Source: Octopus sinensis
Lineage: Eukaryota
Reading direction: 5' to 3'
Length of the DNA: 64,000 nt
Assembly: GCF_006345805.1 (NCBI RefSeq)
Contig: NC_043001.1
Coordinates: 91,078,001 to 91,142,000 of the forward strand
Under the pieces are notes generated by a model. That model searched no databases, was not told the origin of the DNA, and saw nothing but the letters and a program-made list of their open reading frames with translations. This document shows positions 1-64,000 of the stretch, one piece after another. Position numbers and translations under genes: made by a program. The first letter of the stretch is position 1, and every line of letters starts with the position of its first letter.

Positions 1-1460
1 GAGCATTTCATATTACTCTGTGGTCACTTTGGTACCTGACAGTACATAGGACACCTGTGTCAGGCAACATTAATTTTATTTGATCACTATAAACAAATCC
101 TATGTGCAGGTTGTTTATTTATAAATTGCAGAAAAATCTTTCTCAGAGCACAAGAGACTGTCATCATCATCAGTGCACAAAGTGCAAATTTTATCTACTA
201 ATTATTTACAATCAATGACTATTTCATTCTGAATAATTTTCTGTCTGCCTTGTTTCTAGGACACTATGCATTAATGTGTTAATTAGTACAAAGGCAAAAT
301 GTTAAATGTTATTGCATTAAGTGTCAAGATACTGGTAAAATAAGACTATCACATAGGTTTGGTTGAAATCGTAGTTATTTCACTTAATGCATTAAAATTG
401 CTGGGGAAGGGCATGAATTTAACAGCATTTGTTTTCGTACTTACTGGTGTCATATATGCTGCATATTCAGTGATGGTTACCTCTAAGCAAAAAAAGTTAA
501 GAACTTGAAAGGGTCAATAACAATGAAATAGCTGAGTGGTTTTAGGGTGCCAGATTTTAAATTCTTGGTTCGTTAATTCATGTCTCTTGTGGGCTTTTTA
601 TTGTATCTCCAATTTACTTAGCAGTATTGAATTGGTTGATGTGGATTAATGGGTGTAATGGCACAGACATGGTTGTGGTGAGAAAATAGTTCACTTCACA
701 ATGATGTGGTCTGGGTTTCAAGTCCCACAATGCAGCACCTTGGACAAATGTCTTCTATTGTAAGCTCAGGTCAACTAGACTTTGTGAGTAAATTTGGTAC
801 ACAAAAACTGAAAGAAGCTCATCTCACCTCACATCTACACACACACACGTGTATGTGTGTATCCTTTCTGAAGTAGCACATTCCCCACTAGTGGGAGATA
901 TATGCTTCATCTAGAAGCCAGGATCCCAATGGCCCCTGGGGGTTCATATAAGATTTTCTTGTTAAAATTTAACTGCAATAGATTTGTTATCCTTCTACAA
1001 TACACAAAATATTTTAATAATTATTTTAATACAATTTCTAATAATATTTAATGATAAATTTTTTTTAACATCAAATAACTAGGAGGGTCCATCTGAGTAG
1101 AATAAGAATGAAAGGGTTCCACAGGTAAAAAATGGTTGAGAAACACTGGCCCACGTAACATTCCAGAAACCATCAATACTCAATACTCTAATTCCAAAGA
1201 TTTTCAATTCTTAATTAGAAAACACTGCCTTCGATATAAATAAGGTAATACTTTCACTCCTGATAATGTTACACAGTACAATTGTTAACTAAACAATGGT
1301 GAAGTCTAAGGAGTTGCTGTTCTTGTTACTACACCTAAGGTTTGTAGTCTGTTAGTATAAAATATGTTTCTAGTGTAGAAAAATATGTTAAACAGCAAAA
1401 AGTATACATTATTATGTGATATTTTTATTGTACTTATCAATATGTTTTATATATCTTCAG

Positions 1461-1538
1461 TGGCTGTGTTTTCTCGCTTCTTTTTCCTCTCTTCATCATC
1501 AGTGCAAATGAAGCTGAACTTAGACAAAGCAATGTATT
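1461..1538 (+). CDS. EI24: EI24 (etoposide-induced protein 2.4, ER membrane autophagy protein), penultimate coding exon; upstream exons not found in this window
   Basis: tcttcAG acceptor at 1459-1460, GTaagt donor at 1539. Reads (S)GCVFSLLFPLFIISANEAELRQSNV(F), matching the conserved EI24 motif GCLFSILFPLFIISANEA recalled from vertebrate EI24. Confidence 0.88.
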
Positions 1539-3180
1539 GTAAGTATTAGTTTTTGTTGTTTTCTTCTTTGTCACCTATATTATAAATTCAATGCTTTATC
1601 AAATCCATCATTTAAAAAAATTTCAATTTCACTTTTTTTTCCTCATTTACTGTGCAAACATAAAAACAGTTGAGGCATTTTCTGTAAAATAAATAAATTA
1701 CCTACCTGTGTAGATTGGTTGTGCTAATGACTCAGGTATTACTTTACCATCTCTACTTCTACCCATCACCACCACCATTACTACTACCCTCTTTCTCCTA
1801 ATTCTGATTTTTTTTTTTTTCCTGTGGAACCAGCACATGATATTATGACTACCTCAGTGGAATTTTGTGATAAATTTCAACTACACTCACATTATATTCC
1901 ACTTCATCATCTACACAGATCTCTTAGTCTTCTCCATCACTACATTATTATTAAAAACAATGCATTCACGTCTTCTATCGGCCTCCATCTAAACATTCAT
2001 GTAAATCGATTTCAGCTTTGATGAACAACTTTTGTTTGATAACATTTTATCAAGTAAACGTATCTATTGATTGCCTGGCTTGAAACAGTTGGAATTGAAG
2101 GAGACTTACTCAAAAAAAAAAACCCCCAAAAAAGCCAACTAGTCAGAACACACATGTATGTGTGTGTATACTCTCACATACACACAAACACATTAGATTT
2201 TATCTGAGAATTAAATGTTTGCCTAGCAAGAAAACTTTCACTGTTGTACAGTCTGAAAGTATTAGCCAACAAATGAGTCGTGTCTTTTTTTTCTATCTCT
2301 TCTAGAATTTATGAATTCTATAACATCCTGAGCTTCACTCACGTTTGTGTATTTTTCTCTCAGACTACATACTAAAACATGTCATTCTACAAAACATTGT
2401 TCCTACACTTGTTGCTTCCTGCAATTCTGCAATAAACAGAATCCAAGGAAACTCCTGCTGGTAGTCTATGTTGGCAAGACACTTGTTTTATTAGGAATAA
2501 GCAACAGAAATGGTACAGTGAAATTCCCCTGTGAAGAGGCTGGCCAATTTCCCAAAACATAGAGAATATAAAACTCTGCTGTGTTTCTTTCCTCTAAACT
2601 GAAGAAGGACTCTGTCCAAAAGGTTGGAATATTCCCCTCCTCAAAGCAGTTTCATTGTACTTTGTTCTTTTTCTTGCTTTTTCTGTATTAAATTCATCTC
2701 GTATGAGCAGACCTAAGCAAGCTATGAGCACTGCTCTTTATTAGGCAAATAGATCTGGTGACATGTAAATGGCACTTGTGCTGGTGACACATAAAAGACG
2801 CCCAGTTCACTCAATGGAGTGGTTGACATTAGGAAGGGCATCCAGCTGTAGAAACCAAGCCAAAACAGATGACTGAAGACTGGTGCAGCTCTCTGGCCGA
2901 CCAGATCCAATCAAACTGTCTAACCCATGCCAACATGGAAAAGGAACACTAAATGATGATGATGATGATGATGGTTAAAAAAAGAGAGGTAGATGATTGA
3001 GCTTGTTCTTAGTGATGAAGAAGAAAGATGACACATTGAGCTATTGATGTTAAGAAATGAAAGTCAAACTACATAACACTACAAAATAAATGAGGTATTT
3101 TCAAAATGAATTTCTACTGCCTGAATAATTGATATCCTATTTTGTTTTTCTGAAAAATATTTTTTTTCTTTCTTTTGCAG

Positions 3181-3268
3181 TAGTCCTTTCACATTGAAAC
3201 TGTTCACACCATCAGCTAAACTGACTAATTCAATCTTTTGTTTCTTGACGAATCCTCGAGCTCCCTGA
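3181..3268 (+). CDS. EI24: EI24 terminal coding exon
   Basis: Polypyrimidine tract plus tgcAG at 3179-3180. Phase 2 matches the preceding exon. Reads SPFTLKLFTPSAKLTNSIFCFLTNPRAP*, similar to EI24 FQLRLFSLVVFLSNRLF. AATAAA at about 3406 and 3471. Confidence 0.8.
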
Positions 3269-4904
3269 AATGACTTCCTCACTTATTATCTCTTAAATCT
3301 ACCTCTTTGGTGTACTTTCAAGGCAGCAAAACAGCAAAGAAGGATATGTTCTGAACAGAGATTAAAATATATTCCAAAAAAAGGCACTTTAAATGTGTGT
3401 TGATGAATAAAAATAGATAATATGATGTGAGAGGAAACAAAATTGAAAAACAATAACAATAAAAAAGCTGAATAAAACAATCATTTTTGATGGTGACATA
3501 AAATACTCACTACTATGTCAAGTTCATTTGAAGATCTCAGAAACTGTTTTGTTTGCCAATTGCAGAGGAGATCTTAGCAACCGATACCACTATACAAGTG
3601 TTTACTGAATGTTAAACTATGCAATTAAATTCCATTCAAAAGAAAATGAAAGAATCGAAAATGAAACTGCAATCCAAGATTCAGTTCTACAACAGCAACA
3701 AAACGACAACAAATATAATTTTTCATTTTGCTAGTTTTTTTTTTTTAATATACTGTGGAAACTCTTTGAAAAGTCCTTGCTGCAAATTTTATGTGCTTAA
3801 TGAAGGCTTTAGAAACATTTCTAATGCACCTACATCCTATATATCTTGGAGACATATCATCAGAAAGTGTTACCACTGATACATATCTGTGAAAAGATAT
3901 ATTTGTCCAATTTTACCAGTGGTAATTTTTCACCAAATTTTTAAATATTCAAATACTTATTGCCCTTGGTGAAGAAAAATTCCAAGTAAGAATATTTTGG
4001 TGAAAACAGAGAAAGGCTTATTTTCATTGGAAATTAATATGTGTGTAAACAAATAAAAAATTTCATCACATATATTTTTCAAAATTAGATGGTTCAATAA
4101 AGCCTTGAACATTTTTTCCCAATTTTTCTTTTACCATTTTTTTTTAAATGTATGTATGTTATTAATTTTAAAAAATTATCCTCACACTACATTTACAATG
4201 GAACTTCATACCAGAAAATTGTTAAACTTAAATATTGCCTAAGTAACGAAAACATTCATGTGCTTCTTATTCATTTACAGTTTGTTTCAATAGAAAAATT
4301 TGAAGTAAGGATGAAGACAGGCTCATTTTCCCTACTGAGAATTGTCTATTGGATGTAATATAAGTGATGACTGGTTTCTCATTTAGATGCTTTAATAAAT
4401 AGCTGAAATTTATGTTCTGATGACTGCATAGCAAAAAAGCAAAATGAAAAAAAGGTGAAGGGCATGGTTACATTTTCTATTTTATGCTATCTCACTATAC
4501 AGCAATAAAGCTTTCGATATGACATTATTTAATAGTATTAAAAGGAAAAGGACAATAATAAAATAAAATGTATATATTATAAAGCATGTTGCACAGGAGA
4601 GTTTGATACATAAAATTCATTTTCATTAATAATACATATATACAGAGTAATGAATTTATCTTTCCAGTTAATGGTACCTGAATGGATATAAATTAAGCTG
4701 CCTCATTCATTTTTCTATCTACATTGTTTTATTGTTTCTCTTATCTTCAGGTTCCAGTATTTTAACACATTCACCAATACATGTTACTCTATAACTCATC
4801 TCAAAAATAAAGATATGTGATATCATTATTATACATACTTGCATGTATGTTTACATACACTCACATGAATGTATTGTTTGGATAGTTGAAGTGAATGATT
4901 ATAT

Positions 4905-5337
4905 ACCCAGAGACCTGTTACTTTGGATTGTAGGGCGACCTGCTGTGCTTGAGGAGACCTATTGAGTCAAGTACATCAACATCAAAAAATCAAATGGAAA
5001 TTGAAGTTGTGATACCTATGCTGGAGGCATGTAAAAAGCACCATCTGAACGTGGCCGATACCAGCACTGCCTTGACTGGCTTCCGTGATGGTGGCACATA
5101 AAAAGCACCAACCAATTGTAGTCATTGCCAGCCTCCCTTGGCACCTGTGCTGGTGGCACGTAAAAAGCACCCACTACACTCACGGAGTGGTTGGCATTAG
5201 GAAGGGCATCCAGCTGTAGAAACACTGCCAGATCAGACTGGAGCCTGGTGCAGCCTCCTGGCTTCCCAGACCCCGGTCAAACCGTCCAACTCATGCTAGC
5301 ATGGAAAATGGACATTAAACAATGATGATGATGATGA
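4905..5337 (+). mobile_element. (GAT)n-tailed RTE-associated SINE-like repeat (copies also at about 2755-2972, 6345-6708, 9575-9846, 26250-26512, 33840-34066)
   Basis: Internal ggtggcacgtaaaaagcacc repeats, ggaagggcatccagctgtagaaac, and a gatgatgat tail. Confidence 0.8.
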
Positions 5338-5664
5338 AATCATGAAATAGAAGTCAAGTGATTCTATTACTACATGTTGGAGCACTATCAAAGTGCTCTC
5401 GTTAAACCAATCTTCTCAGTAGAAGAACAAGTGCTAATTTCATTGTAATATTCAGTTGTTCACATACATGTAATTTATGTTAAATTTCTTCTTCACAAAT
5501 TTATGAAATCCCTAAATCTAGTATGTTAATGGTATTAAACAAAAATTAAATTGCTTGTGAGAGAACATGCTATTTTAATGAATACTTAAAATGTAATTTT
5601 CTACTGGCTAAAGTAAAAAGTTTCTCCATCCATATATTGAAATCAATGTATTAAATACGACAGT

Positions 5665-5918
5665 GTGGAGGTGCATGGCTTATTGGTTAGAGTGTCAGCA
5701 TCATGATCGTAAAATTGTGGTTTTGATTCCTGGACCGGGCGATGTGTTGTGTGCTTGAACAAAACACTTCATTTCACGTTGCTCCAGTCCACTCAGCTGG
5801 CAAAAATGAGTAACACTGCGATGGACTGGCACCCCATCCAGCTGGGGAACACATACGCCATTGAAACTGGGAAACCAGGCCCATGAGCCTGGTTAGGCTT
5901 TAAAAGGGCCCAGAGAGA
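5665..5918 (+). mobile_element. tRNA-derived SINE
   Basis: A-box/B-box head; TSD taaata(c/t)gacagt; same family as 56781-56985. Confidence 0.8.
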
Positions 5919-8033
5919 TAAATATGACAGTATAAGACAATGAAACATGGATGATGTCTGCAGATCTATAAGTACTAGAAAGGAATGAACTGAATATTAT
6001 CTGTTAGTTAAAATTATCAGGCATGTCTGTGTGGTCAAGGAGTTTGCTTCACAGCAATATGGTTTTGGGTTCAGTCCCACTGTCTGATGCTTTATCAAGT
6101 GTCTTCTTCTATAGCCCCAGGCCAGCCAAAGCCTTGTGAATGGATTTGGTTGATATAAACTGAAAGAAGCCCATCGTGTATGCATGATATGTGTGTATGT
6201 TTGTGTCTCTTTGTTTTGACATAGTGTGATAATTGTGTCACTGTCATACAAGCAATGTCATTCATTTGTGTTTGTGTGATGATTGGGGAAAGCGGTCATG
6301 CATAACAAGTAACAGCTAATGTGTGGGTAAGGTGGGTTTGCTGGAACTGGCATGTAAAAAGCACCATTCAAGCGTGGTCGTTACCAGTGTTGCCTTACTG
6401 GCACGTGAAAAAACATTCGAGTGAGGTCGTTGCCAGTGCCACTGGACTGGCTCCCATGCAGGTGGCACGTAAAAAATACCATTTGAGTGTGGCCATTGCC
6501 AGTACCGCTTGACTGGTCCTCGTGCTGGTGGCACGTAAAAGCACCCACTACACTCTCGGTGTGGTTGGCACTAGGAAGGGCATCCAGCTGTAGAAACTAC
6601 CAGATCAAGTCGATTAGAGCTTGGTGCAGCTATCTGGTTCTCGAGTTCTCAGTCAAATCGTCCAACCCATGCTATCATGGAAAGCGGACGTTAAACGATG
6701 ATGATGATTATGTGTGTATGCTTCTGTATCTCAGCCTGTCTGTCTGTTTCCACCACCCTACTTTATATAAATATAAATAAATAAAGGCATAGTATGGTCA
6801 AATGGTTAAGAAGTTTATTTACCACCAACCTTGGTCCTTGGTTTGAGTCCACTGTCTGACATCTTGGACAAGTACCATTTTCTATAGCCCTGGGTTAATC
6901 CATACCTGTGAGTGAAATTACATGCACAGAAAGTGAACAGAAGCCTCTTGGGTGGATTGTACTTGTAATTGAAAGACACAGCCTTATGATGTATTGTCAT
7001 GCTGATTCTGCCTAATTAAAGGTAATGTGTCTGTGGAATGCTGTTATTGTTAATTCAGGAGTAATTCAGTTGACCAAACAGCTGAATCCTTGTTGTCAAA
7101 TGCTGGAGATCCACCACTTCTACACACACACATGCACACAAATATATAGCCACTTCAATAAGCAGTTTCAGTACTACATTTTTCAGTTGCAGTTTAAGCC
7201 AGAGTTTTAGTGGTAAATCAAACTAAGCACTCATAGTACATACCTATTTCTTTACTACCCACAAGGGGCTAAACACAGAGGGGACAAACAAGGACAGACA
7301 ACCGATTAAGTCGATTATATCGACCCAGTGCGTGACTGGTACTTATTTAATCGACCTCAGCAGAATTTGAACTCAGAACGTAATGGCAGATGAAATACCG
7401 CTAAGCATTTCGTCCGGCGTGCTAACATTTCTGCCAGCTCGCCACCTTGTTTTTTTTTTTTCTTCTGGCACTCTCTCATAGTACATACCTATTACATCAC
7501 ATCAGTTGATGAAAACTCCTTGTATACTCTCTCTTTCTCTCTAATATATGATAATAGTAGCCTAATGCAATAGTGTTCCTTGATGATCCATTCTGCTTAA
7601 GCATCTAAATGTACTAGGAACACCCAATACAGGGTTCCAAACAATTGCAATGGTGAAATGTATGCTGAAACTAATAATATAAACTTGTGTTTCTCTTAAT
7701 TTCTTCTACAATTGCTCTCATCATCAGCATATAACGTTCCATTGTCCATGCTGGCATGGGTTGGACGGTTTGACTGGGCTGGAAGGCTGCAGCAGACTCC
7801 AGTCTGATTTGGCATGGTTTTCTACAGCTGAATGCCTTTCCTAACGCCAATCACTTTGAGAGTGTAATGGGTGTTTTTATGGGCCACTTGCACAAGTGCC
7901 AGTTGTGTGACACCGGGGTGTGTTTACATGCCACCGGCACAGGTGCCAATTTGCATGACACCAGTATCTGCGATTTTGCTCGGCTTGATGGGTCATCTTC
8001 TCAAGCATGACATAATGTCAAAGGTCTTGGTTA

Positions 8034-8302
8034 TTGCCTTTGTGAGGCCCAATGCATAAAGGGAACTCAGCCACCTTGCCTCCGTGAGACCCAGCACTCC
8101 AACTTAATTCAGCCACTTTGCCTCTGTCAGGCCTAACGCTCAAGAGGAACTAACTACTTTGTCTCCGTCAGGCCTAATGTTCAAGAGAAACTCAGTCACT
8201 TTGCCTGAATGAGGCCCAATGCTTGAGAAGAACTTAGCCACTTTGCCTCCGTCAGGCTCGAGAGGAACTCAGCCACTTTGCCTTCATGAGGCCCACTGCT
8301 TG
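8034..8302. repeat. About 42-bp tandem array inside an RTE-derived element
   Basis: 6-7 degenerate units of ttgcctccgtgaggcccaatgctcaagaggaactcagccact. Confidence 0.75.
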
Positions 8303-10454
8303 AAAGGTAATGTGTCTGTGGAATGCTGTTATTGTTAATTCAGGAGTGAGTAATTCAGTTGACCAAACAGCTGAATCCTTGTTGTCAAATGCTGGAGATC
8401 CACTACTTCTACACACACACACACACACACACAAATATATAGCCACTTCAATAAGCAGTTTCAGTACTAAGTTTTTCAGTTGCAGTTAAAGCCGGAGTTT
8501 TAGTGGTAAATCAAACTAAGCACTCATAGTACATACCTATTTCTTTACTACCCACAAGGGGCTAAACACAGAGGGGACAAACAAGGACAGACAACAGATT
8601 AAGTCGATTAGAGCTTGGTGCAGCTATCTGGTTCTCGAGTTCTCAGTCAAATCGTCCAACCCATGCTATCATGGAAAGCGGATGTTAAACGATGATGATG
8701 ATTATGTGTGTATGCTTCTGTATCTCAGCCTGTCTGTCTGTTTCCACCACCCTACTTTATATAAATATAAATAAATAAAGGCATAGTATGTGAGGCACAA
8801 CATTCAAAAGATGTTCTTTACATGCCACCAGCATGGGTGCACTTGGCTTGACAGGTCCTCTCAAGCACAGCGCATCATCAAAGGTCTTGGTCACCAGTTC
8901 ATTGCCTCTGTGAGGCTCAAAGTTCGAAGATCATGCTTCACCATCTCGTTCCGTCTTCCTGGGTATACCTCTACCACAGGTTCCCTCCACAGAGATTGGC
9001 ACTTCTTTACATGTCTGTCCTCGTCCATATGCATCACATGACCATACCAGTGCAGTCATCTCTCTTGCACACCACATCTGATTCCTCTTATGCCTAACAT
9101 TTCTCTTAAGATGCTCTGTATTTCATAACAAATAATACTTCTTAGTATAGGAGTTTCTTAACCACTGTATTGGCATAATAGTCATTATTTCAAATTTTGC
9201 TACTGGAACACTTGTATTTATAATTTTATCATGTTGTGTCCCTTGGAAGAAGTACTTAAATCTCTGGTTCATCCTACCTAGCCATAAAAGATGTTCCAGT
9301 TAAACATATTGTGTTTTGGAGGCTTATTATTTTAAATTCAGATCCTTCCATGGACAAAGACTGGTCTCTGTGTACACGACTGGATTTCTCTTAACTATTA
9401 AATGCCAGTAAACAGTTGATACCAGCCCACCTGAAACTGCACTTGGTTCTATGATACAAGCATCCTGTTTCAAAGTGATCTAAATTAAAATGTGCTGAAA
9501 TTTCATATTAATCGTCATCATTTAACATCCATAAACATTTGAGTGAGTTAAAAAAAAAAACATTCAAGCAAGTTTGTTGCCAGTGCTGCTGGACTGGCTT
9601 CTGTGCAGGTGGAACATAAAAAGCACCATTTGAGCGTGGCTGTTGCCAGTATTGCCTGACTGGCCCTTGTGCTGGTGGCACATAAAAGCACCCACTACAC
9701 TCGGAGTGGTTGGCGTAAGGAAGAGCATCCAGCTGTAGAAACTCTGCCAGATCAGATTGGAGTCTGGTGCAGCCATCTGGTTCACCAGACCTCAGTCAAA
9801 TCGTCCAATCCATGCTAGCATGGAAAGTGGACGTTAAATGATGATGTTCCATGCTGGCATGAATTAGATGGTTTGATAGGATCCAATAAGTGAAGATTGC
9901 ATCATACTCTAATGTCTGCTTGACATGGTTTTTAAGGATCAATGACCTTCCCAATGCCAACCACTTTACTGAATGTACTGGGTACTTTTTTCATGGTACA
10001 GCACCAGTGAGGTCACCATGTAACCTGCAAGACTAATATGAACATCAACTAAATGGGGAGAGGAGAACAGGATGTGAAGGTAAGTAGAGTTTGCAAGAAT
10101 GTATGGGAGAGTGAGAGATGGGAATGGTTGAATATTATGAGGAACATGTATTGAGGGATGACAGAGGAGAGTAGGGGATAATTGTTGAAACTGCACTGGG
10201 TCGAAGGGTGACAAATGATAGATGAGTTGAGGAGAGATGACTAACAGTGCAGAAAAGTGGGTGAGGGTGGTAAAGAGCAACATGATGATGATACAGCAGA
10301 CGGGAAGAAAGTGAGAGATGAAAGCGGTTGGGTAGGTTGTAAGAATATGAAAATACATAATGTCATGTTGCGAACACCCTGGATAATAATGACAAAAGTA
10401 TTTCATTATTTTAAAAATTAATTAAAACAAAAGCAGTGTATTTCAGCAAACGTA

Positions 10455-10752
10455 TGTGAAGGCACATGGCTCAGTGGTTAGAGTGTCGAGCTTACGATCG
10501 TGGGGTTGTGAGTTTGAATCCCGGACCGAGCTGCGTGTTGTGTTCTTGGGCTGTAGAAATGAGTTGCGACGTCACAGGTGCCAAGCTATATCGGCTGTTG
10601 CCTTTCCCTTGGATTATACTGGTGGCGTGGAGCGGGGAGGCTGGTATGCATGGGCGATTGCTGGTCTTCCATAAACAACTTTGTCCGGACTTGTGCCTGG
10701 GAAGGTAACTTTCTAGTGCAATCCCATGGTCAGTCATGACCGAAGGAGGTCT
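10455..10752 (+). mobile_element. tRNA-derived SINE
   Basis: TGGCTCAGTGG A box and GAGTTTGAATCC B box. Confidence 0.75.
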
Positions 10753-11689
10753 CAGCAATGGCTACAAAAGGATTATGCATGCAGTTGGTAAATTTACTAC
10801 CTTATTTTATTCAAGACACTTAGTCAAGCGACATACACAAACATAAAATGATTCTTCAGAAATTAAATTCAGGATATAATTCAAATTATATACTATACTG
10901 TTCTTTTACTAAGCAATAACAACAATATTTTTCCCCCTGAGTATGTAAATTAATTTGGGAACATTAATTAGTCTTGAAATTATCTCCTCTTTCAGAGGCT
11001 CCGATTGTCTCTGTCTTATCCTTTATGTGTTATTCAGTATTACACTAACCTTATCTAATTTCATATTATTACTTCACTAGAATCAGTCATTTCATTATTT
11101 AAAGTAAAGATATTTAACCTGCACGGAAAAACTGTACCCCACCCAATACAAAGCAAAATGGACTACATTAAAACGACATGCTATATTCCCCAATTTACAA
11201 ATAAATCATGTTATATAGGTGACAACTGTGGATTAATTAAACTGGGTTAATTGCTGTTTGATGGTATATTTCATAGGCGTACGACAACACACCAAATTTT
11301 TGCCAACGTTCGGGGAAACCCCACATGTAGTTGTAAATAATATTTTATGAACCAATGAAGGAGATGCGATTACTAAGATCAATTTACACTGACTTAACGT
11401 CGTTTAGGGTATTTTATAACAATAAAACTCTTCTGTTTTGTTGTGGAGATTGTTGTTCATGTATTGATTTGACAACTTTAATTTTTAATTGTATTGAATC
11501 CTCAATTCACACTCACTTTCTCATAGTCTTCATTTGATCCAGTTTATATATCATTTGAATCAGAAGAGCATGACAGCCGAAACTGAACTAACCCACTCCC
11601 GGCGATTTGGGAGTGAGTCTATTATAACGACCCAGTGCTCAACCCGTTCTATTTTATCAACCTTGAAAGGATATAAAGCAAAGGGCTAC

Positions 11690-12680
11690 CTATACACATG
11701 TACCATCCCGACTTTGTCTCCTCGTAACTTACAGAAAAATGGATATTTTTTAAATGAAAATTTCTACGAATATGCTTCCGATAGAAATGGAATTTGTAGT
11801 GAAATTATTCTTCCGATGAGGAGTTTCTGAAAGTTCACACAGAAAAAAAAAACATGTAGAAAACGAATATGAAAATAAAAATTTGCGCAAGCATATATAT
11901 ACATATCATTCATCTTGGTAATTGCTTGATGGCAACGATTCAAGAGAGGAAGGTATAACTTGACTGCTTCTCTCCCCATCCCTTCAGAAAATATTTTCCC
12001 CACAAATTTCTTTATAATCGTAATCTATGCTGTTTGAAAGGAGTTTCTGTAAAATTTCATTAAAAGATATCCATTTTCCTGAATGATATGAAGGAAAACT
12101 CGGATTGTGTGAATTTTCTGAAAGTCCTCTCCCTCCACCCCGTTCGTTTGCGCAAATTTTTGTTTTCACATTCATTTTACACCCATTAGACTGGTTTTTT
12201 TTTTTTTCGTTCTGGTGACCGGGCGCTAAACTCGATCCTAAAAGTTATGAGAGAAAGAAATCGTGTGAACTTTCCGACAGTCCTCTCCCAACCCTTTCAG
12301 AAAACATTCTCCCCACAAATTTCTTGATAATAATAATCTATTCTGTTTAAAATGTGTTTCTGTAAAATTTTACCAAAAGATATCCATTTTCCTGAAGGTT
12401 ATGAGGGGAAAAAACGGATCGTGTGAATTTTCCGAAATCCTCTCCTCAGCCCTTCTGAAAACATTTTCCCCAGAAATTTCTTTATAATCGTAATCTGTGA
12501 CATTTGAACGGTATTTCTATAAAATTTCATCACTATATCCACTTTCCTAAAAGTTATGAGGGAAAAACTCGGATCTTGTGAATTTTCCGAAGTCTTCTCC
12601 CCACCATCCCACCCTGTTGCTTTGCGCGCATTTTTATTTTCATATTCGTTTCCTACACTTCCCCCCCCTCGTTGCACTAT
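11690..12680. repeat. Element with about 160-bp internal repeats (three direct, one inverted)
   Basis: cagaaaatattttccccacaaatttctttataatcgtaatc...gatatccattttcct recurs at about 11985, 12298 and 12455; inverted at about 11730-11830. Confidence 0.6.
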
Positions 12681-12825
12681 TTATTTTATTTTATTTTGTT
12701 ACTGGATAATATTGTAAGCATTAACCCCACAAAATAATAATCAGCTGACCGAACAATTGAAGCTTAATCGTTGTACAACAGAGATCCACCACTAGTGGAC
12801 GAAATGAAAATTAAAGTACATAATA

Positions 12826-13230
12826 TCCTTCCTACTATAAGCACAAAACCTGAAATTTTGGAGGAAGGCTAGTCGATTATATCGATCCTAGTGTTTGACT
12901 GGTACTTATTTTATCGACCAAGAAACGGTGAAAGACAGGATCGACTTCGGCCGAATTTGAACTCAGAACGTAAAACCGGAAACATTTTCTCCGGTGTACT
13001 AGCGATTCTTATTTCTTTATTGCCCACAAGGGGCTAAACATAGAGGGGACAAACAAGGACAGACAAACGGATTAAGTCGATTATATCAACCCCAGTGCGC
13101 AACTGGTACTTAATTTATCGACCCCGAAAGGATGAAAGGCAAAGTCGACCTCGGCGGAATTTGAACTCAGAACGTAACGGCAGACGAAATACTACTAAGC
13201 ATTTTCTCCGGTGTGCTAGTAATTCTGCCC
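12826..13230 (-). mobile_element. Two tandem SINEs immediately upstream of EMC7 (family also at 7245-7445, 33030-33205, 43712-43930, 62015-62210)
   Basis: Shared ggtacttattttatcgaccccgaaaggatgaaaggcaaagtcgacctcggcggaatttgaactcagaacg core. Confidence 0.8.
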
Positions 13231-13284
13231 GAATTACAGTGAAAAAGATCGGCTGCTTTTCCGTTTTAATATTTCCTGTTTTCA

Positions 13285-13323
13285 GTGTTTCCGGTTCCTT
13301 GACGTCACTAAATATGGCCGCGT
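13285..13323 (+). promoter_or_regulatory. EMC7 proximal promoter/5'UTR motifs: ETS-like TTTCCGG, CRE palindrome TGACGTCA (13300-13307), YY1-like ATGGCCGC at the start codon
   Basis: Motifs read directly; they cluster just upstream of the ATG in a locally CpG-retaining stretch. Confidence 0.45.
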
Positions 13324-13478
13324 CCGCTGTCATGTATTTTCATTTGAAGCTGTATTTTATATTATTATTATTTGTCAGTTGGTCGTGCAATGCAACCGAA
13401 TCAGTCTTAGAAGAACCTACAGTTTCTTCTCCACAACTTACAAATAATATTGGCCACAAAATTGATGGACGTGTAGAG
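13314..13478 (+). CDS. EMC7: ER membrane protein complex subunit 7, exon 1 (signal peptide)
   Basis: ATG at 13314. Reads MAASAVMYFHLKLYFILLLFVSWSCNATESV...GHKIDGRVE, a hydrophobic signal peptide plus the KIxGRV motif. GTaaga donor at 13479, phase 0. Confidence 0.88.
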
Positions 13479-13744
13479 GTAAGATATATATTTCAAACAC
13501 TTTTTAGAAGCCTTCTTTTCTTGATGTCTGCTAAAATGGGGACCGATTTGTATATTTCTTTAATATCAATATTTCTATGACTCTCATGAATTTCTACTAT
13601 ACTTAACCAGTCCCCCCTCCAATTTCCGAATATACACGAACAAAGCATAGATACAAGGACGATGAAACGTTTAATTTTATATTCCTTGTAACTCAATGAA
13701 AGATCATATGTCCTTATTTTAGATAAACATGTCCATAACATATG

Positions 13745-13797
<53 letters not shown>

Positions 13798-15228
13798 AGA
13801 AGGTTTGGAGATGATGTACAGGTATTTTATATTAGAAGAAATGAGGTACTCAGAAATTCGGATGGTTTTATATTTACAGATATTTATTTGTATATTACAT
13901 GTTTTTATACATCATATAACATATATCATATATTAGCGCTTTCGCCCATTCCAGTGATGTTTTCAAATTGAACTATGTTCAATATATATATATATATATA
14001 TATATATAATGTCCATAACAGAATATATGTGTGTGTGCTTTAATGCAAAGTTATTTGTAAAAACATTTTAATAATAAAGTGAACGATCGTTCTATAGTTT
14101 AGCACAGTTTTTCTCATGTTATTCTCTACGCTTACCTACTTTATATATTACTCAGATTTGTAATCCGCTTACAACAGATGACATATTAATATTTATTGAA
14201 CCATTAATATTTTTCATATTATATTTTAATGAACTTCCAGTCCTCAAGCCATTCTCTACTGACCTTTTAAATTGTTGTTTCCCAATCGATCTTGCTTGAT
14301 TTTGTCATCTACAATGCAAGACTACTTCACTGAACTCATTTCTATATTGAACATGTCGTGGAAAACGTACACTATTTTCCTAACTTATAAAATAGCTGAA
14401 ATGTAGTTTTAAGCATAATTTTCTCATAAATTTAATTCATACACCCTCACAGTTTATGGATTCCTGTCTGTGGTTTTGAAAATTTATTACTACAGAAATG
14501 GTTTTAGGACTACTTTTTAAAAGACGTTAAGTTAAATAGTCTACACGAGTATATGAATTCTGGATGTACATTTTTAACATTTTGATATACATTTTTTTAA
14601 AATAAGCGAACTGTATTTTTGTTTACATGAATTATGAGTTCTACACTTTTGAAGTTGTAGCTGATAATTTTACTGAACTGATCAGCAAATTGTGTATAGA
14701 GATTCCAATTTGTAGATTAGTGAGAGTCTGCCACAGCATAATTTTTCATTATTTTCAGACGGAATTCGTTGAAGCAAATATTCTACAACCCTCCATTCGT
14801 ATACACAAAGCTCATCATGTGCGTACGCACATACATACATGCATATTTTATTCGCTTTAGTCATTTGACTGCAGCCTTGCTGGGGCACCGCCTTAAAGTG
14901 TTTTTAGTCGAAGAAATCGACCCCAGGACTTATTCTTTGGAAGCCTAGTACTTATTCAATCGGTCACTATTACCGAACCGCTATGTTACGGGAAGTATAC
15001 ACACCAACATTGGTTGTCAAGCGTGGGTGGAGGTAAATAAACACATATACGACGGGTTTCTCTCAGTTTCCACCTACCAAATCCACTCACATGGCTTTGG
15101 TTGGCTTGAGGCTATTATAGAAGACACTTGCCCATGGTGCCATGCAGTGGGACTGAACCGGGAGCCATGTGGTTGGGAAGCAAGCTTCTTACTACACAAC
15201 CATGCCTATGCATGCACAGGATACACTT

Positions 15229-15945
15229 AAATAATAATAATAATAATAATTGTGTACAGTGCTCAGGTGCACTACAACTCATCTGAAGTGTATATATAAT
15301 CAGGTGTAGTTTCGACGGATTTCGGGAAGCATGAGGGCCTTAAAGGATGCAGTGTCATGGCAGTCAACAACTGATGCAGGCAGTTTATTCCACGCTTCAG
15401 CAACCCTGAGCGTGAAAAAATGTTTCCGAAAGTCATGGGAGCTGTGCTGTTTTCTGACTTTGTAGGCATGTCCACGTGTGTTAGACACATGGAGATCAAA
15501 AAGGTGTTCAGTGTTGTTGTTGGTGAGGTGGTTGATAACCTTGTGGGTGTTTACCAAGTCCGTCGCTAGATGCCGGAGCTTCAGTGAATCCATGCCCAGG
15601 GAAACAAGGCGCTCAGAATATGGTAGGTGTCTGATGGAGGGTATGCGTTTGGTTGCACGTCTCTGGACACATTCCAGGAGGTCAATGTTCTGAGCAAGAT
15701 AGGGATTCCAAACTGATGATGCGAATTCCAAGTGTGGTCGTACCATAGCTGTATACAGTTTTAAATAGATGGCTGGAGAGCGGCTAACAAAAGTCTTGCT
15801 GAGTGATGCCAAGACACCCTCGGCCTTCTTGACAATTTTAGAGATATGCTTTGTCCAACGCAAATCACTGCTGACAGTGATGCCTAGGTCACGCTCGCAA
15901 GAGGATTTCTTGATATCAGTGTTGTGGAGGGAGTATGTGGACGCA
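15229..15945 (-). mobile_element. 5'-truncated CR1/L2-group LINE 3' end in EMC7 intron 1
   Basis: ORF 15300-15863 with YTAMVRPHLEFASSVWNPY...LECVQRRATK...TRGH..K...RKHFFTLRVAEAWNKLP, typical of the CR1-group ORF2 C-terminus; (TTA)n tail. Confidence 0.88.
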
Positions 15946-17176
15946 GGGTTCTTTCAGTTTCCCCTCTACCAAATCCCTTCACAAGGCTTTAGTCTGCCTG
16001 GAACTAGAGCAGAAGACACTTGCCCCAAGTAGGACTGAACACAAAACCCCATGGCTGGGAAGCAATCTTCTCAACCACACAGCCATACCATTGTCTTGAA
16101 AAATATTTAATATTCAGACACTCAACATCAGACACTACCAGAAATATATATATTCTTCCACCTGTGACCTGCTAATACGTATATACTTTTTGTTTTTTTG
16201 CTGATTGTTTGTGGTTTAAGCTCCTTCCCACTAAACAATTTTTCATGTTGTCATGGGTTGTATGGGTCTGTTTTTACTCAGCAGCTCTCCACTTGAAGCA
16301 GATCAAATCTTAACACTTCTTTCCATATCTTCTTCAGTCTTCTCCTTCCAAAGGCTTTTTTCGCTTGTGTTATTTGACACGTTTCACCTTAGAATGCTCA
16401 GTTTTTTTCTCTCTGTACATTTGTGTCCCATTGTTTATGCACAATGGCATAGCTAACATCACACATCTAGCAGATCCTGCTTGTCTCCCAGCCACATGGT
16501 TTTCAGTTTAGTCTCATCGCATGGCAACTTGTCTTCTACTATAACCTCAGGCCAGCCAAAAACTTGTGAGTAGATTTGGTAGGTAGGTAGAAACTGGGAG
16601 AAGCATAGTGTATGTATATGCATGTATGTCTTTGTCTGTCTTGACATTACTTTAGTTGTAAATGAACATCACCATTATGCAAATGGATGCCTTTGTTTCT
16701 AATTTTCCATGAAAATGTGTCTGGACAGGGGGAAATATTACTTTAATGGAAACAGGCAAGAGTGAGTGACAAGAAGGACAGTTACACCTTCTCTTTGACT
16801 TATGACCACAGAAATAACTAAATAAAAAATCGATATTTGGATGTTGGACAGCTGTGCGTATGATAACTATGACAACATCTGGCAATGCAGGCCTCCCTCA
16901 ACTCAGGTATCCACTGTCTCTTAATCAGTTGCGTTGAATGAAAATAATGTTGAAAAATATAAATTCGATATATGACCAGATTGACTTATTATCTGTCAGT
17001 CGGAATGGAACTCAATCATAAGGCACAGAGAAAAAGTGTAGAAAATCTGCCTCAGTGAATTTTGTCCAACCCATGTTACCCTGGAAAAGGGGATGATAAA
17101 ATGAGGATGATGATATGTATTTGTTAATTTATTAATCTATTTAGCCATAATTATTTAATTATTATCTTTATTTCAG

Positions 17177-17470
17177 GTTCTATCTGCTTCTGATAAAAGC
17201 TGGATGCCTCATATCAAAATTTTGGTGGATGGAGGAGAATATACAGGCTTCTTAAAAACTGATGGAACTTTTACAGTTGGAGCTCTACCATCTGGTTCAT
17301 ATGTTGTAGAAATCCATCATCCTGCATATCTGTTTGAACCAGCACGTGTTGATATCAGCTCAAAGGGTAAAATACGAGGTCGTAAAGTAAATAACCTTCA
17401 GCCTGGTTCATTAAAAACAATAGCCTACCCTTTAGAATTCCGGGAGCGAGGAAAAGCTAACTACTTCCAG
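17177..17470 (+). CDS. EMC7: EMC7 exon 2 (lumenal beta-sandwich, DUF2012)
   Basis: tttcAG acceptor, GTgagt donor at 17471, 98 codons. Contains ILVDGGEYTGFLKTDGTFTV..LPSGSYVVEI...FEPARVDISSKGKIRGRKVN, characteristic of EMC7. Confidence 0.95.
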
Positions 17471-19319
17471 GTGAGTGTGCTATTTAATCTTATAAGAGCA
17501 GAATTATCTGTCTGATTCTTTTTTGTATGTATGTATTAACTGGCATGCTTGTGTGGTTAAGAAATCTGTTTCTCAAACACATTGTGTCAAGTTCAGTCTC
17601 TCTGCATGGTACTTTGGGCAAATGTCTTCTACTAGGGCCCCAGGTCAAGAAAGCTTTGTGGGTGGATTTGGTTGACAGAAACTGAAAGAAGCCCATACAT
17701 ATAATATATTATTTTGGGATGGTCATTTTTTTTTCCAAATAAATCCACTCTATATATTCATTCTTCACTCGTTTATTATTGTTCTTTATTTTATCCTATG
17801 TTCATTGTCTGGAAATCTTACATTACACATCTGTGACCTCTTCAGCAACTCATCCTCCTGTTCTGTTTAGTCCAATGAACACACACACACACACTTGCAT
17901 AATAGGCTTCTTACACTTTCCATCTACCAAATCTACTGAGAAGGCTTTGGTCAGAGCTGGGCTATAGTAGAAGACACTTGGACAAGGTGCCACGTTGTCA
18001 GATGAAACCCCAAACCACTCACGTTAGATGGCCCTACACTCACAGTATCCAGGGTGCTACTGTTTCCAATATCATGCACATGATGGAATGCACTGTACAT
18101 GTCTAAGAATTGGGGTTATTACAGGTACAGTGTGGCTTCTCTGTTACACTAGTATAAAAACACAACTGCACATTCTGTCAAAAATTAGTACCATACAATT
18201 CTTTTACTATTGAAATATTGACCATGTCTAGAGTAAGTTTGAACACTGTGAAAGATCCAGTGAAGTTTATGTAGTTTTTATTATGATATTTATTTCTGTT
18301 GTTTGTTTGATTCCTCTTTTAAGTAATCAATTTATGAATTTATTTAATAGTAGCCCCTCTTACATTTCCTGCTGGAAATAGATTTCTGAAGTATCTGACA
18401 CTATTACAGTGACACTGTCTGCATAAACCAACACAAACCTTCTGCATCCTAAACCACTAGGCAATGTATCTGTGTGTCAGTGATAAGATAAACTTGTATT
18501 GAAGAAGCAAAGCTACTTAACACTTTGCAGCTTAAATTTGTACTTAAAACAGAAATAAAAAAGGATTTGGTAAAATAATAAAATGTGGTCAACAAGATCT
18601 TAAATATTCATTTTGAAGAATGGTTGATGCAAAATACCCTAATTTTTATTGTAGTCTAATTAGCATCTTAATCAAGAGATTTTCATACCTGGTGTTTGAT
18701 AAGCTTGGTCAACCATTTCTAAAACTTCTCTAATTGTTCACGTTACTGGTCTGCAATTAATTTTTTTAATGTTATTGTTCCTCATCTAATTTGCCATACC
18801 TTCGTAGCTGAGGTATCTTACATGAATTTGGATATGGTTGATGTAGCTCCACATAGCAGTTGAAGCCTTTTGCTATTCTTTTTAGTATTGATGCTGCAAT
18901 AATATGCACCCAGTACACAATATCAGGTGTAAAGTTGAGAGGATCCTTTTAATGTTGAAAATTCAACTACCTCTCTAGTGCTGTAGTCATGAAAAAGTGC
19001 ATCCAGTATATACACTGCAAGCAGATGGTGGTGTTAGGAAGGGCATTCAGCTATAGAAACCAAGTTATGGTCTCCTGAGCCAGATCAGCTGAAACAATGT
19101 TGATGATGAAACCTTTCTCGTGAATAAATATATGACATTTATTTAGAGCTACTAATTAAAATTGTTTATTGCTAAATACTTTACGACTGATAGAAATCTT
19201 TGCATTTATTGACAGCCTGGTGCCTCAGTGTTCATTCTAAGTTTAAATTTTAATCCGATTGACTTTTGTCACTCTGTGGTCTATAAAATAAGCACATATT
19301 ATTTTAATTGACTATATAT

Positions 19320-19540
19320 GTGGAGGCGCAATGGCCTAGTGGTTAGGGCAGCGGACTTGCGGTCGGAGGATCGCGGTTTCGATTCCCAGACCGGCCGTTG
19401 TGTGTGTTTATTGAGCGAAAACACCTAAAAGCTCCACGAGGCTCCGGCAGGAGGTGGTGATCCCTGCTGTACTCTTTCACCACTCTAAAAGGCGGTGCTC
19501 CAGCATGGCCGCAGTCAAATGACTGAAACAAGTACAGAAA
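19320..19540 (+). mobile_element. tRNA-derived SINE (chimeric tail) in EMC7 intron 2
   Basis: TGGCCTAGTGG...GGTTTCGATTCC head joined to the gcagtcaaatgactgaaacaagta tail of another family. Confidence 0.75.
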
Positions 19541-19637
19541 AATATCCTTTTCTATAACAAAATTGGTCGTATCAAAAGAAATTGCAGTTATATTTTATCT
19601 TGTCTAAATCATTATTCTTTTTTCTTCTTTTTGTTAG

Positions 19638-19892
19638 ATGCGAGAGCAATGGCGTATGACAGACTTCCTGTTTAACCCAATGGTTCTGACTATGGTTTTG
19701 CCATTGCTTATTATTATGGTGCTACCAAAGATGATGAATGCCGCTGATCCTGATACTCAAAGAGAGGTCCAAACTCAAATGAATGCTCTTAATGCCAAAC
19801 AGAGTTTACCAGACATGTCTGAGTTTTTTACATCTTTATTTTCAGATGGCAAGAAACCTATAAAATCCAAATCATCTTCTAAGAAAAGATGA
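19638..19892 (+). CDS. EMC7: EMC7 exon 3 (TM helix and cytosolic tail)
   Basis: ttgttAG acceptor directly before the ATG codon. Reads [43 protein letters not shown]...[13 protein letters not shown]...KSSSKKR*. Spliced product is 237 aa. AATAAA near 20155 and 20472. Confidence 0.95.
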
Positions 19893-21579
19893 GAGTTACA
19901 AGTTAAGAGCATTGATTAGACATTTAAAAGGTTAAGAAATAATAATAAAGATTTTGTTCTCAAAATTTATCTTAAAGAATATTAAAAATACAGTTTTTTT
20001 TCTCTATTCATTAACTCCACATATATTCAATTTCGTATACTGTGATTTATAAAGCCTTATCTCTGAATTTAGCTATTTATTTGAATTTCAAAGGCATTGA
20101 TTTGTTGCCTGATAATTTTTTAAATGAAGAAAAAGGAAAAAGAAAAAAGTATTCAATAAAAATTTAAAAGTAAAAAAAAATCATTAAATTTTGGGGAATA
20201 AAATAGAAAAAGAATATTCTTTAAAAAAATTAAATAAATAAATTTTATTAACTATTTAATTGTTTTAGCTTTACAAGTAGATCTTGAAGTAGGTGGTTCA
20301 CAAGATGTTTTTCAATTGTGACCAGATGTGTTCACAGCAAATATTCTTTTGTTTTATTTATACATTTTTGTAGTGTATGTCTCTGAACAAACGTTATACG
20401 AGGCAAACTGGTAAGATTGTTATTGCACGTTGATTGTAGACTCGACTATAATATCACTATGTGAAGTCATAAATAAAGATTATTTTATTTATATCACGCA
20501 AGTGTGATGAAAATCAGTTACATATCTTTTTGGGGAATTGGGCGACCATTGAGAGATTAGTCTCTACAGCCAGATGCTCTTCTTATCCCCAAGACTTGCC
20601 TGTTTCCAAATAAGATATTCCTCTGGTCTCTTGAATAACAAACAACTCGGGGAGCTAGACATGCTTTCATAGAGAAGTATAAAACAACTGATGTTATTTG
20701 TTAGAAAGTGATTTTGTTTACAATTAAAGTTTGAATGTCAGGGCAAAGAAAAGACACACAATTACATAATATGCTTCTTACAGTTTTTGCTAAGCAAATT
20801 ATTTCATTCAGAAAAGGATTGGGTCAACTCTTGGCTATAGAAGTCATCAGCCAACAGTATCTAGGCAGTGATTCCAAAGTGAACCTCTTAACTATACAGT
20901 CATATCTACACTTACCATACTAGTTTTGCTTGTATAACAACATTGGTTGCTTTGATAGTAGGGAATGATGTTCATATTATTGAAATCTGTTATAGACATA
21001 CTATGTTTAAGAAAACAATAAATACTGTAGTGGTGGGGAAGAATTGTAGTAGCAGTGGCTTGTAAGAAAGCCAGTGCAACAAATCTTATCTAGTCATATG
21101 GCTGTTTGCAAGTACACATCATTGACAAGGCTCAACAACACTGAAATGCATCTGGCATATTTGCTAGCTGCTGCTGGTACGACTTTTTGTCTCGTTCCAG
21201 TGTACACATTAAATATGATACATAGATGGCTATTTTAGTTTAATACTGCTTCAATTGCATATTCATTGAGAAGCTTGCTTTGATAAAAATAAGTATCAGT
21301 TAAACACCGGAGTTGACATAATTGACTCACCCACGCCCAAACTGCTGGCTTTGTGCCAAAATTTGAAACCATTGAAAGGTGGTGAGCTGGCAGAATTGTT
21401 AGTGCAAAGAACTGTTTAGCAACATTTCTTCAAGCTCTTTGCATTTTTAGTTCAAATACTGTTGAGGTCACAAAATAAAGTACCAGCCAAATACTAGGTT
21501 TTATGTAACCAACTTGTCCCTTTGGGGGTTGCTGGCCTTGTGCCAAAGTTAGAACTATTGTTATCATTACTGAGGATTG

Positions 21580-22450
21580 ATCTTATTCCTGGTAGATTTT
21601 ATGTGGGTGGTGTGTTACTCCTGTAAACTTAAGATATTCACTTGATTTTAAGCCATCAAGTGCTCAAAACCCATCTGATCTTACCTGTTCTAAAGAGGCA
21701 AATCTTCTGTAGAAGCTCTACAAGACACACGATTATGATCTTTATCCATTTGTCTTTGTTATCACTCTGTTCCAAATGCACTAGTTATCATAGGTACAAT
21801 TGTTACAGATTCCATGTTCCAAATTCTCACAATCTCAAATTTCAGTGGGTTGTAGTTTTTCAACTTTTTATCAGCTTCCTTCATAATCTTAATATTTAAT
21901 AGATACGATGGATCAATCAATATGCAAATTTGACTTTCTTTGTCTGTAACTGCAATATCTGGCTTTATCCATTTCAATAGAAAAATCCCACAAAATCTTA
22001 CATGTTTCCAATTTAAGTACTTAGTCTATCCAATGATTGTACCATGTACTTCCTGCTTTAAACCCCTATTTTTGACAATGTTTCCAGTGTAAAAGAACAT
22101 GCTCCATTTCTTATATTCTTCCTGGGCGAACTCAGGGCATTCTGTAACAGCATGTGCCATCATTTCATCTAAAATTCTGCATACTCTACATTTTGTTGAC
22201 GCCTTCTCCCCATACATATTTTTTTATATCAGATTTTTTATCTGAAGTTCTTGATCTTGAGCTGCTATAATAAGACTCTGTTTTTTCAATGAAGCCCAGG
22301 ATCTTATTGACATATATCCTCAGTGGCTTTCCAAAATTCAACATGCTAAGTTTTCTCTCCAATTTGTTCAACTTGTTCTCTTTGAATTTCATTTTTGTTC
22401 TGTTTGCCTTTTCCAGTCTTGATCAACTAATCTTTACTCACTGCCTTTAG
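21580..22450 (-). mobile_element. Decayed RLE-type non-LTR retrotransposon (R4/Dong-like) 3' region
   Basis: CCHC knuckle CRVC...AHAVTECPEFAQEEY followed by KPDIAVTDK...CILID...K...Y..LKFEI.RIW...VPMI..A.G; frameshifted. Confidence 0.75.
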
Positions 22451-22829
22451 TAACTTTTGATGCAAGGAGAATTAAGAGATGTATAAAAATTATTGTGCAG
22501 TGAGATAAAAAATAAAAACTCACCCTATTAATCAACATCTTCATTTCCGGGGATCACTGGACATGTTTTGGCCCTATTATGGATTTGTTTGCACAGCATA
22601 GCCTTCACCACACTTGCTGAAGGCATGAATCATTAAGGAAGGAAATGTCTAAGGTTTAACAATGGTACATGTAGGAAAAAAAGAATTAAGACATGCTGTC
22701 TGCATGAAAAACAATAAGTGTTACATACAACTGGTCACATACTTTGGTTCAAACTGAATATTTTTTTTCTGTTACAATCTATGCTCACTCGTTTTGTATG
22801 TTTAAATGATTACAAATGATTTTTCTAGT

Positions 22830-23472
22830 TGTGTGAAAAAGTGCCACACCCTGGCGGTTGAGGGAACCTGTGGAAGAGGTAGACCCAGGAAAACCTGGGA
22901 CGAGGTGGTGATGAACAACCTTCGAACTTTAGGTCTCACTGAGGAAATGACCAGAGACTGAGACCTTTGGAAGTATGCTGTGCGTGGGAAGACCCGGCAG
23001 GACAAGTGAAACCATACCCGTGGCCGCTACCTGGGACGTAGCCTGCCCACTTATGCATACCGTTCCTTCTTGTGACACAAACCCTACTTGTGAAGACCTG
23101 TTGAGGCAAGTGAAAATGAAAATCGAAATCTCTCAACATCAATGGAAATTGTAGCTGAGATACCAGTGCCGGTGGCACGTAAGAGAACCATTCGAACGTG
23201 GCCATTGCCAGCGCTGCCCTGACTGGCCCCTGTGCCGGTGGCACGTAAAAAGCACCATCCAATTGTGGCCGTTTGCCAGCCTCGTCTGGCACCTGTGCAG
23301 GTGGCACATAAAAAGCACCCACTACACTCTCGGAGTGGTTTGCGTTAGGAAGGGCATCCAGCTGTAGAAACACTGCCAGATCAGACTGGGCCTGGTGCCC
23401 CAGACCCCTGTTGAACCGTTCAACCCATGCTAGCATGGAAAACGGACGTTAAACGATGATGATGATGATGAT
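22830..23472 (+). mobile_element. RTE LINE 3' end (GRGRPRKTWDEVV...LTEEMTRD) continuing into a (GAT)n-tailed repeat
   Basis: Translated motif, and a tail ggaaaacggacgttaaacgatgatgat shared with many SINE-like copies. Confidence 0.75.
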
Positions 23473-23971
23473 CTTCTCATCAATTTAACAACTTATCTGT
23501 GCCTACATGGGTGAGATGGAATTTGTTAGAGTTGGAATTTTCAGTGGCCAGTTTACCCTTCCTGTCACTTTCCCTCATGTTTCTCAGTAAGGTAATATTT
23601 CCTCATGACCAGACAAGTCTTGGAAGACTGGAAATGAAGGACATCACTTGCATGTTGGTGACACTCCAACTATCACATGAAAGCAAGGAGACTGTAACAC
23701 ACCACCTCTTTCTCTCTCTCTCTCTCTACATATATATATATACACATACACACACATGGCAGGCCTCTTTCAGTTTCTGTTTATCAAACCCACATTTGGT
23801 TGACTTGGGGCTATAGAAGACACTTGCCCAAAGCCTAGATGCTATGCAGTGGGACTGAACTTGAAACCACGTGGGAACATTTAAAATTAGCAGCTAATTA
23901 GAAACATTAGATTGCTGTGCTATGATTTAGTCTTTACTTTTAATTTCTCTAGTGTGTGTGTTTGTACATAC

Positions 23972-24002
<31 letters not shown>

Positions 24003-24003
<1 letters not shown>

Positions 24004-24288
24004 GTGGAGAGGCACATGGCCTAGTGGTTAGAGCAGCGGACTTGCGGTCGAGGGATTGTGGGTTTGAATTTCAGACTAGGCGATATGTGTTTATGAGCGA
24101 AATACCATGCTCTGCGTGGCTCTGGCAGAAGGTAATGGTGAACTTCTGCTGACTCTTTCGCCACAAATTTCTCTCACTCTTTCCTCCTGCATCTTGCAGC
24201 TCACCTGTGGCGGGCCAGCGTCCTGTCCAGGTGGGGAACCCATACACCAAAGAAACCGGCCCTACGAGCCAGGCATGGCTCGAGAAGG

Positions 24289-24290
<2 letters not shown>
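24003..24290 (+). mobile_element. tRNA-derived SINE
   Basis: Same family as 28472-28774. Confidence 0.8.
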
Positions 24291-24326
<36 letters not shown>

Positions 24327-24427
24327 CACATGTATATATCATCATTTTGTAGTTTACTTTTCTATGCTTGCATTGGACAGATAAAATTCAATATATATGA
24401 ATAATCCAAATAAGAAAACAAAGAGTT

Positions 24428-24766
24428 TATCATATCTTTAGTGACCAGTCTCAATTGTTTCTGTACTAACTCTGTTTTTAATGCCAATTAACATGAAAGT
24501 TCCATGTGAAAAGTTATGTACTATTTGCAGTTTTAAACATTAGTGTGGCACTTCTTCAGACCTGCTTCAAATCTGCACTTCCATGTGCATCTGCGAAGTA
24601 TTGTCTTGCTTGACAGTCACACAATGTAAGAGCATATTTTTGATGCCACACTAATGTTTAAAACCACAAATAATACATAACCTTTCACATGGAACTTTTG
24701 GTTGAAGTGACATTAAAAATAGAGTTGGCACAGAAACAATTGTAACTGGTCATTAAAGATGTGATA
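24428..24766. repeat. Diverged inverted repeat (24428-24550 and 24644-24766) with HHR remnants
   Basis: Arms visibly reverse-complementary. CTGAAGA on - at 24553-24559; TGGCAC-A-GAAACAATTGTA in the right arm. Confidence 0.6.
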
Positions 24767-24935
24767 TTCTACTCTTCACTAAAATCAAACACTGGTTTCA
24801 CTGATGCGATATCTTGATTTTCTGCACCCAAGAATTTTGATCTTACTTAAGACTACAACAAAAGAGTGTAGATAGCCTAAAGCTCGGGTTGAGTGCTGCA
24901 TTGGAAATATACCATCTTTCTACTCTTCTAGGACC

Positions 24936-24982
<47 letters not shown>

Positions 24983-25276
24983 GTGTATATATGTATATGT
25001 GTATATATAATTTAAATAATGAGGGAGATAAATTGAATATTAATTTAATTAACATCAATTTAAAACCAGTAGCCTAGCATACAAAAATCTGAAAAATCAG
25101 AGAAAATTCTAACACATGTGCATATTTAGAGGGCAAGCCACTATGTGGTCGGCCGTATGCTAGAAGTAGATCACCTATGATCAACCTACAAAGAAAAGAA
25201 TGTTTTCTAGAGGAAAATTCAGCGGACACCAGAACGAAAATGCGGGCAAGACAGATGAAAATTAAATAAAAAATCA

Positions 25277-25364
25277 GAATTACTCACAGACCGGCGGTTT
25301 CGCCTATTAACAAATGAATCACTTATGTAATCCATTGTCCGTAGGCTCGTCAGTGTAAGCATTC
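25277..25364 (-). ncRNA. Type I hammerhead ribozyme, canonical core
   Basis: Minus strand reads GAAT-GCTTACA CTGACGA GCCTA[long hairpin]TAGGC GAAA CCGCCGG TC^TGTGAGT-A-ATTC. Stems I, II and III all pair; GUC cleavage triplet. Confidence 0.85.
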
Positions 25365-25420
25365 CATAGGTAATGCAATTTGTAAATGTATATGTTTATA
25401 TGTATATGTATAAATATAAG

Positions 25421-26130
25421 TTGTTATATTTCGGAATGGTCATATTGCCAGTTTAGCCAATAAAAACACACGCACTATATATTTGGTGTTATTTTGCTTC
25501 AGTGATATTTATTTTTTACTTTAATCTTAATCTTATTTCGGCCAGAGTTCTTTCGTCACACTCCTGTGACCGCATCAGTGGTCCTTTGTTTTCTTCTTTC
25601 TTATTTGTTTGTGTCTCTCCTTACTAACCGTCAGATTTTTTTTTTTTTCGATTAGATTTATTATTATTATTACTAATATTGTTGTTATACATACATACAT
25701 ACAAGCATATGTAATGATAATAATGGGTGGATGTAAACACATGAACAAAATTAGAACAAAAGCAACAACAACAAAAACAAAATACAAATTACATGAATGT
25801 ATATAAACAGAAGATACAAATATTACAGGCACCCACCCCCCACACTAAATAAACATAGACGCACATAGAGATATAAGCATGCGCAATTGAAGACATACAA
25901 TAGAAATACAAAATGGCTGACGGTTAGTAAGGAGAGACACAAACAAATAAGAAAGAAGAAAACAAAGGACCACTGATGCGGTCACAGGAGTGTGACGAAA
26001 GAACTCTGGCCAAAATAAGATTAAGATTAAAGTAAAAAATAAATATCACTGAAGCAAAATAACACCAAATATATAGTGCATGTGTTTTTATTGGCTAAAC
26101 TGGCAATATGACCATTCCGAAATATAACAA
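25421..26130. mobile_element. Fold-back element with 214-bp inverted arms (25421-25634 and 25917-26130), Penelope-like terminal-repeat type
   Basis: Arms differ at only about 2 positions, each carries an HHR-like motif, and the element is flanked by TA-rich microsatellite. Confidence 0.65.
25967..26011 (+). ncRNA. Minimal hammerhead-like motif with variant core (identical inverted copy at 25540-25584 on -)
   Basis: GGACCA CTGATGCG GTCAC AGGAGT GTGAC GAAA GAAC TC^TGGCC. A9 is replaced by C and stem III is only 2 bp. Confidence 0.45.
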
Positions 26131-26893
26131 TATCTGTTTCAACACACGACTTCACATAAAAAATCTTGCACAACAAATATTTAAACGTATAAATATATGT
26201 ATGTATATATATATATATATGTATGTATATATGTATATATATATATAGCGAGGTCATTGCCAGTGCCGCTAGACTGGCTCCTGTGCAGGTGGCACATAAA
26301 AAGCACCATTTGAGTGTGGCCGTTGCCAATAGTGCCTGACCGGCCCTCGTGCTGGTGGCACATAAAAGCACCCATTACACTCGGAGTGGTTGGTGTTAGG
26401 AAGGGCATTCAGCTGTAGAAACTCTGCCAGATCAGATTGGAATCTGGTTCGCCAGACCTCAGTCAAATCGTCCAACCCATGGTAACATGGAAAGCGGACG
26501 TTAAACGATGATGTTATATAGATCATCATCATTGTTTTAGAATCCACTCTTCCATTCATACCTGGGTTGGACAAAGTTTGTTGAGGCATATTTTCTATGG
26601 ACTGACGTCCTTCCTGTTGCTGACGCTTACCTGTTTCCAAGCAAGGAAATATTTCTTCATGGCAGACATGTTCTTGCAGAATACTGGAAATGAATATCAA
26701 TGATACAATTATCATGCAATGTCAAGATAAGGAGACACATTTATAGATCCACACATAACAGGCTTTCTGTTTTGGTTGGCCTGGGACTATAGAAGACACA
26801 TGCCCAAAGTGACTGAACCCAAAGCCAGGTGGCTGGGAACTAAATTTCTTAACCACACCAGCAACTGACCCATATATATATATATATATATAT

Positions 26894-27219
26894 AAGTAAA
26901 TGTAGGGATAAGCAAATTAGACATCAATATATATAAGTATACATATAAAAAGATTGAATTTACACAGAGTATAAATGATATAGAGAATTAAAGGGGCGGA
27001 GGAAAAGTATTACAAATCCAACAACTGGACCACCAAGCCCCCAGAAACAGCTGTTGGATTTGTAATACTTTTCCTCCATCCCTTTATTTCTCTATATCAT
27101 TTGTACTCTGTGTAAGTTGGACCTTTTTATATGTATACATATATACATATTTTGTATTTCATGTATTTAATATATTTTATAAATTGATCTGTCTAATTTG
27201 CTTATCCCTACATTTACTT
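26894..27219. repeat. Long imperfect hairpin with about 20-nt loop, adjacent to (TA)n
   Basis: aagtaaatgtagggataagcaaattagaca...ggaaaagtattacaaatccaaca pairs with tgttggatttgtaatacttttcc...tgtctaatttgcttatccctacatttactt. Confidence 0.75.
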
Positions 27220-27556
27220 CTATACCCACATATATATTTGAGTTCAATTTGTTTTGCTCTTCTTTTCCAAATGGTGTTGTTAAAAGTAATTAATATAGTT
27301 TGATGTCTCCTCTATCTGAGTTAAAAACCTGAAGAACATCATGTGACTTCTCTGATTTCCTTCCTTTTTTGTTTTTCATTAGAATATGCAACCTTTATCT
27401 TCATCATTGCCAGATTTAAGATTCTTTTCCAAAACATGGAAGATATTTCTGAAGAAACTTTAGATAAGGTAAAAAACAAGGCACTACTTGGAACAAACAA
27501 GAATTTATACTAATAAGAAAAAATTTTATACACATGAATTTCATGGTTCAGGCATG

Positions 27557-27727
27557 TCAAGATTCAGTAGGTTCGTTCTGTGATTGGTTTGGAGATATTC
27601 CTGCTGTGATAGGAGAGAGCGCTCCACCAGTCTGTTCTTGTCTGGATTTCTGATGTTCCATAAAGACTTTCATTAAGCGTTGGTTAAATGCAACATAGCG
27701 GTCAGTGCAGGATTCTAAACAGCTAGC
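27557..27727 (-). CDS. TIMM10B: TIMM10B-like exon 3 (second CX3C, stop)
   Basis: ttttttgtAG acceptor. Reads ASCLESCTDRYVAFNQRLMKVFMEHQKSRQEQTGGALSPITAGISPNQSQNEPTES*. Twin CX3C, 102 aa total. DFLL.YN and NxRL favour Tim10B over Tim9, but paralog assignment needs a tree. Confidence 0.85.
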   Translation of the reverse strand, partial: ASCLESCTDRYVAFNQRLMKVFMEHQKSRQEQTGGALSPITAGISPNQSQNEPTES

Positions 27728-27825
27728 CTACAAAAAATTAGAAGTATATAAAAATTTACTCACAGCTGACAAACTATTCAGTTAACATTTTGAAGTATTT
27801 TACAGAACTGTTTAAATATCTAGAA

Positions 27826-28118
27826 CAGTGGTTCCCCAACTTTTTTGGGCTGCCACCCCCTTGACATCCAGGCCACATTCCAGTCTCCACCCCAATTAAC
27901 CATCAAAACATAGACCTCTTTCTGAAGCAAACTCAAAATAACTGTATTTCACAAATTAAGCTTAACCTAATGAACCCATTATTTTGTTGTTTTTACATGA
28001 ATCGCCACCCAATTTGTACATGAATTGCTACCCCATTATCGTCCCACTTTTCTTCAACACCTCCCTGGAACTTCCATCTCCTCCAGAGGGGCAATACGGC
28101 TCACTTTGGGAACCACTG
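27826..28118. mobile_element. hAT (Charlie-type) MITE in TIMM10B intron 2
   Basis: TIRs CAGTGGTTCCC / GGGAACCACTG with a perfect 8-bp TSD ATCTAGAA (27818-27825 and 28119-28126). Confidence 0.9.
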
Positions 28119-28471
28119 ATCTAGAATATGTTTTATAGTTGCTGATACAAAATATAATTAGGGAAGGGAGGCCACTAGCTCTTTTTCTGTTCATAGTTGC
28201 AAGGCTTAGCTTTGAATTGCTAAACTGTATTTCTAGTCAACATTGCAGTCAATCCAGATCTCTAATTTTCATATGTGTTCTCATTTAAGTAAACTATTGT
28301 ATTGAAGAATTTATAACAGAATCTGTGATGTGGTATCAGTTATTATGACATTAAACTTTATACATGAATGATACACTTTAACAAAAACTGTAAGTGATTA
28401 ATCAGGCTTAAACATAAACTAATCAAATGACTCAACATAGAGCAATTTCAGCAAAAGTAAATATTAGAATG

Positions 28472-28774
28472 TGGAGGCACATGGCCTAGTGGTTAGAGCA
28501 GCGGACTCGTGGTTGAAGGATCGTGAGTTCGAATCTCAGACCGGGCGATGTGTGTGTTTATGAACGAAACACCCAAGCTCCACGTGGCTCTGGTAGAAGA
28601 CAATGGCGAATTTCTGCTGACTCTTTCACCACAACTTTCTCTCACTCTTTCCTCCTGCATCTTGCAGCTCACCTTCAATGGACCAGCGTCCCGTCCAGGT
28701 GGGGAACCTATATGCCAAGGAAACCGGGAAACCGGCCCTATGTACCAGGTGTGGCTTGAGAAGGAACAAACAAC
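28472..28774 (+). mobile_element. tRNA-derived SINE in TIMM10B intron 2
   Basis: A/B boxes; 13-bp TSD aaatattagaatg. Confidence 0.88.
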
Positions 28775-29490
28775 AAATATTAGAATGGAGTTGAGTTATG
28801 AACTGGTAATGCATAATCTATATAAGTATATCAATGAGAAAGATAGTGGAGAGTGGATAGTTAATAGAAGCAAATAAGGATTAAATAAACCCAAGAAGAC
28901 ACGGAGAATATAGAGAATTAGGTGAAGATTTGGTGTTCTTTAGATTTGCTCTTATTCTTTTACTTGTTTCAGTCATTTGACTGCTACACTGCCTTTAGTT
29001 GAACAAATTAACCCCAGGACTTATTGATTGTAAGCCTTAGTACTTATTCTATCGGTCTCTTTTGCCGAACCGCTAAGTTACGGGGACGTAAACACACCAG
29101 CATCAGTTGTCAAGCAATGGTGGGAGGACACACACTTACACACACATATATATATATATATATATACAATGGGCTTCTTTCAGTTTCTGTTTACCAAATC
29201 CACTCAAAGGCTTTAGTAGAAGACACTTGCCCAAGGTGCCACACAGTGGGACTGAACCCGGAACGATGTGGTTGGTAAGTAAGCTACTTACCAAACAGCC
29301 ACTCCTGTGCCTTATGTATACCCACATGAAAAAAATGAAGGCTAAATAAGTGGGTTGAAATTATATATGACATAAAGACATGAAAAACTAAGGCTAAATG
29401 GGTTGAAATTGTATATGAAGTAACAATTGATTTTATCAATTCCACTTCAAATTTCTCCATACAAAGTAAAAAAAAAAAAAAAATTCTTAC

Positions 29491-29586
29491 CTCAAAATGT
29501 TCGATTTTGTTCTCAAAAAATATTGACACACAATTCTGAAAACATTGCTCAGTGAGTTTGTTATACAGTAACAAGAAATCCTTTAC
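29491..29586 (-). CDS. TIMM10B: TIMM10B-like exon 2 (first CX3C)
   Basis: ttttaaAG acceptor, GTaaga donor, 32 codons: VKDFLLLYNKLTEQCFQNCVSIFFENKIEHFE. Confidence 0.88.
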
Positions 29587-29822
29587 CTTTAAAATATATA
29601 AAATAATATAGAAAAATATATAATGAATAAATACACTGGAAAGTTTAAGCAATAATTATTTTTTAAAACCTCAGTAACAATAAAGTGTTAATAGTAAATA
29701 ATAACTCAATCTATTGCATAGATGGGTTTGACAGACACAGGAACACTGGATGACAACAATGGTACAGTATTGAATTGAATGTCTAGTGTTAAGACCAACT
29801 ATAGTTAGTCTTAACACTAGAC

Positions 29823-30843
29823 ATTTGGAAGCATTGAAATTTTGAGCTCATGATCTTTTAAAGATTGATTTTCAACAACTGTTTTGCTGAGGCATATTTG
29901 ATTTAAAATTTCAAAAATTATATATGTAATTAAACAGAGTTCATTTCTCTAAAATATTAAGTTAGAAGAGTAATCTACATTTTGATGCTAGTATGTTTAT
30001 GTCCCTGTAACTTAGCGGTTTGGCAAAAGAAACTGATAGAATAAGTACTAGGCTCACAAAGAATAAGTCCTGGGGTCAATTTGTTCAACTAAAGGCAGTG
30101 CAGCAGTCAAATGACTGAAACAAGTAAAAGAATAGTGTTAAGACCAACTATAGTGGATTAGACTTGTATTTATATTTACTTGCAGCAATATGAATGAGAG
30201 AATGTATACTACTTAAGCAAGAACCAAGACAAAGGAACAAAAAAAAAAAAAAGAAAACAATTTATATTATATCCTTCTTGCTATTTGTTTCTATATTCTT
30301 TTTGAAAAGAACTGTTCTTACCTACTCCAGACAGAGCAATACAATTGTGGGAAACAATGTGTTTATTCTTTGACTAACAATAATAATGGTTACTAATTTT
30401 AGAACAAGACTACATATTTGTAAGGGAGGTTGGACCATAATATTTAACCAACTTACAAAGGATGAAAGGCAAACTTGAATCTAGTAGGATTTTAACTCAA
30501 CAAAAATGGATGTAATGAAATACTCTATAACTGGCAATATAACTATATCTGTCATGCTTTACCATACACATATTGACAACAATGATAAAAAAGCAGGTGC
30601 TGTTTTCTTATATCTGTGAGTTACAAGTAGTGGGAGTATTAATTTGCATAAACTTGATAAACAGCTATTACCATAGAATTTGAAAATGTAGAATACTCCT
30701 CTAACTTAATATTTTAGAGAAATGAACTCTGTTTAATAACATATATAATTTTTGAAATTTTAAATCAAATATGCCTCAGCAAAAGAGTTGTTGGAAATCA
30801 ATCCTTAAAAGGTTATGAGCTCAAAATTTCAATGCTTCCAAAT
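29823..30843. repeat. About 160-bp inverted repeat pair (29823-29983 and 30685-30843) in TIMM10B intron 1
   Basis: atttggaagcattgaaattttgagctcat... is the reverse complement of ...atgagctcaaaatttcaatgcttccaaat. Confidence 0.75.
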
Positions 30844-31149
30844 TCTATTAGCTGTGGTTACATAAAGGATACATTGGATATTTGGGAACACAACTGTAGA
30901 GGATCGTAAATGGAAGTTAACCAATTGTAATGTTAGGTGTTAGGTGCCAAAACTAACTTTCTTATTTCTCTTTCAGATATATCAACAGCATCAAGATGGT
31001 ACATTTCAGTCAGACACTGGAATCGAAGCAGTGCTATGCTTGTAGCTCTATCTTTTGCCTACAACAACTCAGAGATTTCTAGTTTCTTGAAGGATAGGGT
31101 CCTTCATGTTCAGTGTTAGAAAAGAGCTGGAGGAGGTGTGGCATCTTTA

Positions 31150-31890
31150 GTCAAAAGAAGAAATGTTTTCAGGATGGCTGAGTTTGTTTAGCAGAACCAG
31201 ATCATCATCTTTTAATGACAACCCAAATAGTCTGATGAAGGTCAGCATAAGAGCACCAACTACAAGTTCTGCATAATGAGGTGAAGGCAGTTAATGTGTG
31301 GTCTGGCCAAGCTTAAGAACCCTGAGAAATGTTACACTAGTTTTTTTTCTGATGAAAAGAACTTGACCAGGACTAGAAAATAGTGAAGGGAGTTTCTGTG
31401 TGAACCACACACAAGTACCTACAGTGATACCTATCAAGTCCCTGTCATCTCTGATGGGGTTGTGAGCCACAAGGGCTATATCATGCCGCCACATTTCTTC
31501 TTGATAAGTTTTAGGGCCAATGCCATCATCTACACTGACAAACTTGGTATGATGGTCAAAGCCCCAGATTGATAGAATCACCCTGGGGAAAGACATGTAT
31601 GATCCAATGGCACTTTATTTCTTCCACTACACTTGCAGTCCAACTTTCCAAGGTCATGTAACCCCTAATATGTGGCTCCTAGCTCACCTGATTTGAACTC
31701 CACCACCATTGCACTGCAGCATCTGAGGCCTAGTCAGTTAGCTGCCCGTGGTATCAAAAATTCAGCAAAGGTTGCCGTTAAGAGGTGTGGCAGTTGACAT
31801 GGCTAGAAAGGGGATCTGATCCTTGCATACTGTTACTTTCCTAGTCACCTTGATGCCAACAGGGCTGATGGTTGATTTTGTTGAATAGCA
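31150..31890 (+). mobile_element. Highly decayed maT-like transposase remnant in TIMM10B intron 1
   Basis: PNMW..SSPDLN-like segment at about 31665-31700 and a gattttgttgaatag end resembling the element at 35113. Confidence 0.45.
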
Positions 31891-32814
31891 TATATCTTTG
31901 ATGTTTCTAGCTAAATGCACGTGTTGATTTCTGGGAGTGTGTTGTATTTATCTGTATATCGTCTTTGTTTTTCATTGTTTCGTTTAGTTTTCGATTACCT
32001 TGTACATCCTGCATTTTTAATTTCAAAACTATATGAAAGGGCAGAGAGAGAGAGAGAGAGAGATCAAAATGAAACAACACGGTTGAGGTGAGTTTCCCAT
32101 TATAAATCAAAGATTAAATTTGCGGCTACAAGAACAACTTGGTGGAAATTTTAAATTCTTATCGACGATAGTTCATTCATTTAATATCTTTTAAATTAAA
32201 TATTGATTTCTTATTTTAGATTAAGCAATATAGTTGATAGCAGTGCTGTCTGGTACTTATTTTATCATCCCTAGGGGCGAGGTCGACTTTAATGTAAACG
32301 GATATAAATATTCAAGAATACCCTACCCTACATACATACATTGTTTTTGTTTCCATTAAGTACTGGAACGATCAAATTATATAAAACAAGGGTCTGTGGA
32401 ACCGGTGGTGTTGTCTGACCTTTTATTACGCATGTAATACAAGTAATTAGCTGATGTCTATCAATTTTAAGTATACCTAATGAAAAAATTGAATTTTAAT
32501 CTGAATTCATTAACAAATTGAATTTAACCTGTTAAATTAGTGTCCATCGGAAAATGAATAATCTACAATATGAATATTTTATGCTAATAATAATTGTTTT
32601 TCTCAACGATTCTCCTTTTTTCAACCAAAATATCTTAAGTAACATTTTAAGAATAGTGCTTGCGCACGACGGATTGGGAATATTCGGAGACTTTCAACAA
32701 ACATTAGGTTATAAAATACAAACAATCGATAGTCTAAGATAACTGTAATGAGGACTTTTCTTTTGGATACCGAAAACAAATTGATATGTTAATAATTAAT
32801 GCACAGGAACTCAC

Positions 32815-32856
32815 ATTACGTTGTTGAGTCTCATCAGATAAATTAGTTGCCGACAT
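32815..32856 (-). CDS. TIMM10B: Small Tim chaperone (TIMM10B/Tim9b-like), exon 1
   Basis: ATG at 32856, reads MSATNLSDETQQRN, then GTgagt donor, phase 0. Joins in frame to exon 2 to give QQRN-VKDFLL (compare human QLRN-LRDFLL). Confidence 0.75.
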
Positions 32857-33406
32857 ATTTCTTTTCTTGTAGAAACGTGACCTCTAGCACCTAGAGTTAT
32901 CTGCCCTTACAATCTTATTTTACTTCTGGTTATTGAAATCTTCCTCGAAATTTAAAGTTAGGTTTTATTTTGAACATAGTAGAGACTGGGGAATAACAAA
33001 ATTGCTTTTAATTTAAGATCAAGGGCTACAGATTAATCGATAGCATTGTCGCAAGTATTAAACTGGCTCTTTGTTTCATCGACCCCAGTAGAGTTAAAGG
33101 CAAAATTGACCTCGGCGGGATTTGAACCCAGAATTTAACGAACTGGAAGAAATGCTGCCAAGAATTTCCCCTACTTACGCTTTAACGATTTTGGCAGCTC
33201 GTCACCCTGAGGGAATTACTAAATTACACGTTGTTAATTCTCATATGGTTCACTATTTGTAATAGATGTTAACTATTTGTAATAGTTCTGTGAAAATCAG
33301 ACACCAATCATCCGTTCATAGATTTTTATTCAGACAAAATAATGCAGATCAATAACATATCGACTATACTTCTTGATTTGCCATTACACAGCTTCTCACA
33401 GTAACT

Positions 33407-33790
33407 GGGGAAGCACTCCGTCGGTTACGACGACGAGGGTTCCGGTTGATCCGATCAACGGAACAGCCTGCTCGTGAAATTAACGTGTAAGTGGCTGAGC
33501 ACTCCACAGACACGTGTACCCTTAACGTAGTTCTCGGGGATATTCAGCGTGACACAGAGAGTGACAAGGCCGGCCCTTTGAAATACAGGTACAACAGAAA
33601 CAGGAAGTAAGAGTGAGATAAAGTTGTGGTGAAAGAGTATAGCAGGGATCACCACCATCCCTGCCGGAGCCTCGTGGAGCTTTAGGTGTTTTCGCTCAAT
33701 AAACACTCACAACGCCCGGTCTGGGAATCGAAACCGCGATCCTACGACCGCGAGTCCGCTGCCCTAACCACTGGGCCATTACGCCTCCAC
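33407..33790 (-). mobile_element. Young tRNA-derived SINE
   Basis: CpG-rich, intact A/B boxes, TSD tcacagtaact; older copy at 50843-51221. Confidence 0.88.
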
Positions 33791-35112
33791 TTCACAGTAA
33801 CTAACTACCTAAACAAAAATTTATATACTGGGATCCGAACGTGGTCGATGCCAATGTCACCTGTCTGGCTTCCGTGCCTGTGGCACATAAAAAGCACCTA
33901 CTATACTCTCGGGGTGGTTGGTGTCAGGAAGGGCATCAAGCTGTAGAAACCTTGCCAGCTCAGATTGGAGCCTAGTGCAGCCTACTGGCTTGACAGTCCG
34001 CAGTCAAACTGTTCAACCCATGCCAGTATGGAAAACGGACGTTAAACGATGGTGATGATGATGATGGATAAGGTTTCCACTGGCAACACATCAATAAATT
34101 ATATGTAGCCTACAGAACATCCTTTCAAATGAGAGCAAAAAGACTTCATCTATCATACTTAATTTGATGACAAACAAGCGGGAAGAAACTCCTATGTCAC
34201 TAGGATGGATTGATAGGATTTATGTCTATAATAAATCTGAATGTGATAATTCTTATTGTATGTCTCTTAGAGGTCATTGGTAAAGTTTTATCGTGACCAC
34301 TGGTGAATTTGATTAATGAATGACATCAGCTTCAACTGAAACAAAATCTGGTTTTTGTTCAGGAAGAAGCACTAAGAACATGGTCCCTGTGAGACCACTT
34401 CAAGAAAAAGTATTGAGCAGCTGGTGCCTCTGCATCAAATCTGTGTTCACATAGCAAAGACCTTTGACATCATTTGCAAAGAAAACTTGTAGAAACTGGA
34501 TTGTTGGCCAGAATTTTTGGATATCATCATATGAGGGCTTGGGTCATCTTCAAGGAACAAAATTCTGAAGAAATTGTTATATGTAATGGATTTAAACAGG
34601 TTGAAATGCCAGTTTTGTGTCCGTCTTCTGTGTACTTTGCCATACTTCTTAATTATGCTGCTTAATTATGATATTAGTACTTCCCTGAGATTCAGAAAAC
34701 AGAAAACTCTTTGACCTGAGAAGATTCTACAATAATTCTAAGTAATTCAAAATTGTGATTTATAAATTGTTTTGTGCAAATGATGGTGATTTTAACACTC
34801 ATATTAAAAATAACTTATATAATTTATAATGGGTGCATATATTCATACATGCACACACAACACATACTATAAATGTATATATATATATATATATATATAT
34901 ACATGCACACAGAACACAAACACACTTACATAAAAACACATACACACATACATACATGACAGGTTTCTTTCAGTTTCTGTCAACCAATCTATATATTGTG
35001 TGGAACCTTAGGCAAGTATCTTCAATACAGCCTCAGGCAAACCAAATCCCTATGAGTGGATTTGGTAGATGGAAACTGAAAGAAGCCAGTTGTACATATA
35101 TATATATATATA

Positions 35113-35967
35113 CAGGGTGCAATGGGTAAATTGTCACCATTTTATATTTTCAATTTTGCACATTCGCATTGTTTATTTTTGATTTTGCCAACTACAGAGT
35201 ATGGTAGGGTCAGTTGGGCACCATCTGTAGGAAAAACAGCACCATGACACAATTTGCTTTGCCAGAAATTTGGAAATGACATGCTGTACTGCTTGGCATT
35301 TGTGCCAGAAGCTCCAATGCAAATAATTCAGAGTGTTTGGGTTTCAGTCTCAGGACAGTGCAATCTGAGAACATGTACTGAGAGTGATAAAAATCAAACA
35401 TCCAGTCAACATCATGGTGTTTAGAGTGATCACTGTTGATGGCAATGTTTTACCACCAAACTCAACATAGAGGTCTACATCAAGTGCCTGGAGGAGGTAG
35501 TTCTGTCCTGGTTCAAGAGGGTGGCTGCTGGAAGACCCTATGTCTAGCAATGGGACTCCGCACCAGTAGGACAACTCAGTCATAGCTGTCAGACAATTTC
35601 TGCAATCACATTACCCTTAGCATCTGGCCACCTAACTCTCCAGACTGCAACCCCCTTGATTATTATGTGTGGGGAGCAGTTGAGTGAGAGATCAACAAAA
35701 ATCCTCATAACACCAAAGATGAACTAAAGGTAAGGATTATGGCAGCATTCACCAACTTAAGCAAGGAGACCATACAGAAGAGTTGCAAGGAATTTTGAAG
35801 TCGTCTGGCGGCCGTGGTTGAAACCAATGGTGATTTTATTGAATAAATTTACTCTTTAGTATTTCAAGATATTTTTATGTAATTTTGGTAAATATATCTA
35901 TTAAAATGAGATGTCAATGTTATTTTCATTTTTGCATAATTTACACAACAGTTTATTCACCACACCC

Positions 35968-35969
<2 letters not shown>
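35113..35969 (+). mobile_element. Internally deleted Tc1/mariner (maT/D,D37D-like) element
   Basis: CAGGGTG...CACCCTG termini within microsatellites; remnant WPPNSPDCNPLDYYVWGAVE...SRLAAVVETNGDFIE*. Confidence 0.8.
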
Positions 35970-36024
<55 letters not shown>

Positions 36025-37383
36025 TGTATATATAATATATATGTATATATACATGCATATATGGGTACAGGACATCAAAAAACGTTGAACACAATAAGAA
36101 ACGAAAACATAAAAGCAAAAATATAGAAAGGAACGTTTTTTCGAACAATGAAAAAAACAGAGAAACGAGACATACAACATAAAGAATATTCCCCTTCTTC
36201 AGTGGTCCCTGTTTCATCTACTCAGCATTTCTTAGGCAAGGACAAGACGCGACTTCGTTGAAACAGTCCTTCCCGCAAAGCAAATTAAATAAAATTTGGG
36301 AATTTTTGCGGAAGGTGAAAGAGGTAACAAGAACAGGACAGTGAGAACAAAACAGCAAAAACAAACGGTGAGGGCTGTTAAGCCAAGACGATAGAAAAAT
36401 TATTATGAGCGCTAGGAAGACGAGCTTATGAAGGAGACAGTATAAGCACATTTTCTCTCCCACCCTTCCCTATTCTTCTCCTTTTCTCTTCATTGTTCCC
36501 TCTCTCTCACTCCTCCTCCTTGACTCTCTCGTTGCTGACGCATGATGAAAGAGAATCTATCTTTCTGCCCACTACCTTCGTAAAGACAAAAAAACCCCCA
36601 TTATTTATGGGATGACCCAACACACACACACACACACATTCTTTTATTCTTCTACTTGTTTCAGTCATTTGACTGCGGCCATGCTGGAGCACTGCCTTGA
36701 AGGATTTTAGTTGAACAAATTGACCCCAGGACTTACATTTTTAAGCTTAGTACTTATTGTATTGGTCTTATTTGCTGAACTGTTAAGTTACAGGGACATA
36801 AAGACACCAACACTTGTTTTCAAGCAGTGATGGGATGACAAACACAGACACAAAAAGATATATACATGTATAAATATATATATGGTGGTTTCTTTTAGTT
36901 TCCATCTACCAAATCCATTCACAAGGCAGTCCAAGGCTATAGTAGAAGACACTTGCCCAAGGTGCTACACAGTGGAACTGAACTCAGAACCAAGCTTCTT
37001 ATCACACAACCGCACACGCATTTATATCATGCAGTCTCCTGTAGTTAGATGATTTACGAGGGTCCTGCAATTTTTTGCTGAACAATTATACAGATAATTT
37101 GTTTATAGTAATTAAATGCTTGTGTTCACATAAGCTCACTCCATCAAATTGAGATTACCTGTACAGGTGCATGACATGCCAAGTGTCAGATGACAAAATG
37201 ATAGCAGAGCAATGTGAAATGAAGTATTTTGCTCAAGAACACAACACCTGGTCTGGGAGTTGAAACCATGATCTCACAACTATGAGTGCAACACCCTAGC
37301 CACTAAGCCTTCATATCTATTTATCTATCAGTATATCTACACACACACATACTAACATGTATGTCTATGCATATATAGATATA

Positions 37384-37443
<60 letters not shown>

Positions 37444-39139
37444 TTATATGTGTATATAATGAAATTTATTTGAAAGCTATTATAATAAATGCATAATTCT
37501 GTCTGGGATCTCTGTATCTCAGTCTACATTTGCTTTACATAGACATATAACTTTGGGAATCAGGATGATACCGGGATTGAAAATCTGCTCTCCATTTGGT
37601 TCTCGAACATCCAGCATTGTGATCTGATTTAAAACCATTTGGGTTGCTATTTCTAGCAAGTAAAGCTCAGTTGATTCACGCGCCATCTTGGGGTAGATAA
37701 ATGACATTTGCTTCGTTAATCTTAAGTCTAGATAAGAACTGTGGGACAAATTGCCCAACAGTTTGGAATTCAACTTCGGACTGGAACAACAGAATTATTG
37801 CATTACAGAATTAATTCTCACCCCTTCGTTAACCGCTGATCAAACACCACTGGGGCATATAACCATTATAGACCTATTACAGTCATGCTGTTTAGCTCTC
37901 TTTAATTTTGGGCTGCAAGTCCAATTAGCCCTGTGTAGGAGCTAGCTTTAAAGTCCACACGGAGTGCAAGCCTTTAACCTAGTATATAATAATTTATATA
38001 TCATCATTATCATCATTCAACGTCCACGTTCCATGTTTGCATAAGTTAGACAAAAGTTGTTGAAGCAGATTTTCTAGTCAGATGCCCTTTCAATTATTTC
38101 CAAGTCAGGTAATATTTCCCTCAAAGCCAGACATGTTTTTACGGAAGACTGAAAACGAACAACATCGCTCATTTGAAGGTGGTGCTCGTTTTCAACCACG
38201 ATGTCAAGACAAGGATACGCACACATACAACATATATATCGATCTGTCTATACTTGTGTGTATACACGTTTATATACGCACGCACGACGGGCTCTTTTCG
38301 GTTTCTGACTACCAAATTCACTTTCAAAGCTTTGGTCAACTGAAGAAGAAAACAATTTGCCGTATAGTGGGACTGAGCCCGAGACCATTAAATTGGGAAG
38401 CAAGCTTCTTAACCATACAACCACGTCTGCGCCTATATATTCCAGCTTGTCAACGTAACACATACCCTCTTCCCCACCTCTCTCTACATATATATATATA
38501 TATGTATATATGCGCGAGCGCGCGTGTATATATATATATATACACACACAGAAGATGTACACACATATACAGAGTTTCAATTGTATAAAACCTCCTTTCG
38601 GAAAGACAGTCCAAACTAATCTGCTCACATCCGCTTTATCTCGGTACGGTTCGGCAATGTTCGTCTCTGTCATCTCTACTTTTTATCTATTTATTTTTAC
38701 CTCCACGTCATCCAACTCTGCCTTGTCCCAGTGTGTTCGGATATTACTATACACGGAGAGAGAGAGAGAAAATAATGGAACGTGAAAGAGGGAGGAAGAG
38801 TAATAGTAAGTGAAAAAGAGAGAGAGGGGCTGTTATATATATATATATATATATATATATAGATAGATAGATAGATAGATAGAGAGAGAGACGAGGCGTG
38901 AGGTAGAGATAGAGAGAGGAATTCAGAGAAGGGTTATTTTAGGTAGAGATATAGAGGATGACAAACTGAAAGAGGAGGCAGTAACGTAGTAATAGAGAGA
39001 ATGAAAAGAGAGAGACAGAGAGGGTGAGAAAGAGAAAGAAGGGAGTAAGGTAGAGAGATAGAGGATGAGAAAGAGAGAAAGAGTTTGATAAGCAGAAGGA
39101 GGAAAGGTAGGTAAGCTGACCTTCGCAAGTCAAGTTAAG

Positions 39140-39226
39140 ATCGAGGCTGCAGTGACGTCACGAGATTCTACCAGACGACGACGTACAGACAGACGTTGGA
39201 TGTGGACGTTCAACTCTCAGGTGAGA
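39140..39226 (+). promoter_or_regulatory. Probable promoter and short non-coding first exon of an unidentified gene
   Basis: Perfect GTGACGTCAC palindrome at 39152-39161, CpG-rich patch after a GA-rich tract, strong CAG|GTGAGA donor at 39220/39221. Confidence 0.45.
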
Positions 39227-40544
39227 AAAGTCCAGCTTAAACTAACCCCACCTCCTACATTTTATCCTTTCATTTATTATGGTGTCAACCTTACAAACAA
39301 ATCGTACTAAGTATATCAATTATTCTTATATATGCTAATTAACTGCCGCTCTGCTCTGTCTTTCTTTGGCCGGGAAGGGCAGGAGGCAGTTTGGCTTTGG
39401 GCGAAATCGGTTGTGAGGTGGACGCGACTGGAAAAAAAGAAGAAAAATAATTATCGAAGATAGATACTTCCCTCTTCGGTCAAGCCCTCATCGACTTTTT
39501 TTTCAAGTTCCTTTTGGATTCTAGAATGAGAGAATAGAGAGGGAAATGTTGCTCTCTAGTAAATCTGTCGAATGGTGGGTGAAATTGTTGAGCATGGCCT
39601 GAATGTATGGGCCTATAGTCAACATGCACCTGTAGACCGGGGAATGACAGATAGGACAAGGCACCTATCCTTAATAATTAAAGTAATCCTGATTCTGTGG
39701 GGTTCCTTGATTGGTCCTAGGTGGCTGCCCACCTCATATTGGGGATATTATTCTTGCTGGTTGTTGTATTGGTATTTGTTGTTGCTTTCATTTTTACCCG
39801 ATGTAAACCCCTCAGTTGTTTAAACCTCGCTCTTTCACTGTCCCCAAAGCTTTCAACCCCTGTGACAAACAAATGATGATTATTATTATTATTGGTGGGC
39901 ATAGTCAAATATTAAAATGAGGTAAAAAGAAAATTCTTAATATTTTCCCAAACCCCAAATTCTTTTATAATTTTGCATTTAAAAATTTTTTCTTTCTCCC
40001 TCAAACCTTTGTGCACTACATACTTTCAACGTGCAAAAGATGTGTGTTTATTGTTGGATTAAAAAATAGTTCTTTATATTTTATGCCCTACGACCAACAG
40101 GGTGGCCATAAAGTGGAGGTTCATTTTACAACATCTGTTGTTATCCCAAACGTTCCCCCATTTTGTGTCAGTTTCGTGTATAAACAGTTGTGTGCGTGTG
40201 ATGTCGTTGCTATTATTACATAGATTGCTTTGGCGTTCCTGATAACGTGGCGAACGTTCAATAATTGTGGAAAAATGAAAATCGCTGCAGAAATGGTGTT
40301 CAGCTCTTGGTGATTTGACTTCGATTCCCAGTTGTTAGCCATTTCACTTCACTTCTGGTAATACCTTCTGATACCTTTTGAGAAAGGCATGGACGTCACA
40401 TAATCTTACCTCCTCTGTATAAATAATCTGTGAACTTGTGCCTGTGCAAAGCAATCAATAATTGTAGAAAGTGAGATAGTAACTGTAGTCGCTGCCATAA
40501 GAGGTTCTTTAAACTGTGTTTTAAATGTGGCTGGAGTATGTCAC

Positions 40545-40749
40545 GCACATATACATATATAAACTATATATATGTATATATCTATATATATATATGTATA
40601 TATATAGTGATCCCTCATTGTTTATATATACATATATACTGTATATATATATATATTTATATATACTGCATATATATGTATGTATATATGTGTATATATA
40701 CTCACACTGTATATATATATATATGTATATATGTGTATATATACTCACA

Positions 40750-40795
<46 letters not shown>

Positions 40796-41185
40796 CACAC
40801 ACATACTGTATGTATATAGTATGATAGATCGCTAGCCACTACACATTCTTTATTCTCTCTCCTTGTTTTTTTCTGTGGAAGAGCGTAGGTTAGAAACGTT
40901 AAAGACTTTTTCACTTCCCGAGCGTTAAACTAATACATCTGTTTGTTGTCTACACCACCTCTCTTCGTCATTTGTTTTTTTTTTTTGTGAATTCTCCCCC
41001 TGTATATATATATATATATACACACACACATACTGTATATATATATATACACACACACATACTGTATATATATATATACACACACACACATACTGTATAT
41101 ATATATATATACACACACACATACATATACTGTATATATATATATACACACACATACATATACTGTATATATATATATATATAAT
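40545..41185. repeat. Compound (TA)n/(CA)n microsatellite arrays flanking a 180-bp insert
   Basis: Direct reading; actgtatatatatatatacacacacacat units. Confidence 0.85.
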
Positions 41186-44100
41186 TGACAATTTATTTAT
41201 GTAGATCTAGCAGGCAGGTGCTTCTATACCTCCTGTTACTCATGATGTCTAATCGAGACACTCATAAACAGATTCCTCCATGGACCTGTTAAGAGCGAAT
41301 AGGTGATATTACACAACATCACTTCATTTGTGTCTTCATTCTGTCAACAATGCTTGAATTTCGTTCACAAAGCAAAATTTCATATGTATGATATTTGATG
41401 TGTCAATTTTAAGTAGGTGTGTATATATGAAAAACGATGATAGAGAAATAAATGTTGTGAGGGGTCAGTAAATATATTGCTTTAGCGTTTATTTTTTCCC
41501 CACCTCTGCCTTCTTAAAAATCGTATTATTTTTATAATAGTATATCATTTTATGATACTGATACAACAACAATCTGGGTTGCTTTAGATAATTTTGGATC
41601 GTTAAAAATAATGAAGCTTAAGAAAAAAAAATTTAATACTTTGCACCTGTAATGAATGTATTTTTATCACGTATCTATGGTGATAGATATTTTTTCTCGT
41701 TTTTGTTTTTCATAACTGTCATGGAGCTATTTAAAAGCAAATGCATATAAATGTGGGTCTGTGTGTATGAATTGGCATATATAAATGCATATCCTCCATA
41801 CATTCTCTAAAGGAATAAACGCAATGTATAACACCTAGGTTTTAGACTAGCTATTGCTAACCTGGATTTTAAAACAGTCGAATTATACAGGTAGGTCTAA
41901 CTCGATTTCAGTCACTCCCAACACTCTTAAAATCTACACGTCCTAATTATCATCATGGCCCCTCTTCTCTTGTTAAATTTCCTTTACATATATAGTTTAA
42001 ATGTGAAAATGTGTCAACTCTACAATGAAATTCTTTGGATCCTTATATATAGGCATACGCATGCATGCATGTATGTGTGTGTGGTCGGTTTTATCGGTAA
42101 CTCTGCATTGATAACTGTTAACCGTTGAGTAGATTATTAATGTTAAGTACGGATTTATGTAGTCTCACCTTTTTATAGATATTACATGTCTATTGGTATT
42201 ACTATGATATAAAACAACGATGATTTCTGCCCTACTTTTTCTTCTATCTTTTTATGTCACAAGCCGTGGTATTCATGTTTGAACGGCAGGGGTGTTTCAA
42301 TGTTTTGCGCTGAGTTTTTCACGTTATCTTGCCAAAATGTTGTCCACACTTGAAGCACTGGACTGCATGCAAAGTGCTGAGCTAAATGTCTAGTAGTATT
42401 TAGTTTAATCACCCTACGTTTTGTGTTCAAATCCTGCCGATGTCGACTGTGCTTTTAATCGTTAATGGTGGTGGTGGTCAGTAAAATATGCAGCTAATTA
42501 AGTACTGGGGTTAATTATTACATTAAAGATTTGCCCCTCCCCCGCCTTAGTGCTAATATTAGAAACCAACATTATGACCACAGTGGTTTGACATACATGG
42601 AACGACTAGCTTAAGGAGCCATCGTTCATCCGCCCCCAACGCGCACACGTGCACAAGTAGTTATTTTCTTTACGGTCTTGTGAGCACCTGATTCTATTTC
42701 TGTGGCGTCTTTTCATAGTCATGGCAATGGAAACGACACTTAACCTAGATTTTTTTCAATTCGATATGCTTCATCGTTTTGAGTTCAAGTACTAATCTGG
42801 TCAATTTTATTTATCATCCCCACGCAATTCCAGTTATATACGGCATCCATTCAATACGGTACATGTTCCCATTCTTTTCATTACAAAACAGTTCATGTGT
42901 TTGTGTAAAATCAATTGTTTCATGCCTCAATCCCGGCCTTCCCAGCTGATGTAGCGCTGAGATAATAGGCGGTTCGATTAGGGTTTCCTGTGTTTTGTTA
43001 TATAGGTCTGATGAGATTTGAACGTAAAAAATTACCATTTTAAGTATGGTGAGAAGTTTGTTGCGAGAGGTGGGTTGGCTGCTACATTGAGCTGAACAAA
43101 CGTCTACATACAAAGGAGCACTCTGTCTCTCTCGCTCTCTTCTATATGTCAGTGTCTCTATATCTGAACGTATGATTGTGTGTGTGTGTGTAGTGTATTG
43201 GTCATTTTTGCTGAAGCAAACTAAATGGTACAGAATGTGTAGGTAATGTCTAGGTGTAGTGTAAGTTCAGCCTACCTGAATATGCAACATGTCACTCGAC
43301 GTGTTTTGCTTCTGTACATTTTAAGCGCATAATCAACATTTTTCATTGTAACACTCGCGATGTAATTATAGGTTGCAGGCCCTTCTGAGATTGAAGAACT
43401 TATTCAGTATTACAAATGTTTGTAACTATTTCTCTCCCCCCCCCGCTTCTTTTTTTTACTCGACTGCAAACAACCACCAGTTTATTCGGATTCTATTTTT
43501 TTCTAAAGTAGTAAAAAACTAATTTCTCGAGCGTGTTTTTTTTTTCTTTCATTCATTCGAACCGGACTTCTCGTATTTTTGTTGAAGATAGCGCAGGTAT
43601 TAGTGGGCTCCGGTATATATGCTGTCGTGTTTTGAGTTTATATCTCTTTAGATCAAAATAAGAACCAGTAACGCACACACTAGATAAGGTCAATCAACTC
43701 TACCTTCCAATAATCCTTTCTATTATAGGCACAAGACCTGAAATTTGGGGGGGGGAGGAGACTAGTCGATTACATCGACCCCAGCACTCAACTGGTACTT
43801 ATTTTATCGACTTCGAAAGGATGGCAGGCAAAGTCGACCTCAGCGGACTTCGAACTCAGAACGTAGAGATGGATGAAATACCGCTAAGCATTTTGTCCGG
43901 TATGCTAACGATTCTGCTAGTTCGCCACCTTCCGATAATAATAATTATGGTTTCTAAATTCGGCTTAAAATGACGGTAGTGATTTGTTCAATCCACACCG
44001 TATATGACTGGCACTTGTATGGGCACTTTATCAACACAGACAGAATGAAAAGCAAAACCACCCTCGGCGCGATTTGAACTCAGAACGTATCGAAGTACAG

Positions 44101-47100
44101 CAACGCATTTTGCTCGCAGCTTTACCAATTCCATTGAATAGTTTGGTTCATTTTATTTTAATATATCCTATTTTGTTTGTACTGTTACATCCTAGCTAAA
44201 TTTTCACCGATCCGAAATCTTTCGAATAAATTCTTTAATTGATCAATTAAATGTTCTTATTTTAATTGAAGGTATCGATATTTGCTGATTTATAATTCAG
44301 CCAAAAGTTCACTTAGAGTAAGCCCACTATCTCCGATCAAACACTTACGCTTTCAGTTGTAGGTGTGAAGCGTTGTAGTGTATTCCCTGCATACATAGAC
44401 ACGTATATGGTGTTATGGCGAAACATCGCCGGTGTTATAATTATAGCCTTAGCCATTAAAAATATATTTATATATCTAGCAGGTGATTGTTGTTGTCGAA
44501 TCGATTCGGTAGCTTATTTTCGAACCTGGTTGCAGCAATTTTATTTGAATAATCATTGAGAAACGTGTAAACATAGCAATATCCATTTTACCCACCGATT
44601 AGTTTATTTAAAAAAAAAAATTTATCTAAAGCAATCACAATTTTTATTTCGTGCCGAGGGCAGTTAAGCTTTCCGATCTTTTGAAACTCGACGAAATCAA
44701 TACAAGGACTCTTGGGGGAAGGTTGAACGTCACAGCGTCCTATTTCTTTATAAATGTAAAGCCTTTGGGAATTCTCTATTACTTAAAAAAAAATCAGGTT
44801 TAGGTAGATTGGAGAAAAATAGTTTTCATTGTTTATATATATGTGTGGATGGATAGATGGATCTACACAAACGCTTTTAAATGTAAAAATGCATTCATTG
44901 CATTGTTCAGTCTTTGTATTTGTTATACAGCAATAATATAGTTTCAGTACTGTTCTTTCAATTACTGACTAATGGGTTTAACTGTCTCTGACACGCCAGC
45001 TATCAACCGCCAAATTTCTAGTTTGTTTGTGATGGCAGCTGTTATACAACGTGTGTTAATAGCCTGTCGGTTGGTATAAGACCATCTCGGCACACATCTG
45101 TTACTTTTTGCTTTTGCCACGTCTTAATAGAAAATGAAACGTACATTTCCACCATGTTAATTAATAAACATTTAACTATACTGCGCGTAAAGGTATTAAG
45201 CTCTTGGTGGACTGAACCCTGGGTTTGATTCTTAAATTGTAGCTGTATATTACTTGAAAAGTCAGCGTTGCAATAAATACCTTTATCTCTATCCCCTTCC
45301 CCAAAGGAGCTGGGCAGCTGTTAATGAATACCTCTGATCAATTAGGTCATGCACACTGCCACTGTTGCAGTAATTTATAAGAAATATAGGTGTGTGAGTG
45401 TGTATGTGGAGTATTCACATTTATATATTACAGAGAATCAATAAATTTATTAATAAAATAGATATTACCGCAAATAGTATTAATATTCAATGTAGATTAG
45501 TTTAGCTAGTTATCAGTGTTGTTTCAATCTGGATTGCATGAATTATTGTTTACGTGACATGTATGTATGTATGTATGTATGTATCAATCATTAAAAAATA
45601 AAGAGAGAGAGGGACTCATGAATTATAGTTAAGTTAGTGTTTATATAGTGTCATAAAATAGATCTCTAGAAAAGAGTACACACTAATGATGTCATTAAAT
45701 AGCTAATTAGAAACAAATTATGCTTGATAGGAAAACAAGGAGTATCAGTCAGTGACTAATAATGAAATGCTTGACAAGTATGGGAGACAACTCTGGAGAT
45801 GTTTGACTCTCATTAGACCTCCTCTGTGAAGCATAGACTTCATTGCATATGCTGAGGTAGTGATGAGAGAAACATTAAGTAAATGTATAAGGTTGGCATG
45901 CAAAAATAGAAATGTTCAGAGAACAGTTTACTATTAGATGCCATCTGCAAGAGGAAATAATTAAGTTTGTGTTTACATATTTAATGCAAAGAACATCAAA
46001 AAGCTAACTAGACAAGAAAGCATGTAATGAGGAGGTGAAAAATATTACTCAGTGACTAATACTTTTTGTTTTGTTCCAGAACATTGTCTTGCATTCATAC
46101 TATTGCAGTGGTTGAACATATACTGCAGCTGCACTCCTTAATGCTTAACATCTTTCATGAATTTGTAGTTTATCTTTTCAAATTTCCTGCATTGCACTTG
46201 GTTTATTCATTCTTGTCATTTGTACATCTCTTATTGCTGATGTTTTGGTGTCATATGGCTGTACTTTCCAATGTTCATCTAATCATTGATACTGATATAG
46301 TTGTGATGTTATTAGGGATAATGCCAGCTTTTGTTGTGTGAGTCTACATCTAAGAGAGTTAAATGTCTACCCCAGGCAGCTATAATAGTAATAAAACTAC
46401 AAGTTAGCATCTAATTATTGTCAGTAAATTACGTGTTAGCATTGTAAGTACTCTTTATATGAGCCCATAGCCAAGCTTAGCTAGTACTGTTAACTTTATA
46501 TCTCTAATATATGCAGCCTATGGTGTTGAACATTTATCATGAGAAGCTGACAGCACTAACAAGAAAATAGAAACAGTAGCCTATACCATTACCAAATAAA
46601 GTCCAGCTATATTAACAGCTGGTACCTAACCATCTTAAAGTAAATTTCTCAGTCATTATTTCAGTATCAGTATTACGTAATGTATGAATGACTGCGTGGT
46701 TAAGAAGGTTGCTTCTCAACCACATGGTTTTGGGTTCATAAGTGTCTGCTGCTATAACCCCTGGTCCTGGATTTAGCAGATGTAAACTGAAAGAAGCCCA
46801 TTGTGTGTGTGTGCATGTGCTTGTATTTCCTTGTCACTACCATTCAATCAGTATCCTTCATTTCTAATCTTCTGTGTAAACATGTCTGACTTTGAGGAAA
46901 TATTATTTTACTTGAAAACTAGTGAAGGTTGGCAACAGGAAGAGCACTCAGCCTTAGAAAATCTACCTCAACAAATTCTGTGTGACCTATTCAAGCATGA
47001 AAAGTGGATGTATAATTGATGATGATGATGATATATTTAAGAAGAAAACTAGTTAATACTTTGAGCATTACATGCATACTATTCTAGCAATTAAGAAATT

Positions 47101-49000
47101 TGATTATTATCAGAGACCAAATAATTGAAACTTAGTGTAGATATAAATTAAGAAAAGTATATCATCTTTTAAAGGTGATAGTTTTAGTCTAAAAACTGAT
47201 AATATTGTCATTGGTAAAAATACCTGTTCTGGTTTCAGCCATTGGGTTAGGGATGTGCTGGGACAGTCTCAGTGGTGAAATGAAGATGCAGGTTCATTGG
47301 AATGCATTGATTTGAAAGGTCAAGTGTTCTGCTAATACTGGTTGGTGGAGGTGGTCAACTATTTTATTATCACTCTGTTATAAGGTTTGTCTAGCAAAGT
47401 GAAAAGTCTGAAATGGTTGCTTGTTTCTTAGGCAGATAATGTGAAGGAGTCCAGCATTCTTTACATGCTTGATTTCCTGGTCAGCTGAGTGTATGCATGT
47501 GCTTACAGTTAATTTGATTTTGTATTTGAAGGCTGTACACAGTCTCTCATTTGCAGGATAGATGTATTGAAGACATAAAAAACTAAATGTCATAATGTAA
47601 ATATGAATATATTCTCCCCCACCTCAGCTTAGCTTTTCCTGTTTTGCAAGTTACTAGGCAACCTCACTAATGCCAATGGAAAAAAACCCAACAAAATAAA
47701 AAAAAGAACAAAACAAAACAAAAAAAAAAAACACCACCACACACACTGTAAAGTGATTGGTGTTACAAAGGGTGTCTAGTCATAGAAGCCATGCCAAAGC
47801 TGACATCGGAGCTCAATACAGCCCTTGCTGGATCTTGCTAAACATCCAAACCATGCCAGTATGGAAAAATAATGTTGACAATGATAATTATATTGATAAA
47901 TCTTTTTAACTTCTACACTTCCTGGTACTCATTCAAATAGAAAGACAGTGCAGTTTAGAGGAGTATTTCCTTATAATCCTCTCTAACTTGCTCTCCACTC
48001 TCTGTTATGGGTTGCAACAAGTTTAAAAAGTGGCTGTGATTAACTTATTTTCTACACAGCGAATTCCTCTTCCACGAATCATTTTGGATGTCACTTCCTT
48101 TCATGTTTCATGTGTGATTAGATGCATGCAGACTTCAGTATGTGTATATTTTTTTGTGGATGAAATGTTATGAACAAAATGTTGAAGCTATTAGCTTTTC
48201 TCAAGATTTCATTTATAATAGCTCAAAATGCAATTTTTTGTTTTCTTCAACAACGATCTGTTGGTGGTACTGTTGACCCTTTCAGAATTTGAACAAAATA
48301 CCATTTTAAAAGCCAACAACTAGCAAGGATAGTTGTACTTGTTAAACCTTTCTCCAATGTAACCAATGGTATATAGTGACATAAATTCTTGTTACTGACC
48401 TATTCTAGCAAGTTTGTGCATGTATGTGTGTGTGTGTGCTGTGGACATAGTTTAAAACATTTCATTTCATCACCTGCTAAATACTGATTTTAATAAATAA
48501 GTTTTATAAAAAGGAAGATGTCTTATTAATTGATGAATTTTGTAAAGTTAAGCTATTTTTACAGCCCATATTTTTAAAAGGCAAAACAATAATTAGTTTT
48601 GTTTTATTTTTGTTCATTTGTTTTTATTTTTAATGCTGTTTTTCCATGTTCATATGAGTTTGATGAGGACATATTTGAAGCAGGATTTTATAGCTGGGTA
48701 CTTTTACTGTTGCAAACCCTTACCTATTTTTCAAGTAAGGGATTTGTTATTCCATTAACTTTCTAAAAGCTAAGAGTGACCAGTCATAATATATCCAAAG
48801 AATGTAAATTTAACACCGTTTAGCTTAAGCAAAGCATTGTCATCATTGTTATATTTGTGTGCATGCACACATGCATTCTGTCATATATATATAAAAATTC
48901 AGGGTGAATACTTGATAACTGTAAGCACCTGTATATGCCAGTTAGTGGTGTAGGTGATAGAGTATATTTATCAAAAGAAAAACAGGATGCAAAGGACTTG

Positions 49001-49081
49001 GCGGTACATATGTTTCTGGCCTTTATTAGACAATTTATATCAATGCATAATTGATGTATGTCAATAGCCTTCATCAGCCAC
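49001..49081 (-). ncRNA. Type I hammerhead ribozyme motif (left arm of fold-back)
   Basis: GTGG CTGATGA A GGCTATTGACA[...]TGTCTAATAAAGGCC A GAAACATATGTA^CCGC on the minus strand. Confidence 0.65.
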
Positions 49082-49278
49082 GCACAATTACCACACCAAG
49101 GACATGTATTACGTTATAAGTTTGGGAAAAAGACGATTTTCGTTAGGGATGCAAATCCTCGTATTCGTATATGGCAGAGTGAGACACCGAAGCAAAAACA
49201 AAGCGTCCATACCGTTTTTCACTTGAAGTTTTTCCCAAACTTATAATGTAATACATGTCCTTGGTGTGGTAATTGTGC

Positions 49279-49366
49279 GCGGCTGATGAAAGCTATTGAC
49301 ATACATATTACATCAATTATGCATTGATATAAACTGTCTAATAAAGGCCAGAAACATATGTACCGC
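49279..49366 (+). ncRNA. Type I hammerhead ribozyme motif (right arm of fold-back)
   Basis: GCGG CTGATGA A..TATTGACA[...]TGTCTAATA..GCC A GAAACATATGTA^CCGC, with palindromic stem III ACATATGT. Confidence 0.65.
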
Positions 49367-49408
49367 TAAGTCCTTTGCATCCTGTTTTTCTTTTGATAAA
49401 TATATATA

Positions 49409-50674
49409 TATAGGGTAATCCCATAAATAATGCAGTTTTTTAATACTTCTTTTATTTTTCAAAATTAAGATAAAGTTCTTTTTAATCTAAAATATACTCT
49501 CCTTCATTTTCTACAATGCTCTTCCATCTATCTTGTAGACTTGCAAGGCCCCTCTTCCAAAATTCACTTGTCCGGGACAAAAAAATACTCCTCCAGTACT
49601 GTTCTGACCTTTTCTGCAGAGTTCATATTTTTTCTGTCCAAATGATTTTGAAAACTGCGGAATAAATGATAATCAGATGGGGCACTGTCTGCCAAATATG
49701 GTGGGTGGGTCATTGTTTCCCATTCAAACTGCTCCATGTCATCCTCGCTGAATATGGTCAAGCATTATCCTGATGGATGAACACCTTTCGTCTTGAAAGC
49801 AAAGATGGTCATTTTTCTTCTAGTGCTGACTCAAGCTGCTCATAGCAGATCTCCTTTGTTATCTTTTGGTTTGAGTTTAAAAGTTCAAAGTGGACTAAAC
49901 TTTTCATATCCCACCAAACAGATAACAGCACCTTATGTGGGTGAAGACCTTTAGCTTGGGGTGCTGGTGTTTCTTCTTTCCATACCCACTGTCTTTGATG
50001 TTTGACATTTTTATAGAGAACCCATTTCTCATCACCAGTCACTATTTGGTTCAAAAACGGTTCATTCATGAAATGTGATAGCAAAGACAATCAAACATTC
50101 ACTTCCTGCACATGATTAGACTTGGAAAATTTGTGAGGAACCCATTGACCCAATTTTCTGGCTTTTCTGATGGCACACAGGTGTCAATGAATGGTTGAAT
50201 GACCAAATCCAAGCTTCTCTGCTAGTTCCTCAACAGTTACAATGGGATTTTGTTCCACCTGGGCTTGCAGGATGTCATCATTGAGCTCTACATATCTTCC
50301 AGGATGAGGCTCATCTTCTAGGCTGTAGTTTCCTGCTTGGGATTTCTGGAACCACCATTGACACTGGCTTATGCTTATTGTTTGATACCCATATACTACA
50401 TTAATATTCCTTGCGCTTTCTGTTGCGTTGTTGCCTTTATTGAACTCATAAAGCAAAATATGCTGAATATACTCCTTTGTCACTTCCATTATAGCTTTGA
50501 AAAAATAACCGTTAAAATCGAACTGCACTCTTCAAAATTTGTACTAAGACTAAGGACAAGGTAAAATTACTACCTGCTTTTATAGCAAGTTGATACAGGT
50601 AGTTTATCCCATCCCCCTCCAACTTTTAGTTCATGCATTTGAAAAAAATGCATTATTCATGGCTTGACCTAATA
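49409..50674 (-). mobile_element. Full-length but inactivated mariner (D,D34D) transposon
   Basis: About 30-bp imperfect TIRs (gggtaatcccataaataatgc / gcattattcatggcttgacc). Fragmented transposase with ILLYEF, LEDEPHPGR, WVPH, IVTGDEKW, HQDNA and HPPY..D.APSDYHLF. Confidence 0.92.
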
Positions 50675-50842
50675 CATATAAACAACAAAAAGTCAGGAGG
50701 TATGAGCAGTGAATATATTTAACCACTTGTCATCCTTAGGATTATGGTCATTTTGCAGACTTCTTCATGAAATAATAGTTTCAGTTTATAATAAATTACA
50801 TTTACATGTCTGCTCTAATATACATGCTGTGCATTATACAAT

Positions 50843-51221
50843 CATGGCACTCCATCGGTTATGACAATGAGGATCCCATTTGAACCGATCAATGGTAACA
50901 GCCTGCTTGTGACATTAATGTGCAAGTGGCCGAGCACTCCACAGACATGTGTACCCTTAATGTAGTTCTTGTGTGTGTGTGGGGGGGGGGGGTTCAGCGT
51001 GACCTTTGAAATACAGGTATAACAGAAACAGGAAGAAAGTGTGAGAGAAAGTTGTGGTGAAAGAATACAGCAGGGTTCGCCACCACCCCTAGCCGGAGCC
51101 TCGTGGAGCTTTAGGTGTTTTCGTTCAATAAACACTCAAAATGCCTGCTCTGGGAATCAAAACCGCAATCCTTTGATCACAAGTTCACTGCCCTAACCAC
51201 TGGAGCATTGCGTGCCTCTAC
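50843..51221 (-). mobile_element. tRNA-derived SINE
   Basis: Same family as 33407; 12-bp TSD gcattatacaat. Confidence 0.85.
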
Positions 51222-53140
51222 GCATTATACAATACAATTGTATCTATAAATTCTCTTTGAAGGCTTTGGTTGGTAAAGGGCTATAGTAGGAGACACTTGC
51301 TCTGACATGCATTGTTATCTTAAGGCATGGGCACACTGGCTAGTTGCCTAGAGGCCTCACAAGTCTGGGGGCCCAGTTCTTATCTCTTTATGTTATAGCT
51401 TGTTGTCAATAAATAAATACTATAAGGCCCAGTGCACTGATTTGCCTGGGGGCTTCATGAATGTAGGGACCCAATTTTGATCTATGTTGTGGCTTATCAA
51501 TAAATAAATACTATAAAGTCCAGTGCTCTGATTTTCCCAGGGGCTTATAATACTGTTAAGATGGCCCAGGTGATAATGTTGCTGCTAAGATGACCCTGGT
51601 GATATGCAGTTGGACTGAACCTCAAATCATAGCTGCAAAGCAAACTTCTTACCTGTACAGCCAAGCCTATACCTGCATTTCATAATTTTCAATCTAATTT
51701 TGTGATCACTAATTATTTTCATTATTATATTGAGTTAAAATTTTAAAATTTCATCTTTCTGGAAACTTACTTTAACATCCTGGAATTTAGTTATTAAAAT
51801 GATAGAAGACTTTGTCTTCTTTAGATAACCAAAACTAAATCATAAATATAGTTTTCCACTGAAACGAAAAACAGTTTCTATGGAGATTGTTGTCATGCTT
51901 GTTAGATAGTTTTTGAAAATGATGTTCACACAAGTCCAGTTTCCTTTTTCCTATCAATTTGCCCATCAGCCAGTTTTTGTTTTCTAAATGCCTCCCATAC
52001 ATTGTTAGATCACCATTTGTGATTATAATAGTCAAAGACACGTGCATACGCAGAGAGAGAGATGAATGTGTAGATGTACCATGGGTTAGACCACTGACAT
52101 GAAATAAATATATATATATATTGCTATAAAGATAAAGTTGATATATTTTAGGGGAGAAAGGGAGAATGCCTTTGGACTCTGTATTAATACCATATACGAC
52201 AAACATATTTTTTTAAGAAGCAAAAGAATGAGTATGTGCTGAATGGAAGTCTTGAAGAAATGGAGACCAAAATGTATCTTTTAGATAAATGATGAAAATG
52301 ATTGTTAATTAGAGAAATATATGTTGAGGAAATTCCTCAAATGACCAAAGACAAATATGAATTTTGCAAACAACTTAGCTTTAGAGTTAAAACTTGAAGT
52401 GGTACTCACTAGATCATAAATGCCAGTGTATAAGGTGACTGTGTGTGAACGAATACTTGCTGAAATTCTATTTAAAATGTAGTTTCGAGCTATACTTGCT
52501 GTATAAACTATCTAACAGTATTTCACAATAATGTGTTACGAGTATTGGTTTTGGTTCAGTGTTTGAGAAGTTTTCCCAAGATGGATACTAATGAGTTTTT
52601 TTTTTAGGTATGTTTTAGTATACACTGAAGCAAAATCAACAATTATTATCTATAATAGTTATTAAAACTGTGGACTGATGCTGTTTAGTACACTTCTAAG
52701 TGACAGTAGTCTTGGTTAGCAAAATTTAGGCAGTCCATTTTAAGTAACAGTAAGAATGTTAGCTACTTACCACAATATATGTCAAATGTACCTGACAGGT
52801 GTATGTGAGCTTATGATTGCTGTGCTGTTATCTTAAGGTATATTTAACAGACTTGTACAACATTTTTATTATTTTTATTTCAAACCATATTACTATTCTT
52901 GTTTCACAAACATACTTCTAAGTTTCAATAGAAAATATTGAGAATTAAGACTGTTGGTGCTGGGATCCACTAAATCACATAATATTTAGGTTCAGATTTT
53001 ATACTTATGTGTAAGATGATCTCTTGTGTTTCTTTTTTTTTTTTTTTTTTTAAGGTTAAGATTCCATTATATACACTGACATGTATGGTATTCATAATGA
53101 TAACCTAGAAAAATAACTGGCATGTTTAATATGACAGTAT

Positions 53141-53357
53141 TAACCCCTTTATTACCAACCCATCTTGTTCTAGATACAAACTTCCTGTTTAAAATGATCC
53201 AAATTAAAATCTTTCATTAAAATTCCACATTAATTTATGTTCCAAACACCTGTTTCATAATGATAAAATTATTTTACTAAACTCATCATTATTTTTAAAA
53301 TTAATTGAAAGAAAGACAGTTTATTTCAACAGACATATGGGAACAAAAAAAAGTTAA
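53141..53357. mobile_element. TTAA-flanked MITE-like repeat (related copies at about 9420-9510, 10385-10450 and 60515-60730)
   Basis: ttaacccc...gttaa ends; shared internal ttttaaaattaattgaaa..acag..tatttcaacaga. Confidence 0.5.
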
Positions 53358-54377
53358 ATAAACTTCGCATATTATTAGCATGGAAATTAATATGCAAAAA
53401 TATTTTTTTTTAAATTGTAAATTAATAAGTTTAGATACTAGTATTTACAGTTTTATTAATGAGAGTATCAGAATTACTTTCAACCTGTTATTTTTAATTT
53501 CTAAAATTTATTTATTTGCTTATTTATTGTTCTTGGCAGTGTTTCTGTAGGTAATATCTGCTGAAAGCATTCATGCATGCACTGACACCCACAAACATAC
53601 ATACTGCTTGATTAAAAAAAAAATTAAATAATTAAACTTAAAATATATTGAATATTAGTAGATATGAATTGAAGTGCAATTCATTTGATAGAAAAACAGG
53701 TTAAAAAAACCAAAAAAAAAAAACAATTGAAAAAATGTGTGTTAGGTCTGAGCTGTTTGATAGGATTACTTTTACAGTGAGTTTGATTAGAAATCGATGT
53801 AATTACAAACTACAATTTATTGAGATTCTTAATCTTTAATTTGGTAGTATCAAAATTAAGATTCTCTGCTAAATGCTATTTGGCTGTCATATTGCATTTG
53901 TCCATTAGCTAAAGAAAATAATTAGAATATTTTAAAAATAGGTGACTAAAATTTTAGGTTGTTGAATATCCTGTTGAACATCAATCAGGTAACTTTGTAT
54001 GCAAAATTTCTAAGCAAACTGCTCTGTTATTCCTGATATTTTTTTTAATGCACATTTATGTTTGCATATATGTATATACAATGCTACCTTGTCATATATT
54101 ACCTTTTTTAATAAAAAGCTACTTATAAGTATAAAAAAAAAAAATTCCGTAGACTTTAGGTCAATGTTTTACATAAGAAATAGTGTTTGTAACTGTTAGT
54201 AATGGTTATTAGATGTTGAGGGTTGATGATTGTTTAAAGCAGGTTTCTAATCAGTGATTCACAAAGAGATTGTTGTCATTCATATTGATGAACTGGTTGG
54301 AAAACAACCAATCTAGCTGGGAAAATGTACAAAGTTATTCATGTCATTGTAGCTTATACGTAATGTAAGCTGATGTG

Positions 54378-54421
<44 letters not shown>

Positions 54422-54423
<2 letters not shown>

Positions 54424-54976
54424 TGTGTTATAGAAGGCTGTAGCAATGCAGATCGAACATTAAATATCAATAACACCATCAACAAAGATATTGTAATTTT
54501 ATCTTAGAAATACTTGTTTGGTTCTGATATTTTGAGTAAAATACCCCTTTATGTAATCATTTAGAGAACAAGAGAAAGAGATAAATTACAAGTCCATTAG
54601 GTTGTCATGACAATTCATCAGCATGCCAACCTAATGGACGTCTAATTTTTTTTCTTCCTTTTGTTCACTGTTTGATTGATAGATGGCTCTCACTTGGCTT
54701 GGAGGTTTGACCATAGTGGCTCAGCAAGCTAAGGTGGTTGTAGTGACCAGCAAATTGTAGGTTTTACATAAGTGACATTATAGGTAAATTGCCTTACAGG
54801 CCTGTAGAACTCTTACCAATCTAGGTTTTTGTTCACTGAATGCTTTTGTAAAGGGGTATTTTACTCAAAATATCAGGACCAAGTAAATATTTCTAATGCA
54901 ACATTTCAATATCTTTGCAATTATGATTACTGATATTTAACATTCACTCTGCGTTGCTATATCTTTCTGTAACACT
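54422..54976. repeat. Nested inverted repeat next to (TA)n
   Basis: Outer arms share tgatattttgagtaaaataccccttta/taaaggggtattttactcaaaatatca; inner hairpin gtccattaggttg...caacctaatggac. Confidence 0.6.
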
Positions 54977-56780
54977 TTGACTTTCTACATGTTCTGTAAT
55001 GCTTCAAGCAAATTACAGCACCCTACCTCCCCTCTTTCTCTCTCGCTCTCCCTCTCTCTACACACATATATATATATGTGTTTGTGTGTGGAGAGAGAGA
55101 GAGAGAGGGGTATAGATATTTAAATCACAATGTGTATTAGAAAATCTTAGTTAAATTTAATCTTGTTTGCCTGCAGTTTATAACAGCCATGGTATAGAAA
55201 GTAATCAAATGTAAATACTTCTTATTGTCTTTGCACACAAAAAGTAAAGATGATCCTGATAAGTTTCAAGAAGGCTGGTTAGCCATTCTTTAGAGGATAA
55301 GTGCATTTCATCCTTCTTCTACTTATGAAGAGAATTTGATAACAGTCACTATTTAAATCAAGTATAAATCAGGACAAGGCTGAAATAGCTGACTAATTTG
55401 TGGTGTTATTAAAAAATTATTATTTTATGCATAGTTAATATGTATCAGAAAATCTAAGATGAATTTAGTCCACAGTAATTAACCTATAGTTTATAATGCT
55501 CTTCTGCTAGAGAGAGCGAGCAACTGTTAATACATTTTGTTCTCTCTGCACTCAGAAAATAAATGAGTTTTATCCTGATATATTTTAAGGGTGGTTGGCC
55601 CATCTTTATAGGTAGAAATGTAAGGAGTATTTTTCCTCTAATTAGAGGATATGTATGGAAATCTATGAGAAATGAAGGGACAAATAAGGCATTGATTTTG
55701 GCAACACATGGAAGTGCTGGGCTGGGTAGGATTAGTTGGGGGAGTGGATAGTGTTACTTTCTAGGAGGCTGTGTAGACTTTTAATCCCTTTTGAAGGATA
55801 GAAATGAAGACTCAGGGAAAGATAGGAGTGGTTGTGGGTGTTTGATAGCAGAAAGTGCAATTTGCAAAGGATGCTGTACTGAAGCTGTTAAGTTGCATGG
55901 TGAAGTGTGAGGGATAAGGGGATCCAAACATTGGTTGGGTAAATGTGTGGTGAAGGTGTGGAAATATGTGTGATGGATTGGGCTTGACGGAGGATAGAAT
56001 CTATGACATTTCAAAGGGTACTCTTGTAAGATGAAAAAAAAATGGTTCATTTGCTTCAACTTTGAGACACATTCAAGGTTTTTGCCATGGTGACAAAGGT
56101 AGAGGGAAATGTGATTAATATTTTATTTTCAATAGTCTGAAGAGATCAGTTTTGACGTTTATACTGTTGAGATGTATGAAGTAAACATGATATACTAATT
56201 TGTGTTAAATAGACTACTGCTTTCCTGTTAAAAGAAATCTGTAAGGAATCATTGGTAGTGGTTTGACATGTGCACTACTGTAAAGCTGTGACTTAGCTAT
56301 TGGCTGCAATATGGTTGATGACCTTGTTTTTCTTTGATTTGCTTGTCAGTATGTTTAATTTCCCATGGAATTTATCACAAACTTTATCATATTCATTTCC
56401 TATACTCTATACTTAGATTAGTAAGAAATAAAAGATTTTTTTGTCACTTCCCTGTCAACAACAAACAATGTGTAACATATGTATTTGTGTGTTTTTCTTG
56501 GTCTTCTAGAGTTTGCTTGTTTGTTGAAAAAGAGAATTACGGCAATGTATGTCAGATACCTTCAGTGAGTAGTTCAGTTTATAGCAAGTTAATATATACT
56601 TTATAGTGGTTTCCTGCAAGACAGGTATAGTGTGTTGAGCATTCATATATGTTCACATATGTTGGACAAGGCTTACAGTTGATATCAAATCAGATGTGAT
56701 TGAAGTTGGTAACAGCAACATTTCTCATGCGTCTCAAAACATGAAAGTTGTTTGGTGTTATATTTGAGAAGTTATTAAAT

Positions 56781-56985
56781 TGTGGAGGCACGTGGCTTAG
56801 TGGTTAGGGTGTCAGCATCATGATTGTAAGATTGTGGTTTCGATTCACATTACTCCAGTCCGCTCAGCTGACAAAAATGAGTAACACTGCGATGGACTGG
56901 CGTCCCGTCCAGCTGGGGAACACATACACCATTGAAACCGGGAAACCAAGCCCATGAGCCTGGCTAGGCTTTAAAAGGGCGAAAG
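56781..56985 (+). mobile_element. tRNA-derived SINE (internally deleted)
   Basis: Same family as 5665. Confidence 0.75.
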
Positions 56986-57185
56986 AAAAAATAATTCATT
57001 AAATTAATCAAAATAACTATATTATTCTTTTTGGTATACTGCTATTAATTTCATCTTTCTTGTTTAGGTTACTTAATCTGTTTATCTGATGCCATTATGG
57101 AAATTTATTTGTGGGATCATGATTACAATGATGATGATAATTTAGAATTTAGTATTTATTTGTTTTGTTTTTTTAAATGTCTTAG

Positions 57186-57413
57186 TCAGTAGAGTGAGGG
57201 GTGCACCCATGAATCTTTCCATGCCCTCCATGACTGCTAAGAAGAAGTTATTCTCAATCTGAAGGCCTGGTCCAAGTGCTTGCAACAGAGTAGACTCTTT
57301 TAAAGAATTTCAAGATCCAGGTAATAGTTTAGCCGTGCAATATATTCATCAGTCCACTAACAATGTGAATTTAGTATTAGACCACCCACTAAAATATTTT
57401 AATTATCATGCAG
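57186..57413 (+). other. Possible 5'UTR/start-codon exon of the unidentified gene
   Basis: T-rich tract plus tcttAG, non-repetitive sequence, ending in atcATGCAG|GTAAAT. No recognisable protein. Confidence 0.25.
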
Positions 57414-58084
57414 GTAAATACATAATATTTTCCTCTTTAATCATTTCTTATCTGTCAAACAATCAGATTCCTAAATCTTAATGTTAAAAATAAAAATAAA
57501 AGTTTCACATAGTGGAAGTTAACCTTTGTCTTATTTATTGTTCTGAATATGTCTTATTGTTACCTATCTAATGATTACATATTCATACTAAAAATTGCGT
57601 CAGTCAATTGTTTCACTGATGACATCTGCTAAAATTCCCAAACAGCAGACTACTGAAATAGTAACCTTAACTTTCGTGGATTGTGCAGTAGCTAATTTCT
57701 TTAGTGCAAATCGTTGAAACTGTATTTATTCATGCATAGTTGACCTGTATGTAGCCGAAGTTGGCAGTCATTAACTACCATTAAATTCCTGTACACCCTA
57801 ACTGTTTTATAGAATGAAGTAGATATGAAAAGTTCAGTATTACTCAAGTAACATTCTTTTGTAAACAACTATTAAACTGAAAATTAATGATAATTGAACT
57901 GGTATATACCTGAGTAAAAGCCAGTTGTATTAATTATTGTATGTCTACATGTAACAACCTTTCTTAAAAATAGTTTTGAATCTGTTCTATATGTATAATG
58001 GTACAAACATGGCTGTATGGTTAAGAAGTTTGTTTCCAAACTACATGGTTAAGATTTCGTAGATAGAAACTGAGAGAAGCCTAC

Positions 58085-58123
<39 letters not shown>

Positions 58124-58140
58124 TATATATATATATATAT

Positions 58141-58431
58141 ACGAGCAACCCCCCCCCCCCGTCCAATGCCGAGTTGACAAAGATTTAAACACCTGCAAAA
58201 GAAGAAATATAGACTTTTTCTCGCATACACGTATTATCAATTGCAACAGCTGATGTACTTGTGCATACAAATGCATGTTCCTATGGCTTTATCGATCACA
58301 TTCTCACCTGGAATCGATTTTTGTAATTTTTTCAAGACTTATACTGTCGGTATCTACATATCAAATTTGACCGCAATTGGATGGAGGATGCCTGAGATCC
58401 TAGAAGGCACACAGACAGACAGAACGGATTT

Positions 58432-58436
<5 letters not shown>
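58141..58436 (+). mobile_element. Helitron/Helentron-associated (DINE-like) non-autonomous element
   Basis: Inserted in (TA)n and ends in cacagacagacagaacggattttatata, a (GACA)n plus T-rich terminus. Confidence 0.4.
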
Positions 58437-58465
<29 letters not shown>

Positions 58466-60869
58466 TCTCCACCCTCAGTTGCTCCTGCTTAAACCATCAA
58501 TTCTCTGTACCCGTACTATTCCTTCAGATTTACTATTACCCACCTACAAGGCATTCACAAAAGAATAGAGAGAGAGACATCTGAAGACTATGGAAATATT
58601 TACCTATTTAAAGACTATGGAAATATCTACAAAACATTTCACTTAATAATTTTTTTTTTTTCCAGTTTAATTGTTTTTCTTAGTTGAAAAAATTTTAAAG
58701 ACAGAAATTGGTACTAAAATGTACTTCATGATAAAATTATTTTAGCATTTTCTACCTTGTCTTATTTTCCTTATCTGTCTGCCAAGAGAGGGAGAGAGTT
58801 TCAAAAATTAAACAGAAGCACAACAAAAGGAACAAACAGAAAATTCACACACATGGCTTGGTTATGCTCATTCCTCATCAGTTATTGTCTAAAGAATCAT
58901 TACAATTTCATGCCATGTGTGTACACTTGTGTCTCTTTGTATTGGCAGATGCTATAGTTGTGAAGTCACCATCATATAAATGGTATCATTCACTTCTGGT
59001 GTTCCATGAAAACATGCCTAGCCAAGGGAAAAAGATTACTTTACTAGGAAATAGATGAGGGTTGGCAACAGGAAGGGCATCCAACCAAAGAAAATTGACT
59101 ATGGAAGTAGGGAAAAGTGGACATTAAACCAATGGTGATAATATGCATGCATTCATGCATGTAGGCATGTATGTCGATTTGGGATACACAGTTGTGGTTT
59201 TGAGGCCAAACTTTTCCTGTGTTGGTGTGTTGTCCTTTTTGTAGCAATAAATTTTCAAATATTTAATATGTTTACAGTAAAGTTATCCTTCCCTACTACT
59301 CCAAACCTTGGAATGAAATAAATGGGTGTGGCTGTTTGGGTATTGACATTTTGGTTTGGCTGAATGCACATTCACACCTGTTTTAGTAATGAAGACAAGC
59401 ACATACACACATACATGCAGGTATGCAAAAATATATACTTATAGATAGATAGTGAGAAAGAGGAAGGAAGCGAGTATGAAAGTGACATATACATACAAAG
59501 AGAACTTGGTGTTCACACACATATGCAGAGAAAGAGTAGGAGGGAATGAGAGTAACATTAAAATGTCTGATGTCAAGTAAGTCAGCATCGAATCAGAGAT
59601 GCCAACCAGACTGCATCAAAATGGCTTTCCCAAAACCTCTCATACCCACCTTGATGTTACAGCAACATCTAATCATTGTAAACTTTATGAAAATTCTACT
59701 CGTAGTAATGATCAGATTTAGGAACTGAAGCAGTAAGTATAAATAACAATACCATTTTTCTCGTGTGTGTGTGTGTGTGTGTGTGTGTACACACATATGT
59801 GCATGGTCTCAATGGTGTGTACATTTTATAATGTTTATGCAAAATTTATATATATTGTACATTTTTTATGAATATAACGTATGACACTAATAGCTGGAAA
59901 TAAGTGTGAAGTTACTTTTCTGAATAGCCAGTTCTACATTTTTTTTAATAGACTTAATGGATTTGGTGCAAGTTGTGGAGGATTAAATCTGTTAATGTAC
60001 CCAACTAGAAGTTTTTCAGTATAATGCTACACACAGATTTCAAGGAATTTGGACCTGTTTTAGAAATTGATTTTGGTTGTTGTTGTTATCATTATTATTG
60101 TGGTTATATTTATGATTATTATTATGCATTAAATTTGCTTGTGTTAGGTTCTTAATAATAAATTACTTGTCATTGACACCAAGAAGCTTCTGGAATGATT
60201 AATGGTTGGACAGATTTTGTAACAGTAATGTTATCTTAATATTGAAGAATTATCTAGCTGGTGTTGTGTTTCTGAAAGCTTCTGTTGAAGTATCTATTTA
60301 AAATTTCACTTCTCTTCTTTTTCTTCGACAGGTCCTTGTTTCCCATTGTACTCTTTTTGTGATAAATATTTTAAAAATATCATAAGGTTGTCATTCAAAT
60401 CCATAACTTTCTGTCATTCTTGGGGGGAAAAAAAGAAGATATTGAGGATTTATATGTAAAAATAAATCTAGAAAAGCTTTTTATTTATTTTGACAAACTT
60501 TACTCAAATGTGCATAACCCCTTTGTTATATTTCTACTGAAATACACTGTTTCAATTAATTTTGAAAATATAGAGGAATTTAGTATAATAGCTTTATCAT
60601 AATGAAGCTGGTGTTTGAAACATAAATTAGGGTGAAATGTTGATGGAAAGTTTTTAGATCTCTTTAAGACAGGAAGTTTGCATCAAAGAATGAAGGGCAG
60701 TCTCAGGTGTGTTGGAACCAAAATGGTCAAATTTCACTCAAGATTTTGTTCTCAGTCTTGTTCCTTTTTAACTGTCATCTAACAGTCTTCTACTCTCTTT
60801 ACCTTGTCACATAATGGCTGCTTGCTGCCATTGCCTGTGTATTTGTTTCATGGCTTCAGTTTGTGTTTT

Positions 60870-61182
60870 ATTTCTTGGCTCCCATTTTCCTGTGTTTGTG
60901 TATTTCTGGGCTCCCATTTGTCTGTGTGTCTGCCTCTGTGCTATCATTTGCCTATGTGTGTGTCTCCTGGATCCCATTGTTTGTATGTGTGTGTGTGTCT
61001 TCTGGTTCTTGTTTACCGCTGTGTTTGTGTCCCTCTCTCTTTCGTTCTCTCTCACTCTCATGGCTCTCATTTGCCTCTGCATATGTGTTTCTTTCTTGGC
61101 TCTCATTTGCCTGTGTGTGTGTGTGTGTGTCCAGGCTCTTGTTTGCTTCTGTGTGTCTGTCTCTTGGCTCTCATTTGGCTGT
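60870..61182. repeat. Degenerate minisatellite (ggctcccatttg..tgtgtgtgt units)
   Basis: About 8 recurring units of 25-45 bp. Confidence 0.65.
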
Positions 61183-61353
61183 ATGAATATATATCTTTTT
61201 GAATTTCTTTCACTTCACTGATTGTCTATTATGTTTTTTTAAAATTCATGTTACTTTGATTGTGGCTTCCATTAACCTTTGTATTTTTTGATTTTAGTTC
61301 TTAAGTTTCTTTTTTTGTCGGCTTTTTTCTAAATGAAATGAAATGATACATTA

Positions 61354-61589
61354 CAGTAATCCCTTGCCATATCGCAGTTCACCTATTGTGCACTCAGTAC
61401 ATCACGGTCCACCTATTGCGCACTCAGTACATTGTGGATTTTTCTGGTTAATGTATGTAAATTTATATCGTGGGCTCCTCAGTATATCATGGGTTTCTGC
61501 GGCCAATAGGTATTTATATTTTTTTATATTTTAATTATTTCTGTGGGAGGTTTTGGAACATAACACCCATGATAGTCGAGGGATTACTG
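61354..61589. mobile_element. pogo/Tigger-type MITE
   Basis: TIRs CAGTAATCCCT / AGGGATTACTG flanked by TA on both sides. Confidence 0.85.
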
Positions 61590-63124
61590 TACTTGACAAT
61601 ATTTACATCTCACACAATCTCTTCTTGATAAGAAACAAATTAATATCCTCATAGGTTTCAATTATCTGATGTTTTAAGCTGCAAGAGGCTTAAAACCTAC
61701 ATCTTAGCTTAGTTGTAGCCATTACTTTTAGTGTCTGTGTTGATGAAACCGAGAAAGAATTTTGAGATGAAACTTGATAAGTAATGAATGGGGAAATATG
61801 AATGCAATAATTTTTATTGATGAAGCTTCTGCCAGCTGCAGATTTTGAAGTTTTCTTATATCATGCTCTGCTAAATGTTTTAAGCAACTATGTATTTGGG
61901 AAATATGAGATTCTGCTGAGACAGGTAGATGTATGGACTAAAGTTGGTAGAGAAATGAATGATTAGATTACAGCTTGTTGGGTTCTTTTTAGTCAACAAT
62001 AACAACTACAATAATAATCTTTTCTACTAAAGGCACAAGGCCTGAAATTTTTTGGGAGGGAACTAGTTGGTTGCATTGACCCTAATGTTTCACTGGTATG
62101 TAACTTATCGACCCTGAAAGGATGAAAGGCAAAGTTGACCTCAGGGGAATTTGAACTCAGAATGAAGCGGCAGCCGAAATACTGCTAACGATTTTGCCAG
62201 TTTGCCACCTTACAACAATAATAATAATAACACTAATTATATGATAATAATAATAATAATAATAATAATATCCTTGATGAAAATAATTATTTCCTTTCTT
62301 GGTGAAAAGTCAGAAATCTTTTAGAGGAAGAGCGCAGTTGGGTAAATAATCACTACTTCATGACTGAAACTTATTTTATTAACCTGGAAAGATTAAAGGT
62401 AAATTTGGCTCTCCCAGGATTTGAATGCAGGAGAACAAAATAAATGAATATTATGTTCTCTATCCTTTCTGCTTCTCAATATATTACGATAATGATTACC
62501 TTTGATAGCACAAAATCCAACATTTTTTTTTTGTAGAAAAGGAGTAAACCCAAGTGTATTATCATAACTTGTTTATTGCCTCTAGAGCAGTGATTCTCAT
62601 TGGGAGAGACCTGATGGGTGGGGGCTGTGATGATTGAAAATCTTTTGATAAAAATATTAGTTTTAAATTTGTCCAACACTATGGCATAGGAAGAGTCATA
62701 TGGATGCAAACTATATGATGCTTTTTCATCAATAAAAGAGAATAGTTGAAATTTCTATAATTTTGTTTCTTTTGGGAAGTTGGTGTGTTTTTGATATTTG
62801 TCAGTTTGAGAATCCTTGTGCTAAAGAGATCAGTGGTAAAAATGATGATAATAATTTTAAAATGAAGACCAAAATTGTGTTTTTTCAGAGGTGGTGGGGA
62901 AGCTTTTACTTACTATTGTTAAAGTTTGAATCAAGTGGTAAAATGTATTAGAGTAGGGACGAAGTATTATGGTTTAATTCTACAACTGGTTTTTAATTTG
63001 AATTGTAAATAAAAAGAAAAAGAAGTGGAAAACATTCTCTCTATGGTCAGATTTTAAACATAGTTTCTTGTCTAGGTTAGTTTAACAGTGATTAGATACT
63101 TGCATTTTAATTTGCCAGAATGTA

Positions 63125-63720
63125 TTAGAATGAATGTGTATATCACTGTTTTGACTTTTGCTGTCCTCTGTTTATGATGAATTATTACTATTAGAAGCAC
63201 TGCTGGTGCTATCTTTCTGGTGAGGCAACTGCAGGAGAAGTATTTAGTCAATAATAAACCTCTGTATTTAGCTTTTGTTTCGTGGAGAAAGCCTTTGACA
63301 AGGTCCCCCACTCCTGTATCTGGTAGGCAATGCATAAGCTAAAGAGAGACGAGTGGTTAGTGAGAACTGTAAAAGTCACATACAGGAATGCTATCAGGAA
63401 CATGAAAGTCAGTAATGAGTATAGCAAGGAATTTAGCATACAGGTAAGAGTTCACCAAAGATCTGTCTACAGCCCTGTCATGTTTATCATAGTCCTTCAG
63501 GCCATAACAGAAGAATTTAAGACTGGCTACCTTTGGGAACTTCTCTATACTGATGACCTTACTGAATCACTACCTGAACTAGAGAAGAAATTTCAGATGT
63601 GGAAGTAAGGTCTTGAATCAAAGGGCTATAAAGTTAATTTACAAAAGAGTAAAGTCCTAGTAAGTAGAAAAACAAATTACTGATCCCTTCAGGGAGATGG
63701 CTCTGCTTGATACATAGAAA
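63125..63720 (+). mobile_element. Decayed RTE-clade LINE reverse transcriptase fragment
   Basis: AIFLVRQLQEKYL...LYLAFV..EKAFD.VP and VRVHQRSVYSPVMFIIVL...WELLYTDDL, with stops and frameshifts. Confidence 0.85.
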
Positions 63721-64000
63721 AGATGCCTTGTTAAAAACACCTAGTACACTCTGTACCACATAAATCACCCAGTATACTTTGTAAAGTAGTTGGCATAAGG
63801 AAGGGCATTTAGCTGTAGAGTCCATGCCAAAACAGACAAGTGGAGCCCAGGTAGCTTTCCCACTGGCCAGCTCTTGTCAAACTATCCAACCAGCATGAAG
63901 AATAAAGATTAAATTATGATGATGATATGTGTTAATTCTAAATATAAATACAGTAAGTTCTGACTACTCAACATTATTTTTATAGATTGCTCTGTTTAAA

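Follow-up and report, generated by a model that had tools for sequence, protein, structure and literature searches.

The window analysed here, 64,000 nucleotides of Octopus sinensis DNA (contig NC_043001.1, positions 91,078,001 to 91,142,000), holds five short inverted-repeat elements, E1–E5, that carry hammerhead motifs and lie mostly beside (TA)n microsatellites. The question is whether such hairpins are copied as units or are formed anew at each insertion. An earlier note on this DNA read them as a population of non-autonomous fold-back retrozymes. We consider it highly probable that E1–E5 arose by head-to-head insertion of 5'-truncated copies from five families of Penelope-like elements (PLEs), f1–f5, each likely folded at insertion and not copied as a fold-back unit.

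Structure and Setting of the Five Elements

Inverted repeats were present at all five places where the earlier note had put them (Table 1); E1–E3 lie downstream of EMC7. As it had claimed, the sequences are different, and each represents a different dispersed family. One side of E1, E2, E4 and E5 runs 45–90 nt beyond the bounds given then because of a family-specific tail. The two arms are about 85% identical in E1, 95–97% in E2, 89% in E3, 93–98% in E4 and 79–83% in E5. The adjacency to (TA)n was also largely confirmed: seven of the ten element ends lie at most 25 nt from a TA run of at least four units, a proximity found for 4.8% of 5000 random positions. The left arm of E1 (-) has no tail, and the right arm (+) has a decayed one. 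In E3, the truncation falls inside the hammerhead in both arms, and the right side keeps only 3 nt of tail. The left arm of E5 has no tail, and its right arm, tailed as judged by eye, is interrupted by a later 156-nt insertion. No empty (uninserted) site was seen in four contig sets, where the matches were mostly other copies of the families.

Table 1. Features of the five fold-back elements and of the f6 copy (window positions; a dot means no strand).
Feature	Position	Strand	Description
E1	24393-24860	.	Old head-to-head pair of probable PLE ends, family f1 (Hydra-type EN)
E1 left hammerhead	24450-24559	-	CUGAAGA core, helix II region of about 100 nt, GAAA-CAAUUG, NUH mutated
E1 right 3' half-hammerhead	24733-24744	+	GAAA, ACAATTGT palindrome, UA; without CUGA half
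f6 copy	25010-25386	-	Single 5'-truncated copy of a non-coding 551-nt tandem unit, between E1 and E2
f6 complete type I hammerhead	25289-25353	-	CUGACGA, 45-nt helix II region, ACCGCCGGT stem III, GUC
E2	25419-26187	.	Young head-to-head pair, family f2 (Neptune-type ORF)
E2 left arm	25421-25645	-	Without tail
E2 left copy of minimal hammerhead	25545-25578	-	Type I descriptor match
E2 right arm	about 25646-26133	+	Followed by 54-nt tail, 26134-26187
E2 right minimal hammerhead	25973-26006	+	Family-fixed A9C core (CUGAUGC)
E3	26894-27225	.	Head-to-head pair, family f3 (Hydra-type EN)
E3 3' half-hammerhead	27044-27055	+	GAAA, ACAGCTGT, U; one arm only
E4	48890-49403	.	Head-to-head pair, family f4 (Hydra-type ORF); (TA)n flanks both sides
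E4 left arm	48963-49232	-	66-nt tail, 48897-48962
E4 left complete type I hammerhead	49005-49077	-	Long helix II, ACATATGT stem III
E4 right arm	49229-49403	+	Without tail
E4 right hammerhead	49283-49362	+	One substitution at base of helix II
E5	54422-55010	.	Old head-to-head pair, family f5
Secondary insertion in E5 right arm	54659-54838	.	Bounded by a 12-nt duplication at 54659 and 54827
E5 right decayed U3-A8 minimal hammerhead	54846-54874	+	UUGAAAA; mirror copy at about 54554-54526 (-)

Hammerhead Motifs in the Arms

The hammerheads in the elements read outward, and the palindromes ACAATTGT, ACAGCTGT and ACATATGT are present as previously described. The claim that all five elements carry hammerhead signatures stood in part: the motifs are complete or near-complete in E2 and E4, damaged in E1, reduced to a half in E3 and decayed in E5. 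A hammerhead on each strand is found in E2 and E4 only, not in E1, E3 or E5. The expected enrichment over shuffled sequence was likewise seen with a reservation. A type I descriptor gave three matches in the five elements and none in 300 dinucleotide shuffles; only the match in the left arm of E4 has a canonical core, and the two in E2 require a CUGAUGC core that was permitted only after E2 was seen. This A9C core appears to be a property of f2, with 11 of 13 distinct rows sharing it. The CTGATGA at 54621(-) in E5 spans the junction of the arms, and no GAAA half accompanies it. Both E5 arms do hold a minimal hammerhead of the U3-A8 kind, in decayed form, which had been overlooked. All five families have a type I hammerhead in the terminal repeat, and many of the window copies are decayed or cut; longer f3 copies have a CUGAAGA half 66 nt upstream of the GAAA/stem III half.

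An Rfam scan of the window returned 42 matches, none of them a hammerhead and all of them microsatellite-driven miRNA matches. Single-sequence folds of the long-helix-II hammerheads gave z = 0.21 (f4) and 0.43 (f1), and covariation analysis turned up no compensatory pairs that would convincingly support the long helix II of f1, f3 or f4. None of the short f2 and f4 arms ends within 2 nt of the hammerhead cleavage site (by eye); the nearest, at locus L040, ends 4 nt upstream of it. Dimer-cleaving PLE hammerhead variants were reportedly described by Lunse et al. and may already include A9C or long-helix variants.

According to the earlier note, either transcript could be cleaved. Folding predicts that this is unlikely: in the folded transcripts of E2 and E4, all ten of the ten core nucleotides would be paired, and freeing them would cost a predicted 33–37 kcal/mol. 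The formation of long dsRNA, also proposed there, agrees with the predicted fold if the locus is transcribed, and transcribed fold-backs would give dsRNA stems of 100–250 bp. Animals of the cephalopod type edit their RNA heavily from A to I. In the right arm of E1 we noted three A>G differences in two contigs whose source type was guessed as RNA; editing or alleles could explain them, and we draw no conclusion from them.

A Tandem Family between E1 and E2

A sixth family, f6, is represented between E1 and E2; this copy and its complete hammerhead were missing from the earlier list. The fold of the f6 hammerhead has z = -4.5, and helix II shows a compensatory change in 3 of 21 rows. The longest frame in the 551-nt unit is 63 aa, and an f6 array at locus L236 consists of about 10 full units. 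Judging by its sequence, f6 appears to be of the non-LTR retrozyme type, with direct tandem non-coding units that each carry a hammerhead.

Links to Penelope-like ORFs

It had been suggested that the arms should be compared with the termini of PLE ORFs. In four of the five families they turned out to be the 3' termini of protein-coding PLEs, with remnants of RT/GIY-YIG ORFs upstream in longer copies (three Hydra-type, one Neptune-type). An RT plus C-terminal GIY-YIG ORF lies upstream of the terminal repeat in f2 and f4, and EN only in f3 and f1. The f2 end is located downstream of a same-strand GIY-YIG match in 7 of 23 non-window loci, as well as in L160, and the f2 locus L084 has both RT and EN frames. 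The f4 end follows EN in 14 of the 20 loci fetched, with an inverted end upstream in 7 of the 20, and the f3 end is joined to EN in 3 of 20. For f1, the corresponding end is immediately preceded by an EN remnant in one locus of 25 (L069), seen as a single weak protein match (E = 3e-5). For f5, the loci fetched included no longer copy with an ORF, 22 further matches showed no ORF link, and when the f5 junction region was used as a query for longer copies, the window itself was the sole match. A PLE protein search of the window gave no match, and no full-length copy with direct pLTRs or partial tandem was seen for f1–f5 in the few loci fetched, in contrast to the non-coding f6, for which such an arrangement was seen. 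An intact PLE ORF at L092, considered as the f4 protein, was rejected as belonging to another family.

The f4 frames (L178, L183) contain DKT, a CxCX5C linker, no CCHH, and CxxC and CxH around conserved E and N; the f3 EN is 34% identical to that of f4 and has the CxH end. These motifs and the (TA)n target suggest that f4 belongs to the Hydra clade, and EN similarity would place f1 and f3 there as well. The CX2-5CxxC-class linker points to a Neptune-type f2, a placement set by motifs, and Nematis shares a linker.

One Tail in Most Pairs

The loci surveyed were the top-scoring matches, not a random sample. Among 37 classifiable head-to-head pairs, 34 had a tail on exactly one arm, three on neither and none on both (binomial p = 6e-8 against 0.5); this count omits several pairs through de-duplication (e.g., L008, L030, L037, L049). 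E3, with no real tail on either arm, was counted against the rule. Unpaired ends comprised 44 tailed and 64 untailed ones. The tails are fixed at 54–72 nt, and the untailed arm stops at a fixed upstream point. The longer arm was the untailed one in 16 and the tailed one in 12 of 28 entries, in which L037 is counted twice and five are tail-only or very short remnants, some of them doubtful.

Most genome copies of these families are single arms. In f4, the second arm abuts the first in just 7 of 27 distinct loci, and arm lengths and junctions vary by locus. Fold-back junctions differ from locus to locus, often with an overlap of 1–9 nt, and some, including that of L008, are near-perfect palindromes; the exception to locus-specific junctions is L005, where two copies of one fold-back unit stand in tandem. 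The two arms of a locus agree at all or all but one of the segregating sites in 17 of 19 f2/f4 pairs, and mean agreement with other copies is 0.39–0.86. The discordant pairs, both of f4 (L001 and L183), differ at 6 and 8 sites, mostly indels. For all four families taken together, no more than 23 of 35 pairs had a within-locus distance smaller than the median between loci. Arm concordance could also stem from later gene conversion between the arms.

Origin of the Fold-Backs

If the elements were non-autonomous fold-back retrozymes, they would be transcribed, self-cleave on either strand and be re-inserted as hairpin units. A non-autonomous hammerhead element, f6, does exist in this genome, and the two tandem copies of one fold-back unit at L005 also speak for this reading. 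However, the f6 units are direct tandems and not hairpins, the fold-back junctions differ at every locus but L005, the arms continue into PLE ORFs, and the hammerhead cores would be buried in the predicted hairpin. With no direct tandem non-coding units, a predominance of single arms, varying junctions and joined ORFs, the fold-back retrozyme population is not supported, and we regard this origin as very improbable. Even less credit is due to MITE-like DNA transposons with hammerhead-like words arising by chance in their terminal inverted repeats, which we practically dismiss. Short inverted repeats in TA sites look MITE-like at first sight, but single arms predominate, arm lengths vary and the tail makes the ends unequal; the arms are contiguous with RT/EN frames, and the MITE reading is therefore refuted. 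A TIR DNA transposon was considered and rejected, as neither a fixed symmetric TIR pair nor a TSD of fixed length was found.

Another possibility retains the PLE origin and ascribes the inversion to self-priming or snap-back, when one cDNA or antisense RNA template folds and is copied back. Self-priming on an antisense template was proposed in PMC3846280, and near-perfect palindromic junctions (L008) and alleles common to both arms of a locus are what it would leave. However, in 16 of the 28 entries the short arm has a tail that is absent from the long arm, with the reverse in 12; a short tailed arm therefore cannot be a copy of a long untailed one, and the antisense-RNA version must account for both tail states. 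We find snap-back rather unlikely.

Taken together, the one-tail rule, the fact that either arm can be longer and the common subfamily alleles lead us to favour two priming events on one RNA. The PLE protein would nick both strands at a (TA)n site, and a separate cDNA would be primed by each 3'-OH, with one uncleaved RNA, or sibling RNAs from a single source locus, as the template. Synthesis would begin at the tail end for one cDNA and at the no-tail site for the second; both would stop early and then be joined by microhomology. In fold-back copies the hammerheads would be passengers, hidden within the long hairpin expected of a read-through transcript. A purified PLE was found to cleave both strands and to extend both, initiating at two positions on either side of the tail, with uncleaved RNA as the template (PMC11167929). 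In the same work the start site in vitro did not differ between strands, which we counted against a coupling of the two sites. PMC8557442 calls the way in which PLEs come to form inverted structures an open question. In our judgement the chances are balanced that the hairpins are products of double-primed integration, in which a PLE dimer uses one RNA twice, with a tail-end and a no-tail start and so one tail each, and that the octopus Hydra-type hammerheads with 60–100 nt between core halves, missed by standard descriptors and Rfam, may cleave as dimers.

A strict one-tail rule with either arm longer would leave fewer models for PLE inverted structures. With thousands of copies in this genome the rule is countable, and it yields a clear-cut prediction for the in vitro PLE system already in use. 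The long-helix-II, U3-A8 and A9C hammerheads imply that cephalopod ribozyme counts from standard models are too low, and such fold-backs would be mis-annotated as MITEs.

Comparison with Known Systems

Published work on PLEs already describes opposite-strand hammerhead pairs, inverted copies truncated at the 5' end, tails on one side and (TA)n targeting. Opposite-strand min-HHR pairs 100–700 bp apart were ascribed to truncated PLEs in PMC4209133, and the inverted 5'-truncated copy and the one-sided tail are described in PMC8557442 and PMC3846280. As a class, the elements are nothing unusual: the families are new, but both the retroelement group and the scars left by its insertion are known. 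No literature on these families or on tail-asymmetry counts was found, with subscription papers, Repbase and Dfam outside the scope of the search. The f1, f3 and f4 motifs had no matches in the PMC8557442 supplement, where line breaks and cut cells could hide some.

Like non-LTR retrozymes (PMC7229834; bioRxiv 10.64898/2026.07.22.740005), f6 has tandem type I hammerhead units and PLE-style inverted 5' pieces; its monomer is 551 nt, whereas 150–450 bp are described for them. The five fold-backs differ from non-LTR retrozymes in having no tandem units. The f2 ORF resembles that of Neptune-type PLEs in its CX4CxxC linker, which precedes a GIY-YIG domain containing two internal cysteines (L084), but its hammerhead core, CUGAUGC (A9C), differs. 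With the Hydra clade, including Hydra-1_Obim of Octopus bimaculoides (PMC8557442 section 11, Files S1 and S2), f4 shares the ORF motifs, the (TA)n target and a 4-bp palindromic stem III, and helix II of its hammerhead has an unpaired nucleotide on each side of its base, a feature of many rows in File S2 (PMC8557442). In contrast to the published Hydra elements, f4 has an N-rich insert, and its 3' region reaches up to 3–5 kb. The core halves are separated by 60–61 nt in f4, 66 nt in f3 and about 100 nt in f1; in the published Hydra rows this distance does not exceed about 26 nt. Moreover, f1, f3 and f4 are families different from Hydra-1_Obim, and the hammerheads differ. The closest likeness as a structure is with the insertion units of C-terminal EN+ PLEs (PMC8557442, PMC3846280, PMC4209133), which have head-to-head inverted 3' ends, heavy 5' truncation, a tail on one end, a type I hammerhead in the terminal repeat (pLTR), AT/(TA)n targets and paired hammerheads on opposite strands separated by a few hundred bases; the tails here are 54–72 nt, compared with the 30–40 bp described for EN+ PLEs.

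Inverted Repeats and Their Setting

The five inverted repeats described in an earlier note (E1–E5) are real at all five places. Their proximity to (TA)n was also confirmed, since for 7 of the 10 element ends a TA run of at least four units is no more than 25 nt away, compared with 4.8% of random positions. All five lie downstream of the EMC7 stop, in an animal genome of 2.72 Gb. Their arms belong to dispersed families, f1–f5 respectively, for which a first look gave 554, 856, 1822, 1421 and 40 candidates; these are not copy numbers.

Features of the window (positions in nt)
Feature	Position	Strand	Description
CR1/Jockey-like RT remnant	15300-15953	-	presumed, from motifs
EMC7 exons	17159-19892	+	two exons: 17159-17515 (Pfam PF09430); final coding exon terminates near 19890
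E1	24393-24860		inverted repeat
f6 copy	25010-25386	-	truncated; single copy between E1 and E2
E2	25419-26187		inverted repeat
E3	26894-27225		inverted repeat
Region with SINE-like insertion	29778-30847		insertion flanked by 21-nt duplication (29785 and 30134)
E4	48890-49403		inverted repeat
Mariner-like transposase fragments	49809-50531	-	presumed, from motifs
E5	54422-55010		inverted repeat
156-nt insertion	54671-54826		12-nt duplication; interrupts E5 right arm

E1, the f6 copy, E2 and E3 are grouped within 3 kb, and at a locus elsewhere in the genome (L160) an f2 copy sits exactly at the 3' end of an f6 copy. Such clustering and adjacency would be expected if TA tails were re-targeted. The left side of the SINE-like insertion carries a local fold-back of 19 nt. 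It also carries 166 nt that copy, in inverted orientation (95%), DNA about 700 nt downstream. The arrangement looks like template switching to adjacent sequence during insertion. In the E1 right arm, two contigs of one presumed-RNA run differ by A>G at three positions (24718, 24739, 24745), which may reflect either editing or an allele.

Hammerhead Motifs

We used a type I hammerhead descriptor permitting a long helix II. It gave three matches in the elements against none in 300 shuffles, two of the three depending on a CUGAUGC core added after E2 had been seen, and four matches over the whole window against none in 15 shuffled windows. An Rfam scan of the window did not find a hammerhead. Complete or partial motifs had been claimed for all five elements. 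It turned out that E4 is complete on the left and carries one substitution on the right, and E2 has an A9C form in both arms (a core fixed in young f2), while E1 is damaged in both arms and E3 retains the 3' half only. The CTGATGA of E5 is a coincidence created at the junction; the minimal hammerhead that both arms of E5 do carry has a U3-A8 core and is decayed. All motifs point outward from the junction.

Of the 45 rows taken from f5 loci, some being weak matches, 34 have the U3-A8 core with at most two mismatches, and AAA is preceded by CG in 8, CA in 23 and TG in 6, a spread that is CpG decay. One f5 locus (L243) preserves the full motif. The core halves are 60–61 nt apart in f4, 66 nt in f3 and about 100 nt in f1. 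In these three families base pairing at the foot supports the long helix II, and covariation gave no support.

For a transcript reading through the element, folding predicts arm-to-arm pairing over 107–251 bp. The predicted E2 and E4 hairpins pair all ten core nucleotides, and 33–37 kcal/mol would be needed to free them. This folding speaks against the earlier proposal that either transcript could be cleaved; with the cores so buried, ribozyme cleavage from fold-back copies is therefore unlikely.

Arms as 3' Ends of Penelope-like Elements

The arms are 3' ends of Penelope-like elements (PLEs). For f2, 7 of 23 non-window loci have a same-strand GIY-YIG endonuclease (EN) match upstream of the end, as does L160. 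L081 has a truncated RT-EN frame followed by the 3' end, with an inverted tailed end on its 5' side. In L084 the matches to RVT_1 and GIY-YIG (E about 2e-4) fall short of the Pfam cut-offs, and the CX4CxxC linker is Neptune-type. Among 20 loci fetched around EN matches, the f4 end is downstream of EN in 14 and an inverted f4 end is upstream in 7. Pfam did not recognise the f4 frames; they have DKT, CxCX5C and CxxC/CxH and lack CCHH, which is the Hydra signature as given in section 11 of PMC8557442. For f3, EN is upstream in 3 of 20 loci and is 34% identical to that of f4; for f1, an EN remnant (E = 3e-5) lies immediately upstream in L069 alone (1/25). An ORF link was not found among the f5 loci fetched, and f5 is assigned to PLEs because of its hammerhead, head-to-head pairs and one-sided tail.

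In three f4 loci (L178, L183, L091) a long asparagine-rich insert, resembling those reported for rotifer PLEs, separates RT and EN, and the 3' region is 0.3–5 kb and rich in simple repeats. Many 5' truncations and junctions in f4 loci L001–L030 fall 270–285 nt from the 3' end, close to a short palindromic word, possibly a pause or annealing hot spot. An additional PLE family, absent from the window, is represented by L092:4288-7380: an unbroken RT-GIY-YIG frame of 594 aa stands between inverted ends that are 94% identical, and the hammerhead is of U3-A8 type. The L192 PLE protein, compared by eye, is close to Hydra-1_Obim in the PMC8557442 supplement, which suggests an octopus.

The family f6 is a real tandem retrozyme-type family. 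Its non-coding 551-nt unit stands in direct tandem, with about ten full units in L236, where an inverted 5' piece is also present. The unit has a complete type I hammerhead with a 45-nt helix II region; first-look candidates number 1771 (not a copy number). A few inverted pairs have one end fixed near unit position 50–66 and the other at a variable distance.

Tail Asymmetry and Origin of the Pairs

In each of f1–f4 the no-tail end is fixed, and so is the tail, 54–72 nt long. Among 37 classifiable head-to-head pairs of 40, one tail occurs in 34, none in 3 and two in 0 (p = 6e-8 against 0.5), the loci being best matches rather than a random draw, with several evident pairs removed by de-duplication. 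In L040, one of the tailless three, the tail is internally deleted. Unpaired ends are tailed in 44 cases, untailed in 64 and unclassed in 9. Over 28 entries (L037 twice; five short or tail-only remnants included) the longer arm lacks a tail in 16 and has one in 12, and the junction overlaps by 1–17 nt in 12. In f4 the second arm abuts the first in 7 of 27 distinct loci; lengths range from 57 to 177 nt, and every junction is different. Partner arms match at all or all but one segregating sites in 9/11 f4 pairs and in 8/8 f2 pairs, the latter with only 2–4 such sites each. A cruder measure, based on distance, came out in favour of the partner arm for 23 of 35 pairs, its signal being weak in old families.

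Where the short arm is tailed and the long arm is not, the tail cannot come from snap-back of a single cDNA. According to PMC11167929, purified PLE protein, a predicted dimer, cleaves both strands of AT-rich DNA and extends them, reverse transcription begins at two internal sites bounding the tail, and hammerhead cleavage is not required. We suggest that each target strand would prime its own cDNA, one per start site, from the same source RNA, and that the two truncated cDNAs would then join. Sequence from both sides of the cleavage site is kept in both arms, which argues that the template was uncleaved.

Comparison with Known Systems

The features are real but of known kind, and the new class suggested earlier is not supported. 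PMC4209133 describes dual minimal hammerheads on opposite strands 100–700 bp apart as truncated PLEs; palindromic stem III and the U3-A8 core are reported there too. In PMC8557442, inverted 5'-truncated PLE copies and one-sided tails are described together with a bias towards (TA)n; an octopus Hydra family treated there has another hammerhead. Head-to-head palindromic junctions are known, with self-priming proposed as their origin (PMC3846280), and tandem non-LTR retrozymes are defined in PMC7229834 and bioRxiv 10.64898/2026.07.22.740005. O. vulgaris has 31 recently active Penelope-like families, and the passages covered contain no ribozyme mention (PMC13282606). Families f1–f5 are probably new and uncatalogued. 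Also new are the counted one-tail rule for head-to-head pairs, the A9C core fixed across young f2, the tandem retrozyme-type f6, and the hammerheads with 60–61, 66 and about 100 nt between core halves, a spacing that does not exceed about 26 nt in the Hydra rows published in the PMC8557442 supplement.
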